Shown here piece by piece: positions 1 to 64,000 of a DNA stretch of 64,000 bases. Each line of letters begins with the position of its first letter. Position 1 is the stretch's first letter. The DNA is from Candidatus Krumholzibacteriota bacterium (GTDB lineage: Bacteria; Krumholzibacteriota; Krumholzibacteriia; JAJRXK01). The notes beneath the pieces are model-generated. The model was not told the origin of the DNA. It saw only the letters and a list, made by a program, of their open reading frames with translations, and did no database searches. The stretch spans positions 160,001 through 224,000 of the forward strand of contig CAVXTH010000007.1 of the NCBI GenBank assembly GCA_963764625.1. Direction: 5' to 3'. A program made the translations under genes and the position numbers.

Positions 1-2700
1 GAGACCCGCATCGGCGGTAGTGCGGTGGCGCTTGAAGACGAAGCCCAGGCTGGCCGCCAGGTCGGCATCCTCGCGCGTATCGTTGTCCCAGCTCCACATC
101 CAGGTGGCGGGAGTCGGATCGTAGGTGATCATGAGCTCGGCGCCGGTGGTCTCGCGATTGCCGCGCACCGCGAACGGATCGTCCAGAACGTTGCGAGGAT
201 GCCCGGGGGTGCCCGTCAGGTCGCTCGAATTGGGCATCGGACCCACGATGGGTTTCTGCCACAGGAAGTTGGGTCCGATCTGCCAGTTGCCGAAGCTGGC
301 CGCAACGCCTGAGAGAGCATTGACCTGATTGCCCGAACCGCTGTCCCTCAGCTCCCAGCCGGTGAAAGTGGGAATGGCCGTGGGACCGGCCTCGGCCACC
401 AGGCCCATGTACGCACCCTGTCCGTACCAGTGCCAGCGTCCGTGCTCCCAGGTCAGCTTGCCCTTGAAGCCGAGAGTGTCGTCGCTCTTGATCTTATCCT
501 GCCGCACGTCCTGTGGAGCAATGGGGCCGCCTGCGTCCACCAGACTTTCTTCCACCAGCTGGAAAGTCTCTCCCACGCGCGGATCGCCGGACCAGAGGAA
601 CCCTCCTTCGAAACCGAAGGGTCCGAGTCCGGTCTGCATCTGCAACGAGGCCTTGCGCGTCGATCGAATCGGAATCGCGATGGAGCTCGTGGCCTGCGAA
701 CGCTGGGCGAAGTCGTCCTGATAGAGCCCCGTCCACTGAATGCCGCCCACGGAGCGTTCGTACTTCAAGAAAATGGCCGGGTTGGCTCCCCACCACAGCT
801 GGGGACCCATGGCGAGCTTGAAGCCATTGAAGAACTTCTTGCCCGCCATTTCGAACCCGATCGGAGCTTCCCCGTTGTAGATGTCGAGGTTCTCACCGTA
901 AAACGCGTCGCGGTAGAGGCCGAAGAAGTCTCCCTCGTATTGCCAGTGCAAATGCCCGGTGCGATAAAAGCTGTCGAGCATGAACCAACGGTCATCCCAC
1001 GAGAGATCAGCCTGATACACTTTCACTCGCTCCAGCGACTGGATCTCCACCGGGTTGCCCTGTTCGTCGAGAACTGTCTTGGGACGGCCGCGATTCTCGT
1101 AAAAGATCTCGTCGATCGGGTTCTGGGGTACGTTGCCCAGCACGCTGACGGAGAGCCGGCCCTGAACCGCATCGTTGGGCTGGGCCTGGATGTCCGCGAA
1201 GAACGATTCCCCGTGGTCGAAGCCCAAGAACGACGGATAGGAATCCTGCGGAGACTCGTTGTCGGGGGTGGAGATGTTCTTTCCCCCGGTGCTGTAGGTC
1301 TCCCACTCCAACCGAAGACCCGACACCCGCACTTTGCTCGAAAGATCGCTCTTCAAGCTGGCCGCGTCCCCGCGCGCCTGCAGCACCGCGGCCATGGGCT
1401 GGATCGCATGGAAGTGATCCCGGATGCTCTGAAGATCGGTTCCCGCCGCGTAGGGATCGAGCTTGAACGCATCGCGAAGCGCGTAGTAGGCCGCGCGCGG
1501 GTAGACCTCGTAATAGCCGTTGGGGTCGGGAAAGCCCTTGGCGGTAATTCCCCACCACTCCTCGTTCATGTTGTTGTCGCCCTCGTGGTAATCGAGAGGG
1601 TAACCCGCGTTCGGCCACGAGGCGTTGGTGTCGTGAATGTCGAGGCGGCTGTCCTGCCCAAACTTCCACCAGCCATCGCTCCACTGGAAGATCAGGCCAC
1701 CGATCGCGTTCCCCACGCGTCCCTTGGCGGCCGACTGTTCGTAGATCTCCTCCCACTGGCCGAGCAGGTAATACGCCTGAGCGGCCTGATCCTCTTTCAT
1801 GGTGATGGCATTGAAGGCATCGGAGCCGAACTCGGTGAAGAGAGCCGGGATGCCCAGTTTGTCGTGAACGACCTGGAAGAAGTCGCGGGCCGAGACCCCG
1901 CGGTAGACGTTGGAGCCAAAGATATCGAGCCGCGGGCACTCTTGGGCGACGATGTCGATGTATTGCACGTCTCCGTTGGCGATGGCCACCGGGCGGCTGG
2001 GATCACGCTGCTTGATGTCTTCGATGATCTCGCCGAAGAGGGAGTAGAGGAAGCGCGCGCGCGCCGCGTTCTGTTCGCCCTTGGGCAGAGCTTCGATCTC
2101 GAAGGACGACCAGGAGAGTCCGTAGTTGTTCTCGTTACCCAGAAGCCACATGAGAACCCCGGGAGTTCCCTTGTAGCGGTCCACCACGCTCGCCATTTCG
2201 GCCTTCAGGTAAGCGCGCACCTTGGGATCGCTGTAATTGGTCGATGGCTGCCACACACCGTCGATCGTCACCCCGTAGCGCCCGATGGTGTCGTTGATGA
2301 TGGTGAAGATTCCAAAGTTCTCGTAGATGTACTCGATCCAGCGGGGAGGGATGCCGGGAGCCTGGCGAATCGTATTCACGCCCATGGTGGACAACAGTGG
2401 CATCTCCCGGAAGAGCACTGCTTTGATGAAGTCATCCGGCTTGTTCCAGAAGTCGTAGCTGTAGTTGTATCCGATGGGCAAGTAGCCCCAGTTCATGCCG
2501 AAGACCATGAAATCGCGGCCATCCACTTGAAGCCGGGAGCCGCTCGAGTCGTTCACGGTCTCGATTTCCGGCAAGGCGGCGCCGGCGGTTTCAGCCTGTG
2601 CTTCGACCGGCACCAAGCCCGCCGCCGCAAGCAGGAGAAAGCCAAGGCCCACGACGAACAGGCGGCATTGGTTGGGTCGGCTACTTGGAATCGAATACAC
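1..2700 (-). CDS. Secreted clan GH-A glycoside hydrolase (GH2-TIM/GH158-like) fused to a long C-terminal probable outer-membrane beta-barrel; 3' end runs off the window
   Basis: Translated by hand; absent from the ORF track because it has no stop in the window. GTG at 2700 with GAAGGGGA RBS. Signal peptide (LFVVGLGFLLLAAAGLVPVEAQA), GMNWGYLPIG, MGVNTIRQ, acid/base WLLGNENNYG, nucleophile FTEFGSDAF, FQWSDGWWK. The C-terminal half has alternating aromatic strands. Confidence 0.8.
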   Translation of the reverse strand, partial: MYSIPSSRPNQCRLFVVGLGFLLLAAAGLVPVEAQAETAGAALPEIETVNDSSGSRLQVDGRDFMVFGMNWGYLPIGYNYSYDFWNKPDDFIKAVLFREMPLLSTMGVNTIRQAPGIPPRWIEYIYENFGIFTIINDTIGRYGVTIDGVWQPSTNYSDPKVRAYLKAEMASVVDRYKGTPGVLMWLLGNENNYGLSWSSFEIEALPKGEQNAARARFLYSLFGEIIEDIKQRDPSRPVAIANGDVQYIDIVAQECPRLDIFGSNVYRGVSARDFFQVVHDKLGIPALFTEFGSDAFNAITMKEDQAAQAYYLLGQWEEIYEQSAAKGRVGNAIGGLIFQWSDGWWKFGQDSRLDIHDTNASWPNAGYPLDYHEGDNNMNEEWWGITAKGFPDPNGYYEVYPRAAYYALRDAFKLDPYAAGTDLQSIRDHFHAIQPMAAVLQARGDAASLKSDLSSKVRVSGLRLEWETYSTGGKNISTPDNESPQDSYPSFLGFDHGESFFADIQAQPNDAVQGRLSVSVLGNVPQNPIDEIFYENRGRPKTVLDEQGNPVEIQSLERVKVYQADLSWDDRWFMLDSFYRTGHLHWQYEGDFFGLYRDAFYGENLDIYNGEAPIGFEMAGKKFFNGFKLAMGPQLWWGANPAIFLKYERSVGGIQWTGLYQDDFAQRSQATSSIAIPIRSTRKASLQMQTGLGPFGFEGGFLWSGDPRVGETFQLVEESLVDAGGPIAPQDVRQDKIKSDDTLGFKGKLTWEHGRWHWYGQGAYMGLVAEAGPTAIPTFTGWELRDSGSGNQVNALSGVAASFGNWQIGPNFLWQKPIVGPMPNSSDLTGTPGHPRNVLDDPFAVRGNRETTGAELMITYDPTPATWMWSWDNDTREDADLAASLGFVFKRHRTTADAGL

Positions 2701-4111
2701 GGGAGTCCCCTTCACTCTGAGTGGTAGTGGAGGCATCGGCGATCGCCGCGGGAACCTCGACCACGGTATTGGCCGATACCGCTTCGCGATAGTAGTAGGC
2801 GCTGTCCTTGGGGAGACGTTGCTGCGTGGTGAAATCGACTGAGAAGAGGCCGAACTTCTTCTTGTAACCGAATCCCCATTCGAAATTGTCCAGGAGCGAC
2901 CAGGCGAAATACCCCTTCAGGGGTACGCCGTCCTCGATGGCGCGATGGGCCGCCTTCAGGTGCTCGCGCAAATAATGAACTCGTTTCGCATCGGCGATGC
3001 GATCCAGAGGATCGATAGGGTAGTCGTACGCGGCCCCGTTTTCGGTGACGTAGATCTTGGGTGGTCCATACTCCCGGGAAACGCGCGTCAGACTCTCGTG
3101 GAGACCGCGCGGATAGACTTCCCACCCCATGTCGGTGAGTTCCTCCGAGGGTGCCACCTTCACGGCCACCGGACGTCCATCCTTTTGCGCCTTCATGACC
3201 ACCCGGCTGTAGTAGTTGAGACCCAGGAAATCCAGGGGCGCGGAGATGGCCTCCATGTCGCCCTCGCGAACGAAGGGCAGCTCAGGGCCTTTCAGATGGC
3301 CCGCGCGAACCCGATCGGTCACCGCGTCGGCGGGATAGGAACCCCGGAACAGAGGATCCAGATACCAACGGTGGAAGAAGCCGTCGAACCACCGCGCGGC
3401 GTCGCGATCGCCCGGATCGTCGCTGGCGGGGTGGGCGGGACAGTGGTTCAGCACGATCCCCAGCTCGGCTCGCGGCGTCTCGTCGCGAATCGCCCGGGTC
3501 GCCCAGCCGTGGGAGAGCAGCAGGTGATGCGCCACGCGTAGGGCCTCGGTGGGGTCCACATGGCCCGGGGCGTGATGGCCCTCTTCGTGACCGAGCGTGG
3601 CGATGCACCACGGCTCGTTGTGGGTCACCCAATGTTGTACCCGGTCTCCCAGCCGCCTCGTCACCGCGTCGGCGTACTCCACGAAAGCTTTCGCCGTGTC
3701 GCGCGCACCCCATCCGCCCTGTTCCTGCAGGACCTGAGGGAGGTCCCAGTGGTAGAGCGTGGGGAAGGGCTGGATCTTGGCCTCGAGCAGGGCGTCGACC
3801 AGAGCGTCGTAGAAGTCGAGGCCCGCCCGGTTCCGCGCGCCCCATCCCTTCGGCAGAATTCGCGGCCAGGAGATGGAGAAGCGGTAGGCGTCCAGGCCCA
3901 GCCACTTCATCAGGGCCAGGTCCTCGCGCCAGCGGTGGTAGTGATCGCAGGCCACGTCGGGGGTGGAGCCGTCCTCGATCTTCCCCGCCAGACCGGCGAA
4001 GTGGTCCCAGATGGAGTCGCTTCGCCCGCCTTCGCTTCGCCCACCCTCGATCTGCTGGGCGGACGTGGCGACCCCCCAGAGAAAGCCCTTGGGAAACTCG
4101 AAGCTGGCCAT
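2681..4111 (-). CDS. GH1 beta-glucosidase (cytoplasmic)
   Basis: FPKGFLWGVATSAQQIEG, DHYHRWREDL, YRFSISWPRI, TLYHWDLP, THNEP acid/base, YVTENG nucleophile, WSLLDNFEW. Start reassigned to ATG at 4111. Confidence 0.95.
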   Translation of the reverse strand: MASFEFPKGFLWGVATSAQQIEGGRSEGGRSDSIWDHFAGLAGKIEDGSTPDVACDHYHRWREDLALMKWLGLDAYRFSISWPRILPKGWGARNRAGLDFYDALVDALLEAKIQPFPTLYHWDLPQVLQEQGGWGARDTAKAFVEYADAVTRRLGDRVQHWVTHNEPWCIATLGHEEGHHAPGHVDPTEALRVAHHLLLSHGWATRAIRDETPRAELGIVLNHCPAHPASDDPGDRDAARWFDGFFHRWYLDPLFRGSYPADAVTDRVRAGHLKGPELPFVREGDMEAISAPLDFLGLNYYSRVVMKAQKDGRPVAVKVAPSEELTDMGWEVYPRGLHESLTRVSREYGPPKIYVTENGAAYDYPIDPLDRIADAKRVHYLREHLKAAHRAIEDGVPLKGYFAWSLLDNFEWGFGYKKKFGLFSVDFTTQQRLPKDSAYYYREAVSANTVVEVPAAIADASTTTQSEGDSRVFDSK

Positions 4112-4137
4112 GCGTGCTCCGATTCTCAAAAAAGAAT

Positions 4138-4160
4138 CTTTGTTCGGACTCCGAACATAG
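4138..4160. promoter_or_regulatory. Palindromic operator CTTTGTTCG-N5-CGAACATAG (site 1), overlapping the putative -10 of the GH1 promoter
   Basis: Perfect core TGTTCGGA-C-TCCGAACA. On the minus strand it reads TTGACA-N17-CACTAT-GTTCG. The same motif occurs at 11258 and 11357. Confidence 0.7.
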
Positions 4161-4228
4161 TGTATGATACCACGGGCGCTGTCAAGCCCCCTCTTCCTCA
4201 GAGTTTCTTCGAAAGAGAGGTCACTACA

Positions 4229-5206
4229 ATGCGAAATCTGGTCATCGCCGTCCTGACGGTCGCGGCACTTTTCTGTCCGCTCGTGGCCACGGCACAACCC
4301 CTGGCTTCCTATACCCAGGACTTCGAAGGCCTGGTGCAGACAGACGTGAACGCTCTGGCCAACGACGGCTGGCTCGTCTACGGCAACGTCTTCGACACGG
4401 ACGGTACCAGCTACCTGTACGGCTACGGTGCCTTTCCCGCCCCCAACACCGGCGCCGCATTCTGTCAGATCGTCATCGGCGAGGGTGGTCTAGAGCAGGG
4501 AGCGCAGCAGCTCGTCGTCTTCAGCGACTACGAGAACACCGATCACGCACTCGGCCACTATATCGAGTCCAACGTCTACCACGAGGAGAAAGTCGGTGCC
4601 GAGAACGTCGGTGAATCCTGGGTCTTCGAATTCGATTCGAAGCGCGGCAATCTGACGGGAAGCTCCACCGCCTTGGCCTTCATCAAGACCCTCGATCCCA
4701 GCAACGGCTACGCCCTGACCAACTTCATCACGGTGGACATGACGACGAGTCCCACCACCTGGAATCACTACTCGCTGTCCATCTCGATCGATGCGTCGCT
4801 GGAGGGTCAGTTGCTGCAGTTCGGCTACTCGAACACCGCCACGCTGTACGAAAGTGCGGGGATCTTCTACGACAACATCACCTTCCACCCGGATAATGCG
4901 ACGGGTAGCACGCCGGCTCGTTCCATGGTCGATGCCACCTTGCGGCAAAACTACCCGAATCCCTTCAATCCCAGCACCCGCATCGAATTCAGCCTGAATC
5001 AGGCGCAAAGCGTTGATTTGGCGGTCTTCGATCTGGCGGGTCGCCGTGTGGCCACGCTGGTGCGCGGCGCGCTCGAGAGCGGAGAGCATGCGGTGAACTG
5101 GAACGGTAGGAGCGACAACGGAGCTGCGGTGGCTTCGGGACGATACAACTACGTGCTGAGGACGCAGCACGGACAGCTGTCGGGAAGCATGACCTTGCTG
5201 AAGTAG
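4229..5206 (+). CDS. Secreted protein: ~200-aa beta-sandwich-like domain plus FlgD/T9SS-type C-terminal domain
   Basis: GAGAGG RBS, signal peptide MRNLVIAVLTVAALFCPLVATA, C-terminal NYPNPFNP...VFDLAGRRVATL...WNG...VASGRY...MTLLK. The core is paralogous to 10409..11143. Confidence 0.85.
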   Translation: MRNLVIAVLTVAALFCPLVATAQPLASYTQDFEGLVQTDVNALANDGWLVYGNVFDTDGTSYLYGYGAFPAPNTGAAFCQIVIGEGGLEQGAQQLVVFSDYENTDHALGHYIESNVYHEEKVGAENVGESWVFEFDSKRGNLTGSSTALAFIKTLDPSNGYALTNFITVDMTTSPTTWNHYSLSISIDASLEGQLLQFGYSNTATLYESAGIFYDNITFHPDNATGSTPARSMVDATLRQNYPNPFNPSTRIEFSLNQAQSVDLAVFDLAGRRVATLVRGALESGEHAVNWNGRSDNGAAVASGRYNYVLRTQHGQLSGSMTLLK

Positions 5207-5233
5207 AGCCTTTTTCTCGACGAGCGGTACAAC

Positions 5234-8200
5234 ATGAAGACCAAGTCCAGTCTCAACCCGGTCTCTCCATCGACCGAGGAGTTGCCCGGGATTCCCGTCG
5301 GTGAGTTCGTCTGTCTGGAGGGGGAGAAGTACTACCGGATCTCCGCGTACGATCGTCTGGATCCCTTCCTGATGAGCGTGCCGAGCGATACGGATCTGTG
5401 GATGTTCGTGACTTCTGGTGGAGGTCTCACGGCCGGTCGGGTCGACGCGGACGGGAGTCTCTTTCCCTACCGTACCGTCGACCAGCTCCACGATGCGCAC
5501 CACCATACCGGGCCGCTGAGTTCGATCCAGCTGGAAAAGGCGAGCGGCGAGTGCGTGCGCTGGGATCCCTTCGCCGAAGATGGCGCCGAGAATCCCCGGA
5601 TCGAGTGGAATCTCTACAAGAACACCATCGGGAACCGCTTGGTGTTCGAGGAGATCAACCACGAGCTCGCTCTCGCGTTTCGGTACCGGTGGTCGGCGTG
5701 TGACGAATTCGGCTGGGTACGCAGCGCGACTCTGGAAAACCGCTCGCCTCTGGTGGCGCGGGTGACGCTTCTGGACGGGCTGAGGAACATCCTGCCCTAT
5801 GGAGCGCCTCTCTCGCTCTACCAGCAGTCGAGCAACCTGGTCGACGCCTACAAGAAGTCCGAAGTGGATCCGGAGACGGGGCTCGGCATCTATTCCCTTA
5901 CCGCGCAGATCACCGATCGGGCGGAGGCGCTCGAGATGCTCAAAGCCAATACGGTGTGGTGCTGTGGTCTGGAAAGATTCAAGGTCCATCTCTCTCTCGA
6001 CGCGGTGAAGTGCTTTCACGCGCGAAAACTACTGACCGAAGATAGGGTGACGAACGGAATTCGCGGCAACTACCTGGTGAGTTGCGCAGTGGAATTGCAG
6101 CCGAAGGAGAGTGCCCGCTGGCACATCGTGGGCGACACCGGTCGCGATCAGATACAGATTGCCGCTCTGCGGAAGAGATTGCTCGAGGAAGACGATCTGA
6201 GTGGGCTGATCGAGGAGAAGCTCCAGCTGGCGGGAGAGAATTTGCGCCGAAACGTGGCCAGCGCGGATGGGTTGCAGTTTTCGGAGTTGGAAGAGACCTG
6301 GGTTCACCACTTCACGAACGTGCTGTTCAACAACATGCGCGGCGGGGTGTTCCTGTACAACTACACCCTTCCCATGCCGGACTTCCGGGATTTCCTCCGC
6401 GTCCACGATCCCGCTGTACTTCGGCGAAGGCGGGCCGAGTTGGATCGGCTCCCGGAGATCTGCGAGCTGGACCAGGTTCATGCCGCGGCTCAGCGGTCGG
6501 CAGATCCCGACCTTCAACGGTTGAGCTACGAGTATCTTCCCCTCTACTTCGGACGGCGGCACGGCGATCCCAGCCGCCCCTGGAACGGCTTCTCCATCCG
6601 CACCCGAAACGAGGCAGGCGAGGAGAGGCTGAATTTCGAGGGGAATTGGCGCGACATCTTCCAGAACTGGGAAGCTCTCGGCACCGCCTTTCCCGGCTTC
6701 CTTTCCAGCATGGTAGCCAAGTTCGTCAACGCCTCGACGGTGGACGGGTTCAACCCGTACCGCATCACTCGCGACGGGGTGGACTGGGAGACCGTCGTCC
6801 CGAATGACCCGTGGAGCAACATCGGGTACTGGGGCGATCATCAGATCATCTACCTGTTGAAGCTTCTCGAGTCTTTGGATCGCCACGAGCCGGCGGCGCT
6901 CCACGAGCTGCTCGAACGGGAGATCTTCAGCTACGCCGAAGTTCCCTATCGCATCAAGCCGTACGAGGAGATTCTGAGGAACCCCCGTTCGACCATCGAT
7001 TTCGATCATGCGCGCGCGCGCGACATCGAGGAGAGGGTCCAGCGCGCGGGTACCGACGGAAAGCTCCTTCACGATTCGGACGGATCGGTCTACCACGCGA
7101 ATCTGTTCGAGAAGTTGCTGGTGCCGGCTCTCTCGAAGCTATCGAACCTGGTCCTCGATGCCGGCATCTGGATGAACACCCAGAGACCCGAGTGGAACGA
7201 CGCGAACAACGCGCTCGGTGGGGGCGGAGTCTCCGTGGTGACTCTGTGTCACCTGCGCCGCTACCTGGCCTTTCTCACCGGGCGGTTCGAAGCGAGCACG
7301 GCAAAAGAGTATCCCGTGTCGAGGGAAGTCGCCGATTGGTTGAACTCGATCGAGAGCATCCTGGGCCAGGAGCGGGATTTGCTCACACGCGAACATCCCG
7401 GGGGACGGGATCGAAAGCGGATGATGGATGCCCTCGGGGAGGCGTTCTCGGTCTATCGGCAGGGGGTGTATGCCCACGGATTCTCGGGCAAGACTCCGGT
7501 TGCGGTACGGCGGGTCGTGGAACTTTGTACGACCGCGCTGGAGTTCATCGACCACGGCATTGGCGCCAACCGCCGCCAGGACGGGCTCTTCCACACCTAC
7601 AACCTGCTGGACTTCGCGCCGGATGAGAGCAGCGCCGAAGTGAAGCGTCTGCCGGTCATGCTCGAGGGGCAGGTCGCCATCCTGAGTTCTGGATTCCTCC
7701 GGCCGCAGGAAGCGCTCGAAGTCCTGGAGCGGCTCTTCGCCAGCGCCCTCTACCAGCCAAGCCAGCGCAGCTTTTTTCTCTACCCCGAGAGGGAAGTGCC
7801 GGGCTTCATGGCGAAGAACGTGGTTCCGAGAGAGAGTGTGGAGGAGATCCCTCTCTTGAGGGAACTACTTGCGCAAAAGGACCACTCGGTGCTGGGGGAG
7901 GACGCCGAAGGCGTGCTTCGCTTCTGTGGCGAGTTCAAGAACGCACTGGATGTGAGCGTGGCCCTGGACGAGTTGAAGGAGCGAGAGGAATGGGCGGGTG
8001 CGGTGCAGCGGGACCGTCCCGCCACGCTCGAACTCTTCGAAGGGGTCTTCCACCACGAGTCCTACACCGGTCGCTCCGGAGTGATGTTCGGCTACGAGGG
8101 CCTGGGGTGCATCTACTGGCACATGATCGCTAAACTGCTCCTGGCGGTGCAGGAGACGATCTTTCGCGCCTTTGACGACGACGCGCCGCCGGCGGTGCGC

Positions 8201-8734
8201 GAGGCTCTCACCGCCATGTACTTCAGGGTCCGTGCCGGGCTCGGATACGAGAAATCCGTAGCCGAATTCGGCGCGTTTCCTACCGATCCCTACTCGCACA
8301 CCCCGGCGGCGGGAGGCGCGAAGCAGCCGGGCATGACCGGTCAGGTGAAGGAGGAAATCCTCACCCGGCAGGGCGAACTCGGGATCAGGGTCGAACACGG
8401 GCGCGTTCGCGTTCGGCCCCTTCTCCTGCGCAGTGAGGAGTTCCTGGCCCAGCCCAAGGTCTTCCACTATTTCGACGTCTCGGGAACAGCGCGTTCGATC
8501 ACCTTGTGTACCGACAGTTTGGCCTTCACCTTTTGTCAGGTGCCGGTGATCCTGCAGCGCACCGCGGAGAAGACGCGAATCGAGGTATGCTTCGAGAACG
8601 GAACGTCCTCTTTGGCGCAAGGCGATACGCTCTCGGCCGAGCTGAGCGCGGAGCTCTTTTCGCGCAGTGGACGCATCGAGAAGATCTCGGTCAAGATTCC
8701 GGACCACGAACTTAGCCCACACGAGCGGAGATGA
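5234..8734 (+). CDS. GH149-type beta-1,3-glucan phosphorylase
   Basis: 1166 aa, no signal peptide. Motifs PFLMSVPSDTDLWMF, YLPLYFGRRHGDPSRPWN, EGNWRDIFQNWEAL, DGFNPYRIT, IGYWGDHQIIYL, YEGLGCIYWHM, AFPTDPYSHTP, QPGMTGQVKEE, recognised from memory as GH149. Confidence 0.85.
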   Translation: MKTKSSLNPVSPSTEELPGIPVGEFVCLEGEKYYRISAYDRLDPFLMSVPSDTDLWMFVTSGGGLTAGRVDADGSLFPYRTVDQLHDAHHHTGPLSSIQLEKASGECVRWDPFAEDGAENPRIEWNLYKNTIGNRLVFEEINHELALAFRYRWSACDEFGWVRSATLENRSPLVARVTLLDGLRNILPYGAPLSLYQQSSNLVDAYKKSEVDPETGLGIYSLTAQITDRAEALEMLKANTVWCCGLERFKVHLSLDAVKCFHARKLLTEDRVTNGIRGNYLVSCAVELQPKESARWHIVGDTGRDQIQIAALRKRLLEEDDLSGLIEEKLQLAGENLRRNVASADGLQFSELEETWVHHFTNVLFNNMRGGVFLYNYTLPMPDFRDFLRVHDPAVLRRRRAELDRLPEICELDQVHAAAQRSADPDLQRLSYEYLPLYFGRRHGDPSRPWNGFSIRTRNEAGEERLNFEGNWRDIFQNWEALGTAFPGFLSSMVAKFVNASTVDGFNPYRITRDGVDWETVVPNDPWSNIGYWGDHQIIYLLKLLESLDRHEPAALHELLEREIFSYAEVPYRIKPYEEILRNPRSTIDFDHARARDIEERVQRAGTDGKLLHDSDGSVYHANLFEKLLVPALSKLSNLVLDAGIWMNTQRPEWNDANNALGGGGVSVVTLCHLRRYLAFLTGRFEASTAKEYPVSREVADWLNSIESILGQERDLLTREHPGGRDRKRMMDALGEAFSVYRQGVYAHGFSGKTPVAVRRVVELCTTALEFIDHGIGANRRQDGLFHTYNLLDFAPDESSAEVKRLPVMLEGQVAILSSGFLRPQEALEVLERLFASALYQPSQRSFFLYPEREVPGFMAKNVVPRESVEEIPLLRELLAQKDHSVLGEDAEGVLRFCGEFKNALDVSVALDELKEREEWAGAVQRDRPATLELFEGVFHHESYTGRSGVMFGYEGLGCIYWHMIAKLLLAVQETIFRAFDDDAPPAVREALTAMYFRVRAGLGYEKSVAEFGAFPTDPYSHTPAAGGAKQPGMTGQVKEEILTRQGELGIRVEHGRVRVRPLLLRSEEFLAQPKVFHYFDVSGTARSITLCTDSLAFTFCQVPVILQRTAEKTRIEVCFENGTSSLAQGDTLSAELSAELFSRSGRIEKISVKIPDHELSPHERR

Positions 8735-10350
8735 CGATGCATCCCAAGAACCTGCTTCCCACTCTGGCGTTTCTGGCCTGCTTTGGCCTGCTTGCTCCCG
8801 TCTCGGCCAGTGCGCAGTGCATTTTGGCCAACCCCAGTTTCGAGTTGTCCGGATCGGGAGGGCAGACTTTCGGGGGCTGGAATCAGTTCGGGGTGGTCGG
8901 TTCGACGAACCTCGCCACTCACGGCTCCAAAGCGGCCCGGGTCTCTGGCCCGAACTACGGTGGCTGGGACGTGTCGGCCTACTGGCAGGCTCAGGATTGC
9001 GTTCCCGGTGAGCAGTGGGAGATCACCGGCCACGTCAGGATTCCCTCGAGCAAGCCCTTGATCGGGAGCTGCGTGGCCCTGGTGAATGTCGAGTGGCGCG
9101 ATTCGGGAGGGACCCTGATCGACTACGACTCCTTCACCGTTGCGGACGCTTCGTCGCCCACCGACACCTATCTCGATTTCGATTTGACCAGTAGCGCTGC
9201 TCCAACCGGAACCGCCTCCACGCGTCTCCTGCTCGGGGTTCTTCAGAGCCCGAGCGATCCTTCTCCCGATGTCTACTACGACCAGGTCACCTTTTTCAGC
9301 ACCTCTCCTCCAACCATCGACGACCAGCAGTGGAACGATTTCCCGGGGGGACGAACGGTCAGTTTCGGCGGATACACCTGGCGCGTCAAAGGCCCGGGAT
9401 TTTACGGACCCGGAGCCAATCTGTTTTGCGATTCCTCCGACTGCGTCTGGGTGGACTCGAGCAATCAGCTCCATCTCACCCTGCAGAATCGCAGTGGGTC
9501 GTGGTACAGCACCGAGGTCGTCAACGAACAGGCTCTGGGATACGGAGACTACATTCTGACGACGGTCGGCCGCCTGGACCTCATCGACCCCCAGGCCGTT
9601 CTCGGCATCTTCCTGTGGCAGTATGGACCGTGCTGGGACGACGCCTACCTGTGGTGGAATCCGTACAACGAGATCGACGTCGAGTACAGCCGTTGGCAGA
9701 ATCCGGGCGCAGACATCGCCCAGTTCGTCGCCCAACCCTTCGACTACCCGGGCAATCTGGTTCGCTTCGACGCGAGCTTCGCGCCGGGCGAGGTGGTCAG
9801 CCATGCCATGCGGTGGCTTTCGGACAGTGTCGAATACAGAGTGTGGCGCGGGGGTCCGAACGACGAATCACCGGCGAACCTCATTTACTCCTGGACCTAC
9901 ACCGGTCCGCACATTCCCCGCCCCGAGCAGCCACGGATGCACCTGAATCTGTGGAGAATCGACGGCGTGCCGGCCTCGAACCAAGAAGTGATCTTCCAGG
10001 ATTTCACCTACGTGCCCGAGGGAGGCCCGACCGCAGTCGAGGACGGCGGGGTGGCGCGAATTCCCTCGGTATCGGGCGGCCATCTCTACCCCGCGGTGCC
10101 GAATCCCTTCAATCCATCCACCACCATCCGCTTCGACCTGGCCCGGACCGGCTACGCGAGTCTCGAGGTCTACGACCTCAGCGGCCGGCACGTGCGGACC
10201 CTCGACAGCGGTTACCTGAGCGCGGGGCAGCACTGGGCGCTGTGGAACGGGCAGGACGAGCATGGCAAGACGGTGGCTTCTGGCGTGTACTTCCTGCGGC
10301 TGTCGGGCCAGGACTTCGTGAAGACCCAGCGAGTGGCCCTCATCAAATAG
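8731..10350 (+). CDS. Secreted GH16-like glucanase with N-terminal CBM-like domain and FlgD/T9SS-type C-terminal domain
   Basis: Signal peptide; NPSFE...YYDQV CBM-like jelly roll; catalytic NEIDVEYSRW (ExDxE); PNPFNP C-terminal domain ending QRVALIK; overlaps the GH149 stop (ATGA). Confidence 0.8.
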   Translation: MTMHPKNLLPTLAFLACFGLLAPVSASAQCILANPSFELSGSGGQTFGGWNQFGVVGSTNLATHGSKAARVSGPNYGGWDVSAYWQAQDCVPGEQWEITGHVRIPSSKPLIGSCVALVNVEWRDSGGTLIDYDSFTVADASSPTDTYLDFDLTSSAAPTGTASTRLLLGVLQSPSDPSPDVYYDQVTFFSTSPPTIDDQQWNDFPGGRTVSFGGYTWRVKGPGFYGPGANLFCDSSDCVWVDSSNQLHLTLQNRSGSWYSTEVVNEQALGYGDYILTTVGRLDLIDPQAVLGIFLWQYGPCWDDAYLWWNPYNEIDVEYSRWQNPGADIAQFVAQPFDYPGNLVRFDASFAPGEVVSHAMRWLSDSVEYRVWRGGPNDESPANLIYSWTYTGPHIPRPEQPRMHLNLWRIDGVPASNQEVIFQDFTYVPEGGPTAVEDGGVARIPSVSGGHLYPAVPNPFNPSTTIRFDLARTGYASLEVYDLSGRHVRTLDSGYLSAGQHWALWNGQDEHGKTVASGVYFLRLSGQDFVKTQRVALIK

Positions 10351-10380
10351 AAAGGGCCCGGATTTCCGGGCCCCTCCTTC
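10351..10380. terminator. Hairpin between convergent genes
   Basis: GGGCCCGGA-TT-TCCGGGCCC immediately after the stop at 10350. Confidence 0.6.
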
Positions 10381-10408
10381 GCTGGAATGAACTTTCCAGA
10401 ATCTTCGT

Positions 10409-11143
10409 CTAGTGGAAGAGAGCCTTCACTTTGCCGAAGCTCGATTCCTGCGCCGAAATCGCGCCGTCCATGAAGAAGCTCACGTTGTCGTAGAAGGTTC
10501 CCGAGGCCTCGAAGTTCGTGGCCCGATTCGAGAAGCCAAACTGCAGAATCTGGCCGGCCAGGCTCGGGACGATATCGATCGACAGCGCGTAATCACCCCA
10601 AGTCGCGGGGATGGATGTCATGTCTACCGTGATGAAATTCGTCGTCGCATAGCCGTTACCGGGATCCAGGGTCTTGATGAAGGCCAGAGCCGTCGAGGCT
10701 CCCGCCAGGTCACCGTGTTTGGCCTGGAAGGTGAAGAACCATTTTCCGCCAACGTCACCCGCAGCGATCGTCTGCTCGTGAAAGACATTGGACTCGACGA
10801 TATTTCCCGCGTTGTGCGCGTCGGCATTGTTGTAGTCGCTGAACACGACCAGTTGTTGGGCTCCCTGGGCCGCGCCGCCCTCCCCGGCCGCGATCGTACA
10901 GAACGCGTAGGGGGGACCGCTGTTGGGTGCCGGAAAGGCGCCATAGCCGCCGATATACGTGACGCCGTCTGGAGCAAAGACATTGCCGTAGACCAGCCAG
11001 CCATCGGCGCCAAGAGCGCCCGTGTCCGTCTGCCCGAGGGTCTCGAAATCCTGGCCGTACCCGCTTAGCTGAGCGCTCGCCATCACCGGCATCAGGCAGA
11101 TCAGCAGGGCGGCCGCAAAGATCGCAGTAGCTCGATTGGTCAT
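10409..11143 (-). CDS. Secreted protein, paralog of 4229..5206, ending in the short SFGKVKALFH tail
   Basis: GAGAGGA RBS and signal peptide. Shares DGWLVYGNVF, GYGAFPAPN, QGAQQLVVFSDY, STALAFIKTLDP and TNFITVDMT with 4229..5206. Confidence 0.85.
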   Translation of the reverse strand: MTNRATAIFAAALLICLMPVMASAQLSGYGQDFETLGQTDTGALGADGWLVYGNVFAPDGVTYIGGYGAFPAPNSGPPYAFCTIAAGEGGAAQGAQQLVVFSDYNNADAHNAGNIVESNVFHEQTIAAGDVGGKWFFTFQAKHGDLAGASTALAFIKTLDPGNGYATTNFITVDMTSIPATWGDYALSIDIVPSLAGQILQFGFSNRATNFEASGTFYDNVSFFMDGAISAQESSFGKVKALFH

Positions 11144-11257
11144 CTCATTGTCCTCTCGTTATTGAGATCTGAAGTTCTTGCTACCGAAAAAGCACTCGGA
11201 ATCGGAGCCGTCTCGCCCAGCGGCATGCGTGGCTGATTCCAGTACGATCAGTCTATA

Positions 11258-11280
11258 CTATGTTCGGTAACCGAATCAAG
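11258..11280. promoter_or_regulatory. Operator site 2 (CTATGTTCG-N5-CGAATCAAG)
   Basis: Imperfect copy of the site 1/3 palindrome in the divergent intergenic region. On the minus strand it overlaps a TTGATT...TAGACT promoter-like pair. Confidence 0.55.
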
Positions 11281-11356
11281 TCCTAGATTGACGGCAGGGC
11301 GCAAGATAGGGCAGGGTGGGCCAGAATTCTGTTGACCCCCTTGTCGCGAGCGGATA

Positions 11357-11379
11357 CTTTGTTCGTAGTTCGAACAAAG
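11357..11379. promoter_or_regulatory. Operator site 3 (CTTTGTTCG-N5-CGAACAAAG), overlapping the putative -10 of the MFS promoter
   Basis: Perfect 9-bp inverted repeat. TTGACC (11332)-N17-TACTTT overlaps its left arm. Confidence 0.75.
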
Positions 11380-11434
11380 ATCTAGCTCTCTGGGGAAGGT
11401 CAGGGAAGCGCAAGCCCGCAAACGAGATGGCCTG

Positions 11435-12916
11435 ATGAATCCTGCCGTCCATTCCAGAACTGCGCCCGAGGATCGAGTCCGCTTCCCCCACCGGCTGGCC
11501 TACGGGGCTGGCGCCTTCGTCAATAATCTCCTGGCCGCGGCCAGTGGCGGGATGATGATCGTCCTGAACCTGGGACTCGGGATGAACCCCGGGCTGGTGG
11601 GTCTCTTGGGGGCTCTGCCCCGGCTGACCGACGCCTTCACCGATCCCCTCATGGGGTACATTTCGGACAACACCCATACGCGGTGGGGGCGCCGGCGTCC
11701 CTACATCTTCTGGGGCGCCATCGCGGCCGGGATCATCTTCGCTTTGCTGTGGCAGCTCCCCCGCGATCGAAGCCAGGCCTTCTACTTCATCTTCTTCCTC
11801 GTGGGATCGATTCTCTTCTACGGCGGGTACACGGTCTTCGCCACGCCCTGGGTCGCTCTCGGCTATGAGCTCACGCCCGACTACAACGAGCGAACTCGTC
11901 TGATGGGCACGCAGAACTTCATCGGTCAGCTCGCCTATGTGGTCTCCCCTTGGTTTCTCTGGATCATGAACTCGGGAAAATTCTTCCCGGATCAGGTTTC
12001 CGGAGCGGCCGGACTGGCCATCATCGTGGCGGTGGTGGCCATCGGATTGGGTATTCTGCCAGCGATTTTTCTGCGCGAGCGCATGCAGAGTTTGGCGGCG
12101 GAGGAGATGGAGGTCTCCAAGGCAGCCGGGAAAGGCGAGGAGCGGGCTCTCAAGCACAACCTCAGAGAGTTCTTCAAGGGATTCAAGGTCACGCTGTCGA
12201 ATGGGCCCTTCCTGAAGCTGTGTATGGCTACCTTCCTGGTGTTCAACGGCTTCATGCTCATCGCCTCGTTCCAATACTACGTGATCATCTACTACGTGTG
12301 CGGTGGCGACCAGACCGCCGGCGCCAAGTACGCCGGCTTGGCCGGCACCGTGGGCGCGGTGTGCACCTTCGCCGTGGTCGCGTTCGTCACCTGGCTCGGC
12401 ACCAGGATCGGAAAGCGCCACACCTTCTTCTTGGCCATCGGTCTCTCCATCATCGGTTACGGTCTGAAGTGGGTCTGCTACAACCCGAACGTGCCGCTGT
12501 TGGTGGTGCTTCCCGCGCCGCTAATGGCTTTCGGCTTGGGCGGTCTGTTCACTCTGGTTCCATCCATGATCGCCGACGTGGTGGACACGGACGAACTCAC
12601 GACGCACGAACGGCGTGAGGGAATGTTCGGCTCGATCTTCTGGTGGATGGTGAAACTGGGAATGGCAGCGGCACTGGCCGGCGGTGGCTATCTGCTCAAT
12701 GCCACCGGCTTCGAGGTCGACCTGGGGGGGAACCAGGCGCACCATTCCATCATTCTTCTGCGGCTGTGCGACGCGGGGATCCCCATGGTCACCTCAGCCC
12801 TGGCGATCTGGGCCGTGGCCAAGTTCCCGATTTCCGAGGCGAAAGCCCTCGAGGTGCGCCAGGAACTCGAACGCCGTAGAGGGCGGCCGGTGGCGGCCGA
12901 TGCGATGGGGAGTTGA
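11435..12916 (+). CDS. GPH-family (MelB-like) MFS sugar:cation symporter
   Basis: About 12 TM segments; RLTDAFTDPLMGYISDNTHTRWGRRRPYI, ELTPDYNERTRL, SMIADVVD...RREGMF. Confidence 0.9.
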   Translation: MNPAVHSRTAPEDRVRFPHRLAYGAGAFVNNLLAAASGGMMIVLNLGLGMNPGLVGLLGALPRLTDAFTDPLMGYISDNTHTRWGRRRPYIFWGAIAAGIIFALLWQLPRDRSQAFYFIFFLVGSILFYGGYTVFATPWVALGYELTPDYNERTRLMGTQNFIGQLAYVVSPWFLWIMNSGKFFPDQVSGAAGLAIIVAVVAIGLGILPAIFLRERMQSLAAEEMEVSKAAGKGEERALKHNLREFFKGFKVTLSNGPFLKLCMATFLVFNGFMLIASFQYYVIIYYVCGGDQTAGAKYAGLAGTVGAVCTFAVVAFVTWLGTRIGKRHTFFLAIGLSIIGYGLKWVCYNPNVPLLVVLPAPLMAFGLGGLFTLVPSMIADVVDTDELTTHERREGMFGSIFWWMVKLGMAAALAGGGYLLNATGFEVDLGGNQAHHSIILLRLCDAGIPMVTSALAIWAVAKFPISEAKALEVRQELERRRGRPVAADAMGS

Positions 12917-13929
12917 GTTCCATGCAGCTTCGCTCCGGCGTGGCTATCCTGCTCTTGGGCTCGATCTTGGCCCTCTTCGTGACCGGGATCGCGGGCTCTT
13001 TGGGCCCAGCTCACGCTGAGTCTCGCTCCCCCGGAGAGGAGATTTTCGCAGTGCGTCCCCTGCGGTTGGAAGAAAACGGCACCTGGATCGGAAACGCAAT
13101 CTGCTACAGCCCCTATCGAGACGGTCAGCGCCCGGGGGGCGCTACTCCCACCCCGGCTCAACTCCGCGAAGACTTGCGCTTGATGCTTCCGCACTGGAAA
13201 CTGCTGCGTACTTATGGAGCTTCCGGCTTTGCCGAGAACCTGCTCGAGCTGATTCGCGCCGACGATTTGGAAATGAAAGTGATGCTCGGCGTGTGGATCG
13301 CATCCGAGGATACCGCTCTGAATCGACGCGAAGTCGATGCAGCGGTACGCTTGGCAAACGCATTCCCCAATATCGTTCTCGCGGTTTGCGTCAGCAACGA
13401 GACTCAGGTCTCTTGGTCGTACAATCGGATCCCAGCCAGCGAGTTGATCGAGTATGTGCGTCGCGTGCGCGCAAGAGTTGCGGCACCGGTAACGGTGGCC
13501 GACGACCTCAAATACTGGAACAAGCCGGAGAGTCGCAAAGTTGCGGCTGAAATCGATTTCATCACCTTGCACGCGCACCCCCTGTGGAACGGAATCCTTT
13601 TGCCCGACGCCCTCTCGTGGCTGCAGGAGCAGGTGGAGGCGGTGCAGGCCATGCATCCCGAGCGGGAGATCGTGCTCGGCGAGACGGGTTGGGCTACCGC
13701 CTATTCCGACGAGGGCGAGCAGGGTGCGTTGATCAAAGGCCAGACCGGCGAGAGCGAGCAGAAACTGTTCTACCAGGCCACTCGGAGATGGGCCGAGACG
13801 AAGAAACTGCCCATATTCACCTTCGAGGCCTTCGACGAAAACTGGAAGGGCGGTACGGACCCGACCGAGGTGGAGAAGCACTGGGGTCTGTTTCGTGCCG
13901 ACCGATCGGCGAAAATGGCACTTCGTTGA
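12913..13929 (+). CDS. GH17 beta-1,3-glucanase/glucosidase with signal peptide or anchor
   Basis: AICYSPYRDGQ, LRTYG, VMLGVWI, VSNE, LGETGW, FEAFDENWK, EKHWGLF. The start may be ATG at 12922. Confidence 0.88.
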   Translation: MSSMQLRSGVAILLLGSILALFVTGIAGSLGPAHAESRSPGEEIFAVRPLRLEENGTWIGNAICYSPYRDGQRPGGATPTPAQLREDLRLMLPHWKLLRTYGASGFAENLLELIRADDLEMKVMLGVWIASEDTALNRREVDAAVRLANAFPNIVLAVCVSNETQVSWSYNRIPASELIEYVRRVRARVAAPVTVADDLKYWNKPESRKVAAEIDFITLHAHPLWNGILLPDALSWLQEQVEAVQAMHPEREIVLGETGWATAYSDEGEQGALIKGQTGESEQKLFYQATRRWAETKKLPIFTFEAFDENWKGGTDPTEVEKHWGLFRADRSAKMALR

Positions 13930-14036
13930 ACAATTCTGCTGAGCAGGATGGCAACTTCCCATTCCGAGTTCGTCGAATCGAAGCCGGGCGCATCGCTCGC
14001 GTGAGCATACGCGTGAGCGACGCGCCCCGTGTGACC

Positions 14037-14444
14037 TCAGTGCTTGGGAATCATGGGGCACTCGAAACGCTTGACCACGTCGCCGATGGAGATCTGTCCG
14101 GCATCGGCAGCGTTTTGGACTTGCTCTGCGTTGGTGAACTGGGTTGGCGAGATCGATAGCCACTCGATCGGACGGACCTCCCAACGACCCCCGTTGAACT
14201 CCATGTCACCGGGCGCGGCGTCCGCGACATTGGCCAAGTCACCGCCCAGAACATAGATGGTGTCGAATTTCCCCTGCGGGGGAAGATTCGTGGGGGTCCC
14301 GATGGTCTTGTACTGCTGGTCGTGGGCGTAGATCGTACCGGCGGGTGGACCGCCCTTGGCAAAGGCGATCGAACCCAGGGTTACGGTCATGGCCATCGCC
14401 ATGACGAGAGCCGTGAGCAGGAAAGTGCTTCTGTGCGTTTTCAT
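14037..14444 (-). CDS. Small secreted hypothetical protein
   Basis: AGAGGAG RBS, signal peptide ending AFA, typical codon usage; VADAAPGDMEFNGGRW and FECPMIP motifs. Confidence 0.75.
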   Translation of the reverse strand: MKTHRSTFLLTALVMAMAMTVTLGSIAFAKGGPPAGTIYAHDQQYKTIGTPTNLPPQGKFDTIYVLGGDLANVADAAPGDMEFNGGRWEVRPIEWLSISPTQFTNAEQVQNAADAGQISIGDVVKRFECPMIPKH

Positions 14445-14800
14445 AGACGTATCTCCTCTGAACTATTAGGAGCGCGAAACGGGACAGGGCCGCGTTCGCG
14501 CGGGGGAAGTCGCCGGTGGGATCGGTGTCTTGAGTACGCATCACTGAGAGAGCTGTGACCGAAGGGTACTGGACCTCAGATTGACCATTTTGATCGTGTG
14601 CGTACGCGAAGCTCGAACTCGAGCTATAAGGCCCTTGAACTCGCCGCCTCTCCTCGAGACACGTCGATTAGGTGGGTAAACTCACTATGGCCGGGAGATC
14701 CCAAGAACCAATTCGCGGCGACATTGTCTCAGTTCGGCTCCTCGGATATGATGATTGGGCCCTGTCCCACGATATTCCCCATACGAGGGTGGAGTAGTCA

Positions 14801-17029
14801 ATGGTCCCCAGCCATGAGCACCGCGCTATCACTTGTTTCTTCCTGTTTCTGTTCCTGATCATTGCTTCCATCGCGAATGCGGCAGACACCACTCTGCAAA
14901 ACGATGGTTTCTACGCAGGAGCGGGAGTCGGCTTCCAAGGTGGTTTCGTTACCGGCGAGATCGGCGCGTCGCGCTTCACTCCGCCCGGTTCCGTCCAGCT
15001 CAAGCAGGTACTCTTTCTGTTCGGAGGGGCCGGCGGTTCAGCGACGATCACTCTGCACATTTGGGACGATTCGGCCCTGAGACCAATCTCCGGCGTTGAA
15101 CTCTACAGCAACGACTATCTCCTCACCCCCTCGGATACCGATCTCCAACAGATCGATTTGAGCGGAGAGAGCATCTACGTCTCGGGGCCTTTTCGGGTGG
15201 GCATCCAGTTTCAGCAGGACGGGTACCCCTCCATTGCGCGCGATGACGACGGAACGATCACGTCCTCGTTGAACTACATCAACGCGAGCGGTCTGGGATG
15301 GTATCAATCGTCTCTCTTGGGATTGACCGGAGACTGGATCATCCGGGCCGTGGTTGGAACCGCACCCGCATCCTACACCGTCGGCGGTACGGTCAGCGGA
15401 TTGAACGGCATTCTAGTGTTGCAAAACAATGGGGGAGACGACCTGGTGATCAGCGGCGACGGCGCCTTCTCTTTCGCAACGCCTCTTACTGACGGCAGCA
15501 GCTACGAAGTGACCGTACTCTCCGCTCCAGCCAATCAGAACTGTGTGGTGAGCATGGGGACGGGAACCATCTCCGGGTCGAACGTGACCAACGTCTCCGT
15601 GAGCTGCAGCGATAAGCCGACGACAGTGCAGGTATTGCAACACGATAGCTTCATCCCCGGTCAGAACGCGGGTTTTCAGGCCGGATTTGTGGCCAACGAG
15701 ATCGCTGCGGTTCGTTTCACTCCGCCTGGTCTAGTTCATCTCGAAGCGGTACGATTTCTCTTTGGAGGAGCGTCAGGACTCACCTCGATTCGTTTGCACG
15801 TATGGGATGACGCCGCGGAAACGGATGATCCCGGCACCGAACTCTTGGCTCAGGATTACCTCATCGATGCTTCGGACGTCGCGCTCCAGGAGATCGATCT
15901 CGGTTCGCAGGGCCTCCAGCTCACGGGACCGTTCCGGGTGGGGGTCGAGCTTCTCGCGGCGGGTCTGCCATCGGTGGCGAGGGACGATGACGGCAACATC
16001 GACAGCGCGGTCAATTTCATTCTGGGCCAAAGCATCGGCTGGGTGAAGTCGAGTACGGTGGGTCTCACCGGCGACTGGATCTTGCGGGCGATTGTGAGTC
16101 TCGCTTCATCGTTCCCGGAACCCATCATCTTGGCAGTGGATGACATCGGCAACGATCAAGGGGGACAAGTACGTCTGAGCTTTCAGAGCTCGAGCCAGGA
16201 TGCTCTGGGAGCCACGCAGCCGGTGCTGAGCTATGAGGCCTATCGCCGCATCGACTCGCTGCCCTTCGGAGCCATCGCTGGGGTCTCCGCCAAAAAGCTA
16301 GCGGGCTGGGAATACGTGGGTGCGGTTCCGGCGCACGGTGAAACCGAGTACAACATGATCGTGCCCACCCTGGCCGATTCCACCATCAGCCAGGGAATGC
16401 ACTGGTCGGTGTTCTTCGTTCGGGCCGCGACCGCCTCGCCAACGATTTTCTACGATGCGGCGCCCGATTCCGGCTGGTCGCTGGACAACCTGGCACCGAG
16501 CGCGCCCAACAATCTCGTGTTGAACGCGGCGCAGCTCGATTGGACTCCCGCGGCCGAATCGGATTTCGACTACTACAGGGTGTACGGTTCCTCGACCGGA
16601 GCCCTCGACGGGTCAGAGATGCTACTGGGCGCCACGAGCGCGAACTCGTATTCCGTTTCAGGCAGCCCCCAGCCGTATTATCTGGTGACCGTTGTCGATT
16701 TCGCGGGGAACGAAGGCGAGGCTTCCGCGGTGCAGAATACCGCCACCGGGGTCGAGAACGTGCCCCCCCGCGATTTGTGGGTGCGCGTGAGTCCCAACCC
16801 CTTCAACCCGGCCACCTCGATTCGCTTCTACTTGCCCGAAGCGGCGCCGGTCAGTCTGCGGGTCTATGACCAGAGGGGGCGGCTGGTGGACACGCTCTTG
16901 CGGTCACAACCGTTTCCGCAAGGGGAACACCTCGTGCCCTATCGAAGCGAACTGCCGAGCGGAGTCTATTTGCTGAAGCTGATCAGTGCGAATCAAAGCC
17001 AGACGGCTAAGATCAGTCTGGTGCGTTGA
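14801..17029 (+). CDS. Secreted modular protein: duplicated ~160-aa domain, Ig-like domain, FN3-like domain, PNPFNP C-terminal domain
   Basis: Signal peptide; two copies of LQxD...GFQxGFV..EI...RFTPPG...ARDDDG...GLTGDWIxRAxV; YTVGGTVSGL..LVLQNNGGDDL Ig repeat; DIGNDQGGQVRL; DNLAPSAP; PNPFNP...KISLVR. Confidence 0.85.
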   Translation: MVPSHEHRAITCFFLFLFLIIASIANAADTTLQNDGFYAGAGVGFQGGFVTGEIGASRFTPPGSVQLKQVLFLFGGAGGSATITLHIWDDSALRPISGVELYSNDYLLTPSDTDLQQIDLSGESIYVSGPFRVGIQFQQDGYPSIARDDDGTITSSLNYINASGLGWYQSSLLGLTGDWIIRAVVGTAPASYTVGGTVSGLNGILVLQNNGGDDLVISGDGAFSFATPLTDGSSYEVTVLSAPANQNCVVSMGTGTISGSNVTNVSVSCSDKPTTVQVLQHDSFIPGQNAGFQAGFVANEIAAVRFTPPGLVHLEAVRFLFGGASGLTSIRLHVWDDAAETDDPGTELLAQDYLIDASDVALQEIDLGSQGLQLTGPFRVGVELLAAGLPSVARDDDGNIDSAVNFILGQSIGWVKSSTVGLTGDWILRAIVSLASSFPEPIILAVDDIGNDQGGQVRLSFQSSSQDALGATQPVLSYEAYRRIDSLPFGAIAGVSAKKLAGWEYVGAVPAHGETEYNMIVPTLADSTISQGMHWSVFFVRAATASPTIFYDAAPDSGWSLDNLAPSAPNNLVLNAAQLDWTPAAESDFDYYRVYGSSTGALDGSEMLLGATSANSYSVSGSPQPYYLVTVVDFAGNEGEASAVQNTATGVENVPPRDLWVRVSPNPFNPATSIRFYLPEAAPVSLRVYDQRGRLVDTLLRSQPFPQGEHLVPYRSELPSGVYLLKLISANQSQTAKISLVR

Positions 17030-17074
17030 GCTCGGGGAATGTGGTGTTTGCTCTCCTGAAGAGCGGGACCTCTC

Positions 17075-18631
17075 CTAGCGCAGCCCGAGCTTGCGCGCCA
17101 GATGGTGGAGATTGCTGCGGTGCATTCCCAACTGACGGGCTGCCGCCGCCCAGTTGCCGTCATTCGTTTGCACCGCGGCCTCAATGACGCGCCGTTGATA
17201 GTCGCGCGTTCTCTCGCGCAGTCCGCGTTCGTCTTCCTTTTGGGTCGTCTCCGGTTGGTTTCGAGACTCTGTGGGCGCACCCGCGCCGCTGCGGACGTCG
17301 AAATGATGGCTCTCGAGAATGAGAGGTTCCCGACTGGTGTGACCGCGGGCGCCGCGCAGCGCCGCACGGCTCACCACGTTTTCGAGTTCGCGGGCATTGC
17401 CCGGCCAATCGGCCGTCATGAGTCTTTCACGGGCCTCGGGTGAGAGGCGCACGGGGCCCAGGCCAAGCTTGCGGCGAGTTTGGTCCAGAAAGTGCGCAGC
17501 AAGCAGCGGAATATCCTCCCGCCGTTCGCGCAGCGGCGGAACAATCAGCGGATATACGGCCAGCCGGTGGTAGAGATCGGCCCGGAAGCGGCCGGTGGCG
17601 ACCTCCTGCTCGAGATCGCGGTTCGTCGCGGCGATGACTCGAACGTCGACGTGGTGGGTTCGATCGTCCCCAACCCGCTGGATCTCGCCCTGCTGGAGAA
17701 CCCGGAGCAGTGTCGGTTGCAGAGTGAGGGGTAGTTCACCGATCTCGTCCAGAAACAAACTTGCTCCGTCTGCGATTTCGAACTTGCCGGCGCGGTCGCG
17801 CGTGGCTCCGGTGAATGCTCCCGCGACATGACCGAAGAGTTCGCTCTCTGCGATCGACTCCGGGAGAGCCGCGCAGTTGACGTGAATGAGCGCCTCCTCG
17901 CGACGCGTGGACTCAGCGTGAACTTGCTGTGCCACGAGTTCCTTTCCCACTCCGGTCTCCCCTAAGATCAATACCGACAAATCGCTTGCCGATACCAAGC
18001 TGATGTCGCGGCGAAGCCGTTCGATCGAGCGACTATTCCCCAGAATCTGAAGGGTGTTGCTGCTGCGCTGAAGTTCGCGTGCCACCGCGCCTTTGCGTTC
18101 CGCCATTCGCTCGATCGATTCGATGAGGGACGCAGTGTGCAGCGCAGCACCGGCGATCGCGGCCAGGGCTTCGAGCCACTGAGGTTCCAGTGCATCGAAC
18201 GCAGTGGGGGAGAGGGCATCCGCGGTCAGCGCCCCCACCACTTGTCCACCCTCGGTCAACGCGCAGCCCAGGCAGGCGTGAATGTGGTGGAGGGCGCGTG
18301 GATCGGAAGAGAGGTAGCCATCGAAGGGATCGGGAAGAGACGAATCCACTGGAAACCGGACCGCGCCCTCCGACGAGAGGATAATGTTCAAACGCGGGTG
18401 TTCGCTGCGTGGGTAGTGCCGGACCAGCGCTTCGTCGGTCAGACCATGGGCCGCGACGGGGACCAATTCCTCCCCCTGAAGTCGCAGGAGACACGCCGCG
18501 TCGCAGGGGATCAGACCTCGCAGCGCGGTGAGAAGCCGGTCATAACGGTCTTCGGCAGCGAGGGAAGCGGTCAGGTCCCGCGCGATTTCCAGGAAAATCT
18601 CCAGGCCCTCTGGCTGTTGTTGATCTGACAA
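17075..18631 (-). CDS. norR: NO-responsive sigma54-dependent activator NorR
   Basis: GAF domain with DPFDG and HIHACLG, AAA+ domain with GETGVGKE and [16 protein letters not shown]-terminal HTH ([25 protein letters not shown]); divergent from ric and a nor remnant. Confidence 0.9.
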
Positions 18632-18634
18632 CGA

Positions 18635-18677
18635 GTTATTCCTTTCATAACAGATGGTTCGTTATTCTTTCCATAAC
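18635..18677. promoter_or_regulatory. Tandem palindromes GTTAT-N7-ATAAC (candidate NorR enhancer sites)
   Basis: GTTATTCCTTTCATAAC (18635-18651) and GTTATTCTTTCCATAAC (18661-18677). Confidence 0.6.
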
Positions 18678-18715
18678 ATACTTTCTAAGTCCTTGTCATC
18701 AAAGAAGTTTTTTGG

Positions 18716-18732
18716 CTGGCATCGAAGCTGCA
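18716..18732 (+). promoter_or_regulatory. sigma54 -24/-12 promoter for ric
   Basis: CTGGCATCGAAGCTGCA, with exact GG-N10-GC spacing, ~30 nt upstream of ric. Confidence 0.8.
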
Positions 18733-18760
18733 ATCTCGCTTCCACAAGGAGGAGATTATC

Positions 18761-19423
18761 ATGGAGAGTATCCACACGAATCTGGCGCAACTGGCCATCC
18801 AAAACCCCGCCGCGTCGCGGGTCTTCCACAGCCGGGGGCTGGACTACTGCTGCGGCGGTCAGCGTTCCCTGGAGGAAGCCTGCGGCGAGCGCGGCCTCGA
18901 CCCGGCCGAGATCCTCGAGGAGATCGGCCGCCAATCGCGCACTGCGGTGGAGGGGGATCAGTGGACGAACCGTCCGTTGCACGAGCTGACCGATTTCATC
19001 GTGAACCGTTACCACGCGGCTCTACGGCGCGAGCTTCCCGAACTCATTGCCTTGGCGGAAAAGGTCGAACGGCGGCACGCCGAGAAAGAGAGCCGTCCCG
19101 CCGGTCTGACGACTCATCTGCGGATGATCCACGCAGCGATGCTGGATCACATGCAGAAGGAAGAGCAAATCCTCTTTCCGCTCATCGATGCCGGTAGCGG
19201 AAACCAAGCCGCTGGCCCGGTTCAGGTCATGGAGAGCGAACATCGCGAGCATGCCGTCAACCTGCAACGCACCCGCGAGCTCACTCACGATTTCTTGCCT
19301 CCAGAAGAGGCCTGTACGAGCTGGCGGGCACTCTATCTGCGACTCAATGAGCTCGAAGCGGAACTCATGGAGCACATTCATCTCGAGAACAACATTCTCT
19401 TTCCTCGAGCACTGTGCGAATGA
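18761..19423 (+). CDS. ric: Iron-sulfur cluster repair di-iron protein Ric/YtfE
   Basis: AAGGAGG RBS; GLDYCCGG, YHAALRRELP, HMQKEEQILFP, MESEH, HIHLENNILFP. Confidence 0.93.
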   Translation: MESIHTNLAQLAIQNPAASRVFHSRGLDYCCGGQRSLEEACGERGLDPAEILEEIGRQSRTAVEGDQWTNRPLHELTDFIVNRYHAALRRELPELIALAEKVERRHAEKESRPAGLTTHLRMIHAAMLDHMQKEEQILFPLIDAGSGNQAAGPVQVMESEHREHAVNLQRTRELTHDFLPPEEACTSWRALYLRLNELEAELMEHIHLENNILFPRALCE

Positions 19424-19437
19424 CAGGAGGTTTCGCA

Positions 19438-19838
19438 GTGTGCGGTCATGGGAAATACTGGTGGGGTTTGGGAGTGACGCTGGTCGTTGCGTTCACAATC
19501 CTCGGGTTCTTCGGTCGGGAGGTCTATCGCAAAGCTCCGCCGCTTCCGGAAAAGGTCGTGTCGGCGGATGGCGTTGTGCTCATGACGCGTGCAGACATCC
19601 TCGATGGGCAGCAGGCCTGGCAGAGTTTGGGCGGCCAACAGATGGGCTCGATCTGGGGACACGGCGCCTATCAGGCGCCGAGCAGGCCATCTACCGCGAC
19701 CGTTTGCTTCACGAGATGCGCCGAAACACCCTCGATCCCGCGACCGGTACGCTGGTGCTCAGTGACGCGCGAGTCGAAGCCATTGGCAAGGTCGCGGCTC
19801 ATTATCGCGCACTCTTTGGTGGCGATCCTTCTTCCTGA
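19438..19838 (+). pseudogene. norB: Truncated quinol-dependent nitric oxide reductase (qNor/NorB) remnant
   Basis: EVYRKAPPLP...GQQAWQSLGGQQMGSIWGHGAYQAP, then a frame jump to EQAIYRDRL..EMRRNT...HYRALFGGDP and a stop. The catalytic TM domain is absent. Confidence 0.8.
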
Positions 19839-19986
19839 GCGGAGTCGCTTCCCTCGCCTGGTTCTTTCTTGGACTTCTCACCGGACACAGCTACTTGCTT
19901 GTAAGTGAGCGGTCGAAGATCAAAGCCACGCGGGTATGGATCCGAGCTTCGGGGAGTGTGACCAGAGCATGATGTGAAAGGGGACT

Positions 19987-20457
19987 TTACCTGTTCTCGA
20001 AATACCTCCGCAACATCATCAACTGTCCAAAGTGATACGAGTTGTGTTTGATCAAGAGGATCCCTTCGCGCAGGAGCGTCTGTCCACTCCCATGCGTGAA
20101 GGGCTTCTCGAGATCGTTCGACGGGTCCGCGAGCAAACTCACCATATTCTCCAAATCCCTTTGGAAGGCCTCGATGCTCTGCGACCAAGCAGCTTCATTC
20201 TTGGGCGCTGTATCCTTGGGCCAGTAGCCCTCCGGCCAGGGAGGGGATTTGTGCTCGGGGTCGGTCGAGAACTTCAGGATGTCCTCCTGCGCCAGACGTA
20301 GATGCTCGAGCAAGTGCCATGCGGAATGGGAGAAGCCATCAGGTACGCTTCCGCGGTGTTCTTGCGGAAAATCCTCGAGGATCTCCTTCAACATGGGGTG
20401 GGCGTTGGAGGCCTTGAGCATCGTGGTGAGTTGTTCGCGGACCGCGTCGTTCGCCAT
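19987..20457 (-). CDS. DinB-family protein
   Basis: HSAWHLLEHLRLAQEDIL, WPEGYWP, HNSYHFGQL. Confidence 0.85.
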   Translation of the reverse strand: MANDAVREQLTTMLKASNAHPMLKEILEDFPQEHRGSVPDGFSHSAWHLLEHLRLAQEDILKFSTDPEHKSPPWPEGYWPKDTAPKNEAAWSQSIEAFQRDLENMVSLLADPSNDLEKPFTHGSGQTLLREGILLIKHNSYHFGQLMMLRRYFENR

Positions 20458-20473
20458 GGGGACTCCTCGGATC

Positions 20474-20953
20474 CTAGAATTGACCCTTCAGCATGCCCCA
20501 ACTGCTACGGGGCACCGCAACCGCGCCGGCATCCATACCATCACAGTCCTGGTCGATTCCGTCGCCAGGGATGTCGAGCGCGGCAGGGTTGATCGTAAAA
20601 TCAGAGTCGTCGCAATCACCCCCACCGAAGATCGTACCGAACTCGTTGCAGCTAAAGTCTGCGCTCAAAACCGTGCTGGAGTCAGAGCCCCAGCCATCCG
20701 CGTCTAGATCTTCGTAGCAGAGTTCGAACCCATCGCAGTCTTCGTCGATTCCGTCGCTGAGGAATTTCAACCGCTCCTGGATATAATGGAGTTAGTTGTC
20801 ATCGCAGTCATCGCCGCCGCAGGCAACCGAGATGTGACCGTCACCATCAAGATCCTCCGGACACTGGGCCCGCGCGGTGACGTTTCCGACAAGCAGACTG
20901 GATGCAAGGATGAGAGAAAACAGGTAAGAGACATGACTTAGCCTTGTTCTCAT
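20474..20953 (-). CDS. Small secreted Asp/Cys-rich protein with MopE-like putative metal-binding repeats (frame broken near 20765-20795) and a SWGMLKGQF tail
   Basis: Signal peptide; DLDGDG...DCDD...PGAVEIP.DGIDEDCDG repeated twice; the two ORF-track pieces join if small indels are corrected. Confidence 0.7.
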
Positions 20954-21254
20954 AGAGAGACCTCGTGAATTGCGGGGGAATGAGGAACTCCAACAGCGCG
21001 GTAGGGGAGCCAGGCGCACAAGTAATAGGCGCTCGCCTGGGACCGAGCGTCGGGGCCGAACGGAGTATACACCGAATGGCGGTTCCGTGAGAGAACTTTC
21101 GAAAGGCTCCTCTAATTCTCATCTCCCACCTCAGTGGATGTCGCTCCACTGAAGGTTCAGAGTAAACGGATCGCCACTGGCGTGGTTGCGATGAGCGAAG
21201 CGAGTCAAGCACAAGCATGCTTGGCACAACTGTACTCGCTTTCCTCTTATTCCA

Positions 21255-22208
21255 ATGGTGGTCAGATCAATAAAGCGCACTCATTCATCGGTATTTCCTG
21301 GTTTCACCCTCGCGTTTTTGTCATCGCTGGTGCTCTTCCTCGCTTGCTCCGCGCGTTGCGCAGTCGCGGATACCATCCAAGTCGCAAAGGATGGGTCGGG
21401 TGATTACTCGACTCTGCAAGAGGCGGTTGCGGCCTCCAGCGAGGGTGATCGCATCGAAGTAGGTCCGGGCACCTACAGCGAGGCCGGAGTGGAGGAAGCA
21501 GGGGTTCAGGTGACCCACAGTCTGGAGATCGTCGCGACATCGGGTCCCGAAGTTACGATCATCGACGGCGAGACCGTTCGACGTGGCTTTCTCTTTAGGG
21601 GCATACAGACGAGCCTCGTGCAGGGCTTCACTTTCCTCAACTGCTACCACAATGACATCGGCTCGGGGATTACGGTCACCGAAGGCGCGCACCTCGAGGT
21701 CGAAGGCTGTTCCTTCGAGCAAAATATGGCGGGTTATCAAGGAGGTGCGGTTCACGTACGTCAATCTGGATCGAGTTTACAGATCCGAGACTCCCAGTTC
21801 ACCGAGAATACATCCTACATAGGAGGAGCAGGTACCTCCATCCAAGGGGGGAGCCTCTCCTTTGAAAACTGCCTGTTCGAAAAGAACGTGGGCACCGAGA
21901 TCTACGGTACGCTGGCAACGAATGCGGCGTACCTTGGTGTCACGGGGTGCACCTTCATCGAAAACAGCGGGCCGAGTGGTACCTGCGTCAACTACTATGA
22001 GGCGGATGGCAAGGTCTTGGGGAACACCTTCTACAGGAATTCGGTCGGGATCGCGAGTGTGAGAGTCGATGCTCCGACCAAGAGAATCCTCGTGGCTAGA
22101 AATATCTTCTACGGTGAACAGCAAGGTTACGGCTTGGTGGAATACGGTGGGGTGGACGAGAGCTGCAATCTCTACTACCAGAACGCGAAGGGCAGCAATC
22201 TGAGCTGA
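21255..22208 (+). CDS. Secreted right-handed parallel beta-helix (pectin-lyase-like) protein; probably the 5' part of one gene with 22211..23473
   Basis: Signal peptide; TIQVAKDGSGDYSTLQEAV...IEVGPGTYSE; repeated CxFxxN..GG turns. Confidence 0.8.
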   Translation: MVVRSIKRTHSSVFPGFTLAFLSSLVLFLACSARCAVADTIQVAKDGSGDYSTLQEAVAASSEGDRIEVGPGTYSEAGVEEAGVQVTHSLEIVATSGPEVTIIDGETVRRGFLFRGIQTSLVQGFTFLNCYHNDIGSGITVTEGAHLEVEGCSFEQNMAGYQGGAVHVRQSGSSLQIRDSQFTENTSYIGGAGTSIQGGSLSFENCLFEKNVGTEIYGTLATNAAYLGVTGCTFIENSGPSGTCVNYYEADGKVLGNTFYRNSVGIASVRVDAPTKRILVARNIFYGEQQGYGLVEYGGVDESCNLYYQNAKGSNLS

Positions 22209-22210
22209 TC

Positions 22211-23473
22211 ATGTCGGCAGATAGTGCGGGAGGTACTTTTGGAGAAGAAGTCGCGACCACGGTGAGCCTGCGTTTGGCGGATGCAGATGCACCCGTCGTG
22301 TCTTCGATTGGAGGCCTGGACTTCGTTCTGCTGTGGAACCCCATCGTCGCTACCTTCGTCAGAGTTGAACCCACCGAGGAGACGGCAAACTGGCAGATTG
22401 CCAACGATGCCACTCACGCCCCGTATGGGGAACTTCACGTCTCCATGGCTGGTCTCGATGGTTTCGACGTGGGTCCGGAGAAAGTGAATGCCTTGCGGAT
22501 AGTCTTCGAGTTCAACTCGGACGGAGGTTATACCTCGCTGGACCTGACTCAGACGAAGGTTTTTACGACTGAACCAGCTCCCGTTTCTCATGGTACCGAA
22601 GCAGGTACGCTCACGGAAGGTTGTGAGAAGGGTGACGTCTATCCCGACGGCAGCATCGACTCGGCGGACGCCATCCTGGCATTGAAGATTGCGATTGGAC
22701 TGGTCCAGGCCACTCCAGCGCAACTCTGTGCCGCCGACATGAACGATGACGGAAAGGTCGATGTCGGCGATGCCGTGCTGATACTCCGTACGGCCGTTGG
22801 TTCGCTCAAAACGGACTTGGCAAAGTCGAGCACACTTGCGAGCAGTGTCGAATTGAACCCGAGTTCGGAGGGGGCGACGCTGAATCTCTCAGGAATTGCC
22901 GGCTTCGATGCCGAGTTGATCTACGCTCCAACCAAGATCCACTTTGTGGCCGGTAGCTCTCAAAGTGGGCTCGTGATCGTCAATGATGAGCAGGAAGGGC
23001 TGATTCAGGTGGCCTACGCTGCAAGCTCCGAGAATGACGCTGCCGTCAATCTGCACTTCGAGTCCTTGAATGGGGGAGGGTTGCTCACCCTTCAGCAGGT
23101 GTGGGGTTGCGATCTCGGAGGACAAAGCGTGGGTCTGAGCAACGACGAGCAGAGCGTGTTCGTTTCGTTGACCGCAACCTCGACGCCAAGTAGCTCTCGA
23201 AAAGCGGAGCTGCTGGGCATCTATCCCAATCCCTTCAACCCGCAGACGGTAATCAAATTCCGTCTCGATGCGCATGAATCAGATCTGAGGATCTATGATA
23301 CGGCGGGTCATCGGGTGAAGAGCTTTGATCTATCGCATCTCGGGTCCGGTGAGCATAGCATTCGTTGGTTCGGAAGGGATGAGGCGGGGCGTACGGTTGC
23401 GAGTGGCGTGTACTACGTCAGACTGCAGACTTCTCATGGGGCAGAAGTGCTCAGGGCCGTGCTCCTGAAGTAG
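22211..23473 (+). CDS. Cohesin-like + dockerin + cohesin-like + FlgD/T9SS-type C-terminal domain
   Basis: Dockerin duplicate GDVYPDGSIDSADAILAL / ADMNDDGKVDVGDAVLILR; cohesin-like IGGLDFVLLWNP and IAGFDAELIYAP; PNPFNP domain; no signal peptide of its own. Confidence 0.75.
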   Translation: MSADSAGGTFGEEVATTVSLRLADADAPVVSSIGGLDFVLLWNPIVATFVRVEPTEETANWQIANDATHAPYGELHVSMAGLDGFDVGPEKVNALRIVFEFNSDGGYTSLDLTQTKVFTTEPAPVSHGTEAGTLTEGCEKGDVYPDGSIDSADAILALKIAIGLVQATPAQLCAADMNDDGKVDVGDAVLILRTAVGSLKTDLAKSSTLASSVELNPSSEGATLNLSGIAGFDAELIYAPTKIHFVAGSSQSGLVIVNDEQEGLIQVAYAASSENDAAVNLHFESLNGGGLLTLQQVWGCDLGGQSVGLSNDEQSVFVSLTATSTPSSSRKAELLGIYPNPFNPQTVIKFRLDAHESDLRIYDTAGHRVKSFDLSHLGSGEHSIRWFGRDEAGRTVASGVYYVRLQTSHGAEVLRAVLLK

Positions 23474-23491
23474 GCGAGAGGCTCATTCGAA

Positions 23492-23513
23492 GGGGCTCCC
23501 CCGGGGGAGCCCC
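23492..23513. terminator. Hairpin between convergent genes
   Basis: GGGGCTCCC-CCGG-GGGAGCCCC. Confidence 0.6.
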
Positions 23514-23518
23514 ATTCC

Positions 23519-26308
23519 TCAGCGATATCCGAAGAGCACCGAGTAGAGAATGAGCCCGATGAGGATCGTCCCCAGGGTGAGCGCGGTGAACCCGAGGATC
23601 TTCACCGCCAGCATACGTCGGCGTGAAATGCTGGTGGTTTCCACGTAGCGCTTCAGTCCACCAAGATCCTTCAAATCCGCCACCGCACGAGGACGATCCT
23701 TCTTGTACTCCTCGTAGGGCACGACGCCAGTGAAGATCACGGTATCCATGGGGAACGCCTCGGGCCTCAGATGAGTATTGAAGAAGTGGATGGTGAAAAT
23801 GAAACCAACCGCGAGCAACGCCTCGTCGCTGTGGATGATGGTGGCGACGTTGATGAGCCAGCCGGGGAGGAACTTCGTGAAGAGCTCGGGTAGCCAAAGC
23901 ATCAGCCCCGAGAGACCGATGACTGCGATTCCCCAGAACACCGCCAGATAGTCGAACTTCTCCCAGTAGGTCCAACGTCCGTACTCCGGTCGCGGACCCT
24001 TGCCCCAGAACCACTTCACCGAGGCGATGAACTCGTGGAAGTCCCGGCGATTGAACATGAGCGAGTTGGGCCCGAAGATCAGATCCTTGAGCGAGACCTT
24101 GCGCTTTCTCTTGAAGAGCGCGAGGGAGGCAAGGTGGAAGGCGAAGTATCCGAAGGTGATCACCGCAGCTGTGCGGTGGATCAGACCTGCATTACGCACT
24201 CCACCGAGCATCGCGGAGAGTCTGACTGCCCAGGGCATGCCCGAGAACTTCAACATCATCCCCGTGAGCGCGAGGGTCAGGAAGCTGATGATGACGAAGA
24301 TGTGCGTATACTGCTGGGGCTTCGTGAAGCGGCGTACGTAGTGACGGGTACGTCCTTCTTCCACCGCCTTGCGTCTGCGCTCTCGCATGCTCTTGAACGA
24401 GCGTGGGAGCCACATCAAAGTGTGAATGCCGAAGAACGAGAACACGCCCACCAGAAGGAGCGTCATTGACCAGTAGGTGTAATACAACACCGGATACCGC
24501 ACCGGATCGTGGTGTGTGGCATGGGTGAGGTAACCGGTGAACCGCCGATTCGCATCCGCGTGACACTTCCGGCAGGTGGTCACGATGTTTCGGAAGGCGA
24601 CCGAGGATGCCGGATCGTTGACGCTCAGAATGAGATGCGCGCCATGGCAATCAGAACACTTCGCGGACTTCAAGAAGCCCAACTGATAGGCCTTTCCGTG
24701 CATCGTCTTCAGATAGGTCTTGGCCAGCTCCTCGTGACACGAGCCGCACTGCTGGGTCACTTGCCGCATGAACTCGTCCTGTTGGGTCGATTCGATGCGG
24801 TGCGAAGTGTGGCAACGCGCGCAGGTGGGGACCTTCTTTTCATCTTTGGGGTCGGAAGAGTAGTGAATGCTCTTGATGAACTCTTTGTAGATCCCCCGGT
24901 GACAGTTTGCGCATGTCGCAGGCAGGTTTCGCGGATAAACCTTGGAGCGATTGTCCGAGGCGGGGAGAATCAAGTGGCTGCCGTGGCAATCGATGCAGAT
25001 GGCGCTGGGAAGAAGGCCCTTTTCCGTCAACGCGCGCCCGTGGACGCTCTTGGAGTAGTCGTTGAACGCGGATTTTTCCGTGAGATCAGCGGCGGTATTG
25101 GCAGCTCCTCCTTTGGTGTGACACTTGCCGCATAGTGCCGGCACGTTCGAGCGGAAAGTCAGCGATCGTTCGTCGTTGTGGCGATACGCGTTGTGGGTTC
25201 CATGACAATCGGTACAGTAGGGAGCTTCTTTCACTCCGGAAGCCCAGTCCTTGCCGTGACCGCTCTCGAAATACTCCTCGGAGATCTTCGAGTGGCAGGC
25301 CGAACAGTCCACTCTACCCGACGGCTCGCAGGGCCGGTGCAGGCGCGGATCGATATCAGAATGGCACTTCACGCAGGGAATCGTGGTGTGGGCGGAATCC
25401 TGCAGCACCTTGGAATCAACGTACATCGAGAGCGTGTCGCCGCTGGCGGAGACCGAGTGCAATGTGTGGTCAGCGTGACAACGTAGGCACTCCCGATCGG
25501 AGACCGTCATCGCAACGGTTTCCTTGCGGGTCAGGTGCGGTCGGTGACAGTCCGTGCACGACGGAATCGCGCCGGGCTTCTGTTCCCAGAGCTCACCCCG
25601 AATGACCTTGGCATGCACCTTTTCGATCTGTGCATGACACTTCATACAGGTCTTGGCTATGTTGCGTGGCGAGATGGTCGCGTTCGGATCGGTATGCGGG
25701 AGAATCCGGTGGCTACCGTGGCAGTCGTTGCAGGTCGCGGTGACGATGAGCCCCTTTTTGAACAGCCCTTCACCGTGGATGCTCTGACTGTAGTTCTCGA
25801 GAATGTTGGTTTGACCGATCTTGTAGGTGCTCGCGACGGGCGCACCCTCTTTGTGGCAACGGCCGCATGTGAGGGGGATGTTGGTTTTGTAGACCTTCGA
25901 CTTTGGGTCTCTGGGGGAACGAATGTCGTGAATCCCGTGACAGTCGGGGCAGTCGGGCGCATAGGGCAGGCCGCCGCTCAGGGCCTGACCATGGATACTC
26001 GAATCGAAGTCGAGCTGCTCGTCGTCGTGGCAGTTGCCGCAGCGGACCTTGGCCAGCCGTTCGGGGTGGTCCTCGCTGGCGTCCTCATGACAGTCGGTGC
26101 ACGAGAGATCAGCGTGAACCGACGCGGCGAACGCTTTGGCGTTCACGTAGAGCGAGAAGGTGGTGCCCTGCCGTTCCGTGGAGAAATCGGGGTCGTCATG
26201 GCACATCAGGCAGGTCTCGTTGTCGGTCTGGGCCCGCACGGAACCCGTCACCAACAGCCCTCCCACCAGCATCAGCCAGAAGAGCACTCGCTTTGATCCT
26301 CGATCCAT
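23519..26308 (-). CDS. Multiheme (19 CXXCH) cytochrome c fused to a cytochrome b membrane domain (CbcL-like quinol:cytochrome c oxidoreductase)
   Basis: Signal peptide, 19 CXXCH motifs counted, then a TM domain with [42 protein letters not shown]. Confidence 0.9.
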
Positions 26309-26559
26309 GCCGCCACTCCGCTGGAACCCGGGAACTCCCGAACGAAAGCTCGATAACCAGGTCGAACAATTGTGATTTTGGGGGCCCTGTCAAGGTGAAG
26401 TGGAGTTCCCGTGCGATGGGACCATCCTGCGATTTCCCCCGATTCCGGGCCGAATCGGGCCATTTGCGAAATTCCCATGGACAGACGCGCGAGGGTGGAG
26501 AGAGGCTCATGGGGCCAGAGTGAATCCAGAGACTTCCTCGGACCAGGGAGGGCAAGTCG

Positions 26560-27084
26560 GTGCGCACGGTTCGATTTCTCCTAGTCTTGTCCAGTAGCAT
26601 CTTGCTCGTGGCGGTGGGATGCTCGCAGAGAACCCAGCCGTCCGAGGAGTTGGCGCACTACGCGCTGGACGACATGGATGGGGTGATCACTCAGACCGGC
26701 GTCGAGCTCGACAAGGCGGTGTCGAGCGATGCGGGCGGTTCCCTGCATCTGACGACGACCGATTCGACCACGGTGAGCCTTTTCGAGACGGGTGACCTGA
26801 AGGTGGAGGGCGCTAGGCTCATCTACTCGGCGAAGATCCGCACCCAGGACCTGGAGGGAAAGGCCTACCTGGAAATGTGGTGCCACTTCCCGGGAAAGGG
26901 CGAGTACTTCTCCCGTGGGCTCACCGATCCTCTGACCGGGAGCCAGGACTGGAGCTCCCAGGAGACCTCCTTCTTCCTGAAGAAGGGTCAGGATCCGGAC
27001 CAGGTGAAGCTCAACCTCGTGGTCACCGGGCCCGGTGAGGTGTGGATCGATGATCTACGGCTGGTGAAGGCTCCGCTTCCGTAG
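26560..27084 (+). CDS. Lipoprotein with CBM/galactose-binding-like fold (hypothetical)
   Basis: GGGAGG RBS, lipobox VAVGC, ends GPGEVWIDDLRL. Confidence 0.75.
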   Translation: MRTVRFLLVLSSSILLVAVGCSQRTQPSEELAHYALDDMDGVITQTGVELDKAVSSDAGGSLHLTTTDSTTVSLFETGDLKVEGARLIYSAKIRTQDLEGKAYLEMWCHFPGKGEYFSRGLTDPLTGSQDWSSQETSFFLKKGQDPDQVKLNLVVTGPGEVWIDDLRLVKAPLP

Positions 27085-27134
27085 GCGGACCTTGGCGGGG
27101 TCGGTCGAGCGAAACGGGAGCGCGGGCTCGCGAC

Positions 27135-27602
27135 TCAGTTCTTTAGCATCCCTTCTGGCATTTCAACGCACACGATTTCTCCCGTGGCGCAAACGACGCC
27201 CTCGGCGGAGAGTTCGGCGTCGATGACGACCTTTCGACCCTTGATTTCCTTGATCTTGCCGCGAATGACCAACTCCGGTCCCATGGGCGTCGGCTTCAGG
27301 TAGTTCACGTGGAGGGCGGCGGTCACGAAGCGGGGAATCCTCTCGCCCTCCGTCCCGCCCCGATGGCGGTGCATCGCGGCGGCGGCAGAGCCGGTGCCGT
27401 GGCAGTCGATGAGGGAAGCGATGAGCCCGCCGTACACGTACCCCACGATGGCGGTGTGATAGGGCTTGGGCTGGAAGGTGCAGACTGTTTCGTCGCCATC
27501 CCAGTAACTCTTGATCTGGTGACCATGCTCGTTCAGGGCACCGCAGCCGTAGCAGTGCTGGACATCCTCCGGGTAGAGGTCCTGGAATGCGACTCGCTCC
27601 AT
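27135..27602 (-). CDS. PaaI/hotdog-fold thioesterase
   Basis: CYGCG, VYGGLIASLIDCH, VTAALHVNYLKPTP. Confidence 0.85.
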   Translation of the reverse strand: MERVAFQDLYPEDVQHCYGCGALNEHGHQIKSYWDGDETVCTFQPKPYHTAIVGYVYGGLIASLIDCHGTGSAAAAMHRHRGGTEGERIPRFVTAALHVNYLKPTPMGPELVIRGKIKEIKGRKVVIDAELSAEGVVCATGEIVCVEMPEGMLKN

Positions 27603-27620
27603 ATCCGTGATTCCCTTCTG

Positions 27621-27657
27621 AGAAAAGAGAAAGCCCCCACCAAAGGAGGGGGCTTTC
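27621..27657 (-). terminator. Rho-independent terminator
   Basis: GAAAGCCCCC...GGGGGCTTTC stem, followed by TCTTTTCT on the minus strand. Confidence 0.75.
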
Positions 27658-27683
27658 CATTGTATCTCCCAGGCTCAACTAAG

Positions 27684-28439
27684 TCACTTGCCGTAACTCG
27701 ACTTGATCTTGCTGAAGGAGACCGCTTGTGCATCCACTGGAGACATCGCGCTGATCTCGACCACGAAATCCTGGTAGTCGTTGTCAGTACAATGGTCGCA
27801 GTAGCTCGAAGTGATGTCGCCACTGTAGTCCAGGTCTTCCCAGGCCAGAACGAAGGTGGGAACGCCGCCACGGAGATCCGTGATGTCATACACGAGACAC
27901 TGCACGTCGCCATCTGTCGGCGCGTGCACTCCGCCGCCCCCGGACACGCCGAGGTCGTTGTAGAAGCGATTGACGAAGAAAAGCTCCGGTTCGGGTGCGT
28001 TGATGGAGTCCAGCGGACCATTGGGGTTGAGATAGAAGCTAAACGTCGTCACGCCGGAGGGGAATACGATCGATGCCGTCGCTCCGACCCCCGACGGGCC
28101 ATCAAAGATCACACCGTCGTCCACTCCATCGATGACGGGTTGACTCAAGGTCTCCTTGTACCAGCCGAAGGTGTTTTGGGGACTGTAGCCCGCGACCTCG
28201 CGAACGATGATGCCGTAGATTCCAAGGTCTTCCCAATACACGGGGTCGGGGTCGCCGGAGTTTGCGCCGATGTAGTCGTTCTGGGCGTCGATGACGCCAA
28301 CACCGTACTCAGCATCGAGTACGCTCTGAAGGGAGATACCATCCCACGACGTGCCGAAGGTGACAGGGAAGGCGTGGGCTGAGGAAGCAAGAAGCAGGGC
28401 CAGCAGCGCGCAGCCCATTCCGCGAACAAGGTTGTGCAT
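27684..28439 (-). CDS. Secreted DUF4114-like protein with a short SFSKIKSSYGK tail
   Basis: GGAGG RBS before ATG 28439; signal peptide ending AHA; LAWEDL...DNDYQDFVVEI. Confidence 0.8.
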   Translation of the reverse strand: MHNLVRGMGCALLALLLASSAHAFPVTFGTSWDGISLQSVLDAEYGVGVIDAQNDYIGANSGDPDPVYWEDLGIYGIIVREVAGYSPQNTFGWYKETLSQPVIDGVDDGVIFDGPSGVGATASIVFPSGVTTFSFYLNPNGPLDSINAPEPELFFVNRFYNDLGVSGGGGVHAPTDGDVQCLVYDITDLRGGVPTFVLAWEDLDYSGDITSSYCDHCTDNDYQDFVVEISAMSPVDAQAVSFSKIKSSYGK

Positions 28440-28667
28440 AGAGTGCCTCCACGGGAAGAGTGTCGGTGAGACTACGGGCGGCCGCGTCCAACGTAGAGGA
28501 CCGACGCAGCCGGAAGGATTCGTTCTCACTCTTCTCCTGCGCGAGTGTAGCCTAATTATAGGGTCCCTGTCGAGCCGGCCGATCCGTGATACGGCCCAAA
28601 ACGGTATCAAATAGCAATTTAGCCGGCTCGACCCGCCCAGTCTGGTACCGCTGCGGCCCGTGGTGAT

Positions 28668-29705
28668 TCAGGGCGCGGTTTGCTCCGAGCTCGCGGACTC
28701 CAGCCCCAGTTTCTGCAGATAGCCGTTCAGCTTCTTGTGCTGTTCGGCTTTCATGTCTCCTTCCGCCATCTGGATGGCGCGCATCTCTGCCAGTACCGCG
28801 CCGACAAAGTCACCCTGGGCCGCCAGAGTGCTCGCCAGGCCATCGAGATGTCCCGGCGCTTCGAAGCGCGTGGCGCGGACCGCTTGCTCAGCAGCTTGTA
28901 CCGCCGCCTGGCGAAGGGAAGCGGGGACATCCCCTTCCGCTTCGCTCACTTTGACGGCGAGACCAGTGAGAAGTTTGGGGTCGGCGACACTGGAGTACTG
29001 GGAGAGCAGTTCTTGCGTCGCGTTGGTGGCGTCTTCCCAGCTCTGCGCCGCGATCGCTTCGTCAATCCGCTTTCGCAGGACCTTCGCGGCTCTTGCCTCT
29101 TCGAATTCCCGACGAGCGCGCGTCATATCGAACTCTCCGGCAAGGACTGCCTGAACTCTGGATTCGACGCGATGGGGATTTCCCACCCACAACAAGTGGC
29201 CGCTTCCATCTACCAAGAAAGCCCTGGGCAGGCTCATTGTACCCAGACGCTGCATCCACTCGTGGACGAAGATCCCCTGCAGCTTCTTCGCTTCGGAACG
29301 ACTGGGAGGAAGCCAGGCCATGCGGTAGTTGATTCGATCCTGTCGGGACGCGAGAAACCTCTTCACCGAGCCGAGATCATTGCCCCACTTGTCTTCGGAG
29401 GTGATGCCGATCACGACCAGGCCATCCTTGGCGAAACGCTCCTGCAAATTCTCTAGCAGCGGCATGCTGGCCAGACAGGGAGTGCACCAGGTGGCCCACA
29501 GATCGATGAGGTAGAGATGGTCGGGCTGCCAGTTATCAATCGGCGCGCCCTGCAACCACTCGCTCACTTCGATGAAGGGCAGAGCGTCACCGACGGTCAG
29601 GGCCTGGCTCTCAGGTTGGGCTCGAGCGGTTGCAACCGACAGAAAGAGCAGACTGGCGAGCGCTAGAATGGGAAAATGGAGGACGGACACGCGAGGCGGG
29701 TTCAT
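28668..29705 (-). CDS. Exported TlpA-like thioredoxin with helical/TPR-like C-terminus
   Basis: Signal peptide; DLWATWCTPC; PRAFLVD. Confidence 0.85.
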   Translation of the reverse strand: MNPPRVSVLHFPILALASLLFLSVATARAQPESQALTVGDALPFIEVSEWLQGAPIDNWQPDHLYLIDLWATWCTPCLASMPLLENLQERFAKDGLVVIGITSEDKWGNDLGSVKRFLASRQDRINYRMAWLPPSRSEAKKLQGIFVHEWMQRLGTMSLPRAFLVDGSGHLLWVGNPHRVESRVQAVLAGEFDMTRARREFEEARAAKVLRKRIDEAIAAQSWEDATNATQELLSQYSSVADPKLLTGLAVKVSEAEGDVPASLRQAAVQAAEQAVRATRFEAPGHLDGLASTLAAQGDFVGAVLAEMRAIQMAEGDMKAEQHKKLNGYLQKLGLESASSEQTAP

Positions 29706-29933
29706 GGTGCGCTCCTTACTCGATTTGCGGGTGGACGGAGAGGCGGGACTCCGCGGGAGAACAGTCTCAAGCTAGCGGCTGCCGATGTCCCCGTCGAGGG
29801 TCTCCTGGACGGAGCTTGACTGTCCAGTCGATTCGCCATTTGAAGACCGCAATCCCCAATGGGAGACGGAGCGGCGGCGAGCTGCTGGAGTAGTGTCGAG
29901 TTCACAAACGCCAGGCACGAAGGGAAGTCCAAA

Positions 29934-32177
29934 TTGCTCGGCAAGAGTTTGGATGGCTATGAGATCATCGCCTTCCTCGGCAGCGGGGGAATGGGTGAAG
30001 TCTACCGGGCGCGGGATCAGCAGTTGGGTCGCGAGGTCGCTCTCAAGCTCCTACGGGAAGATCTCGCGGCGGACGCCAAGCTCGTGAACCGTCTGAAACT
30101 GGAAGCTCGTACTCTCGCCAGCCTCAATCATCCCAACATTGCCACTCTCTTCGCCTTCGTTCAGGCCCAAGGCCGCTGGTTCCTGGTGATGGAATTGGTG
30201 GAGGGCAAGGATCTCCAGGAGCACCTGCTAGCGGGTCCGTTGCCCACAGAGGAAGCGGTGCGGGTGGCTCGTGAAATCGCCGAGGGATTGGCGGTCGCCC
30301 ACGCGCACGGAGTCGTGCACCGCGATCTCAAACCCGCCAACGTGAAGCTGACGGACGAGGGAAGAGTGAAGATCCTCGACTTCGGATTGGCCAAGCACGA
30401 GACGCTGGGCGGGAACGAGCTGACCACGATGCCGGCACAGGTCACGGCGGACGGTACGCTCGTCGGGACACCAGCCTATCTCGCTCCTGAACGCATCCGC
30501 GGCGAATCCGGCGACGCACGTAGCGATGTCTTTGCACTGGGTTTGGTGCTCTACGAGATGCTCACCGGGAGGCATTCCTTCCTCAGGTCCAACGTCTTTG
30601 AGACGACTAGCGCCATCCTCAAGGAAGATTCTGCGCGGTTGACCGGACACCCCGCATGGCTGGCCCGGCTGGTCGAGGAAGCGCTGGAAAAGTCTCCCGA
30701 TAGACGTCTGGCCTCGGCCCGCGAGTTCGCGGATCGACTTGCCGCGGGAGCTCCCACTGCTTCGGAACGCCAGCCTATCGAGGAAGAGCTCCCCATCGAC
30801 TCTCTGGCCGTACTCCCGTTCTACAATGAAGCCGGGGAAGAGGATGCTGACTATCTCATCGACGGAATTTGCGACTCCCTCATCGACAACCTCTCGTAGC
30901 TCCCACGCCTGAAGGTGATGGCTCAGAGCACGGTCTTCCGTTGTCGCGAACTCTACGACCGTCCCGATGCGGTGGGGAGAGAGCTGAAGGTCCGTGCGGT
31001 GCTCACCGGCCGGATGCAGAAACGGCGTGACAAATTGGTCATTCGCACCGAACTCGTGGATGCGAACGACGGAAGGCGCCTCTGGGGCGGACGCTTCGAC
31101 CGTCCGCTTACCGACGTACTCGCGATCGAGGGGGAAATTTGCGCGGAGATCACCGAGAATCCGCGCTTTCGCCTGACGCACGAAGAGAGGAGCCTCATCG
31201 CCAAACGTCAAGAGCGCGATCCCCGCGCCCACGATGCCTACATGCAGGGCCGCTACTTCTGGAAGCGCTGGAAGACGGCCGATGCCATGTACGCTGCGAT
31301 CCGCTATTTCGAGGAGGCACTTTCGATCGATCCCCTGTACGCACTGGCGCACGGGGGTCTGGCTGACTGCTACAACATTCTGGGAAACATCAAGGCCCTC
31401 CCGCCCGATGAGGCCTATCCCAAGGCCAAAGACGAAGTGAACAAGGGTCTAGCTCTCGATGAGGGGTTGGCCGAGCTGCACGCCTCCTTGGCGTTCATCC
31501 ACCGGTTTCGGGACTGGGACTGGAAGTCGGCCGAGCGGGAATCTCTCCGGGCCATCGAGCAGAATCCCGGCTACTCGCCCGCACATCGTTTTTACGGACA
31601 TCTCCTCTCCGGCCTGGGCCGGCATGAGGAGGCGATCCCGCGCGTCAAGCGGGCACTCGAATTGGATCCTCTCTCGATCCTTCTGCACACCTCGGTGGGT
31701 GACACCTATTTCTATGCGCGCCGCTACGAGGAATCGATGGGGTGGTATCGCAAGGCGATGGATCTGGACGAGGCCTTCATCCCTGCCCACACCGATCTTG
31801 CTCGCGCCCTGGAGCTCGCCGGCCGCCTCGAAGAGGCCGAGGCGGAGTTTCGCAAGGCCCAGACGCTCATGCCCGAAGGTCCACCCGAGCCCTCCTCCGG
31901 TCTGGCGCATGTGTACGCGCGCATGGGTCGGAGGGAAGAGGCGCTGGCGATCGTGAATCGGCTTTTGGAAAGGGCCAAGTCGCGCTATGTGTCACCCTAC
32001 GGCATCGCGTCGATCTACGCCTGCATGAACGAAGTGGACACGTCCCTGGACTGGCTGGAGAAGGCGTACGCGCAGCACGATCAGACCCTGGTGTGGATCA
32101 AGGTGCACCCCCGCCTCGATCCGCTGCGGGGGCACCCTCGGTACGAAGCTCTTCTGAAGAAAATGTCTTTGGACTGA
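29934..32177 (+). CDS. Hanks Ser/Thr kinase + TolB-like + TPR protein, interrupted by an in-frame TAG at 30897-30899
   Basis: LGSGGMGEVY, HRDLKPAN, DFGLAK, SLAVLPF; NLS*LPRLKVM continues in frame into TPR repeats. Confidence 0.85.
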
Positions 32178-32208
32178 CCCGCACTCAGTCGCTCCGCTGG
32201 TGAGGCAC

Positions 32209-33322
32209 TTAGTCCCGCAGGTAGTGGCAGGTGTACCCTCCGGGATGCTTCACCAGATAATCCTGATGGTACTCCTCGGCGCGATAGAAAGCCGAAGCGG
32301 GAACGATCTCGGTGGTGAGAGGACGCTTCCACTTTCCCGACGCGTCGACTTCGGCCTTCACCTTCTCCGCGATCTCACGCTGCTTCTCGCCGTGGTAGAA
32401 GATCGCCGAACGGTACTGGGTGCCGATGTCATTCCCCTGGCGATTCTTGGTGGTGGGATCGTGCATGCGGAAGAAGTAGCTCAACAGCTCCTCGAAACTG
32501 ATCTTCGAGGGGTCGAAAGTGATCTGAACCGATTCCGCGTGACCGGTCGTGCCGGTGTGAACGTCCTCGTAGGTGGGATTCTTGGTCGTGCCGCCCGTGT
32601 AGCCCACCACGGTGTCCACGACGCCCGGGATCTTGCGGAGGATGTCTTCCATGCCCCAGAAACAACCCCCGGCCAGGGTGGCAATCTCGGTCTTCGGCTT
32701 GGTCATGTCCTTGTTCTCCTCGGCGGACTGAAACAGAGCCAGGTAGCTTCCATATCCTTCGCTGGCCAGCTGATCCACCGGAATGAACCGGAGCGCGGCC
32801 GAATTGATGCAGTAGCGTAGGCCATCGGGCCCCGGACCATCGGGAAAGACATGTCCCAGGTGGGAGTCGGCTGCCTTGGAACGCACCTCGACGCGCGACA
32901 TCCCCAGACTCTTGTCCACGTCCTCAGTGACGGCCTGCGGATTCACCGGGTGAGTGAAGCTGGGCCATCCGCAACCGGAATCGTACTTGTCCAGGGAGGT
33001 AAAAAGGGGCTCTCCGGAAACGACGTCCACGTACAGCCCGGCCTTGTGGTTGTCCCAGAACTCATTCTGGAACGGTCTCTCGGTGGCTGCCTCTTGCGTC
33101 ACCTGGTACTGAAGCGGTTTCAGCTCTTTGCGCAGCTCGGCGTCGTCCGGCTTCTGGTAGTGCTTCCAGGAACCGGTGGAGTCCTCCTTTCGCCTCTGGA
33201 TGTTTCATCCTCTTGTCATGCGGTTCTTTCGCCATGGTCGAAGCGCTCCCCAAAAACGCGGTCAAAACGAGGGTGACCACGAAGATCATGATAGAAGGCA
33301 GGGCCTTGCTGCTTTGTCTCAC
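32209..33322 (-). CDS. msrAB: Exported bifunctional methionine sulfoxide reductase MsrB-MsrA (frameshift near 33190-33230)
   Basis: Msr[21 protein letters not shown]; Msr[20 protein letters not shown]; upstream GTG with AGGAGG RBS and a signal peptide in another frame. Confidence 0.9.
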
Positions 33323-33422
33323 GGCATCCTCCTGAGAGAAATGACGCCGGGCTTCTCCGGCATCTGTCCCTAATACGGATAGGGGGTCCGATCGTGACCG
33401 CACTCTCCGTTTTCGTGCCGCC

Positions 33423-34550
33423 TCAGCTCAGCCGCTTTTGGAAGCGCTGAGCCGCCGAGCCAAAGACAAACAAACCCATGCCGGTGAGAACGGCCAGGTC
33501 TCGCCACAGATCGAGGAATCCGGCCCCTTTGAGGAAGATCCCGCGCACGATGTTCATGATGTAGCGGACCGGGTCGACGGCCGAGATCCACTGCGCCCAT
33601 TGTGGCATGTTCTCGACGGGGTAGAAGAAGCCGCTCATGAGGATGCCGAAAACCAGGAAGAACCAGACGGTGAGCATGGCCTGCTGTTGGGTTTGCGAAA
33701 CGGTCGAAGCCAAAAGACCCACGCCGAGGGTCACGAGCAGATAGGCCATTGCGGCCAACCCCAACAGGGGGATCGATCCCTCCAGAGGCAGGTGGAACCA
33801 GAGCAGGGCCACCGTCCCCGCGAAGCAGAACTCGAAGAATGACACCACCACGAAGGGAATCGTCTTGCCCGCCACCAGCTCGAAAGGACGCAGGGGACTG
33901 ACCAGCAATTGCTCGAGCGTCCCGATCTCCTTCTCGCGCACCACCGCCATTCCGGTCAGGAGCGAGGAGACGACCGTGATCAACAGGACCAAGATCCCCG
34001 GCACCATGAAGAAACGACTTTCCAGTTCAGGGTTGTAGAAAAAGCGCGTGATGCCTTCGACCCGAGCTGAAGCGCCGGTTCCCGCTTCCAAAGAGAAGCC
34101 TCTTTCACGCAGCATTCTCTCGGTCTCCCGCATCACGATGACTTGCGCATAGCCGCTGGCTCGACCCGCCACGCTGCTGTTCTGGCCGTCGACCGTTACG
34201 GCGACCTGTGGCGTTTTGCCTTCTGCGAGATCCTTCGCGAAGCCCTTGGGAATCCACAAGGTCACCCCGGCGCTCTCCTCCGTCAGAAGCTCGCGCAGCT
34301 CGACGGGATCCTGCGCTCTGGGCCCCGGCACGAAGACATCCGACTGGAAGAAGGCATCGACCAGGCGGCGCGACTCTCGGCTCTGATCCTGGTCGAGAGT
34401 GGAGACCGAGACGTTATGCAGGTCCGTGTTCGCGGCATACGCAAACACGAAGAGCTGAATCAGAGGCATGATGAAGATGATTCGCAGCATGGCAGGATCG
34501 CGAAAGATCTGCCGAAACTCTTTCTGCACCAGGGTTCGTAGCGCGCGCAT
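33423..34550 (-). CDS. ABC-2 efflux permease (YbhR-like)
   Basis: KEFRQIFRD, YNPEL, REKEIGTLEQLLVSP. Confidence 0.9.
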   Translation of the reverse strand: MRALRTLVQKEFRQIFRDPAMLRIIFIMPLIQLFVFAYAANTDLHNVSVSTLDQDQSRESRRLVDAFFQSDVFVPGPRAQDPVELRELLTEESAGVTLWIPKGFAKDLAEGKTPQVAVTVDGQNSSVAGRASGYAQVIVMRETERMLRERGFSLEAGTGASARVEGITRFFYNPELESRFFMVPGILVLLITVVSSLLTGMAVVREKEIGTLEQLLVSPLRPFELVAGKTIPFVVVSFFEFCFAGTVALLWFHLPLEGSIPLLGLAAMAYLLVTLGVGLLASTVSQTQQQAMLTVWFFLVFGILMSGFFYPVENMPQWAQWISAVDPVRYIMNIVRGIFLKGAGFLDLWRDLAVLTGMGLFVFGSAAQRFQKRLS

Positions 34551-34554
34551 TGCA

Positions 34555-35675
34555 TTACTCCAAGGTGGCGCGGAAACGGCGCGTGGCCGCTCCGGTGAAA
34601 GACCAGCAAGAGAACGAGCATCACCGCCAGGTCGCGTCCGAACCAGTATTCACCCTTCAGGAGAATTCCGTGCACGATGCGGATGTAGTGCGTGGCGGGA
34701 ATGAGCTCGCCCACCAGACGCAAGGGCAGCGGCATGCCCCGCAATTCGAAAATGAAGCCCGAGAGGATGAGGCTCGGAAGATAGGTTGCGACGAGCGCGA
34801 CCATCATCGCGGTTCGCTGCGATCCGGCGAGAGCCGAGATCAGGAGTCCGAGGGAGAGCGCGATCAAGATGTAGACGAGACTGTAGGCGGCCAGCACCCA
34901 CCACGAGCCCTCCATCGGGAACGCCGAAGACGAACCGGCCGACGCCCAATACCAGGGCCGCGTCGATCGCGCCCAGTCCCACGTAGGGCAGCAGTTTTCC
35001 CACGATGACCTGCAGCGGTGTCACCGGCGTGGTCAGCACCTGCTCGAGGGTTCCCGTCTCTTTCTCACGCGCCAGGGCGATGCTGGTCAAGAGGGCGCAG
35101 ATCATCATGAGGATGACCGCCACCAGTCCCGGCACCACGAAGTAGGCGCTCACGAGCTCGGGATTGAAATCGATACGCAGGCGAGGATCGACGGGAACGA
35201 CCGAAGCTCCCACGGCTGCGCCCGGGCTAGTCCCGGCCAAAGCCCGGTTGAACCGCTGCAAGACCGAGTTCAGGTAATTGTCGACGGTCGCGGCCGTCGT
35301 GCCGTCCGCGCCGTCGATCAGGATCTGCACCGTTGACGACGCGTCCTCGTGTAGGCGACGCGCGAAGTGACGGGGAATGACCACGGCCGCGCGGAAGCGG
35401 CTGGAACGAAAGCCCGGTTCGATCTCCCCGCGTCCGTTCAGCCGGGCTACGTCCACGATGAACCCGCTGGAAGTCATGTCCAGAATCAGCTTGCGGCTGG
35501 CGGGACTGTGATCCTCATCAAGAAACGCGACGGGCAGGTGTTTGAGCTCCATGTCGATGGCGAAACCGAAGACGAGCACCATTGCCAGGGGCATGAGAAT
35601 GGCGACCCCGAGGCTGCGCCGGTCGCGCAAGATGTGATAGACCTCTTTGCGGGCCATGGCCAAGACACGGTTCAT
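34555..35675 (-). CDS. ABC-2 efflux permease (YbhS-like), frameshift near 34915
   Basis: KEVYHILRD, REKETGTLEQVL; C-terminus continues in the 34460..34915 frame. Confidence 0.85.
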
Positions 35676-36404
35676 GATCCAACCAACTCCAGAAAGACAT
35701 CCTGCATGGTCGCGGCGCCGGTACGCTCTTTCAGTTTTTGTGGGCTGTCGAGGGCTTCGATTTTTCCTTTTACCATGATCGAGACACGGCCGCAGTATTC
35801 GGCTTCATCCATGTAGTGGGTGGTGACGAAGACCGTCGTGCCCCCGTCGGCCAACTCGTAGATGAGATCCCAGAACTGTCGGCGCGCCACCGGATCAACC
35901 CCGCCGGTGGGTTCATCGAGAAACACGATGCTCGGCTCGTGCAGGACCGCGCATCCGAGGGCCAGGCGCTGTTTGAAACCCAGGGGGAGAGACCCGGTCA
36001 TCCGCGTCCGCATGTTCTTCAGGCCCAAACGCTCGACGAGTTCACCGGCTCGCTCACGCAATCTCGTGGGGTCCATGTCCATAGATACCGCCGTAGAATT
36101 CGAGGTTTTCGTGGACGCGAAGATCGTCGTACAGACTGAAGCGCTGGCTCATGTAGCCGATCTTGCGCTTGATCTTTTCTCCCTGGTCGTTCACCGACAG
36201 TCCGCCGACCCAGGCTTCGCCTCCGCTGGGGGCCAGAAGTCCACAGAACATGCGAATCGCGGTGGTCTTTCCCGCTCCGTTGGCGCCCAGAAAGCCGAAG
36301 ATCTCACCGGGCTCGACCGCCAGGGAAATGCCGTCGACGGCGGTGAAGTCACCGAAGCGCCGGGTGAGTCCGTCGGCATAGACCGCGTATTCGTCGTGGG
36401 TCAT
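35672..36404 (-). CDS. ABC ATP-binding protein (YbhF-like), frameshift near 36083
   Basis: GANGAGKTT; LPLGFKQRL; FLDEPTGGVDP, split over two frames. Confidence 0.88.
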
Positions 36405-37351
36405 GCTGCCACCTCCTGCCTCGAAACCGTGAGTTCGACGAAGACGTCCTCGATGGAGGGTCGAGCGGGTTCGAGCGTTACCTTGAGTCCGGCGACGCGG
36501 GCGCGGATGGCTTCCAGCTGTCGCGCCTCGTCGTAGACCACGTGCAGGCGGTCACCGAAACGGTGCACGGCGAGATGATCGAATCCCAGAAGAGCTTCCC
36601 GCGCTTCCTTCAGAGCTTCGCCCGTCACCTCGAGCAACTTGCGGGGAAAGGCCTCGGGAATCCGATCCGGAGTGTCCTGCACGAGAACGTGACCGCGGTG
36701 GAGCAAAACGACGCGGTCGCAGAGGTCGGCTTCGTCCATGTAGGGCGTGCTGACCAGCAGGGCGAGGCCCTCGCCCGCCAGCTCGCGCAGGATGCGCCAG
36801 AATTCGCGGCGGCTGACCGGGTCGACTCCCGTGGTGGGTTCGTCCAGTACCAGAACCTCAGGCGTGTGAATGAGGGTACAGCTGAGGGCCAACTTCTGCT
36901 TCATACCTCCCGAAAGCTTTCCGGCGCGACGGGAGCGGAAACCGCCCAATTGGCTGAACTCCATGAGGCGTGCTTCCCGGTCCTTCCGTGCCTGCCCCTT
37001 CACGCCGAACATGTCGGCGAAGAAGCGCAGGTTTTCCGCCACACTGAGGTCGGGATACAGACTGAAGCGCTGCGGCATGTAGCCGAGGTGGTGTTTGAGT
37101 TCGCGAGCCTGGCGCTGACTGTCGAAATTCAAGACTCGAGTGGTCCCTTCATCGGGGTGAAGCAAACCGCAGACGATGCGCATCGAAGTGGTCTTGCCGG
37201 CGCCGTCCGGTCCGATGAGTCCCACGATTTCTCCACGGTTGACACGAAGGGTGAGACCGTCGACCGCGAGCGTTTCACCGTAGCTCTTGCGAAGACCCTC
37301 GATGGTAATCGCCGGGTTGGTGTCGTGGTGCGGGAGCTGAGCGGCGTGCAT
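36401..37351 (-). CDS. ABC ATP-binding protein
   Basis: GPDGAGKTT, LSGGMKQK, LDEPTTGVDP. Confidence 0.92.
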   Translation of the reverse strand: MHAAQLPHHDTNPAITIEGLRKSYGETLAVDGLTLRVNRGEIVGLIGPDGAGKTTSMRIVCGLLHPDEGTTRVLNFDSQRQARELKHHLGYMPQRFSLYPDLSVAENLRFFADMFGVKGQARKDREARLMEFSQLGGFRSRRAGKLSGGMKQKLALSCTLIHTPEVLVLDEPTTGVDPVSRREFWRILRELAGEGLALLVSTPYMDEADLCDRVVLLHRGHVLVQDTPDRIPEAFPRKLLEVTGEALKEAREALLGFDHLAVHRFGDRLHVVYDEARQLEAIRARVAGLKVTLEPARPSIEDVFVELTVSRQEVAA

Positions 37352-37359
37352 GGGAATCC

Positions 37360-38313
37360 TCAGTCCTTTTGGGATGAATCGAGACGCACGGCGGCGGGCA
37401 TTCCGATGTGCAAGCGCCCGTCGGGATTCTCGACCGTCAGTTTCACGGCATACACGAGTTGAGCTCGTGCTTTGGCGGTCTGCGCGTTCTTGGGAGTGAA
37501 CTCGGCCTGAGAGCTGATCCAACTGACGGTTCCGCGCAACTCCTTTTGCCCGAGCGCATCCACCAGGACGGGCAGGGTCTCTCCGAGCTTGACCCGGTCC
37601 AGCTCGGGCTCTTCCAGGAAAACGCGCAACTCGAGTTGACTCAGGTTGGCCATCCTAAGGGCCAGAGCGCCGGTTCGTCCAAGTTCTCCGGGCTCGGCCA
37701 CGCGCAACAGAATGGTGCCGTCGATGGGAGCGAGGATGATGCCATCGGCGATCTGTCGATCGATCACTGCGAGGGCCGCCTGAAGCTCTTCACGCTGCGC
37801 GTTCAACTGGGCCACTCGATCCCGCGCGCCCTCGACCTGACTCGCCGCGACATCGTGTTGCGCATTGAGGTCATCCACCTGTTGTTGGGTGACAGACCCC
37901 TGTTCATGCAAAGTATTGCTGCGTTTCAGAGTAGTGATGGCCAGTTCCAGCTTACGCTGGCTTTGGCGCAAGACCTGTTCTACTTCGCGCGTTTGCGCCG
38001 CCAGCACCTCGCGTTGCGCAGCAGTTTGCGCGCGCCGCTTGTGCAAGAGATCGGTATCGAGCACGAGAAGGGTATCGCCGGCCGCCACGGTGTCACCCTC
38101 GTCGGCCCGGACCTGTAGCACCTTGGCAGTGAGCTGGGGAGACAGATCCACTTCGGTGGCCTCGAGCGTGCCGGAGGGATTGGCCAACTTCCCGCCGTTT
38201 CCGCAGGCTGCCAGAGTGGCGCAGACGCACACACTGGCGAGTGCCGTCATCATCGCGCGGAGCGATCGACGTGGCGCGAGAGCGAGGAGCTTGGGGAGAG
38301 TCTGCATCATCAT
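37360..38313 (-). CDS. HlyD-family membrane fusion lipoprotein (YbhG-like)
   Basis: Lipobox LAAC, coiled coil, AEFTPKNAQT, LHIGMPA. Confidence 0.9.
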   Translation of the reverse strand: MMMQTLPKLLALAPRRSLRAMMTALASVCVCATLAACGNGGKLANPSGTLEATEVDLSPQLTAKVLQVRADEGDTVAAGDTLLVLDTDLLHKRRAQTAAQREVLAAQTREVEQVLRQSQRKLELAITTLKRSNTLHEQGSVTQQQVDDLNAQHDVAASQVEGARDRVAQLNAQREELQAALAVIDRQIADGIILAPIDGTILLRVAEPGELGRTGALALRMANLSQLELRVFLEEPELDRVKLGETLPVLVDALGQKELRGTVSWISSQAEFTPKNAQTAKARAQLVYAVKLTVENPDGRLHIGMPAAVRLDSSQKD

Positions 38314-38354
38314 CGTTCCTTCCTGGGGTGAAATCCGGGAATTGGAGGTGGAGT

Positions 38355-39692
38355 TCATTGGGCCACCGCATAGAGGAGATTCACTTCCGCGAGCCGCAAG
38401 CGAGACCTCTGCGCCGCGACCGCGATCTCCGCGTCGGAGAGATCGTCCTGGGCATCCAGGAATTCGGTTTCGGTACCCATGCCTTGGCGGTATCGCCCCT
38501 GGACCAGTTCGAGCCGCTGCCGCTCCAGCTCGGCGCGTTGCAGAGCTTTGGTGATCTGCTCCCGCTGCGCGCTCACCTGGGCTTGCGAGATTTTCAGGGC
38601 GCTGGTCAGCTCCCGTTCGAGCTCATCGTGCGAGTGAGCGAGGGCTCGCGCCGTCGCCGCGTGCTGCTCGACCCGCGCCGAACGGCCCCCGGCGTCGAAC
38701 AGGGTCCATTGCAGTCGCAGTCCCACCGCGGCCCAGTCCATCCACTCGTTGTCGATGACACGGACCCCGGGTCGCGCGTAGTGAAACTGCGCGCTCGCGC
38801 TGAGCGAGGGGAGTAGACTCCCCTTCGCGGCACGGCTCTGCTCTTGATTGGCGTGCCGACGCAAACTCAAGGCGTGCAGCTCGGGTCTTTTGCTCACCGA
38901 TGCCAGGCTGTCGGTTTCCTCTTGTGCCGAAAGGAGACTGCTCTCGAGCCGGCCTTGGGGTACCACTTCGCGATCTGGAAATCCGAGTGCGCGTCCCAGT
39001 TGCAGACGACGCATCGAGCGCTGTTCTTGCGCGCCCAGGAGGCGCAGTTCCGCGCCGCTCAGACGCGACTCTGCCTGGAGTCGGGTCTCTGTCGAGGCAG
39101 CACCGGCTTTGACCTGCTGTTGTAGATCCTCCAGGTGACGGCGCAGCCGCTTCACCGCCAGGGTCGCGGCGTCGACCTCAGCCTGTGCTCCGAGCGCCTG
39201 GTAAAAACTGCTTCGCACCTGCTGGATCACACGGAGACTGTCGGCCGCGAAATCGAAACCGCTTGCCTTTGCGGCGGCGCTCTGCGCGCGCTCGCTGGCC
39301 GAGAGGCTTCCCCCGGTGTAGAGCGGAAGCTGGAGATCGGCCATGAGCCCGTAGCTCTCGTTGTCGCCGAAGCGAATGGTGCGCGAGATGGGAGCGGGCA
39401 GATCGAACTGATTCACCTCGCTCTGGTAGTTGGCTTCGGCGCCCACCGAAAGAGTGGGCCAGCGCCGCGCCCCAGCTTCCTCGGCCCTCGCCAGCGCGGC
39501 GCGCTGGCTTTCGCCGGAAGCTTGCAGCCGCGAGGAGTTCATCAGTGCGGTATGGATGCAATGATCGAGGTCGAAGGTCGATGTCGGCTCCTCGGCGTAC
39601 ACTCTAGTGGCGCCCAGCAGGATCAGCCCCAGGCCGAGGCTAAACAACAGGCCCGGGGTCACGAGGCGGCGGCAGGTCGGGGCAAACTTCAT
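38355..39692 (-). CDS. TolC-family outer-membrane efflux protein
   Basis: Signal peptide, LPLYTGG, WTLFDAG, RYRQGMGTETEFLDAQ. Confidence 0.9.
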   Translation of the reverse strand: MKFAPTCRRLVTPGLLFSLGLGLILLGATRVYAEEPTSTFDLDHCIHTALMNSSRLQASGESQRAALARAEEAGARRWPTLSVGAEANYQSEVNQFDLPAPISRTIRFGDNESYGLMADLQLPLYTGGSLSASERAQSAAAKASGFDFAADSLRVIQQVRSSFYQALGAQAEVDAATLAVKRLRRHLEDLQQQVKAGAASTETRLQAESRLSGAELRLLGAQEQRSMRRLQLGRALGFPDREVVPQGRLESSLLSAQEETDSLASVSKRPELHALSLRRHANQEQSRAAKGSLLPSLSASAQFHYARPGVRVIDNEWMDWAAVGLRLQWTLFDAGGRSARVEQHAATARALAHSHDELERELTSALKISQAQVSAQREQITKALQRAELERQRLELVQGRYRQGMGTETEFLDAQDDLSDAEIAVAAQRSRLRLAEVNLLYAVAQ

Positions 39693-40402
39693 GACTCGGA
39701 CTCCTTTGAAGTACGAGGGAGAAGGGCGCGCCGGAGCAGCTCGCGCTGGCCGTTCAGGATCCGTTCCCAACTCTCTTCATCGAGCTTGGGAGCATCGAAG
39801 ATCACGCGCACGATAGGTTCGAGAAAGAGGGGACCGTAGGCGCTCATGAGAAGCAGATTGGCAATGGCACGCGGTTCGCTCGGCGCGATCTGCCCTTGTT
39901 CTTGCGCTTGTGCGATCGCGTCGAAGAGTACCTGGCGAAAGCCCTTGGGACCGGTCTTGCCGAGCTCACTCACGACGGCGAGCGCGTGAGGAGCCCCTTG
40001 CCCCATCTCGTGACGGATGATGGCCAAGCGCACCGGGTCATCCCGAAAGGAGCCGTTGATGCGCCGCACCAAGTTGAGGAGACGATCGAGTGGAACGGCA
40101 TTCTCGTCGGTGAGGGCTCCGGCGATGCTCGAGAAGACCTGCAGCATCTCGCCGGCCAGAACCCGCCGGTAGAGTTGCACCTTCGACCCGAAGTAGTAGT
40201 GGACCATGGCCAGATTGACCGAGGCGCGTTCGGCGATGGCGCGCGTCGTCGTGGCGTCGATCCCCGATTTGGCGAAGGCCTCCCGGGCGGCGGCCAGAAT
40301 CCGTCCGCGCGGGCTGTCCGGCTCGGGCGGCTGCAGTTCACGGGGGATCGCCTCGCGCCAGCGTTGGGCTGGGTTGGGTTGGGGATCCTTGGGAGAATTC
40401 AT
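39689..40402 (-). CDS. TetR-family regulator (CecR/YbiH-like)
   Basis: RILAAAREAFAKSG...TTTRAIAERASVNLAMVHYYFGSK; heads the efflux operon. Confidence 0.9.
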   Translation of the reverse strand: MNSPKDPQPNPAQRWREAIPRELQPPEPDSPRGRILAAAREAFAKSGIDATTTRAIAERASVNLAMVHYYFGSKVQLYRRVLAGEMLQVFSSIAGALTDENAVPLDRLLNLVRRINGSFRDDPVRLAIIRHEMGQGAPHALAVVSELGKTGPKGFRQVLFDAIAQAQEQGQIAPSEPRAIANLLLMSAYGPLFLEPIVRVIFDAPKLDEESWERILNGQRELLRRALLPRTSKESES

Positions 40403-40424
40403 GGCTTCCCTTTCATAGGAAGAA

Positions 40425-40440
40425 TTAATCAAGTGATTAA
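40425..40440. promoter_or_regulatory. Probable TetR operator TTAATCA-AG-TGATTAA
   Basis: Perfect AT-rich palindrome 23 nt upstream of the tetR start; a degenerate second copy follows (to ~40453). Confidence 0.7.
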
Positions 40441-40562
40441 GTCAGACGATTGACTCTGGCAAGGGCGGAAGCCAAATAAATCTTCACCCGGACCACGACG
40501 CGGCGCTCCGTACGGTGCTATTGTGCTGCGATCTCACGACTTCGAGGGGAACCCTGGATCGC

Positions 40563-42846
40563 ATGCGGACCGATCAATCCATCCTTTTCAGCCTGCTTCT
40601 GGTGCTGGCGGTAGCCGGCCCGGCCCGGGCCGCGAGCCCCCGTTTCCTCCTGGAAGGCCGCGTCACCGACCTGGCGGGTACCGCGCTCAGCGGGGTCGAG
40701 ATCCTGGCGAGCGGATTCGATCTGCGGGCCATCACGGCCGGGGATGGAAGCTTTGCGCTCCGCGGCCTCCCCGCAGGCCGGGTGACTCTCATCGTGCGCC
40801 GGCTGGGCTACGCCTCGGTCACCCGGGATGTGGTAGTGCCCCGAAAGGAGCGGCTGGACCTGCAGTTGCGCGAGACCCCCTTCACCCTGCCGGTCTTCGA
40901 AGTCACCGCGTCGCGCGCGCCGCGTCCCCTGTTGGATTCCCCCTTGCCCACTTCGTTTCTCGACGCGCAGTCGTTGACCCGTGAGACGAGCATCTCGCTC
41001 GCGCACGCCTTGGAGACATTGCCCGGGGTTCGCACCGTCTCGACGGGAGCGCAGATCGGAAAGCCCATGGTGCGCGGGCTCAGTGGGGCACGGGTGCTCG
41101 TACTCTCCAATGGCCATCGGGTGGAGGACTACTCCTGGAGCGACGAGGATGGACCGTCGGTCGATCCAGCCTTGATCGAGCGGGTGGAAGTAATTCGCGG
41201 GCCCGCCGCGGTTCTGTACGGATCGGACGCGATCAGCGGCGTCGTGAATGCGATCAGTCCGCAGCTGCCGCGCTCAGAGGAAGGGGAGTCGTTCGTGCGC
41301 GGGAACGCCGGCGTTCACTTCTCATCCAATAGCCGTGAGGGTGGCGCGCGGCTGCGCCTGGAAGGCGCAAAGAGAAATCTAGGCTGGAGGGTCGCGGGTA
41401 CCGGCCGCTTCGCCGAAGCGCTTCACACGCCGGACGGTGAGTTGGAGAACACGGGTTTTGGTGCAGTGACGGGAGACGCCGCGGCCGTACTTCGCGGAGA
41501 GGACAAGGAACTCTCCCTGCAGCTCGCCCATTACGGCGGCGAGTTCAAACTCCTGGAGGCCGGGGGACCGCCGCCGGGTGTGACAGAAGTCGAGGAGGGG
41601 GGACCAGAGCGCAAGAGTTCGGATTGGCGCGTGCAACTCGACGGAAAACGGCGCTGGGACGCCTGGAACCTCGAGACGAAAGCGCAGTGGCAACGACACT
41701 CGCTCATCGAACTCTCCGACGAAGCGCTGGCGGATTCCACCATCCCATCGCCCTCGCCTGGCAATGGTACGACGAAAGAGCAGGAGGCCTTTCATCTCGT
41801 GCTCGATTCCTTCTCATTGGATGTGTTTGCGCGTCACCGGATCGGCCAGAAGATCAAGGGCACGGCCGGGGTGAGTACGCTCTTGCAGCAGAACGACACC
41901 CAGGGACCCATTCCCCTGGTTCCCGACGCAAGGGTAACCTCGGGGGGCGCGTTCGTGTTCGAGGAGGCACGCCTGGGACGGTGGAGCTTGCTCGGGGGGG
42001 CGCGGTCCGACCTGCGATCGCTCTCGGCCGATGCGAATTCCGATCTTGGCCTCAGCTTCCGACGACAAACGCGACTGGACCGCCTTCTCCGGCGATGCCG
42101 GAGTCGTGTTCCGTCCGATGAAGAACCTGGCGCTCTCGATGAATGCGGGCCTCGCATGGCGCGCACCCACTCTGTTCGAACTCTACGCGAACGGACCGCA
42201 GATCGCGGAGGCGCGGTACCTGCGCGGCCGCGCCGATCTGAAGGCCGAGCACGCGTTCGATCTGGACGCGGGCATTCGCTACGGGAGTCCGGGGCTTCGA
42301 GCCGAGCTGTCGGTCTACCGCAATCGGATCGACGACTACGTGGCACTGTCCCCCACCTCGCAGATGATCGACGCCCTGCGCGTGTGGGAATACGGACGAA
42401 CCGATGCCATTCTCCGCGGAATGGAGGCGGGACTCTCGGGCCCGATCGGCGGACCGTTCCGGCTCTCGGGGCGGGTCGATTTGGTGCGTGGTGAAGAGAG
42501 CGTGAGCGGCGATCCCCTGCCCTTGATTCCGCCGGTGCGCGGCGTGTTTGGTGCAGAAGCGGCCTGGCGCAAGCTGTCCTGGGCCGAGCGCTTCCGGCTG
42601 GGGGTGGAGTTCGAAACGGTGGGAGAGAAGCATTGCTTGGCGGCCGACGAAATTCCCACCGCGGGCTACGTGCTGGTGGGATTTTCGGCCGAGGTGGATC
42701 GGGTGTTCCTGGAAAGAGAGTGGGATATCTCCCTGCGCGTGCGTAACGCTGCCAACAAGCGCTACCGCGACTTCCTGAGTCGCTACAAGGAGTTTGCCGA
42801 CAATCCCGGCCGGGATGTGACAGTGCGGGTCGGGACGGCCTTCTAG
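40563..42846 (+). CDS. TonB-dependent receptor with N-terminal carboxypeptidase-regulatory-like domain (frameshift near 42058)
   Basis: Plug LETLPGV...VRGL...IERVEVIRGPAAVLYGSDAISGVVN; WRAPTLFELY; C-terminal PGRDVTVRVGTAF. Confidence 0.88.
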
Positions 42847-42862
42847 CTTCAGCCTCTGAGTT

Positions 42863-43885
42863 CTAGAAGGTCATTCCCAGGGAAAACGCCCCGAATGTGT
42901 CCGCCCCATTCTGTCCTTTGAACTGTTCGCTTCGCCAGACGAGAGTGAAGGTGGCGCACAGCGGCTTGCGGGCCAGGGTCGCCCCGGTCTGCAGATCCGC
43001 GACCACAACGCGCCTCTTCACGCTTGGACTGTCCACCAGAGTATTGCCGTCGAGGAAGAGATCGTGCAGCACCGTGTTCACTCCCATTCCCGCAAAGACG
43101 CACCATTTGATTCTTCGCGTGGAAGTAGAGAGCGCCGGGAAGGGATGGCTCGGACGCATGCCGGTGGGAGGGTAAAAGGAAGCCAGATCGTTCCCCAGAC
43201 GCACCTTGGTTCCCGCCGCGCCCTGAACGAGTACGTTGCCGAGGGTGGCCCCCACGTAGGGCACCAAATCCATCTCGACCTTGCCCACCAGGGGCAACTC
43301 GAAGCCCGAGTGCCCGGTGCGCCAACTGCGTTCCCTTTGCATCAAGATGGCGAACTCATCCGCGAGTTGGTATCCCAGCCTCTGGGCACAGGAGTGTGGA
43401 ATTGGCGGTGCATCCATCGCTGCACTTCTTTGCCGTAGGCATGGGGACCGACGATTCCCAATCGGAGCTCGAAGGCGTCGAACACCCTCGAGTCGTCCGT
43501 CAATACGCTGATCGATCCGTAGAGCCACCCCGCATAGGGCCGGTCGTAAAGAACGGGAAGGGATTCGAGGATATCCTCTGGCGTGTAGAGGTTCTGTCCC
43601 AGCGCGAAACTCGAGCGCCAGTTCCCCTCACCCAGGAAGAAGGGCGCGGACAGTCCCTTGGTCCACCCGGGGGCTCGATCGCGCCCGTGATGTACGCCAG
43701 CCGAAAACCATTGGTATAGTGGCGGTCGTCATGCCCCGGCGTGAAGGCGTCGTTCTCCCACAGCACGTTCCAGGTCCCGCCTCCTCGCGCTGCGGTGGGT
43801 GACGCGCGCGACAATCAAAGGGAGAGACAGAGAGAGCGAAAAGGAGGGAGCGCGACAATTGGGAGTCCAGATCTGTTCGGGCCAT
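42863..43885 (-). CDS. Lipid A deacylase LpxR-family (DUF2219) outer-membrane protein, several frameshifts
   Basis: WENDAF...DRHYTNGFRL, GQNLYTPEDI, DRPYAGWLYG, ATLGNV, FLDGNT, C-terminal F, spread over several frames. Confidence 0.7.
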
Positions 43886-43995
43886 GAGCGCGGAGGCGAG
43901 TCGATTCGGGTATGGAGTGGACTCCAGTATGTGATGCACAACAAGGGTTGAGAACGAAGAGAGGACTCGATCCTCCGCTAGGTGAAAGGGGATCC

Positions 43996-45108
43996 ATGCA
44001 AATCGAACGGAACCGTCTGGAGCGCTACTTCGCTCGTCACGAATTCGAAGTGGAGCACTTGTTGTGCAGCAGTGATTGCGAGAGCTGGTCGGTCCGGGAG
44101 ATCCTCGCTCTCGAACCGGAAGCACTGAACAAATTTCTCACCCTCAGACTGGGCTACACCCCGTCGCAAGGAGATCCCGGGCTGCGCGATCAAATTGCTA
44201 CCCTCTATCGGGAACTCGACGCGGAGCAGATTCTCGTCCATGCGGGTGCCGAGGAGGCAATCTTCAATTTCATGAACGTCGTCTTGACCAAAGATGACCA
44301 TGTGATCGTGCAGGCACCGTGCTACCAGTCGTTGGCCGAGGTCGCCCGAGCGATTGGAGCCGAGGTCAGCGAATGGCGAGGGGATCCCGAGCGCGGTTGG
44401 GAGTTGGACCTTCAGCGACTCGGGGACCTCCTCACCGAACGTACCGCACTGGTGGTCGTGAACTTCCCCCACAATCCGACCGGATTCTTGCCGGACCGGG
44501 AGTTTCTTCTCAAACTATCTCGGCTCTCGGAGTCACGGGGATTTCTGGTCTTCTCCGACGAAGTGTACCGTGGCCTCGAATTCGAAGCAGCGGACCAGCT
44601 CCCGGCTTTCGCCGATTTGAACGAGCGCGCCGTCTCGCTTTCAGTGGTGAGCAAGTCGTACGGATTGGCAGGTTTGAGAATCGGATGGATTGCAAGCCAA
44701 AACGAGCATCTGCTGCGCGAACTCGCTGCCTTCAAAGATTACACAACGATTTGCAGCAGTGCTCCCAGCGAGTTTTTGGCGACCATCGCCCTGCAAAACG
44801 GAGAAAAACTCCTCGAGCGGAACCGCGCGATTCTCCGCGCCAACTTGCACGAGTTGGATGGATTTTTCTCCCTCCACTGCGAACTCTTCGACTGGCAACC
44901 CCCGAAGGCCGGGTCCATCGCCTTTCCGCGCCTTCGCAAGGGGGAGGTCGAGGACTTCTGCGCCCGGCTCCGGGAGGAGTGCGGGGTCCTGCTCCTTCCC
45001 GGCACCGTCTACGGCGCCTACCCCAAGAACTTCCGTATCGGCTTTGGCCGCAAGGACTTGCTGCTTGGCCTCAGTCGGTTCGAGGAGTTCCTGCGGGCGC
45101 ACCCATAA
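43996..45108 (+). CDS. PLP-dependent aminotransferase class I/II
   Basis: NFPHNPTG, FSDEVYRG, SKSYGLAGLRIGW. Confidence 0.92.
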   Translation: MQIERNRLERYFARHEFEVEHLLCSSDCESWSVREILALEPEALNKFLTLRLGYTPSQGDPGLRDQIATLYRELDAEQILVHAGAEEAIFNFMNVVLTKDDHVIVQAPCYQSLAEVARAIGAEVSEWRGDPERGWELDLQRLGDLLTERTALVVVNFPHNPTGFLPDREFLLKLSRLSESRGFLVFSDEVYRGLEFEAADQLPAFADLNERAVSLSVVSKSYGLAGLRIGWIASQNEHLLRELAAFKDYTTICSSAPSEFLATIALQNGEKLLERNRAILRANLHELDGFFSLHCELFDWQPPKAGSIAFPRLRKGEVEDFCARLREECGVLLLPGTVYGAYPKNFRIGFGRKDLLLGLSRFEEFLRAHP

Positions 45109-45187
45109 ACCTTTGCCGGCCCTGGTGCGTCCAGTTCAGCGGAGAGTGCTTTGCCCTCGATTTCCCGATTGGAGTCCAGAATTGCCC

Positions 45188-46174
45188 ATGCGCAGCCCAA
45201 GTTCCCGCTTCAGCTCTTTCGCCCTCTTGTTCCTGACCCTGTCCGCGTGCTCCCGAGCGGGCGGGGGAGGAATGACGGTCCAACCGACCGAGTTGAGCTA
45301 CCTCAGCCACGGAGACACGCTTGTCGCAACGCTGCTTCTGCCCGCGGGGAAGGGACCCTTCCCGGGTGCCGTCATCGTGCATGGATCGGGAAGTAGCGAT
45401 CGCAGAAACCCCTGGACTCAGGCCTACGTGGAGGCACTGGTGCAGCGAGGGATCGCAGTTCTTTACCCGGACAAGCGTGGTTCGGGGAACTCGCAAGGCG
45501 ACTGGCATGCCGCCACTTTCGAACTCTTGGCCGACGATGCTCTCGCTGGCTTCGAGCAACTGCTGGGGGTTCCCAAAGTCGATCCGGAGCGTGCGGGCCT
45601 GATCGGATTCAGCCAAGGGGGCGACATCGTCCCTCTCACGGCCACGCGTTCCACCCGTGTCCGTTTCGCTATCGACGTCTCCGGTTCGGTGGTCCCGCTG
45701 CTGGAGCAGATTGGAGACGAGATCCGTCAGGCCGGACTCCAAGAAGGGTTGCACGAGGAGCAATTGCAGTCGCTGCAAGAGATCCACCGGCTCGGCTCAC
45801 GCTACGCGCTGAACGGAGATGGTTGGCAGGACTATCGAGAGGCTCTTCGCGCGGCGCAGACCGGCCTCTTGAAAGGCAGCGCCGTTCTCGGCGAATTTCC
45901 ACAAACTCCGGATTCAGCGGCCTGGACGTTCGCGCGCGCAGTGGGCAACTTCGACCCTTACCGTACTGGAAGCAACGGATCCGGGTCTCCTCCTCTAGGG
46001 CGGCAAGGATCGGAACGGCGAGGTACCCGAGAGCGTAGAGATCATCGAGCGGACCTTCAGCGCCAGACGCTCCAGCCAAGGCGTCTTGCTCTGCGGGAGC
46101 GAACGATCACGCACTGTTGTGACGACGCCATGGACTTCATCGCGCGCTGGATTCGCGACAAGGGAATCGACTAA
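45188..46174 (+). CDS. Alpha/beta-hydrolase lipoprotein (indels near 45960-46110)
   Basis: Lipobox LSAC, VHGSG, DKRGSG, GFSQGG nucleophile elbow. Confidence 0.8.
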   Translation: MRSPSSRFSSFALLFLTLSACSRAGGGGMTVQPTELSYLSHGDTLVATLLLPAGKGPFPGAVIVHGSGSSDRRNPWTQAYVEALVQRGIAVLYPDKRGSGNSQGDWHAATFELLADDALAGFEQLLGVPKVDPERAGLIGFSQGGDIVPLTATRSTRVRFAIDVSGSVVPLLEQIGDEIRQAGLQEGLHEEQLQSLQEIHRLGSRYALNGDGWQDYREALRAAQTGLLKGSAVLGEFPQTPDSAAWTFARAVGNFDPYRTGSNGSGSPPLGRQGSERRGTRERRDHRADLQRQTLQPRRLALRERTITHCCDDAMDFIARWIRDKGID

Positions 46175-46178
46175 TTGA

Positions 46179-46211
46179 AGCTGCACCCACGGAGACACCG
46201 TGGGTGCAGCT
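46179..46211. terminator. 14-bp perfect hairpin between convergent genes
   Basis: AGCTGCACCCACGG-AGACA-CCGTGGGTGCAGCT. Confidence 0.65.
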
Positions 46212-46262
46212 CCTCGGTCGCCTCTCTGGTCCCTCAATCGCTTCTTCTCGTACCGCATGCCT

Positions 46263-47165
46263 CTACCTGAGTCGCCCGGCCGGATAGTCCAGGGTGACCC
46301 GGCCAAGCTTTTCGAGGAAGTTGTTGCTCACGAATCCCCTTGCCTTCGGATTGGCGAAGTATCCGATTTCGGGCTGAACGATGACGAAGGCGTGGTCCAA
46401 TTCGAGGAGCCCGAACTGGGCTCGGGGGATGCGCGCGACCGGCAGCTCGACCGGCTTGCCGTCGGCACCAGCGCCTTGAAACTGAGTGCTGGGATGCAGG
46501 TCCGGATGGAGTTTGCAGAGTTCCTCCCACACCACAGTGGGTATGTTCACGTAGACATCGGGCGTCGCAAACAAACTGGCCCCGGTGTCGATGCGCAACC
46601 AGGTGGAAAGCCCGCCGAGAGATGCTTCAATGGCCGGAATTCCCTGATCGAGGTTCATGGCGATACCGTTCGACGAGTCTTCAGTCGCGGAGGGGTTGAA
46701 GAGCAGCTGGTGCGTCGCGAAGTCGATCGTAAGCGCGAAGTGTGCGAGCGCATCCGATCCCAGGATCAGGTCGAGCGAACGCCCTTCGGGTGCGAGGCCC
46801 GTCAGCGCGCGCCTGGTGGCCCGAAGGGGAGGTAGCAACAGCGATCCCAAACGGAGGCTGTCGACCTGTACGATTTCACTCGTCACGGTGCCGGTCGTGC
46901 CCACGACCTCCGAGCTATCCAGCGCGACAGCTTCAGCGCTGCAGCGGGGATCGATGGCCGAGGTGTTGGCCCCCGTGTCGAGAAGTGCGAGCCGGGGCGG
47001 TTGTCCCGGCAGCAGAACGTCCACGAAGATCAGACCATATTCCCATTGGAAGGGTATGGGATGCATTGGTGCCGCGCTGGCCAAAGTCGTGTGGGTGAGG
47101 AGGATAAACGTCACGAGGGCAATGAAGCTGGAGGCCGAACTCACTGGGAATCGTCCTCCAGGCAC
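46263..47165 (-). CDS. Secreted two-domain retropepsin-like aspartyl protease
   Basis: LLDTGA and RIDTGA, LILGSD, TIDF/TLDY motifs; signal peptide. Confidence 0.85.
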   Translation of the reverse strand: MPGGRFPVSSASSFIALVTFILLTHTTLASAAPMHPIPFQWEYGLIFVDVLLPGQPPRLALLDTGANTSAIDPRCSAEAVALDSSEVVGTTGTVTSEIVQVDSLRLGSLLLPPLRATRRALTGLAPEGRSLDLILGSDALAHFALTIDFATHQLLFNPSATEDSSNGIAMNLDQGIPAIEASLGGLSTWLRIDTGASLFATPDVYVNIPTVVWEELCKLHPDLHPSTQFQGAGADGKPVELPVARIPRAQFGLLELDHAFVIVQPEIGYFANPKARGFVSNNFLEKLGRVTLDYPAGRLR

Positions 47166-47806
47166 TTGCGGCAGGCTTCATCCGTGAACCGTTTACGGCA
47201 TTCCCTCAGGACTTCCTCTTTCGAGTACTTCTGCAGCGCCTCGCGATAGGCGTTGCAAGGACCCTCGCCCAGCTGGACCGGCGGCTCTTGGTAGAGGACC
47301 TGCCCATCCTTGACCGCGGTGAGCCTCGATCCGCTCGCGTCAGAGCGGAGCTCGATGCTGTCCTTCCCATGCCAGAGGGAAAGAGCGGATCCCTGGACGG
47401 GGTCGGCGACGAACAGTGTGGTCTGACCTTTCCGCGAGTCGAGTGTAAGGCCGACGTTGCCCGACGGAGACCAGGTGACGTAGCCGCCGCGCTCCTGTCC
47501 GGAGTCATCGTAGAGGATCACGCCGGCCGCGTGTTCACCCCGCGGCACCCGCTTTCCCTGAATGACAGCGTCGGGGACATCCCCCGAAATCCGCACGCGC
47601 ACGACGCCCGTAGAGTCCTCCACGACCAGCTCGCGGACTCGTAGCGACTCTCGAGAGGACTCCGGACTCTTCGCCAAGCTGGTGCCGTTGAACAGGGCGC
47701 CGCCAATTCCCACCGCCAAAAGGCCGAGAAATACGACCGCGAGCCACTCGAGGCGCCGAATGCGTCTTTCGTATCCATCGATCAACGTTTTGATCTCGCG
47801 TTCCAT
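47141..47806 (-). CDS. Membrane-anchored hypothetical protein
   Basis: ERRIRRLE + TM, LRVRELVVEDSTGVVR repeats, C-terminal Cys cluster. Confidence 0.7.
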   Translation of the reverse strand: MEREIKTLIDGYERRIRRLEWLAVVFLGLLAVGIGGALFNGTSLAKSPESSRESLRVRELVVEDSTGVVRVRISGDVPDAVIQGKRVPRGEHAAGVILYDDSGQERGGYVTWSPSGNVGLTLDSRKGQTTLFVADPVQGSALSLWHGKDSIELRSDASGSRLTAVKDGQVLYQEPPVQLGEGPCNAYREALQKYSKEEVLRECRKRFTDEACRKCLEDDSQ

Positions 47807-47968
47807 GGGACAACCTACCGGGCAAGGGTATTTTAGGGGAAGGGAGCGATCTCTCTACGCGTGAGGGCGCCGGTGAGTTTCGATGCGCTGGGAAGTGACA
47901 CCCTGTGCTATGTTCGGAGGGCATCCCTGGGTGCTGCGCGCCCTTCGTCACCCGGACAAGCATTGGTC

Positions 47969-50428
47969 ATGGACGACAAAACCCTCGATCTCAATCAAGG
48001 CGGCGACGAGCCGTTCGAAGAGCAGGAGTCACTCTCTGCCGCCGAGATGCCTCGTCGCATCGGACATTACCGTCTCATTCGCTTGATCGGCGAAGGCGGG
48101 ATGGGGCAGGTGTACGAGGCCGAGCAAGTCGAGCCGTCTCAAACGCAAGGTCGCCCTGAAGATCGTCAAACGCGGCATGGACACGAAGGAGTTCGTGGCC
48201 CGCTTCGACTCCGAGCGTCAGGCTCTGGCGCTCATGGATCACCCCGCCATCGCCACGTGTCCACGACGCGGGAACCACCGAGGGTGGCCGTCCCTACTTC
48301 GTCATGGAGTTCGTCGAAGGCGAGCCCCTGATCGACTACTGCGATCGCAAGCAGCTCACGGTTCGATCAGCGACTCGAGCTCTTCGTCCGTGTGTGTGAA
48401 GGCGTCCAGCACGCGCATCAGAAAGTCATCATCCACCGCGATCTGAAGCCTTCGAACGTTCTGGTGACCGAGATCGACGGCACCCCGATTCCCAAGATCA
48501 TCGATTTCGGTGTAGCCAAGGTCACGGACAGCAAGGTGTTCGACAACACCATGTCGACATTTGCCGGTCAGTTGATTGGAACTCCGCAGTACATGAGCCC
48601 CGAGCAAGCGGATGCGGCGGGGCAGGGAATCGACATCCGGGTGGATGTCTACGCCCTCGGAGTCATCCTCTACGAACTGCTCGTGGGACAGTTGCCGTTT
48701 CCCGCCGAACGTTGGGAGAACATCGGTCTGACGGAGATGCTCCGGATCATTCGCGAAGAGGAGCCGCCCCCGCCCAGCGTGCGCGCGAAGGAACTTGAAG
48801 CCCACCCCGAGATTCTGAGTGTCATCGCCGAAGCACGCCGACTCGAACCGAATGCACTGGCCAAGACCCTGCGTGGTGATCTCGACTGGATCACGATGCG
48901 CGCGCTCGAGAAAGACCGCACGCGTCGTTACGAAACAGTCAAAGGTTTTTCCATTGATGTCGTGCGCTACCTGGACGACATGCCGGTCAGCGCGCGCCCG
49001 CCGAGCAAAGTGTACACGGTGAGGAAATTCATCCGTCGGCATCGTACCGGCGTAGTCGCGGGAGCTCTGGTTCTAATTGCCGTCCTACTGGGAATCATTG
49101 GCACCACCACCGGCATGATCCGTGCGGTACGAGCCGAGCACGCCGCCAGTCAGGAGGCTCAAACCGCGACCAAGGTTACCGATTTTCTCGTCAATCTCTT
49201 CGAGGTTTCCGACCCCGACCAAACCCGTGGTAACACGATCACCGCCCGTGAGATTCTCGACCAGGGCTCCGAGCGCGTTTCCAAAGAGCTGCAAGGGCAA
49301 CCGGAGACCGGGGCGCGACTGATGAACACCATCGGGAAGGTGTACAAGAACCTGGGTCTGTACGACGAGGCCGAGCCCAAGCTGAGCGAGGCGGTGGACC
49401 TGAGGCGCTCGGTTACCGGACCCGACGACCCTAAAGTTGCCGGATTCCAGGCGGACCTGGCCGACCTCTACATTGATCAGGGACGCTATCCCGAAGCGCA
49501 GCAGATGCTGGAGCAGGCACTGAACAAGATGGAGCGCAGCGGAAACGTGAGCGAGCTCAAACTGGCGGACAGCATGAACGAGCTGGCCGGGGCCCTTCGC
49601 CGCCAGGGCGAGTACGACGCCGCGCAACCTCTCTACGAGAGGGCAAGGGAGATTCGGATCAAGGAGTTGGGGAAGGATGCCCCTGCGGTGGCGAGCAGCG
49701 ACAACAGCCTGGCCATCCTCAACTGGAACAGGGGCCAATTCGACGAAGCGGAACGGCTCTACAAGTCGGCGCTTGCGATTTGGGAGAAGGCCTACGGCGA
49801 GAATCACTCGGACGTCGCCAAGGGGCTGAACAATCTGGCTGTGCTTTACCACCATCTGGAACGCTACGACGAGGCGGTTCCGCTCTACCTGCGGGCGATC
49901 GCGATCTACGAGAAAATCCTCGGACCCGATCATCCTCGAACTGCCGCAGCTTTCAACAACCTCGCGCTGGTTTACTCGGAACAGAAGAACTACAAGCTGG
50001 CGAGACAATATTATACTCGCGCGCTGGATATCAGGGAGCGCGTGCTGGGTCTCGATCATCCCGACGTAGCCCAAACCCTCAACAACTTGGCCAACCTGGA
50101 TCGTGACGAGGGGCAGTACGCGACTGCCGAGTCTCTTTATGAGCGCGCCCTCGCCATCCGTACCTCTGCCCTGGGCGCCGATCATGCCGACGTGGGCTGG
50201 AGTCTGCGCGACCTGGCGGTTCTGGCCTCCGATCGGGGCAAACAGGCGTGCGCGGACAGCATGTTCACCCGCGCCACCGACATTCTCTCCGCCGCGTTGG
50301 GCCCCTCCCACCCCGATCTGACCGAAGTTCTCGACGAGCATGCCGCGACCCTGATCAAGTTGGGAAAGAAAGCGGAGGCAGACAGTCTGAAGGCTCGCGC
50401 GGCCGCAATTCACGCCCAGAGTCGATGA
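47969..50428 (+). CDS. Hanks Ser/Thr kinase + TM + TPR repeats (frameshifts near 48140, 48260, 48360)
   Basis: [53 protein letters not shown]; kinesin-light-chain-type TPRs. Confidence 0.85.
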
Positions 50429-50587
50429 CGATTGAATTGCAATGGTGAGTCTGCTACCGTAATGCGGTACTGCAAGTAGCGCACGCCCGTGCCCGCCAGC
50501 TCCAGACCTACCGGCGATCTCCCACGGTACAGTCCGTGGCCAGCGGCCCGGCGATCCACCTTTCGTTACGGTCAATTGGGGGGCAAC

Positions 50588-51937
50588 ATGAAACTCGCGC
50601 GCATCCCGTTCCTGATCTTGACCTTCGCCGTTCTCTCCCTCGTCGCTTGTTCTAGTGGGCAGGATCCAACTGGAGTTGATCCGGCGGCCCAAAACGTGAT
50701 TCTCGACTTGAACCACTCGGTTACGGGAACTGACTGTCAGGGAGGTCCTAATCAATGGCTTACCTGGTCCGCTTCGACGGACGGACCGTGGACGAAGCCG
50801 GTACCACCTTCAGCTATACGGTGACCAACACCGGCGAGGAACCCGACCTTACCCACTTCATTCTCGAGATTCCTGGATGCGTGGATGATCCAGTTTCCTA
50901 CTACCCGGACGACGGGGTTTGCATCCACGAAGACGATCTCACTGAAATCTACGGTCTTGACTGGCAACTCTGCGTCTCATGCGGGGATGAGGTGGGCTGC
51001 CACTACTCGGTGACCTACCCGGGTGTGGTGCCGCTCGGCGAGGTGAGTTCCGCGGTGCGAACCAGCTGTGGCTCTGGGGTTGGCGTCGTTCCAGGGCCCG
51101 GCTGTGGGTACGAAATCTCCGGCCGCGTGTTCATGGACGCCGACCAGAATGGCCTGCTCGACTCCGACGAATCTGGTATCAGCAACGTGGTCGTGGAACT
51201 GCTTGACGCCACTGGCAACGTGCAGACCATGACGACCGATGAAACCGGTGCGTACGCCTTCCAGGAGAACCAGGGCGACTACACGATTTACATCAATACC
51301 GACGGTACCCTCTATCCGGATTCCTTCAACGCCCAGCTAGGCCAAACTTTCGACCCGACAACCCCGCTCATGGTCGAGGTCACGGTCGGTCCCGACTCGC
51401 CCGACCACAACTTTGGCTTTCATCCCCAGACGCAAGAACTCATTTATGAATTGGAGACCGGGGAGATACAGACCACGGGTCTGTCCGTGAAATACTGGAA
51501 AAAGACCCTGAAGAAAGCCCTACAAATGAAAGGCCCGACGCGGGACTACGGCCTGGAAACTCTCATCGGTTACGTCGATGATATCCGAGGACTCTTCATC
51601 GAGGACCCATTTGCTTTCGCGGATGGAGTCGAGGGTGTGCAGCAAGCCTTCGAGATTCTGAAGGGCCACTCCAAGGAACCGGTCGACGTCCTGCTGAGGG
51701 AGCTTCTCGCCACAGAGCTCAACCAAGTTTCCCATCAGGGACTACTCCGCAAGCCTAGACCTGCAGCTCACACTCATCTCCTGGGGTGAGTCCATCGTCG
51801 CCCAAGAGTGGGCGCCGCAGGCGCCCGCTCAAGAGACGCGATCACCCCGCTCGGAGCCCACAGGGGGCAATCTCGTGGACGCGCTCACGCTCTTCGAGCT
51901 GATGAATACCGGCGGAGGCGGTAGCGTGGACGAGTAG
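50588..51937 (+). CDS. Lipoprotein with SdrD-B-like domain (frameshifts near 50750 and 51760)
   Basis: Lipobox LVAC; ISGRVFMDADQNGLLDSDESGISNVVVEL...TTDETGAYAF; the reconstructed end reads LFELMNTGGGGSVDE*. Confidence 0.7.
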
Positions 51938-51945
51938 AGGTCGAG

Positions 51946-53301
51946 TTGGTGCGAGTTCATCGTTTTCGTTTCTCTTGCCCGCTCGCGATCCGCCTCGGAG
52001 TCGCGAGCGGGCTCTTTTTGCTCCTTGCCAGCACCGGCTGCACGCAAAGGTCGCATTCCGGAGATTCTCGCGAAGTCCTGTCCATTTGGGCCCATGCGGG
52101 TCGCGCGGACGAGCGAAAGATCCTCCAATCCCAGGTGCGACGTTTCAACTTTGAACATCAGGACTTCCAGGCGAAACTGACTCTTCTTCCCGAGGGCTCC
52201 TACAACGGACAGGTGCAGGCATCCGCGGTTGCGGGCGACCTGCCGGCCGTACTCGAGCTCGATGGACCCTACGTGGCGAACTATGCCTGGCAGAGACGGC
52301 TCCGTGCGCTCGATGGTCTGCTGAATCCGCAACTGCGTGACGACTTCCTTCCTTCGTTGCTGCAGCAGGGGAGCTACCGCGACAGCCTGTACGCCATCGG
52401 CACCTTCGATTCAGGACTGGGCCTCTACGCCCGCCGGTCGGCGCTGGAGGAGATCGGGGCACGAGTGCCGAGTTCCGCCAGTGAGGCTTGGAGTGTCGAA
52501 GAGTTCGAACGCATCCTGGCCGCCCTCGCACAGCGGGACGAGGACGGAATGGTCCTCGATCTCGGTCTGAACAACACGGGGGAGTGGTTTGCCTACGGCT
52601 TTTCCCCGGTGCTCCAATCCGCCGGAGCTGACCTGATCGAGCGGGGTGGAACCCCGAGGGCGGAGGGAACCCTGGATGGGCCGGCGTCCGTGGCGGCGCT
52701 GCAGCACATCCAGGACTGGATCGTGCACGGCTACGTCGATCCCAATCTGGATGATGCGGCGTTTTCCTCCGGTCGGGTGGCCTTGTCGTGGTCCGGACAC
52801 TGGAAATTCAGCAGCTTCTGCCCCAAAGGCGACTGTGAGGACTTGGTCCTCTTGCCACTACCCGATTTTGGGAAGGGCTCGCGCACCGGACAGGGCTCCT
52901 GGTGTTGGGCCGTCACAACCAACTGCAATCATCCTCGACGGGCTGCAGCGTTTCTGGAGTTCTTGTTGCGCACTCCGGAGATCCTGGCCATGACGAACGC
53001 CAATCACGCGGTGCCGGGTACGAAGAGCGCCATTGCCACCTCCGCCGACTATCGTGAGGGCGGGCCCCTGCATCTATTCGCCGCGCAGCTGAGCGGAGGC
53101 TTCGCGGTGCCACGTCCGCGCACGCCCGCCTATCCCATCATCAGTTCCGCCTTTCGGAAGGCCTTTCTCGACATCCGGGCCGGCGGACCTGTAAAAAGAG
53201 CATTGCAACGTGCCGCGAAACTGATCGATCGCGACCTCGCCGACAACCACGGTTATCCCGATCGGAGGAAGGCGTCGACCCACGAAGGGAAACGACGATG
53301 A
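51946..53301 (+). CDS. Sugar ABC transporter substrate-binding lipoprotein
   Basis: Lipobox STGC, ELDGPYVANYAW, PRPRTPAYP. Confidence 0.88.
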   Translation: MVRVHRFRFSCPLAIRLGVASGLFLLLASTGCTQRSHSGDSREVLSIWAHAGRADERKILQSQVRRFNFEHQDFQAKLTLLPEGSYNGQVQASAVAGDLPAVLELDGPYVANYAWQRRLRALDGLLNPQLRDDFLPSLLQQGSYRDSLYAIGTFDSGLGLYARRSALEEIGARVPSSASEAWSVEEFERILAALAQRDEDGMVLDLGLNNTGEWFAYGFSPVLQSAGADLIERGGTPRAEGTLDGPASVAALQHIQDWIVHGYVDPNLDDAAFSSGRVALSWSGHWKFSSFCPKGDCEDLVLLPLPDFGKGSRTGQGSWCWAVTTNCNHPRRAAAFLEFLLRTPEILAMTNANHAVPGTKSAIATSADYREGGPLHLFAAQLSGGFAVPRPRTPAYPIISSAFRKAFLDIRAGGPVKRALQRAAKLIDRDLADNHGYPDRRKASTHEGKRR

Positions 53302-54212
53302 AGAGCAATCCTCGAGTCGGCGAGTTCGGCGACGCGCAGGCGCGCGCCGCCTGGCTCATGGTGACGCCAGCCGTGGTGGGGTTGGTTCTCTTCGTCGCGG
53401 TTCCCTTTGTTCTGGCGGTGGCGATCTCGCTGACCAATCTTAGGCTCGGTGCACCCCTGCCGCTGGAATTCGTGGGGCTCCGCCAGTATGCGCGCATCTT
53501 CTCCGATCCCGCCTTCCTTCGGGCCTTGGTCAACAATACCGTTTTCGCACTGATCGTCGTGCCGGTTCAGACCTCGCTTGCGCTCGCGCTCGCGCTACTC
53601 CTGAATCGCAAACTGCGCGGCATGGTCGTGTTCCGCACCCTTTTCTTCATGCCGGTGGTCTTTCCGCTTTCTTTGGTCGCGGTGGTGTGGATTCTCATCT
53701 TCGCACCGAGCGCGCAGGGAATGATGAATGTCTTTCTCAGCCGCCTCAGTTTCGGCGCCTGGCAACCGCATGACTTTCTGCATGACCCCGTGTTGGCGCT
53801 GCCTTCGATCATGCTGACCTCGATTTGGCAGGGAACCGGATTTCAGATGGTCATTCTTCTGGCCGGATTGCAGTCGATTCCACAGCAGCTCTACGACGCG
53901 GCCCAGATCGACGGCGCGAATTCCTGGCGCCGCTTCCTCCACATAACGCTGCCGCAGCTGCGCAGCCCTCTGACTTTCGTGGTCATCGTAACCTCGATCC
54001 TCTCGTTTCGCGTCTTCGATCAGGTTCGGGTCATGACGCAGGGAGGGCCCAGCAACGCCTCGACGACCGTCATCTACGAGGCGGTGCGCAGCGCATTCGA
54101 TCGGGCCCAACTCGCGCAGGGCGCTGCCATGACCGTGGTGTTCTTCGTGTTGGTGCTGGGCATCACGCTGCTCTTGCATCGGGTCTTCCGACAGGAGGGT
54201 GAGATCAGATGA
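53298..54212 (+). CDS. Sugar ABC transporter permease
   Basis: EAA loop LYDAAQIDGA; multiple TM segments. Confidence 0.92.
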   Translation: MKSNPRVGEFGDAQARAAWLMVTPAVVGLVLFVAVPFVLAVAISLTNLRLGAPLPLEFVGLRQYARIFSDPAFLRALVNNTVFALIVVPVQTSLALALALLLNRKLRGMVVFRTLFFMPVVFPLSLVAVVWILIFAPSAQGMMNVFLSRLSFGAWQPHDFLHDPVLALPSIMLTSIWQGTGFQMVILLAGLQSIPQQLYDAAQIDGANSWRRFLHITLPQLRSPLTFVVIVTSILSFRVFDQVRVMTQGGPSNASTTVIYEAVRSAFDRAQLAQGAAMTVVFFVLVLGITLLLHRVFRQEGEIR

Positions 54213-55075
54213 GTGCGGCGACCCACCCGGCATCGGTCTCTTTCACGCGCCGACGTCTTCGAAGGACTGGCCTGTGGTTGCTCCTTTTGGCGGGAGCGCT
54301 GCTCTGGGTCGCGCCGCTTCTTTTCATGATGGTGGGCAGTCTGAAACCCGATGCGCGGATTCTTCACGAGGCAGGCTCGTGGCGCGCCTTCGTTCCCCGC
54401 TCGGTGTCGCTCGAAAACTATCACGACGTCTTCGCGCGAGTTCCCTTCCTTCAATTCCTGAAGAACTCGGTCTGGATCAACGGGCTCATCGTGGGTTTGG
54501 GGCTGGTGGTGAATTCTCTAGCCGGCTACGCGTTGGCACGCCTGCAATGGCCGGGACGGCGAATCGTCCTGGGCCTGGTGCTCGCGTTGCTCGTGGTGCC
54601 GTTCGAGGCCATCGCGGTACCGCTGTTCTATCAACTCTCGAGCCTGGGAATGCGCGATTCCTACTCGGTCCAGGTGTTGCCCTTCGTGGCTTATCCACTT
54701 TCCATCTATCTGTTCTATTCGTTCTTTCTGGATCTTCCCAAAGAGCTCGAGCAGGCGGCTAGGGTCGATGGGGCCGGCGTGTTGCGGACGTTCTGGATGA
54801 TCGTGGTTCCGAATTCCAAGCCGGCCTTCGCCAGCGTGGCCATCGTGAGTTTTCTCACCTTCTGGGGTCTGTACCTGTGGCCGCTCCTGATGACCACGGG
54901 AGAGCATGCACGGCCACTGCCTTTGGCCATCGCGACCTTTCAAACTCTACCTCCTTTGCAGTGGGGCGATATTCTCGCCTTTGGAGTGATGATGGTAGCG
55001 CCGGTGCTCCTCGTGTTCATTGCGTTTCAGGGTTGGTTCGTGCGCGGCGTGAGCAGCAGCGGAATCAAAGGATAG
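54209..55075 (+). CDS. Sugar ABC transporter permease
   Basis: LPKELEQAARVDGA; multiple TM segments. Confidence 0.92.
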   Translation: MSAATHPASVSFTRRRLRRTGLWLLLLAGALLWVAPLLFMMVGSLKPDARILHEAGSWRAFVPRSVSLENYHDVFARVPFLQFLKNSVWINGLIVGLGLVVNSLAGYALARLQWPGRRIVLGLVLALLVVPFEAIAVPLFYQLSSLGMRDSYSVQVLPFVAYPLSIYLFYSFFLDLPKELEQAARVDGAGVLRTFWMIVVPNSKPAFASVAIVSFLTFWGLYLWPLLMTTGEHARPLPLAIATFQTLPPLQWGDILAFGVMMVAPVLLVFIAFQGWFVRGVSSSGIKG

Positions 55076-55077
55076 TG

Positions 55078-56226
55078 ATGGCTGAAGTACGACTCGAAAA
55101 CCTCAGGAAGGTCTATCCCGGCGGGACCGTCGCTCTGGATCGCTTAGACCTGAACATCCACCAGGGTGAATTGGTGGCCGTGCTCGGGCCTTCGGGTTGC
55201 GGAAAATCCACTCTATTGAACCTCCTGGCAGGACTCGAAACCCCGAGCAGTGGAGAGATTCTTTTCGACGGCCGGTCCGTCGTGGGGATGGAGCCCCGCG
55301 AGCGGAACATCGCCATGGTGTTTCAGAATTATGCGCTCTATCCCCACATGACGGTGCGGGAGAATCTCGAGTTTCCCTTGAAGATGATGGGTCGCTCACG
55401 GGCCGAGATCGTCTCGGTGGTGGAGGAGACGGCGCGAGGACTCGGGTTGCAGGAATTGCTCGAGCGCAAGCCCCGCCAGCTGTCGGGCGGACAGGCGCAA
55501 CGCGTCGCCATGGGGAGGGCGATCGTGCGCGATCCCACGCTCTTCCTCATGGACGAACCGCTTTCCAACCTCGACGCGAAACTGCGGGTGGAGATCCGCT
55601 CCGTCATCACCCAGCTGCAAAGCAGCCTGGGCACGACAACCCTCTACGTGACGCACGACCAGGTGGAAGCTCTGACCATTGGGCAGCGCGTGGCCCTCTT
55701 GCGCAGCGGAGAACTGCAACAGCTCGATTCCCCGCAAAACCTCTATGACAGACCGGCCAACCTCTTCGTGGCCGGGTTCCTGGGCAATCCGGCCATGAAT
55801 CTGCTGCGTGCCGAACTCGAGATCGAGGAGGGAGCGCTGAACTTGAGGATCGGATCGCAGACCGTGGGTTTGTCCGCCGAGAGCGCGAAGCGCGCGCTCG
55901 CGGCCAACGCCCGCATCGTGGGGCTGCGGCCCGAGAACTTCGCCTGGCCCGAGGACCATCCCCACTGGCCGCAGGTAGAAGCTCGGGTAAGAACGATCGA
56001 GGTTCTAGGTCACGAGCAACTCCTGCACTTGGATGCGGAGGTTGCCACCGTGGATCCCGAGTCCATCGATCGCGGAGAGGGCCCGGAGTGGCTTCCGAAG
56101 AAGAAGGGCAAGCTGGTGGCCCGGGTCCCGATGCGGTCGGAGGTCTCGACTGAAATTCCCGTTCGACTCGCACTCGACGTGGATGCGCTTCATTGGTTCG
56201 ATGCGAGTGGAGCGGCGCTTCGCTGA
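55078..56226 (+). CDS. Sugar ABC transporter ATP-binding protein (MalK/UgpC-like)
   Basis: GPSGCGKST, LSGGQAQR, DEPLSNLDAKLR. Confidence 0.93.
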   Translation: MAEVRLENLRKVYPGGTVALDRLDLNIHQGELVAVLGPSGCGKSTLLNLLAGLETPSSGEILFDGRSVVGMEPRERNIAMVFQNYALYPHMTVRENLEFPLKMMGRSRAEIVSVVEETARGLGLQELLERKPRQLSGGQAQRVAMGRAIVRDPTLFLMDEPLSNLDAKLRVEIRSVITQLQSSLGTTTLYVTHDQVEALTIGQRVALLRSGELQQLDSPQNLYDRPANLFVAGFLGNPAMNLLRAELEIEEGALNLRIGSQTVGLSAESAKRALAANARIVGLRPENFAWPEDHPHWPQVEARVRTIEVLGHEQLLHLDAEVATVDPESIDRGEGPEWLPKKKGKLVARVPMRSEVSTEIPVRLALDVDALHWFDASGAALR

Positions 56227-56320
56227 GCTTCAGGCGGCACGAAGCTTCCGCTTGGCCTTGGAGCCCCCCTGCCCTTACATTGAATCTCTCTCCGCGCGCT
56301 TCGTCCCAAGGAGACTCTCG

Positions 56321-58982
56321 ATGCCACTTCAGCCCGGTCTGCGTTTGGGTCCCTATGAAATCGGCGAGCCGCTGGGAGCGGGGGGAATGGGCGAAGTGTA
56401 CCGCGCCCGCGACACCCGTCTCGACCGGACGGTGGCCATCAAGGTTCTGCCCGGGCATCTGTCGGCCAACCAGATCTTGCGCGAACGCCTCGACCGCGAG
56501 GCGCGCGCGATCTCTTCGCTTTCCCATCCGCACATCTGTGCCCTCTACGACGTGGGTCACCAGGAGGATCTCGACTACCTGGTGATGGAATACCTGGAAG
56601 GGCAGAGTCTCGCCGATCGCTTGAAGGATGGTCCGTTGCCTCCCGAGCAGGTGATCAACTTGGGCGCCGAGATCGCCCAAGCGCTCTCCGCCGCGCACCG
56701 CGCTGGCGTGGTGCACCGCGATCTGAAGCCCGGCAACATCATGCTCACCCGGGAAGGCGTCAAGCTGTTGGATTTCGGTCTGGCCAAACTGGGGGTGGAG
56801 CCGCAAGTCAGTGATTCCTCGCTGACGGTTCCCATCAGTTCCCGACACACGGGAGACCCTCTCACGGTGGAAGGTACGATTCTCGGTACCTACCAGTACA
56901 TGGCGCCCGAGCAAGTGGAAGGGAAGGACGCGGACGCTCGGACCGACATCTTCGCCTTGGGGGCGGTACTCTACGAGATGGCCACCGGCCGCCCGGCGTT
57001 CAGCGGAGGCAGTCAAGCATCGTTGATTGCGTCGATCCTCAAGGACCAACCGACTCCCATCTCGAACGTACAGGAGATGGCCCCGCCGGCCCTGGACCGC
57101 GTGGTGCGGGTGTGTCTGGAGAAAGATCCCGAGCAGCGCTGGCAGACGGCCCAGGATGTCGCCCTGCAACTCAGCTGGATCGCCGAGGGAGGTTCCGCCG
57201 CCGGGGTGCCCCGACCGGTGACGCACCGCCGCAAGAACCGCGAGCGGCTGGCCTGGATCGCGGCCGCCGTCTTTGGACTTGGCGCTGGTCGCGGTGGCAG
57301 TGCACGACGTTCTGCGGCCGGCTCCGCCGGAACCGCGGACCGTGCGTTTTCGCATCCCCGCCCCTGCGGGAATCGTTACGGCGGACGTGCCCAAACTCTC
57401 GCCCGACGGACGATTCGTCGCCTTCAACGCGACCGATTCGTTGGGAACCAGTCGCATCTGGCTGCAGCCACTCGATGCTCTGCTGGCGCATCCTCTGGCG
57501 GGAACCGAGGACGCGATGCGGCCATTCTGGTCCCCGGACTCCAAGGAGCTCGCGTTCTTTGCGGGGGATCAGCTCAAGCGAGTCGGGGTCGAGGGCGGCA
57601 CCATCCGCGTGTTGTGTGATGGAGTTCGTGGCGCCGACGGAAGCTGGAGCCAGGAGGGCGTGATTCTCTTCGACGGCGCGGCGGGCGATTCGATTCGTAG
57701 CGTGCCGGCCTCCGGGGGCGTTCCCCGTGGTGCGTCGATTCTCGACCGCGCGAGAGGACAGCAGGAGCACGCATGGCCGCACTTTTTGCCCGACGGCAAG
57801 CACTACCTCTTTCAGGCTCAATATCAGAGTGGAGCCGACAGCCTCTTCGTCGGGGAACTGGGTTCCACCGAGACGCATCTGTTCGGGCCCGCTGCGTCCC
57901 TGATGGGGTATTCCGATCCAGGCTACGTGTTGTGGGTTCAAGACGGAGCACTTCGCGCGCAGCGACTGAATACCAAGAAGTTCGAACTGGAGGGCGAACC
58001 CTTCCCCGTCACCACGCAGCTCAGCGTGGGAAGTTCGGGGCTGGCGAGTTTCTCGGCCTCGCGCAGCGGCGTTCTGGTGTATCGCAGCGGGGACACGGGC
58101 CTGCGCCGCTCCACCTGGGTGGACCGCACGGGAAAGAAGCTGCGCACCACAGGTCCCGCGGGGTACTACGGCAACCCGGACGTGGATCCGTCGGGACAAC
58201 GTATCGTAATCGAGCGGACAGATGGTCAGGCGGCAAAGCCCGATCTGTGGATTCTCGACAACAGCCGCGGCGTGAGCACCCGCTTTACCTACGACGTTGC
58301 CGAGGACACGAATCCCATTTGGTCTCCAGACGGTAGTCAGATCGTCTTTGCGTCGAATCGGTCGGGTCAGATGGACCTCTATTTGAAGAACGCCGATGGG
58401 ACAGGTCAAACCGTACCGGTGTGGCAAGACAGCACCTACAAGTTTCCCACCGACTGGTCGCGCGACGGCAAGATGCTCCTCGTGCAGCGCCGCATGCCCA
58501 ACGCCTCTTGGGACGTCTGGTCTTGGTCCCTGCCAAGCAACTCCGGAGCTCATTCGGTGATTGCTACGAGCGATCTCGAGGGACAAGCCCGATTCTCTCC
58601 CGACGGGCGGTGGGTCGCGTACACCGCCCTCGTGGGGAATCAGCTGCAGATCTATGTGCAGACCGCTTCCGGGGAAGGGGGGAAGTGGCAGATCTCTCTG
58701 GATGGAGGGAGCGAGCCCGAATGGCGTGGCGACGGCAAAGAACTCTACTTCCTCGGCATAGACCGCAGATTGATGGCGGTGGACGTCGATGCTTCATCGG
58801 GCTTTCGCGCCGGGACCCCGCATGCGCTCTTCCGGGCCAACGTGTCGGGAAACTACGTCACGCGGAACCGCTATTGCGTGGCGAAGGACGGTCAGAGCTT
58901 TCTGCTGCTCGCGTCGGACAGCGGGCAGGTGCCACCCATCACCGTCGTCCTCAACTGGACAGCCGAGATCGACGAGAACTGA
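56321..58982 (+). CDS. Hanks Ser/Thr kinase + TM + PD40/TolB-like beta-propeller (frameshift near 57275)
   Basis: LGAGGMGEVY, HRDLKPGN, DFGLAK; repeated SPDG/WSPD motifs; ends VVLNW. Confidence 0.88.
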
Positions 58983-59088
58983 TTTACTGCAGCCGCCGAA
59001 GTCGACGTGGGGGAGGGAAAGACTGCGAAGTCCTTACCAAGAGTGATCAAACCCAAGCAAAGGCCTGATTCGGGAACAGGTGGAGACC

Positions 59089-62000
59089 ATGGGTCGTAAT
59101 GCCCGGCACTTCCCGCGGCTCAGCGCCCGTCGCGGATTGGTCCTGACGCTCATTCTGGGCGTCATCGTGGTTTTGTTCCCATTGCTCGTACCCAGGGTCC
59201 TGCCCTTCGGAACCGGTCTCCTCAATCGGATGCTCGCGCGTGTCACCACGGTACCCGGAGCGAGATTGACGGTCGGCGAACTGCACGGCAGTTCACTCAC
59301 GAATCTCGAATTGCTCGACCTGAGGCTGACACGCGAGAGATCGGCGCTTGCGGTGGCGGATACGGTCAGGATCGGCCTTCGTCTCTGGCCACTCCTGAGC
59401 GGGCATATCGATCTTCGCACGCTCCAGATTGCAGGACTGCATGTCTCGCGAGAAATCCTGAACTCTGAAGTGAAGACAGGCGACGGGAAGCCTACCTCCT
59501 GGAAGGAGGTCTTGCGCGGAGATCTCTATCATGGTCCCGCTCTGCACGTGGAGCAATTGACCGTGCGCGACGGCAATTTTGGAAGCCATGCTCCCTCGAT
59601 CTCAGGTGCCAATATCGTTGCAAGTAATCTGCGGGTCGCACCTTATGTGATTTGCGAACTCGATCAACTCTCGCTGCGCTATAACCCCGCTCCGCCGGAT
59701 TCCGGGCAGGTCGATCTTTGGCTGTCCGCTTCGCTCTCACCCACGAAACTCCTCGTCGACACTCTGCGGGTAAGGCGCGCGCAGAGCGAGGCGACGGGAC
59801 GTCTCTCGCTCGCCTTTGGCACGGACGGCGGGATTCAACAGATGGCGGTCGCAGTGAATGCGGATTCCCTGGATCTTGCCGATTTGAAACTGCTGCCGGG
59901 TATGCCAAGCATGCACGGAAAGATGCTCCTGAGCGCTGAACTTCGGGGCCCAACGCTCGATCAGTTGGACGGGCGAGTTCATGTGGGGTGGGCAAGCAGT
60001 GGAAGTTGGGACGACGAATTTGCAGGCCTCGAACTTCACGGCGCAACTCGAGGGAGGACGGGCCGAACTGGTTGGCAGAACCGCGCTCGGTGGCGCCGAC
60101 GTCGACGTCAGTGGCTGGATACGGCCCCTGGATGAGGCACCCAGCTATGAATTGAGTCTAACCACTGATGAGCCGCTCCTCCTGCCCGGTCTCGAGGCTC
60201 TCCGAGAACGCACGAGCTCGCGTTGGCAGCCTCGGGGCACTCTTCAGTTGAGAGGAAGGGGGTACGGACCGCAAGAACTGCAGGTTGTGGGGGCACTCGA
60301 GGAAGGTGATTCGCGGATCGAATGGAAAGCCGAGCTTGGCCCACCGCCCGAGAGAGCATGGAAGCTCAGTCAGCTGACTTTGAAGGATCTCGATCTGGCG
60401 TCCATCTTCGACGGCGTCCCCAGCACTCTACTCGACGGGACGCTCAGTGCGCGCGGGCAGCTCGAGGATCTGGCATCGCAATCACCGCTAGTGTCTGTGC
60501 AGACGAACCTCCTTCGCCGTCTCAGTGCTGAGGGAAGGATCGAACTGCGGAGCACTGCGATTGCTCAAAAGACGAGAACCAGGGGCACGATCGAGATCCA
60601 GTTGCGTTCAGGTGAGCTAAAGCTCTCCACGATCATCAACTCGGATGCGGGAAAGCTCAGCTTCAAGGCTGCGTCGCGTCCGTTCGATGCTCAGCCCAAG
60701 CTCGTCCTGTCCGACGGTGAGTTCAAAGACCTCGACCTCAGTTCGTGGGCTCCCGGCTTTCCAGGGACCCAGATGAATGGGGGTTTCCTCGGCGAGATCG
60801 AGCTGAGGCGCCAAGGCACCCTGGAGGTTCGCGTCGCACCTTCACGAGTGGGCACACGCGAACTCTCCGGGGGCACACTCAAGGCCACCCTCGCGGACGA
60901 TCAGCTCGTGTTGGCCAGCCACCTCGAGTTGGAATCACAGGCCGTCGAGCTGCTGGGAAATGCCCGGATTGATAAGGGAAACCTTCACGGGAGTGTCAGC
61001 GCGACTCTGCCTCTCGGTTTCTTGGCAAGTTACGTCACTCGGGACTCACTTCCGACAGACGGTAGTGTCACCATCGACGCCGAGTTTGCCAATCTCTCAG
61101 GAGTGAGTCCACGGGTCGAAACGAGAATTGCGGCCCGGGGGAAAATCGGCGCGTGCACGATTGATTCTCTCCAGGCCACGGCACGGTTGGAGAACGGCGT
61201 GCTCGTCGTGGATTCCCTCGAACTTCTCTCGAACGTGGGCACGATCCACGCCTCTGGAGAACTGGTTCGATCGGATTCCTCTTGGTCCAGGGAATCTGAC
61301 TTCCACGCGTCACTGGTGGTGAGCGATCCTCGACCGGCGCTCGAAACTTTCGATGCGACCCGGATGAGTCCAAAGCTACAGGCGATTTTTCGTCACCTGG
61401 AATCGGCGCAATCCGAGCTGAGCTTACAAGGAGACAGTCTTGGCGCGGAGATCAACGTGCGATTCGACACCGGACAGTCCGTCGATCTGGTGGGAGGCGC
61501 CACGCAAGCCGGCGACACCACGCAAATCTGGCTCACGCGGGCGCAGACGCAGAATACATCCACTGGCTTACGCCTGCTCCGCCCAGCTGAAATCACCTTG
61601 ATGCCGCAGCGACTGGAGATTGGATCGCTACAGTTGGAAGTCGGGGAGGGGCAGATCTTCATCGACGGCACATTCGACCGTCGTGGGGAGGAAGATTTCC
61701 GAATCGAAGCGCAGGGTATCGATCTCGCCTCCATCACGAATGTGCTCGGAACCAATTCTTTCGATGGACGTCTCGACGGTTCGATCGAAGTTAGAGGTAC
61801 CGCGGCCAAACCCGAGGCGACGGGTACTTTGCGGATCGCTTCCATCGTCAAGGGCGCCACGGGAGGAGTCACAGCCTTGCAGGCTAGTTGGGATGGCATG
61901 TCGGCGGAGCTGCGCGCGGTATTCCATTCCCCGGAGAGCGATTCGCTCGTTGTCGTCGCCACCGTGCCGCTGGCCTCACCCTTCGGCGACGCGGAGCCCC

Positions 62001-63422
62001 GCGCAGTCGGGACAAGCCGACAGCTTAGTGACAGTACGCATCGACGCCCGGAATTTTCCTCTCGACGCGCTTTCATCTGTGCTACCAGCGCAAATCCTGA
62101 GTGGTGTGGGTGGTCGTCTCGATGCGCAGCTACGACTGGCGGGTTCGATGGGCCGACTGAAGGGCGACGGTCCGCTAGCGATTCGCGATGGCGAATTCGA
62201 ACTGCCTTCTTTAGGCGTCTCCTATTCGGGGCTGCAGTTGGACGCGGCGCTTTCCGGGGATCGCTTCGTCTTGCGCCAAGCATCCATCAAATCGCAAGGT
62301 GGCGAGTTGAATCTGACTGGAGATGTTCGTTTGTCCTGGATGGACGAGATCGAACCCAGGCTGAGTCTCGTGGTGCACGAGTTTCCTCTTGCAGATACTC
62401 CCGATCTTCGTTTGCTCGCCTCGGGAGAGCTGAAATTCGAAGGGAGCCTTCGCGCCCCGGTACTGCATGGCAGTTTGAATCTGAAAGACTGTGTCTACTA
62501 TCTCGCGCCGGATGTGTTGAATGAGGCACCGAGCAAATCGGAAATCGTGCTCACTCCCGACGACCTACGCATGCTCGCGGATAACTTTGATTATCAGGTC
62601 CGGGATTCTGGAGTCGCGGTACGCGAAGCGTTCAACCGGGCCGAACTGGATCTTCGAGTTTCCCTGGAGCGGAACAACTGGCTCCGTAAGCGTGCTTCCC
62701 CTCGCCTCGCCATGGAAGTCACGGGTGATGTTCATGCTCAAAAATCGTCAGGCGGTGAGCTCGAACTGTACGGTAGTCTAGTTCCGACATCCGGTAGAGG
62801 CTACATCGAGCACTGGGGTCGTACCTTCGACATCGTCGATGGCGAAGTGTTGCTCAACGGGGGATTGGAGGACCACACGATCGATCTGGCGGCGACTTAC
62901 ACCGTGCGATCGCCGCGAGGGGCCGGTGAACCCGAAGTGGTCGTGAAATTCGAAATCCAAGGGCGAACCGACAATCTGAATCTCATTGTCTCTTCTGAAC
63001 CGGCCCTGACGGAATCTGAGATCCTCTCGTACATCACCACCGGCCGCAGTCCGGTTCGATCGCAGACGAATTCTCAGAAGAGTGGAAACGATGCGATGAA
63101 CTTGGCCGCGGACTTCGGCTTGTCACAGGTCACTGGTGGATTGCAGAGCTCAGTGCAGGAAAAGACCGGGTTCGACGTACTGCAAGTACGATACGATCCC
63201 GTACTTGGGGCGACTCTCGTGGCAGGACGATACCTGGATCCTAGACTCTACGCGACCTTCGAACAGCCGCTTCAATACCGCAAGTCGTCCGCGACCACGG
63301 GCCAACGGCCCTATGCCACTTCTGTAGGTCTCGAGTACGAACTCGAGCGCTGGCTCCTCGTGAATCTCCACGCCGAATCCTCTCTGCTGCGCGCCATGCT
63401 GAGGGCTCGTCATGAGTACTGA
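59089..63422 (+). CDS. tamB: Translocation/assembly module TamB-like protein (frameshifts near 60040 and 62030)
   Basis: N-terminal TM, long beta-taco-like repeats, C-terminal SSEPALTESEILSYITTG...GRYL...GLEYEL (DUF490-like). Confidence 0.8.
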
Positions 63423-64000
63423 GCATTTAGAGCACCAAAGCTGTGTGGGTATCCGGTGGTTGGGAATTCTGATCCTCCTGATCATCCTCAACGATTCCTC
63501 GATCGCTCCGGCAGCCCCGATTCATGTCGGTGCCGACACGGTGGTTCGCTCGCTCCAGCTCAAAGGCGTGCAAAGTCTCTCCGAGTCGCGATTGCGCAGA
63601 TTGCTTCGCACTCACGACCGAGGAGCAGCCTGGAACATTCGTTCAGCCCTCGGCAAGCTCCCGCTCATTCCCTCGCCTACGGCCGATCCGTTCGATCCAA
63701 GGGTCTTGCAAGAAGACGTTGTACGTCTTCGTGAGGCCTACCATTCCGCTGGCTTCATCGACACCCAAGTTCGGTACGAAGTGGAAGCCAAGAACGACGA
63801 CAAGCTCTTGGACATAACGATTGTCGTAAAAGAAGGCAGACCTTTGACGATCAGCGATGTAGGGATCTATCGCGCGGACTCGTTGACTACACTGCAAGTG
63901 CCTCCGGACTTGAGTAGGGGCTGGGCACGGCTCGAAGTTCGAGCACAATCACTGATCGGCGGGCGTTTCGATTCCAGAGCAGTGCTTCAGGAGCGGGACC
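63412..64000 (+). CDS. TamA/BamA-family Omp85 protein, N-terminal POTRA region (partial, with indels)
   Basis: Signal peptide; FDPRVLQEDVVRLREAYHSAGF...ITIVVKEGRPLTISDV POTRA pattern; overlaps the tamB stop. Confidence 0.7.
   Translation, partial: MSTEHLEHQSCVGIRWLGILILLIILNDSSIAPAAPIHVGADTVVRSLQLKGVQSLSESRLRRLLRTHDRGAAWNIRSALGKLPLIPSPTADPFDPRVLQEDVVRLREAYHSAGFIDTQVRYEVEAKNDDKLLDITIVVKEGRPLTISDVGIYRADSLTTLQVPPDLSRGWARLEVRAQSLIGGRFDSRAVLQERD

Follow-up and report, generated by a model that had tools for sequence, protein, structure and literature searches.

Two paralogous genes, A and B, encode the same exported core and carry different modules in the same C-terminal slot. Both lie in the window, a 64,000-nucleotide stretch of a Krumholzibacteriota contig. 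We favour, at a probability of roughly 0.55, the reading that they are old paralogs of one exported CBM-like β-jelly-roll module, each with a distinct address module after the last core strand. Gene A (4229–5206, plus strand; 325 aa) and gene B (10409–11143, minus strand; 244 aa) share 139 identities over 229 residues in BLASTP (61%, E 3e-87), and the alignment extends from the signal peptides as far as FYDNITFHPDNA and FYDNVSFFMDGA, respectively, with none beyond. An earlier note, made from the sequence alone, had claimed that the cores align closely and then part ways at FYDN(I/V)(T/S)F; the divergence point indeed falls just past this motif.

The end of A resembles a known sorting domain. 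Its start, 4229, is the Met that opens the signal peptide (residues 1–23, 4229–4297); the open frame extends upstream to 3560, and this part overlaps the GH1 gene of the opposite strand. The CBM-like core ends near residue 221 (4891) and is followed by a low-confidence linker, a FlgD-Ig-like/T9SS type-A CTD (residues 236–325, 4934–5203) and the stop codon. The roughly 100 residues past the divergence point, PNPFNP included, match PF13860 (FlgD_ig) at 42.8 bits (cut-off 27) and TIGR04183 (T9SS type A sorting domain) at 23.7 bits, only just over the cut-off of 23; the score against PF18962 is 20.3 bits, under its cut-off of 27. In an AF2 model of A (mean pLDDT 71.5), the C-terminal domain is all-β, with solely strands at 236–323 and pLDDT blocks of 84–89. 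Gene B encodes a signal peptide (residues 1–25), the CBM-like core (residues 26–225; 10469–11068, minus strand) and a tail (residues 226–244) that reaches 19 residues past the core and ends in SSFGKVKALFH; its last 16 residues (229–244; 10412–10459, minus strand) form the C-terminal tag ISAQESSFGKVKALFH. No Pfam or NCBIfam family matched B at E up to 0.1. A CTD was thus identified in A only, as expected from the earlier proposal of a PNPFNP domain on one paralog and a short tail on the other.

The AF2 model of B (mean pLDDT 90.5, from a 50-sequence alignment) shows a β-sandwich whose strands stop at residue 225. The tail is modelled as a linker and then a helix at 236–241, predicted with moderate confidence only, and the last two 10-residue blocks have mean pLDDT of 72 and 70. 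In a regular-expression survey, 31 of the 150 homolog representatives listed end no more than 12 residues past the last core strand (4–9 in the rows examined); because so many homologs stop right at the core, the tail of B is not part of the fold, and an integral structural role, which the earlier note had named as fatal to its reading, finds no support here. By Foldseek, the core of B resembles CBM16, CBM22, CBM4 and CBM61 (probability 1.00, E 8e-6 to 1e-4). The A/B core shares its β-jelly-roll with these families (CBM16, CBM22, CBM4/9, CBM61 and DUF642/HpiC1-like proteins), and the setting is likewise a glycan-utilisation locus; however, it does not belong to them by sequence, with no Pfam or NCBIfam match, and the structural overlap is partial (TM 0.3–0.6). 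We describe the core as CBM-like and of a putative sugar-binding type. DUF642/‘choice-of-anchor C’ clusters occur among the feature neighbours of B in the ESM Atlas (0.86–0.90), which we treat as a lead only.

The surrounding genes run in the order GH2-like, GH1, A, GH149 phosphorylase, CTD-bearing secreted protein, B, GPH symporter and GH17, and together they form a conserved, putative β-1,3-glucan (laminarin-type) utilisation locus. The GH2-type TIM-barrel protein (1–2736, minus strand; PF02836 25.4 bits, cut-off 21) runs off the window start, and the GH1 β-glucosidase (2684–4297, minus strand; PF00232 E 5.5e-159) probably has its true start inside the open reading frame. The GH149 β-1,3-glucan phosphorylase (5234–8734, plus strand; NF058639 1495 bits, cut-off 1150) has no evident signal peptide in its translation. 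Next comes a 539-aa exported protein (8731–10350, plus strand) with a T9SS type-A/FlgD_ig CTD; its N-terminal part matches no Pfam or NCBIfam family. The protein has an EIDVE motif, which may be GH16-like. Divergent from B lies a GPH/MFS_2 sugar:cation symporter (11435–12916, plus strand; PF13347 E 2.5e-64; TIGR00792 179.7 bits, under the cut-off of 231), followed by a GH17-like protein with a hydrophobic N-terminus (12913–13929, plus strand; PF00332 39.3 bits, cut-off 28.2). Further downstream, an exported protein of 742 aa (14801–17029, plus strand) also carries a T9SS type-A CTD (TIGR04183 35.7 bits, PF18962 27.1 bits); its choice_anch_R score of 23.9 bits is under the cut-off of 30.

Tabulating homolog C-termini, the check suggested by the earlier note, places several kinds of module in the slot occupied by the CTD of A and the tag of B. 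The 119 best homologs divide into 100 with the tag, 17 with a CTD and 2 with a different tail. Among the 150 listed representatives (50% identity), regular expressions recovered 6 tags, 5 NPF-type CTDs, 9 PEP-CTERM-like tails and 2 other TM tails, and inspection by eye added more VPxxA+TM+Arg tails, together with 14 or more tails of dockerin-like repeats. The claim that CTD and short tail fill the same slot is thereby borne out on the shared core, and as a matter of slot logic the reading of the tails as probable alternative addresses is well supported. A second tag family, unrelated to A and B, behaves similarly: the tag is present in 7 of 8 members, and the most distant one has a PEP-CTERM-like tail.

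Tail type also goes with gene position in the conserved locus. For 19 of 33 CTD-type copies, versus 1 of 47 tag-type copies, a GH2-like gene is found no more than 6 kb away; MFS or GH17 genes are near 38 of 47 tag-type versus 13 of 33 CTD-type copies. Of 72 loci, 8 contain both tail types, and another 5 locus pairs have them on a single contig; the CTD/tag pair is kept, with its locus, across phyla. A single ancient swap is not rejected on the genome-derived set (AU p 0.67), and one ancient split would account for that set; P0053 is one candidate later swap.

The short tail of B is one instance of a modular, strictly C-terminal motif, [VI]-P/A-A/T-x3-[ST]-[WF]-G-x-[LVIM]-K-[AS]-x-[FYW]-x(0-4)-end, found in about 40 open reading frames of this 3.6-Mb genome, most of them with signal peptides. 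A six-frame scan of open reading frames (80 aa or longer) gave 50 matches to [WFY]G.[VILM]K..[FYW]; 41 of these stand 0–4 residues before the stop, against 2.7% expected (binomial p about 5e-56). A home-made signal-peptide heuristic passes 36 of 42 tail-bearing frames, of which one or more are false positives (among them a polytopic membrane protein). The cores are diverse: 17 strict-motif proteins fall into 13 groups without mutual BLAST similarity, that is, at least 13 unrelated cores, and the domains of tag-bearing proteins include DUF4114, Temptin_C, an fn3 lipoprotein, β-helix, LTD and MopE-type. In the 72 related loci the motif stands 0–5 residues from the stop in 37 of 38 matches. Across 101 tag-type tails (100 homologs and B), the Lys at K240 of B is kept in 100, V/I stands at −11 in 92, S/T precedes the W/F in 98, and the core-to-W distance is 13–14 residues in 99. 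The tag codons differ at synonymous sites, which indicates selection on the peptide. No Pfam or NCBIfam model was returned for the tag, and a literature search found no description of it. Being common to about 40 unrelated exported proteins, the tail of B is probably an undescribed protein-sorting or anchoring tag.

Comparison with known C-terminal signals sharpens this picture. The tail of A is like T9SS type-A CTDs (TIGR04183/PF18962; here in the FlgD_ig-like PF13860 form) in being C-terminal, about 90 aa long and all-β; the tail of B occupies the same slot, but at 16 residues and with a predicted helix it cannot be an Ig-like domain. With no match to CTD models (E up to 0.1) and only 19 residues past the core, the tail of B is ruled out as a T9SS CTD. 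The tag is similar in its distribution to PEP-CTERM/exosortase signals (VPxxA-type, IPTL-CTERM), which are likewise short, C-terminal, present on many unrelated exported proteins, found in dozens per genome, lineage-restricted and interchangeable with other anchors on one core; it even begins with a V-P-A/T element like that of VPxxA-type signals. It differs in lacking a transmembrane helix and a basic cluster, and we rejected a PEP-CTERM-type assignment because GAISAQESSFGKVKALFH has neither a hydrophobic stretch nor an Arg cluster and matches no NCBIfam model. Of 5 genomes tested for exosortase, only 2 encode one, and its presence does not follow the tag. An outer-membrane-protein β-signal was rejected as well: the core is a soluble jelly-roll, AF2 predicts the tail to be helical, and the tag hydrophobics do not alternate (W, V/L, L and F/Y at i, i+3, i+6 and i+7). 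NCBIfam choice-of-anchor families follow the same logic of one extracytoplasmic domain with alternative C-terminal sorting signals; neither A nor B matches these models, and the anchors with a Pfam or NCBIfam model returned here do not include the SWG-type tail. Dockerins are also small C-terminal modules, and they tether binding or catalytic modules non-covalently; unlike the 16-residue tag, which has no known partner, they are Ca-binding, about 60 aa long and have cohesin as partner.

The tag is restricted to particular lineages. A DNA pattern for it matched in 61 of 61 sampled genomes of the phylum, with 2–68 matches each against 0–3 for a reversed control, and 41 Planctomycetota gave 0–3 matches, the control level. 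Counts in four tag-rich genomes were 23 (G000), 37 (an Eisenbacteria genome), 45 (a Latescibacterota genome) and 59 (G004, of the same phylum as G000), and all four have SprA above cut-off. A Phycisphaerales genome has no pattern matches, no SprA and an exosortase, and its core homolog ends in a TM + Arg tail. In the genome of A and B, SprA scores 236.8 bits (cut-off 200), and adjacent PorU-like (277.9 bits, cut-off 420) and PorV-like (105.4 bits, cut-off 250) genes both fall under their equivalog cut-offs; the GldM and PorP models found no match there, and their controls were equally silent.

The co-occurrence with SprA raises an alternative that we consider unlikely, although it survives best of those weighed: that the tag is a T9SS-linked minimal peptide, docking on a PorV/PorQ-family barrel or a CTD-bearing partner, so that tag proteins reach the surface, or stay there, with T9SS cargo. 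SprA is accompanied by 8–12 PorV/Q-family matches in each of the four tag-rich genomes, with none in the tag-free Phycisphaerales genome, but this correlation comes from 5 genomes of related lineages. Of 25 tag loci in the genome of A and B, 10 have CTD proteins within 5 kb and 6 have Pkinase-PD40 proteins nearby, weak enrichments that are marginal by rough hand Poisson estimates (p about 0.02–0.04); PorV/Q-family barrels lie near just 2, although one operon has the order PorV/Q-family barrel, glucoamylase-CTD, tag protein. A tag-plus-CTD junction (tag 7–17 residues before NPF) is absent from all 5 genomes, and we know of no T9SS signal as short as the tag.

The conserved Lys bears on a second, rather less likely alternative, in which the tag is not a docking peptide but the substrate site of a covalent anchoring enzyme: a transpeptidase would use or cut at the Lys and release a leaving group of 3–8 residues. 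This alternative is a narrower version of the address reading. Candidates would be a clan-CD C25 PorU paralog or an L,D-transpeptidase, as in the linkage of the C-terminal Lys of Braun lipoprotein to peptidoglycan. Clan-CD transpeptidases have short leaving groups and Lpp is linked via Lys; in the tag, the W, G and L positions vary more than the Lys, and 0–4 residues follow the aromatic in 40 of 41 tags of this genome. The genome also has several C25 paralogs besides the PorU-like gene, and two tag genes lie directly upstream of Propeptide_C25-like (17.5 bits, cut-off 22) and Peptidase_C25-CTD genes. However, a single tag locus shows this adjacency and the other C25 loci compared by eye lack it, PorU acts outside the outer membrane, where tag proteins have no known way of arriving, and the NCBIfam PorU2 and PorV2 models are matched in none of the 5 genomes.

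Quite improbable, in our estimate, is that the tail is a functional or regulatory appendage and not an address, such as a C-terminal degron, a processing signal read by a tail-specific protease of the periplasm, or a peptide that serves in oligomerisation or as a ligand lid. C-terminal processing proteases rely on PDZ-type recognition that needs a near-terminal position, so the positional strictness of the tag would be typical of this too, and the short predicted helix might pack against a partner or against the core. However, the slot is filled in homologs by CTD, PEP-CTERM-like and dockerin-like modules, the tail sits on at least 13 unrelated folds, and its phylum-restricted occurrence in dozens per genome is the pattern of known sorting signals. 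That B is a truncated or decayed CTD-bearing copy with a meaningless read-through tail has a negligible probability: B is shorter than A and has no recognised domain past the core, but the tail keeps its residues position by position, and its distance from the core, across 100 homolog clusters, recurs on unrelated proteins, and belongs to a gene that holds its own syntenic position across phyla.

Under the preferred reading of two address modules on one core, A would be exported by Sec and then most likely pass the T9SS translocon to the cell surface or medium, and the tag of B would be a second sorting or anchoring signal. The spacing of W, V/L, L and F/Y suggests that its short predicted helix is amphipathic. 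After Sec export, the near-invariant Lys and the nearby free carboxyl end may be recognised by a putative envelope receptor or enzyme, and the same putative glucan-binding module would thereby be held in a second place. In the version that we prefer, A would act extracellularly and B would stay in, or dock to, the envelope beside the symporter. To our knowledge, a tail without a CTD or transmembrane segment has no route across the outer membrane, so ‘address’ could here mean mere periplasmic retention. More tentatively, and at clearly less than even odds, we propose that the tag marks proteins for an undiscovered sorting pathway of the envelope that runs parallel to T9SS. Krumholzibacteriota, Eisenbacteria, Latescibacterota and neighbouring uncultured phyla would share this pathway, with dozens of small binding modules as its cargo in each genome; it might operate through a transpeptidase acting on the near-invariant Lys or through a PorV/Q-family receptor of its own.

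Study of LPXTG, PEP-CTERM and the T9SS CTD opened the way in each case to a dedicated machinery and to prediction rules for surface proteomes. The tag is distributed as these known signals are: terminal, on exported proteins with unrelated cores, in dozens per genome, lineage-limited and interchangeable with anchors. The A/B pair offers a controlled comparison, one core with two tails, for where each tail sends its protein, and if the sorting pathway is real, the conserved pair would be a natural two-address experiment. It bears on how glucan may be captured across the two sides of the outer membrane in uncultured FCB-group bacteria.

Genes A (4229-5206, + strand; 325 aa on translation) and B (10409-11143, - strand; 244 aa) both encode exported proteins built on a CBM-like beta-jelly-roll core, and they differ by a swap of their C-terminal tails. 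The earlier note had proposed a shared core with divergent tails, and alignment bears this out: the two proteins are identical at 139 of 229 positions (61%; BLASTP, E 3e-87) from their signal peptides through FYDNITFHPDNA in A and FYDNVSFFMDGA in B, where the alignment stops. Past this point A has about 100 further residues, PNPFNP included, and this tail matches PF13860 FlgD_ig (42.8 bits, cut-off 27) and the T9SS type A sorting domain TIGR04183 (23.7 bits, cut-off 23), its score against PF18962 lying under the cut-off. B ends in ...GAISAQESSFGKVKALFH, 19 residues past the core, and matched no family in Pfam or NCBIfam at E up to 0.1. Although A's reading frame is open as far upstream as 3560, the extra stretch overlaps the GH1 gene on the opposite strand (PF00232, E 5.5e-159); the start at 4229 given in the earlier note is therefore sensible and is kept here.

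In the structure models both tails follow the core. In the AF2 model of B (50-sequence alignment; mean pLDDT 90.5) a beta-sandwich spans residues 29-225 and is followed by a stretch without secondary structure and by a short helix at 236-241, the final two 10-residue blocks having mean pLDDT values of 72 and 70. For A the model is less good (mean pLDDT 71.5): the core recurs in it, followed by a linker of low confidence and then by an all-beta domain at 236-323. By Foldseek, the B core resembles CBM16, CBM61, CBM22 and CBM4 with partial overlap (probability 1.00, E 8e-6 to 1e-4). Its feature neighbours in the ESM Atlas, taken as a lead only, are DUF642/HpiC1-like and 'choice-of-anchor C' clusters (0.86-0.90).

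To see what occupies the position directly after the last core strand, we tabulated the C-termini of core homologs, as the earlier note had suggested. A word-indexed protein search with the core gave 983 matches with E no higher than 1e-5; among the best 120 of these, B excluded, 100 carry a short motif of the B type (W/F-G-x-L/V-K; hereafter the tag), 17 a C-terminal domain of the A type (CTD) and 2 another short tail. The tags of the 100 homologs include variants with S, T or A replacing G, and in some F, M or L replaces W. Counting B, the K is kept in 100 of 101 tag-type tails, and 13-14 residues separate the core from the W position in 99 of 101. Homologs P0040 and P0062 end in ...NQPVPVELMSFSIE, neither tag nor CTD, and have either another short tail or truncated records. 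Among 50%-identity representatives, an exhaustive search found 622 proteins with E no higher than 0.001, of which the best 150 were sorted by regular expression: 6 have the tag, 5 an NPF-type CTD (2 more being CTD-like by eye), 9 a PEP-CTERM-like tail and 2 other TM tails, while 31 stop within 12 residues of the core (4-9 in the rows inspected) and 97 were left unclassified. Inspected by eye, those 97 include additional VPxxA+TM+Arg tails and multidomain proteins, along with at least 14 tails made of dockerin-like repeats. The tag thus stands in the same position as known sorting modules, since tag, CTD, PEP-CTERM-like and dockerin-like tails share one slot. The possibility that the short tail is an integral part of the core fold, raised in the earlier note, is at odds with the 31 representatives that stop near the core; these and the variety of tails indicate that the core folds without any tail, and the slot behind it is a general site for anchoring modules. 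An unrelated second tag family of the same genome, with the tag in 7 of 8 members and a VPAP+TM+Arg tail on the most distant one, repeats on a small scale the anchor alternation seen behind the A/B core. A third family is tagged in 28 of 30 members; the other 2 end in neither tag nor recognisable anchor, and no alternative anchor was found there.

The tag is a terminal element. We scanned six-frame ORFs of at least 80 aa in the window's own genome (3.57 Mb, 9 contigs, 96% complete). A strict pattern matched 21 times, with 17 matches no more than 5 residues from the stop; the looser pattern [WFY]G.[VILM]K..[FYW] matched 50 times, 41 of them at 0-4 residues from the stop, where the chance share is 2.7% (binomial p ~5e-56). 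Three internal matches to the looser pattern are the GAFTGA region of sigma-54 activators. When 41 tails are aligned on W-G, the consensus runs V/I, P/A, A/T, three polar residues, S/T, W/F, G, x, L/V, K, A/S, x, F/Y/W, with V/I at -7 in 35 of 41, S/T in 37 of 41 and 0-4 extra residues after the terminal aromatic position in 40 of 41. The conserved part is thus longer than the ten residues spelled out in the earlier note.

The tag is also modular: after tail removal, the 17 strict-motif proteins fall into 13 groups with no mutual BLAST similarity. The tag-bearing proteins are small (about 150-400 aa from the predicted start) and among them carry DUF4114, Temptin_C, fn3, beta-helix/NosD, lamin-tail and MopE-type domains; a tail model was sought with them in Pfam and NCBIfam, and none matches the tail. 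The tag is confined to exported proteins as judged by a simple signal-peptide heuristic, passed by 36 of 42 ORFs with the motif no more than 9 residues from the end; at least one polytopic membrane protein is a false positive among the 36. Two of the tag ORFs resemble lipoproteins. The window holds a second tag-bearing ORF (20474-20791, - strand; 105 aa), which matches the MopE-type metal-binding motif PF11617 (E 1.1e-10) and terminates in ...SSWGMLKGQF; it has no signal peptide by the heuristic, and its start may be miscalled.

The tag is likewise confined to certain phyla. At the DNA level we counted occurrences of W-G-x-h-K-x-x-[FY] separated from a stop by 0-3 bases (no codon, or one in frame), with the reversed pattern as control. 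The window's own genome (G000) has 23 matches, an Eisenbacteria genome (G001) 37, a Latescibacterota genome (G002) 45, a further genome (G004) 59 and a Phycisphaerales genome (G003) none, the control being 0 in all five. All 61 genomes sampled from the window's own phylum (40 genera) have matches, 2-68 per genome against 0-3 for the control; in 41 Planctomycetota there are 0-3 per genome, with up to 5 for the control. Synonymous positions vary among the codons of the matches. Loci titled 'uncultured Fibrobacteraceae', including L024 from genome G004, bear a family label that looks doubtful, because G004 and the window's genome are grouped in one phylum sample.

By its predicted gene content, the region around A and B is a beta-1,3-glucan (laminarin-type) utilisation locus. 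It runs from a GH2-type TIM-barrel protein (1-2736, - strand) and GH1 (2684-4297, - strand) through A, a GH149 beta-1,3-glucan phosphorylase (NF058639, 1495 bits), a 539-aa exported protein with a CTD, B, a GPH/MFS_2 symporter divergent from B, a GH17-like protein and a 742-aa CTD protein to a sigma-54 activator. Elsewhere in the window, a 420-aa protein (22211-23473, + strand) joins two anchoring-type modules, Dockerin_1 and a FlgD_ig/T9SS CTD, and a 929-aa fusion (23522-26308, - strand) combines several multihaem cytochrome c domains (c7, c3, paired CXXCH) with a cytochrome b561-type membrane domain.

When genomes were scanned at one per species, 302 out of 354 candidate stretches were confirmed. 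The best 80 correspond to 72 loci, whose record titles name Krumholzibacteriota, Eisenbacteria/Eiseniibacteriota, Latescibacterota, 'uncultured Fibrobacteraceae', unnamed bacteria and one Phycisphaerales. Their complete core copies comprise 47 of tag type and 33 of CTD type; the sole Phycisphaerales copy ends in a TM + Arg tail. Motif matches lie 0-5 residues from a stop in 37 of 38 cases. The predicted neighbours are those of the window locus: 19 of 33 CTD-type copies, versus 1 of 47 tag-type copies, have a GH2-like gene no more than 6 kb away, and MFS or GH17 genes are near 38 of 47 tag-type versus 13 of 33 CTD-type copies. The two tail types share a locus in 8 of the 72 cases and share a contig in 5 further locus pairs.

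Free trees of the cores mix the two tail types with low support, the CTD label requiring 4 changes on a 121-row FastTree tree and the tail labels 9-10 on a quick 83-row IQ-TREE tree. Paralog cores are about 70-75% similar, roughly equally between kinds and within their own kind. Repeated tail swapping was dropped as an explanation, because a tree with all 34 CTD rows forced into one clade has a log-likelihood 21.4 units above the free quick tree (p-AU 0.669, in a test on the genome-derived set). One ancient duplication with one tail exchange is therefore not rejected by the AU test, and it fits the synteny. The sole remaining candidate for a later swap is P0053, whose core is 79% identical to a tag-type protein versus 66% to its best CTD-type match; it is possibly a later exchange or gene conversion.

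What might read the tag was sought in the five genomes. SprA is over the cut-off in all four tag-rich genomes and was not found in the Phycisphaerales genome; exosortase was found only in that genome and the window's own. The latter has adjacent PorU-like and PorV-like genes, each under its equivalog cut-off. Tag-rich genomes have 8-12 PorV/Q-family matches and several C25 paralogs. Across the five genomes, the PorU2 and PorV2 NCBIfam models gave nothing over cut-off; in the window's own genome the PorP and GldM models matched nothing, their controls being silent too. A tag followed by N-P-F 7-17 residues on, as at a tag-plus-CTD junction, had no match in the five genomes, and no internal tag ahead of a CTD was found in the window's genome or the 72 loci. 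Gene neighbourhoods of the tag loci show weak enrichments throughout, among them Ser/Thr kinase or PD40 beta-propeller paralogs (about 36 in the genome), members of which are found no more than 5 kb from 6 of 25 tag loci.

Several other arrangements in this genome were observed. At L012 (G000:C6:42000-56000), positions 6085-13211, two tag genes immediately precede a Propeptide_C25-like gene (17.5 bits, under the cut-off of 22) and a 1072-aa Peptidase_C25-CTD protein, a PorU-like paralog under the PorU and PorU2 cut-offs. An apparent operon at L016 (G000:C9:80000-93000), positions 5817-12731 on the - strand, encodes a 1101-aa protein without family match, a PorV/PorQ-family barrel (NF033709, 166.9 bits), a glucoamylase-like-CTD protein and a tag protein. 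The exosortase (G000:C6:746339-748091; PF09721, 157.9 bits) adjoins a weak PorV-family match, and a third sorting system may be present. A PorU-like match at G000:C6:500978-504381 is divided among three separate open frames of 585, 479 and 592 aa, as might result from a split gene, a frameshift or an assembly error.

The tail of A is one of the ordinary T9SS type-A CTDs, in their FlgD-Ig-like form; that of B is not a CTD. It also differs from a PEP-CTERM-type signal in having neither TM helix nor basic cluster, and it is not an OMP beta-signal. The swap obeys the same logic as the NCBIfam 'choice-of-anchor' families, applied there to other domains; this logic is known, and the new element is the short tail. 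No description of it was found in Pfam, NCBIfam release 20 or the searchable literature, whose scope excludes supplements and subscription journals; within that literature, nothing on it turned up among work on the tail motif, on T9SS or C-terminal sorting in these phyla or on choice-of-anchor families.

We propose that A is T9SS cargo and would end up outside the outer membrane, and that B would be exported by Sec and afterwards recognised via its tag. The tag could act through non-covalent docking, covalent attachment at its Lys or a T9SS-linked route, three versions that the data do not separate. We favour B being retained or docked in the envelope beside the symporter. The same glucan-binding module would thereby work in a second place.

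Follow-up and report, generated by a model that had tools for sequence, protein, structure and literature searches.

A portable C-terminal tag of about 15 residues on exported proteins of Krumholzibacteriota that alternates with FlgD-Ig-like T9SS-type domains

Three proteins encoded on the minus strand of the DNA analysed here (a stretch of 64,000 nucleotides from a Krumholzibacteriota genome, below called the window) end in copies of one portable C-terminal tag of about 15 residues, which probably serves as an address label for the cell envelope of a kind not described before. The tails had been noticed in an initial annotation of the window, and all three are present there with their stop codons: ...AISAQESSFGKVKALFH at 10409-10462 (gene A), ...AVAVPRSSWGMLKGQF at 20474-20524 (gene B) and ...PVDAQAVSFSKIKSSYGK* at 27684-27740 (gene C). 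They align without gaps across the core, and the tail consensus is V-P-[AT]-x3-[ST]-[WF]-G-x-[LVIM]-K-[AS]-x-[FY]; after the W-G there are only six conserved positions, the invariant Lys among them, and then 0-5 (once 9) more residues. The motif extends beyond the pattern first proposed: V-P-[AT] is conserved seven residues upstream, and F, L, I, M and V are tolerated at the Trp position.

The frequency of the motif at C-termini and elsewhere was compared in a crude gene set of the genome that holds the window (G000; 3130 genes, 1,086,558 residues), where the C-terminal 12-residue zone makes up 4.6% of positions. The strict motif, S[WF][GS]x[VLIM]Kxx[FYW], has 26 matches inside this zone and none internally, a concentration far beyond chance; looser patterns give six to eight internal matches in this genome, none of them ahead of a CTD, and these look like chance matches. 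A tail profile search of G000 found 44 members, mostly small proteins (median 245 aa), that fall into 38 BLAST core clusters of unrelated families and include carbohydrate-binding, adhesin-like and peptidase proteins. By a crude heuristic, 37 of the 44 have a signal-peptide-like N-terminus, as do 505 of 1504 background proteins. The idea of a portable, strictly C-terminal tag carried by Sec-exported proteins whose cores are unrelated is supported. The tail lies behind a folded core on a flexible linker. As first described, it has no transmembrane segment (no hydrophobic stretch is present) and, at about 15 residues, falls far below the size of a T9SS CTD. Searches of the whole proteins gave no Pfam or NCBIfam match in the tail, nor did 10 C-termini of 35 residues searched in isolation with an E-value limit of 10; we found neither a Pfam or NCBIfam model nor a paper that describes the tail.

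Gene A (P0003, 244 aa; 10409..11143, minus strand) consists of a Sec signal peptide, a CBM-like beta-sandwich core without a Pfam or NCBIfam match, a linker of about 10 residues and the tail, and its AlphaFold2 model (mean pLDDT 90.9, tail about 67-69) has a predicted fold that matches CBM16/22/61. A plus-strand paralogue of 325 aa at 4229..5206 carries an FlgD-Ig-like T9SS-type CTD (PF13860, E 5e-11), and the two proteins are 61% identical over residues 1-228, after which one continues into the tail and the other into the FlgD CTD. In the gene A family as a whole (P0003 plus 119 listed homologues, n=120), 101 members end in the tail, 17 in an FlgD CTD and 2 in a third short tail, ...PVPVELMSFSIE, and the family tree requires at least three changes. 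Two copies of the family lie 5-7 kb apart in six of the eight genomes that have it (G000, G002, G003, G005, G014 and G019), one copy aligned to the query's end and the other in a longer frame. The paralogue pair of the window appears to be common to five relatives, the CTD on the longer copy having been read in G000 only. Gene A sits in a GH17/MFS locus that also holds a convergent plus-strand gene for a 539-aa protein with an FlgD-Ig-like CTD (8731..10350; PF13860, E 2e-8). An MFS sugar transporter gene (11435-12916, PF13347) and a GH17-like gene (12913-13929, PF00332) lie upstream of a plus-strand gene for a 742-aa protein with a T9SS type-A CTD (14801..17029, PF18962).

Gene C (27684..28439, minus strand; 251 aa from MHNLVRG...) encodes a Sec-type signal peptide, a DUF4114-like core (a weak DUF4114 match) and the tail. 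Among the 120 best database matches listed for it, the window's own protein included, 116 end in the tail, with K at the conserved Lys position in 115 and R in one. Gene B (20474..20962, minus strand) combines a signal peptide, MopE (PF11617) Cys-rich repeats and the tail. The initial annotation gave Sec signal peptides to all three proteins, which is correct for genes A and C. The ORF that encodes the signal peptide of gene B lies upstream in the same reading frame and is separated from the rest of the gene by an in-frame TAA (20792-20794). The TAA is inside a 34-base out-of-frame patch (about 20763-20796), and contigs of three public runs (X1, X2 and X4; 95-99% alike) depart from the window sequence precisely at this patch (-1 at 20763, +CC after 20785 and -1 at 20796). 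The break in gene B is therefore either strain-specific or an assembly indel error.

The proposal that the tail and the FlgD/T9SS-like domain act side by side is supported by homologous core families that bear one or the other and swap them at the same junction. Outside the gene A family, a C25 peptidase of 443 aa has the tail in G000, while homologues of 514 and 536 aa in two other genomes have the CTD, and a PUL protein family includes CTD forms (2/120) and a TM-type anchor (1/120). G000 contains 89 FlgD_ig matches, and its tail genes lie near CTD genes in 12 of 44 cases, where 5.2 are expected (a count of 12 is attained in 7 of 2000 random sets), and near each other in 14, where 3.6 are expected (1 of 2000 random sets). 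One operon that ends in a tail gene also contains a LacI regulator, a TonB-dependent receptor, a PorV/PorQ barrel and a CTD-bearing glucoamylase. Predicted tail-protein cores include CBM-like and lectin/PL7-like folds, and such cargo should need a location outside the cell.

Genomes from several uncultured bacterial phyla encode dozens of exported proteins with this tail apiece. A tail DNA pattern was matched in all 121 phylum genomes sampled, mostly far above the control count, and four low-count genomes examined by protein profile have variant tails; the tail also occurs in MAGs labelled Eisenbacteria, Latescibacterota, Fibrobacteraceae and Gemmatimonadota. SprA scored over its cut-off in 41/41 relatives and in each of the three tail-rich genomes tested from other phyla (G041-G043), and G000 encodes SprA, PorU, PorV and about 8 PorV/PorQ-family paralogues. 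Among the genomes tested, the tail is found only where T9SS genes occur. The converse does not hold: a Kapaibacterium-labelled genome with SprA over cut-off and 36 FlgD_ig matches gave a single tail-profile match, and a Zixibacteria-labelled genome gave none despite SprA over cut-off and 26 FlgD_ig matches. Thus, a T9SS is not sufficient for the tail.

The conserved Lys position of the tail is K in 43/43 anchored G000 tails and in 104/104 in the PUL family. In the anchored G000 tails this residue lies 3-8 residues (once 12) from the C-terminus, and the aromatic three positions past it is the end of the protein in 14/43 and is followed by further residues in 29/43; a basic residue at the tail end is frequent in relatives and not required in G000. 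AlphaFold2 predicts for two tail proteins a linker and then a short terminal helix (pLDDT about 51-69). The initial annotation saw an amphipathic helix in the hydrophobic positions, which fall at 0, +3 and +7; with the low confidence of this short helix and a hydrophobic moment of the tail core that is no higher for a helix (0.91) than for a strand (1.2), that description is not established.

Several known signals resemble the tail in part. The T9SS type-A CTD (TIGR04183/PF18962, here FlgD-Ig-like PF13860) is likewise C-terminal on Sec-exported proteins, follows a flexible linker at the same junction on similar cargo, and has the setting found here for tail proteins, T9SS core genes together with a Sec signal peptide; its secretion depends on the T9SS, and it is cleaved by PorU. 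However, the type-A CTD is a folded beta-sandwich of about 70-100 residues (at least 40 in the short form), whereas the tail has about 15 residues, no beta-sandwich, no B or D (GxY) motif and no family HMM match. Aligning 41 tails with 70 CTDs of the same genome by hhalign gave a score of 4.8 over 2 columns, and the 30 residues ahead of the PNPF motif in the 70 CTDs contain no W-G-K pattern. Tripartite signals (LPXTG/sortase, PEP-CTERM/exosortase, GlyGly-CTERM/rhombosortase and MYXO-CTERM) comprise a motif, a transmembrane helix and a basic cluster; like the tail they are short, portable, strictly C-terminal, present on many unrelated exported proteins per genome and replaced by other anchors in homologues, but the tail lacks the hydrophobic transmembrane helix that would place it among them. 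The beta-signal of outer-membrane beta-barrels is the last barrel strand, with alternating hydrophobics and a terminal aromatic, and the tail, with its soluble beta-sandwich cores, its hydrophobic spacing and its mostly non-terminal aromatic, is not of this kind. Braun's lipoprotein (Lpp), whose last-residue Lys is linked to peptidoglycan by L,D-transpeptidases, is likewise an envelope protein with a conserved Lys near its C-terminus, accompanied by an aromatic and often by a basic residue; the tail Lys is internal and never the last residue, which sets the tail apart from an Lpp-type C-terminus.

According to PMC10994853, the type-A CTD has a single near-invariant and functionally important residue for which the fold does not account, a Lys that lies just before the C-terminus. 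The tail Lys recalls this residue and motif E of the type-A CTD, a conserved basic residue close to the end, as a resemblance, not an alignment. According to PMC11969387, T9SS signals can shrink to 40-55 residues in the short CTDs of Prevotella intermedia, and in work cited there 22 residues of Hbp35 sufficed. Type-B CTDs offer a parallel in that they form a second C-terminal signal class with its own anchoring outer-membrane carrier, the cognate PorP/SprF barrels, and according to PMC12618676 other CTD types rely on shuttle barrels of their own; type-B CTDs are, unlike the tail, folded domains with five motifs. In G000, several PorV/PorQ-family paralogues are present and two are in operons with tail genes, yet such adjacency is not above chance (2/8 within five genes of a tail gene, about 1 expected).

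We give a probability of about 0.45 to the reading that the tail is an envelope sorting or anchoring signal working with the T9SS, as an alternative to the 80-100-residue FlgD-Ig-like type-A CTD. Tail proteins would cross the inner membrane via Sec. At the outer membrane the tail with its invariant Lys would then be recognised, and the most plausible reader is one of the several PorV/PorQ-family carrier barrels. Their destination would differ from that of the CTD-bearing paralogues; for example, a tail protein might be retained on its barrel where the paralogue would be cleaved by PorU and linked to glycolipid. We infer the reading by T9SS components, the identity of the reader and any cleavage of the tail. 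This T9SS-linked reading is supported by the presence of SprA in every tail-rich genome tested, and it is weakened because a T9SS is not sufficient for the tail, because PorV/PorQ paralogues lie near tail genes no more often than by chance, because the tail has no sequence similarity to any part of a CTD, because 15 residues cannot form the beta-sandwich that binds PorV/SprA or the three-stranded sheet of a short CTD, and because side-by-side tail and CTD paralogues fit two fates, one of them maybe T9SS-independent. The missing similarity to the CTD also suits a label of a separate, non-T9SS pathway that keeps company with the T9SS through shared commonness in the Fibrobacterota-Chlorobiota-Bacteroidota, which we regard as unlikely but a serious contender. 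It agrees with the T9SS-positive genomes that lack the tail, with the paralogues apparently kept together in six sampled genomes, as expected if destinations differ, and with the homologues that end in a third short tail or a TM-type anchor, a "choice of anchor" pattern familiar from other sorting systems. The genome encodes three CHAT-TPR (caspase-fold) proteins, and each is found within five genes of a tail gene, a weak lead, since about 14% of genes are near a tail gene, many families were examined and only 3 genes are involved. A dedicated machinery of the kind that the initial annotation proposed, separate from the T9SS, is not established, with T9SS genes in all tail-rich genomes tested; the analysis turned up no reader protein and no sortase-like partner, and the genes around the 44 tail genes pointed to no candidate machinery. 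In the boldest reading, which is doubtful rather than improbable, Krumholzibacteriota, Eisenbacteria, Latescibacterota and allies would have their own outer-envelope sorting pathway, with a reader or enzyme that acts on the Lys, for example by transpeptidase-like attachment to a surface polymer or carrier protein, and cells would choose between two destinations by swapping the 15-residue tail for the T9SS domain.

Less probable again is a retention device in the periplasm or at the inner face of the outer membrane, in which Trp, Lys, Tyr and Phe could anchor in the leaflet or the Lys could be linked to, for instance, peptidoglycan by an L,D-transpeptidase as in Lpp. A Lys that is almost never Arg is better explained by chemistry at the epsilon-amine than by charge alone, residues typical of membrane interfaces include Trp/Phe and Tyr/Phe, and the predicted short helix on a floppy linker is consistent with such a device; but a membrane anchor of eight residues would be very short, the helical moment is not raised, the Lys is not terminal as in Lpp, carbohydrate-binding and lyase-like cargo of glycan-utilisation loci should work outside the cell, and orthologues that carry a secretion domain instead would put the same protein in a different compartment. 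It is very improbable that the tail marks proteins for degradation or maturation through recognition by a PDZ-type protease of the periplasm or by a C-terminal processing peptidase. The genome does encode DegP/HtrA-type PDZ proteases (e.g. L022:8410-10089), and the C-terminal position and an aromatic near the end are of the right kind, but the 0-9 variable residues past the aromatic fit free-carboxylate recognition poorly, the exchange with a secretion domain is left unexplained, and we know of no degradation tag on 44 proteins per genome, across phyla, within one exported class.

The tail is present on about 1.4% of the G000 crude gene set (44/3130) and is invisible to annotation pipelines, and tens of tail genes per genome occur throughout candidate phyla that are common inhabitants of sediments, soils and salt marshes. 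Many of the proteins bind or cut polysaccharides and are encoded in glycan-utilisation loci; the destination of the tag is key to understanding how these bacteria feed. If read by the T9SS, the tail would be by far its smallest signal and would bear on the role of the conserved C-terminal Lys in T9SS signals; if read by something else, it would mark a sorting pathway of diderm bacteria that has not been described. An export or display tag of only 15 residues would in addition be a useful tool. Elsewhere in the window, a plus-strand ORF of 420 aa (22211..23473) encodes a dockerin and an FlgD-Ig-like CTD, and a beta-helix ORF (21255-22208) lies directly ahead of it in a different frame.

The three C-terminal tails reported in the initial annotation are present exactly where it placed them, all on the minus strand of the window: gene A (10409-11143, 244 aa) ends in ...AISAQESSFGKVKALFH, gene B (tail end at 20474) in ...AVAVPRSSWGMLKGQF and gene C (27684-28439, 251 aa from MHNLVRG...) in ...PVDAQAVSFSKIKSSYGK. 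Their cores are indeed unrelated, since protein A has no family match and a CBM-like beta-sandwich fold, gene B encodes MopE Cys-rich repeats and gene C has a DUF4114-like core. Sec signal peptides had been ascribed to all three; they are plain in A and C, whereas that of B (MRTRLSHVSYLFSLILASSLLVGNVTARAQ) sits upstream, in the same frame as the tail-bearing part and separated from it by a TAA codon at 20792-20794. This stop is in frame within a 34-base out-of-frame patch (20763-20796, minus strand), and a proper MopE repeat can be read around it in another frame. Because contigs from three public sequencing runs (95-99% alike) differ from gene B at this patch (one base fewer at 20763, an additional CC after 20785 and one base fewer at 20796), the break probably reflects either an indel error of the assembly or a lesion specific to this strain, and gene B is probably intact in nature.

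The C-terminal position and exported cargo claimed for the tail in these three proteins extend to the whole 3.57 Mb, nine-contig genome that includes the window, for which crude gene calling (longest start, GC3 filter and greedy overlap removal) gave 3130 genes; both these gene calls and the signal-peptide calls below are heuristic. All 26 matches to S[WF][GS]x[VLIM]Kxx[FYW] in 1,086,558 residues lie no more than 12 residues from a C-terminus, a zone that accounts for 4.6% of positions. Looser patterns give 27-39 C-terminal and 5-8 internal matches; the latter lie in unrelated cytoplasmic or membrane proteins, and internal use of the motif ahead of CTDs (the FlgD-Ig-like C-terminal domains of type IX secretion, T9SS) was therefore rejected. 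A search with a profile built from the tails found 44 members, in 38 BLAST clusters, whose match ends no more than nine residues from the C-terminus. In the 43 tails that could be anchored on the Trp position (position 0: W31, F8), the preferred residues are V31 and I5 at -7, P20 at -6, A22 and T8 at -5, S31 and T7 at -1, G39 and S4 at +1, L23, V10, M5 and I4 at +3, K43 at +4, A29 and S11 at +5, and F24 and Y18 at +7, after which 0-5 residues follow (once 9). A lenient heuristic gave 37 of the 44 tail proteins an N-terminus resembling a signal peptide, and the other seven are for the most part fragments; among background proteins of 150-450 aa the figure was 505 of 1504. Tail proteins are short (median 245 aa vs 607 aa for proteins with FlgD-type CTDs), with LTD, fn3, cohesin-like, Temptin_C/dihaem and Peptidase_C25 among their families. 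In whole proteins the tail is not reached by any Pfam-A or NCBIfam (release 20) model, and ten isolated 35-residue C-termini searched against the same collections at E up to 10 likewise gave no model on the tail. A full-text literature search did not find the WGxIK-type motif in a relevant sense. The tail is a real, widespread and unannotated C-terminal tag.

The suggestion that the tag runs in parallel with the FlgD/T9SS-like domain is borne out by homologues, since the same core families end in either the tail or a CTD. Among the family A homologues listed (protein A itself, P0003, and 119 others), the tail is the ending of 101, a FlgD-Ig-like domain (QNYPNPFNP...RSMxLLK) that of 17 and another short tail (...PVPVELMSFSIE; ...NQPVPVELMSFSIE / ...MSLSVE) that of two (P0040 and P0062). 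The third ending of P0040 and P0062 sits at the same junction as the SWG tail and the FlgD-type domain. Tail and CTD forms of the family diverge exactly past the last core strand (alignment A1), and a quick tree requires at least three changes of ending, compared with a mean of 18 when endings are shuffled; judged from these sequences, tail/CTD swaps in family A are rare but repeated. The window itself holds both forms, as a paralogue of gene A (4229-5206, plus strand, 325 aa) shares 61% identity with A across residues 1-228 before continuing into PF13860. Two copies 5-7 kb apart are also found in five related genomes (G002, G003, G005, G014 and G019), one matching in full to the query end and one in a longer frame whose alignment to protein A stops at residue 228-235. 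Such pairs occur in six of the eight family-bearing genomes, the present one included, among 25 searched, and the other two (G010 and G015) have the longer form alone. The longer copy was read as CTD-bearing at its C-terminus in the present genome only; if those elsewhere carry a CTD in the same way, both forms have been kept together across two families of the class, which would argue against redundancy of the two endings.

Exchange of endings is seen in other families as well. A 443-aa C25 peptidase with a PorU-like catalytic region (locus L003:883-2211; contig C7:35883-37214) ends in a variant tail, ...TSLGGLKARFRRR, and its homologues of 514 aa in G043 and 536 aa in G041 have FlgD-type CTDs at their ends. 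The idea that small tail-bearing C25 peptidases form a tail-specific sortase family was not supported, as homologues in other tail-rich genomes have CTDs or are much larger. Two proteins of 435-440 aa share the same tail variant, S-[FLI]-G-x-LKA-x-F (C5:391437-392759 and L006:8583-9887, the latter without a family match). The 120 homologues of a further tail protein (L017:1816-2730, hereafter the PUL protein) divide into 104 with strict tails, eight with variants (...K-x-x-H-R, once ...KADQ), two with T9SS CTDs (P0327 and P0355), one with a TM-type anchor (P0324) and five with longer or other endings. The anchor of P0324, ...PGVSTWGVVILALLLLGAGTTWVVRRQAGVA, starts with S-T-W-G at the tail's place, and it may be an artefact of a frameshift or else hint at kinship between the short tail and tripartite signals. 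In family C the tail is present in 116 of the 120 best matches listed. That the tail is a remnant or homologue of the CTD was rejected, as W-G-K is missing from the 30-residue stretch that precedes PNPF in 70 CTDs and hhalign scores tail against CTD at 4.8.

AlphaFold2 models built with family alignments are confident for the cores of protein A (mean pLDDT 90.9, pTM 0.82) and of the PUL protein (90.0 and 0.82), the latter predicted to be a lectin/PL7-like jelly-roll. In both models an unstructured linker of about ten residues leads to a short C-terminal helix (residues 236-241 of A and 262-270 of the PUL protein) that is not packed on the core and has a pLDDT of about 67-69 and 51-61, respectively. 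The amphipathic helix proposed earlier is not supported by the hydrophobic moment, which for the eight-residue tail core comes to 0.91 as a helix vs 1.2 as a strand, and the helix in the models is of low confidence and cannot be relied on.

Those homologues of protein A that have a named source belong to Candidatus Krumholzibacteria/-ota and Eiseniibacteriota. The DNA pattern W-G-x-h-K-x-x-[YF], which detects Trp-type tails only, gives 2 to 105 matches per genome in 121 sampled genomes of the phylum, all of one class and, as kin, not independent, and its reversed control gives 0-6. Low counts proved not to mean absence of the tail: G024, with three pattern matches vs two for the control, has 16 protein profile matches (E up to 1), and G100, G101, G069 and G106 have 13-21 at E up to 0.1, beside 50 in the tail-rich G104. 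The tails of these five low-count genomes are non-Trp variants, and no tail-free relative was found among the low-count genomes of the phylum checked with the protein profile. A scan of a species collection for [ST]-W-G-x-[IVM]-K-x-[LF]-[YF]-R-stop, which is biased to AAG Lys codons, returned at least 130 stretches; the 80 listed carry the depositors' own labels Eisenbacteria (18), Latescibacterota/-ia (6), Krumholzibacteriia (3), Fibrobacteraceae (8), Fibrobacter sp. (1), Gemmatimonadota (2), Zixiibacteriota (1), Kapaibacterium (1) and Alphaproteobacteria (1), the remainder being plain "bacterium". The upstream V/P/A/T-E context is also visible in 37 translated stretches. In five genomes from other phyla, pattern and control counts with profile matches (E up to 0.1) were 48/0 and 38 for a Fibrobacter sp. 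MAG (G041), 72/1 and 47 for a Fibrobacteraceae MAG (G042), 68/1 and 42 for a Gemmatimonadota MAG (G043), 1/2 and 1 for a Kapaibacterium (G044) and 5/2 and 0 for a Zixibacteria genome (G045).

The present genome has a T9SS set of SprA (split into two frames), PorU (split), PorV and a PorW/SprE-like TPR protein, together with about eight barrels of the PorV/PorQ family and 89 FlgD_ig matches. SprA passes the cut-off in all 41 relatives tested and in each of the five genomes from other phyla, of which the three tail-rich ones have 91, 145 and at least 150 FlgD_ig matches (E up to 1e-5) and the two tail-free ones 36 and 26. Among the genomes examined, tails occur only alongside T9SS, and T9SS also occurs without tails. 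A relation between SprA divergence and tail number was rejected, since the summed scores are similar and G013 combines 48 pattern matches with SprA at E 4e-122. The literature searched did not mention Krumholzibacteriota, or Eisenbacteria/Latescibacteria, together with type IX secretion.

Of the 44 tail genes, 12 have a CTD gene no more than three genes away (5.2 expected, with 12 reached by 7 of 2000 random gene sets), and 14 have another tail gene that close (3.6 expected; 1 of 2000); the random sampling covered all genes and was not restricted to exported ones. The PorV/PorQ paralogues were considered as tail-gene neighbours and set aside, two of eight being about chance. The PUL-protein gene closes an operon that holds a LacI regulator, a CTD protein, a TonB-dependent receptor, a 1101-aa protein, a PorV/PorQ barrel and a CTD-bearing glucoamylase, and gene A adjoins an MFS sugar transporter and a GH17-like gene; products of such glycan loci would be expected to act outside the outer membrane. 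The window region 4229-17029 as a whole is a locus of glycan-utilisation type, with a CBM-like CTD protein, a 1166-aa protein without family match, a 539-aa CTD protein, the tail paralogue, the MFS sugar transporter, the GH17-like gene and a 742-aa CTD protein.

Its position, its cargo, its exchange with the CTD and its co-occurrence with T9SS suggest that the tail is a C-terminal sorting or anchoring signal of the outer envelope. The most likely reading, at a probability of roughly 45%, is an alternative sorting or anchoring signal linked to T9SS. The tail would then be read at the translocon or by a carrier of the PorV/PorQ family, and would give its protein another fate than the PorU-cleaved CTD does. 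Such a link is plausible because T9SS signals can be short and CTD classes can have carriers of their own: passages of PMC11969387 describe Prevotella intermedia signals that can be shrunk from seven strands to three (40-55 residues) and cite work in which 22 residues of Hbp35 were sufficient, and parts of PMC12618676 describe other CTD classes with their own carrier barrels. For type-A CTDs, PMC10994853 names a Lys near the C-terminus as the one almost invariant residue of functional importance that the fold does not account for. The lysine of the tail is K in 43 of 43 tails in the present genome, 115 of 116 in family C and 104 of 104 in the PUL family, and the homologue listing of family A has one Arg at its place among 101 tails. 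Against a T9SS link, the tail has no sequence similarity to the CTDs of this genome (hhalign), with 15 residues it is too small for the known binding site, G044 and G045 have T9SS without tails, and no candidate reader emerged from the tail-gene neighbourhoods of this genome.

A separate pathway with its own machinery is the main rival, and we regard it as rather unlikely. The paralogues kept side by side, the additional short tail and the TM-type variant are consistent with a "choice of anchor" pattern, and a weak lead comes from the TPR-CHAT (caspase-fold) proteins, all three of which are encoded within five genes of a tail gene (C1:43320-46145, C7:237668-240379 and, outside the window, C7:41399-44530), a number too small to count. 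A retention device, whether an interfacial anchor or a covalent tether through the lysine, appears improbable. That the tail is a protease tag we consider very improbable. Two of the three TPR-CHAT genes adjoin ECF sigma-factor genes and small FlgD-CTD proteins.

Besides gene B, frame breaks affect PorU (L019:213-1931 and 2717-4438), SprA (L020:2986-4476 and 4373-10012), a GH92 gene in three ORFs (L009:1345-3585) and a pair of adjacent window ORFs in different frames (21255-22208 and 22211-23473), which suggests that the nine-contig assembly has frequent indel errors. With genes split across frames in this way, some tail ORFs are fragments, and short ORFs or those lacking a signal peptide need care. 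The window also encodes, at 23519-26308 on the minus strand, a 929-aa protein with many c-type haem motifs (cytochrome c7/c3, paired CXXCH) and a cytochrome b561-type membrane domain.
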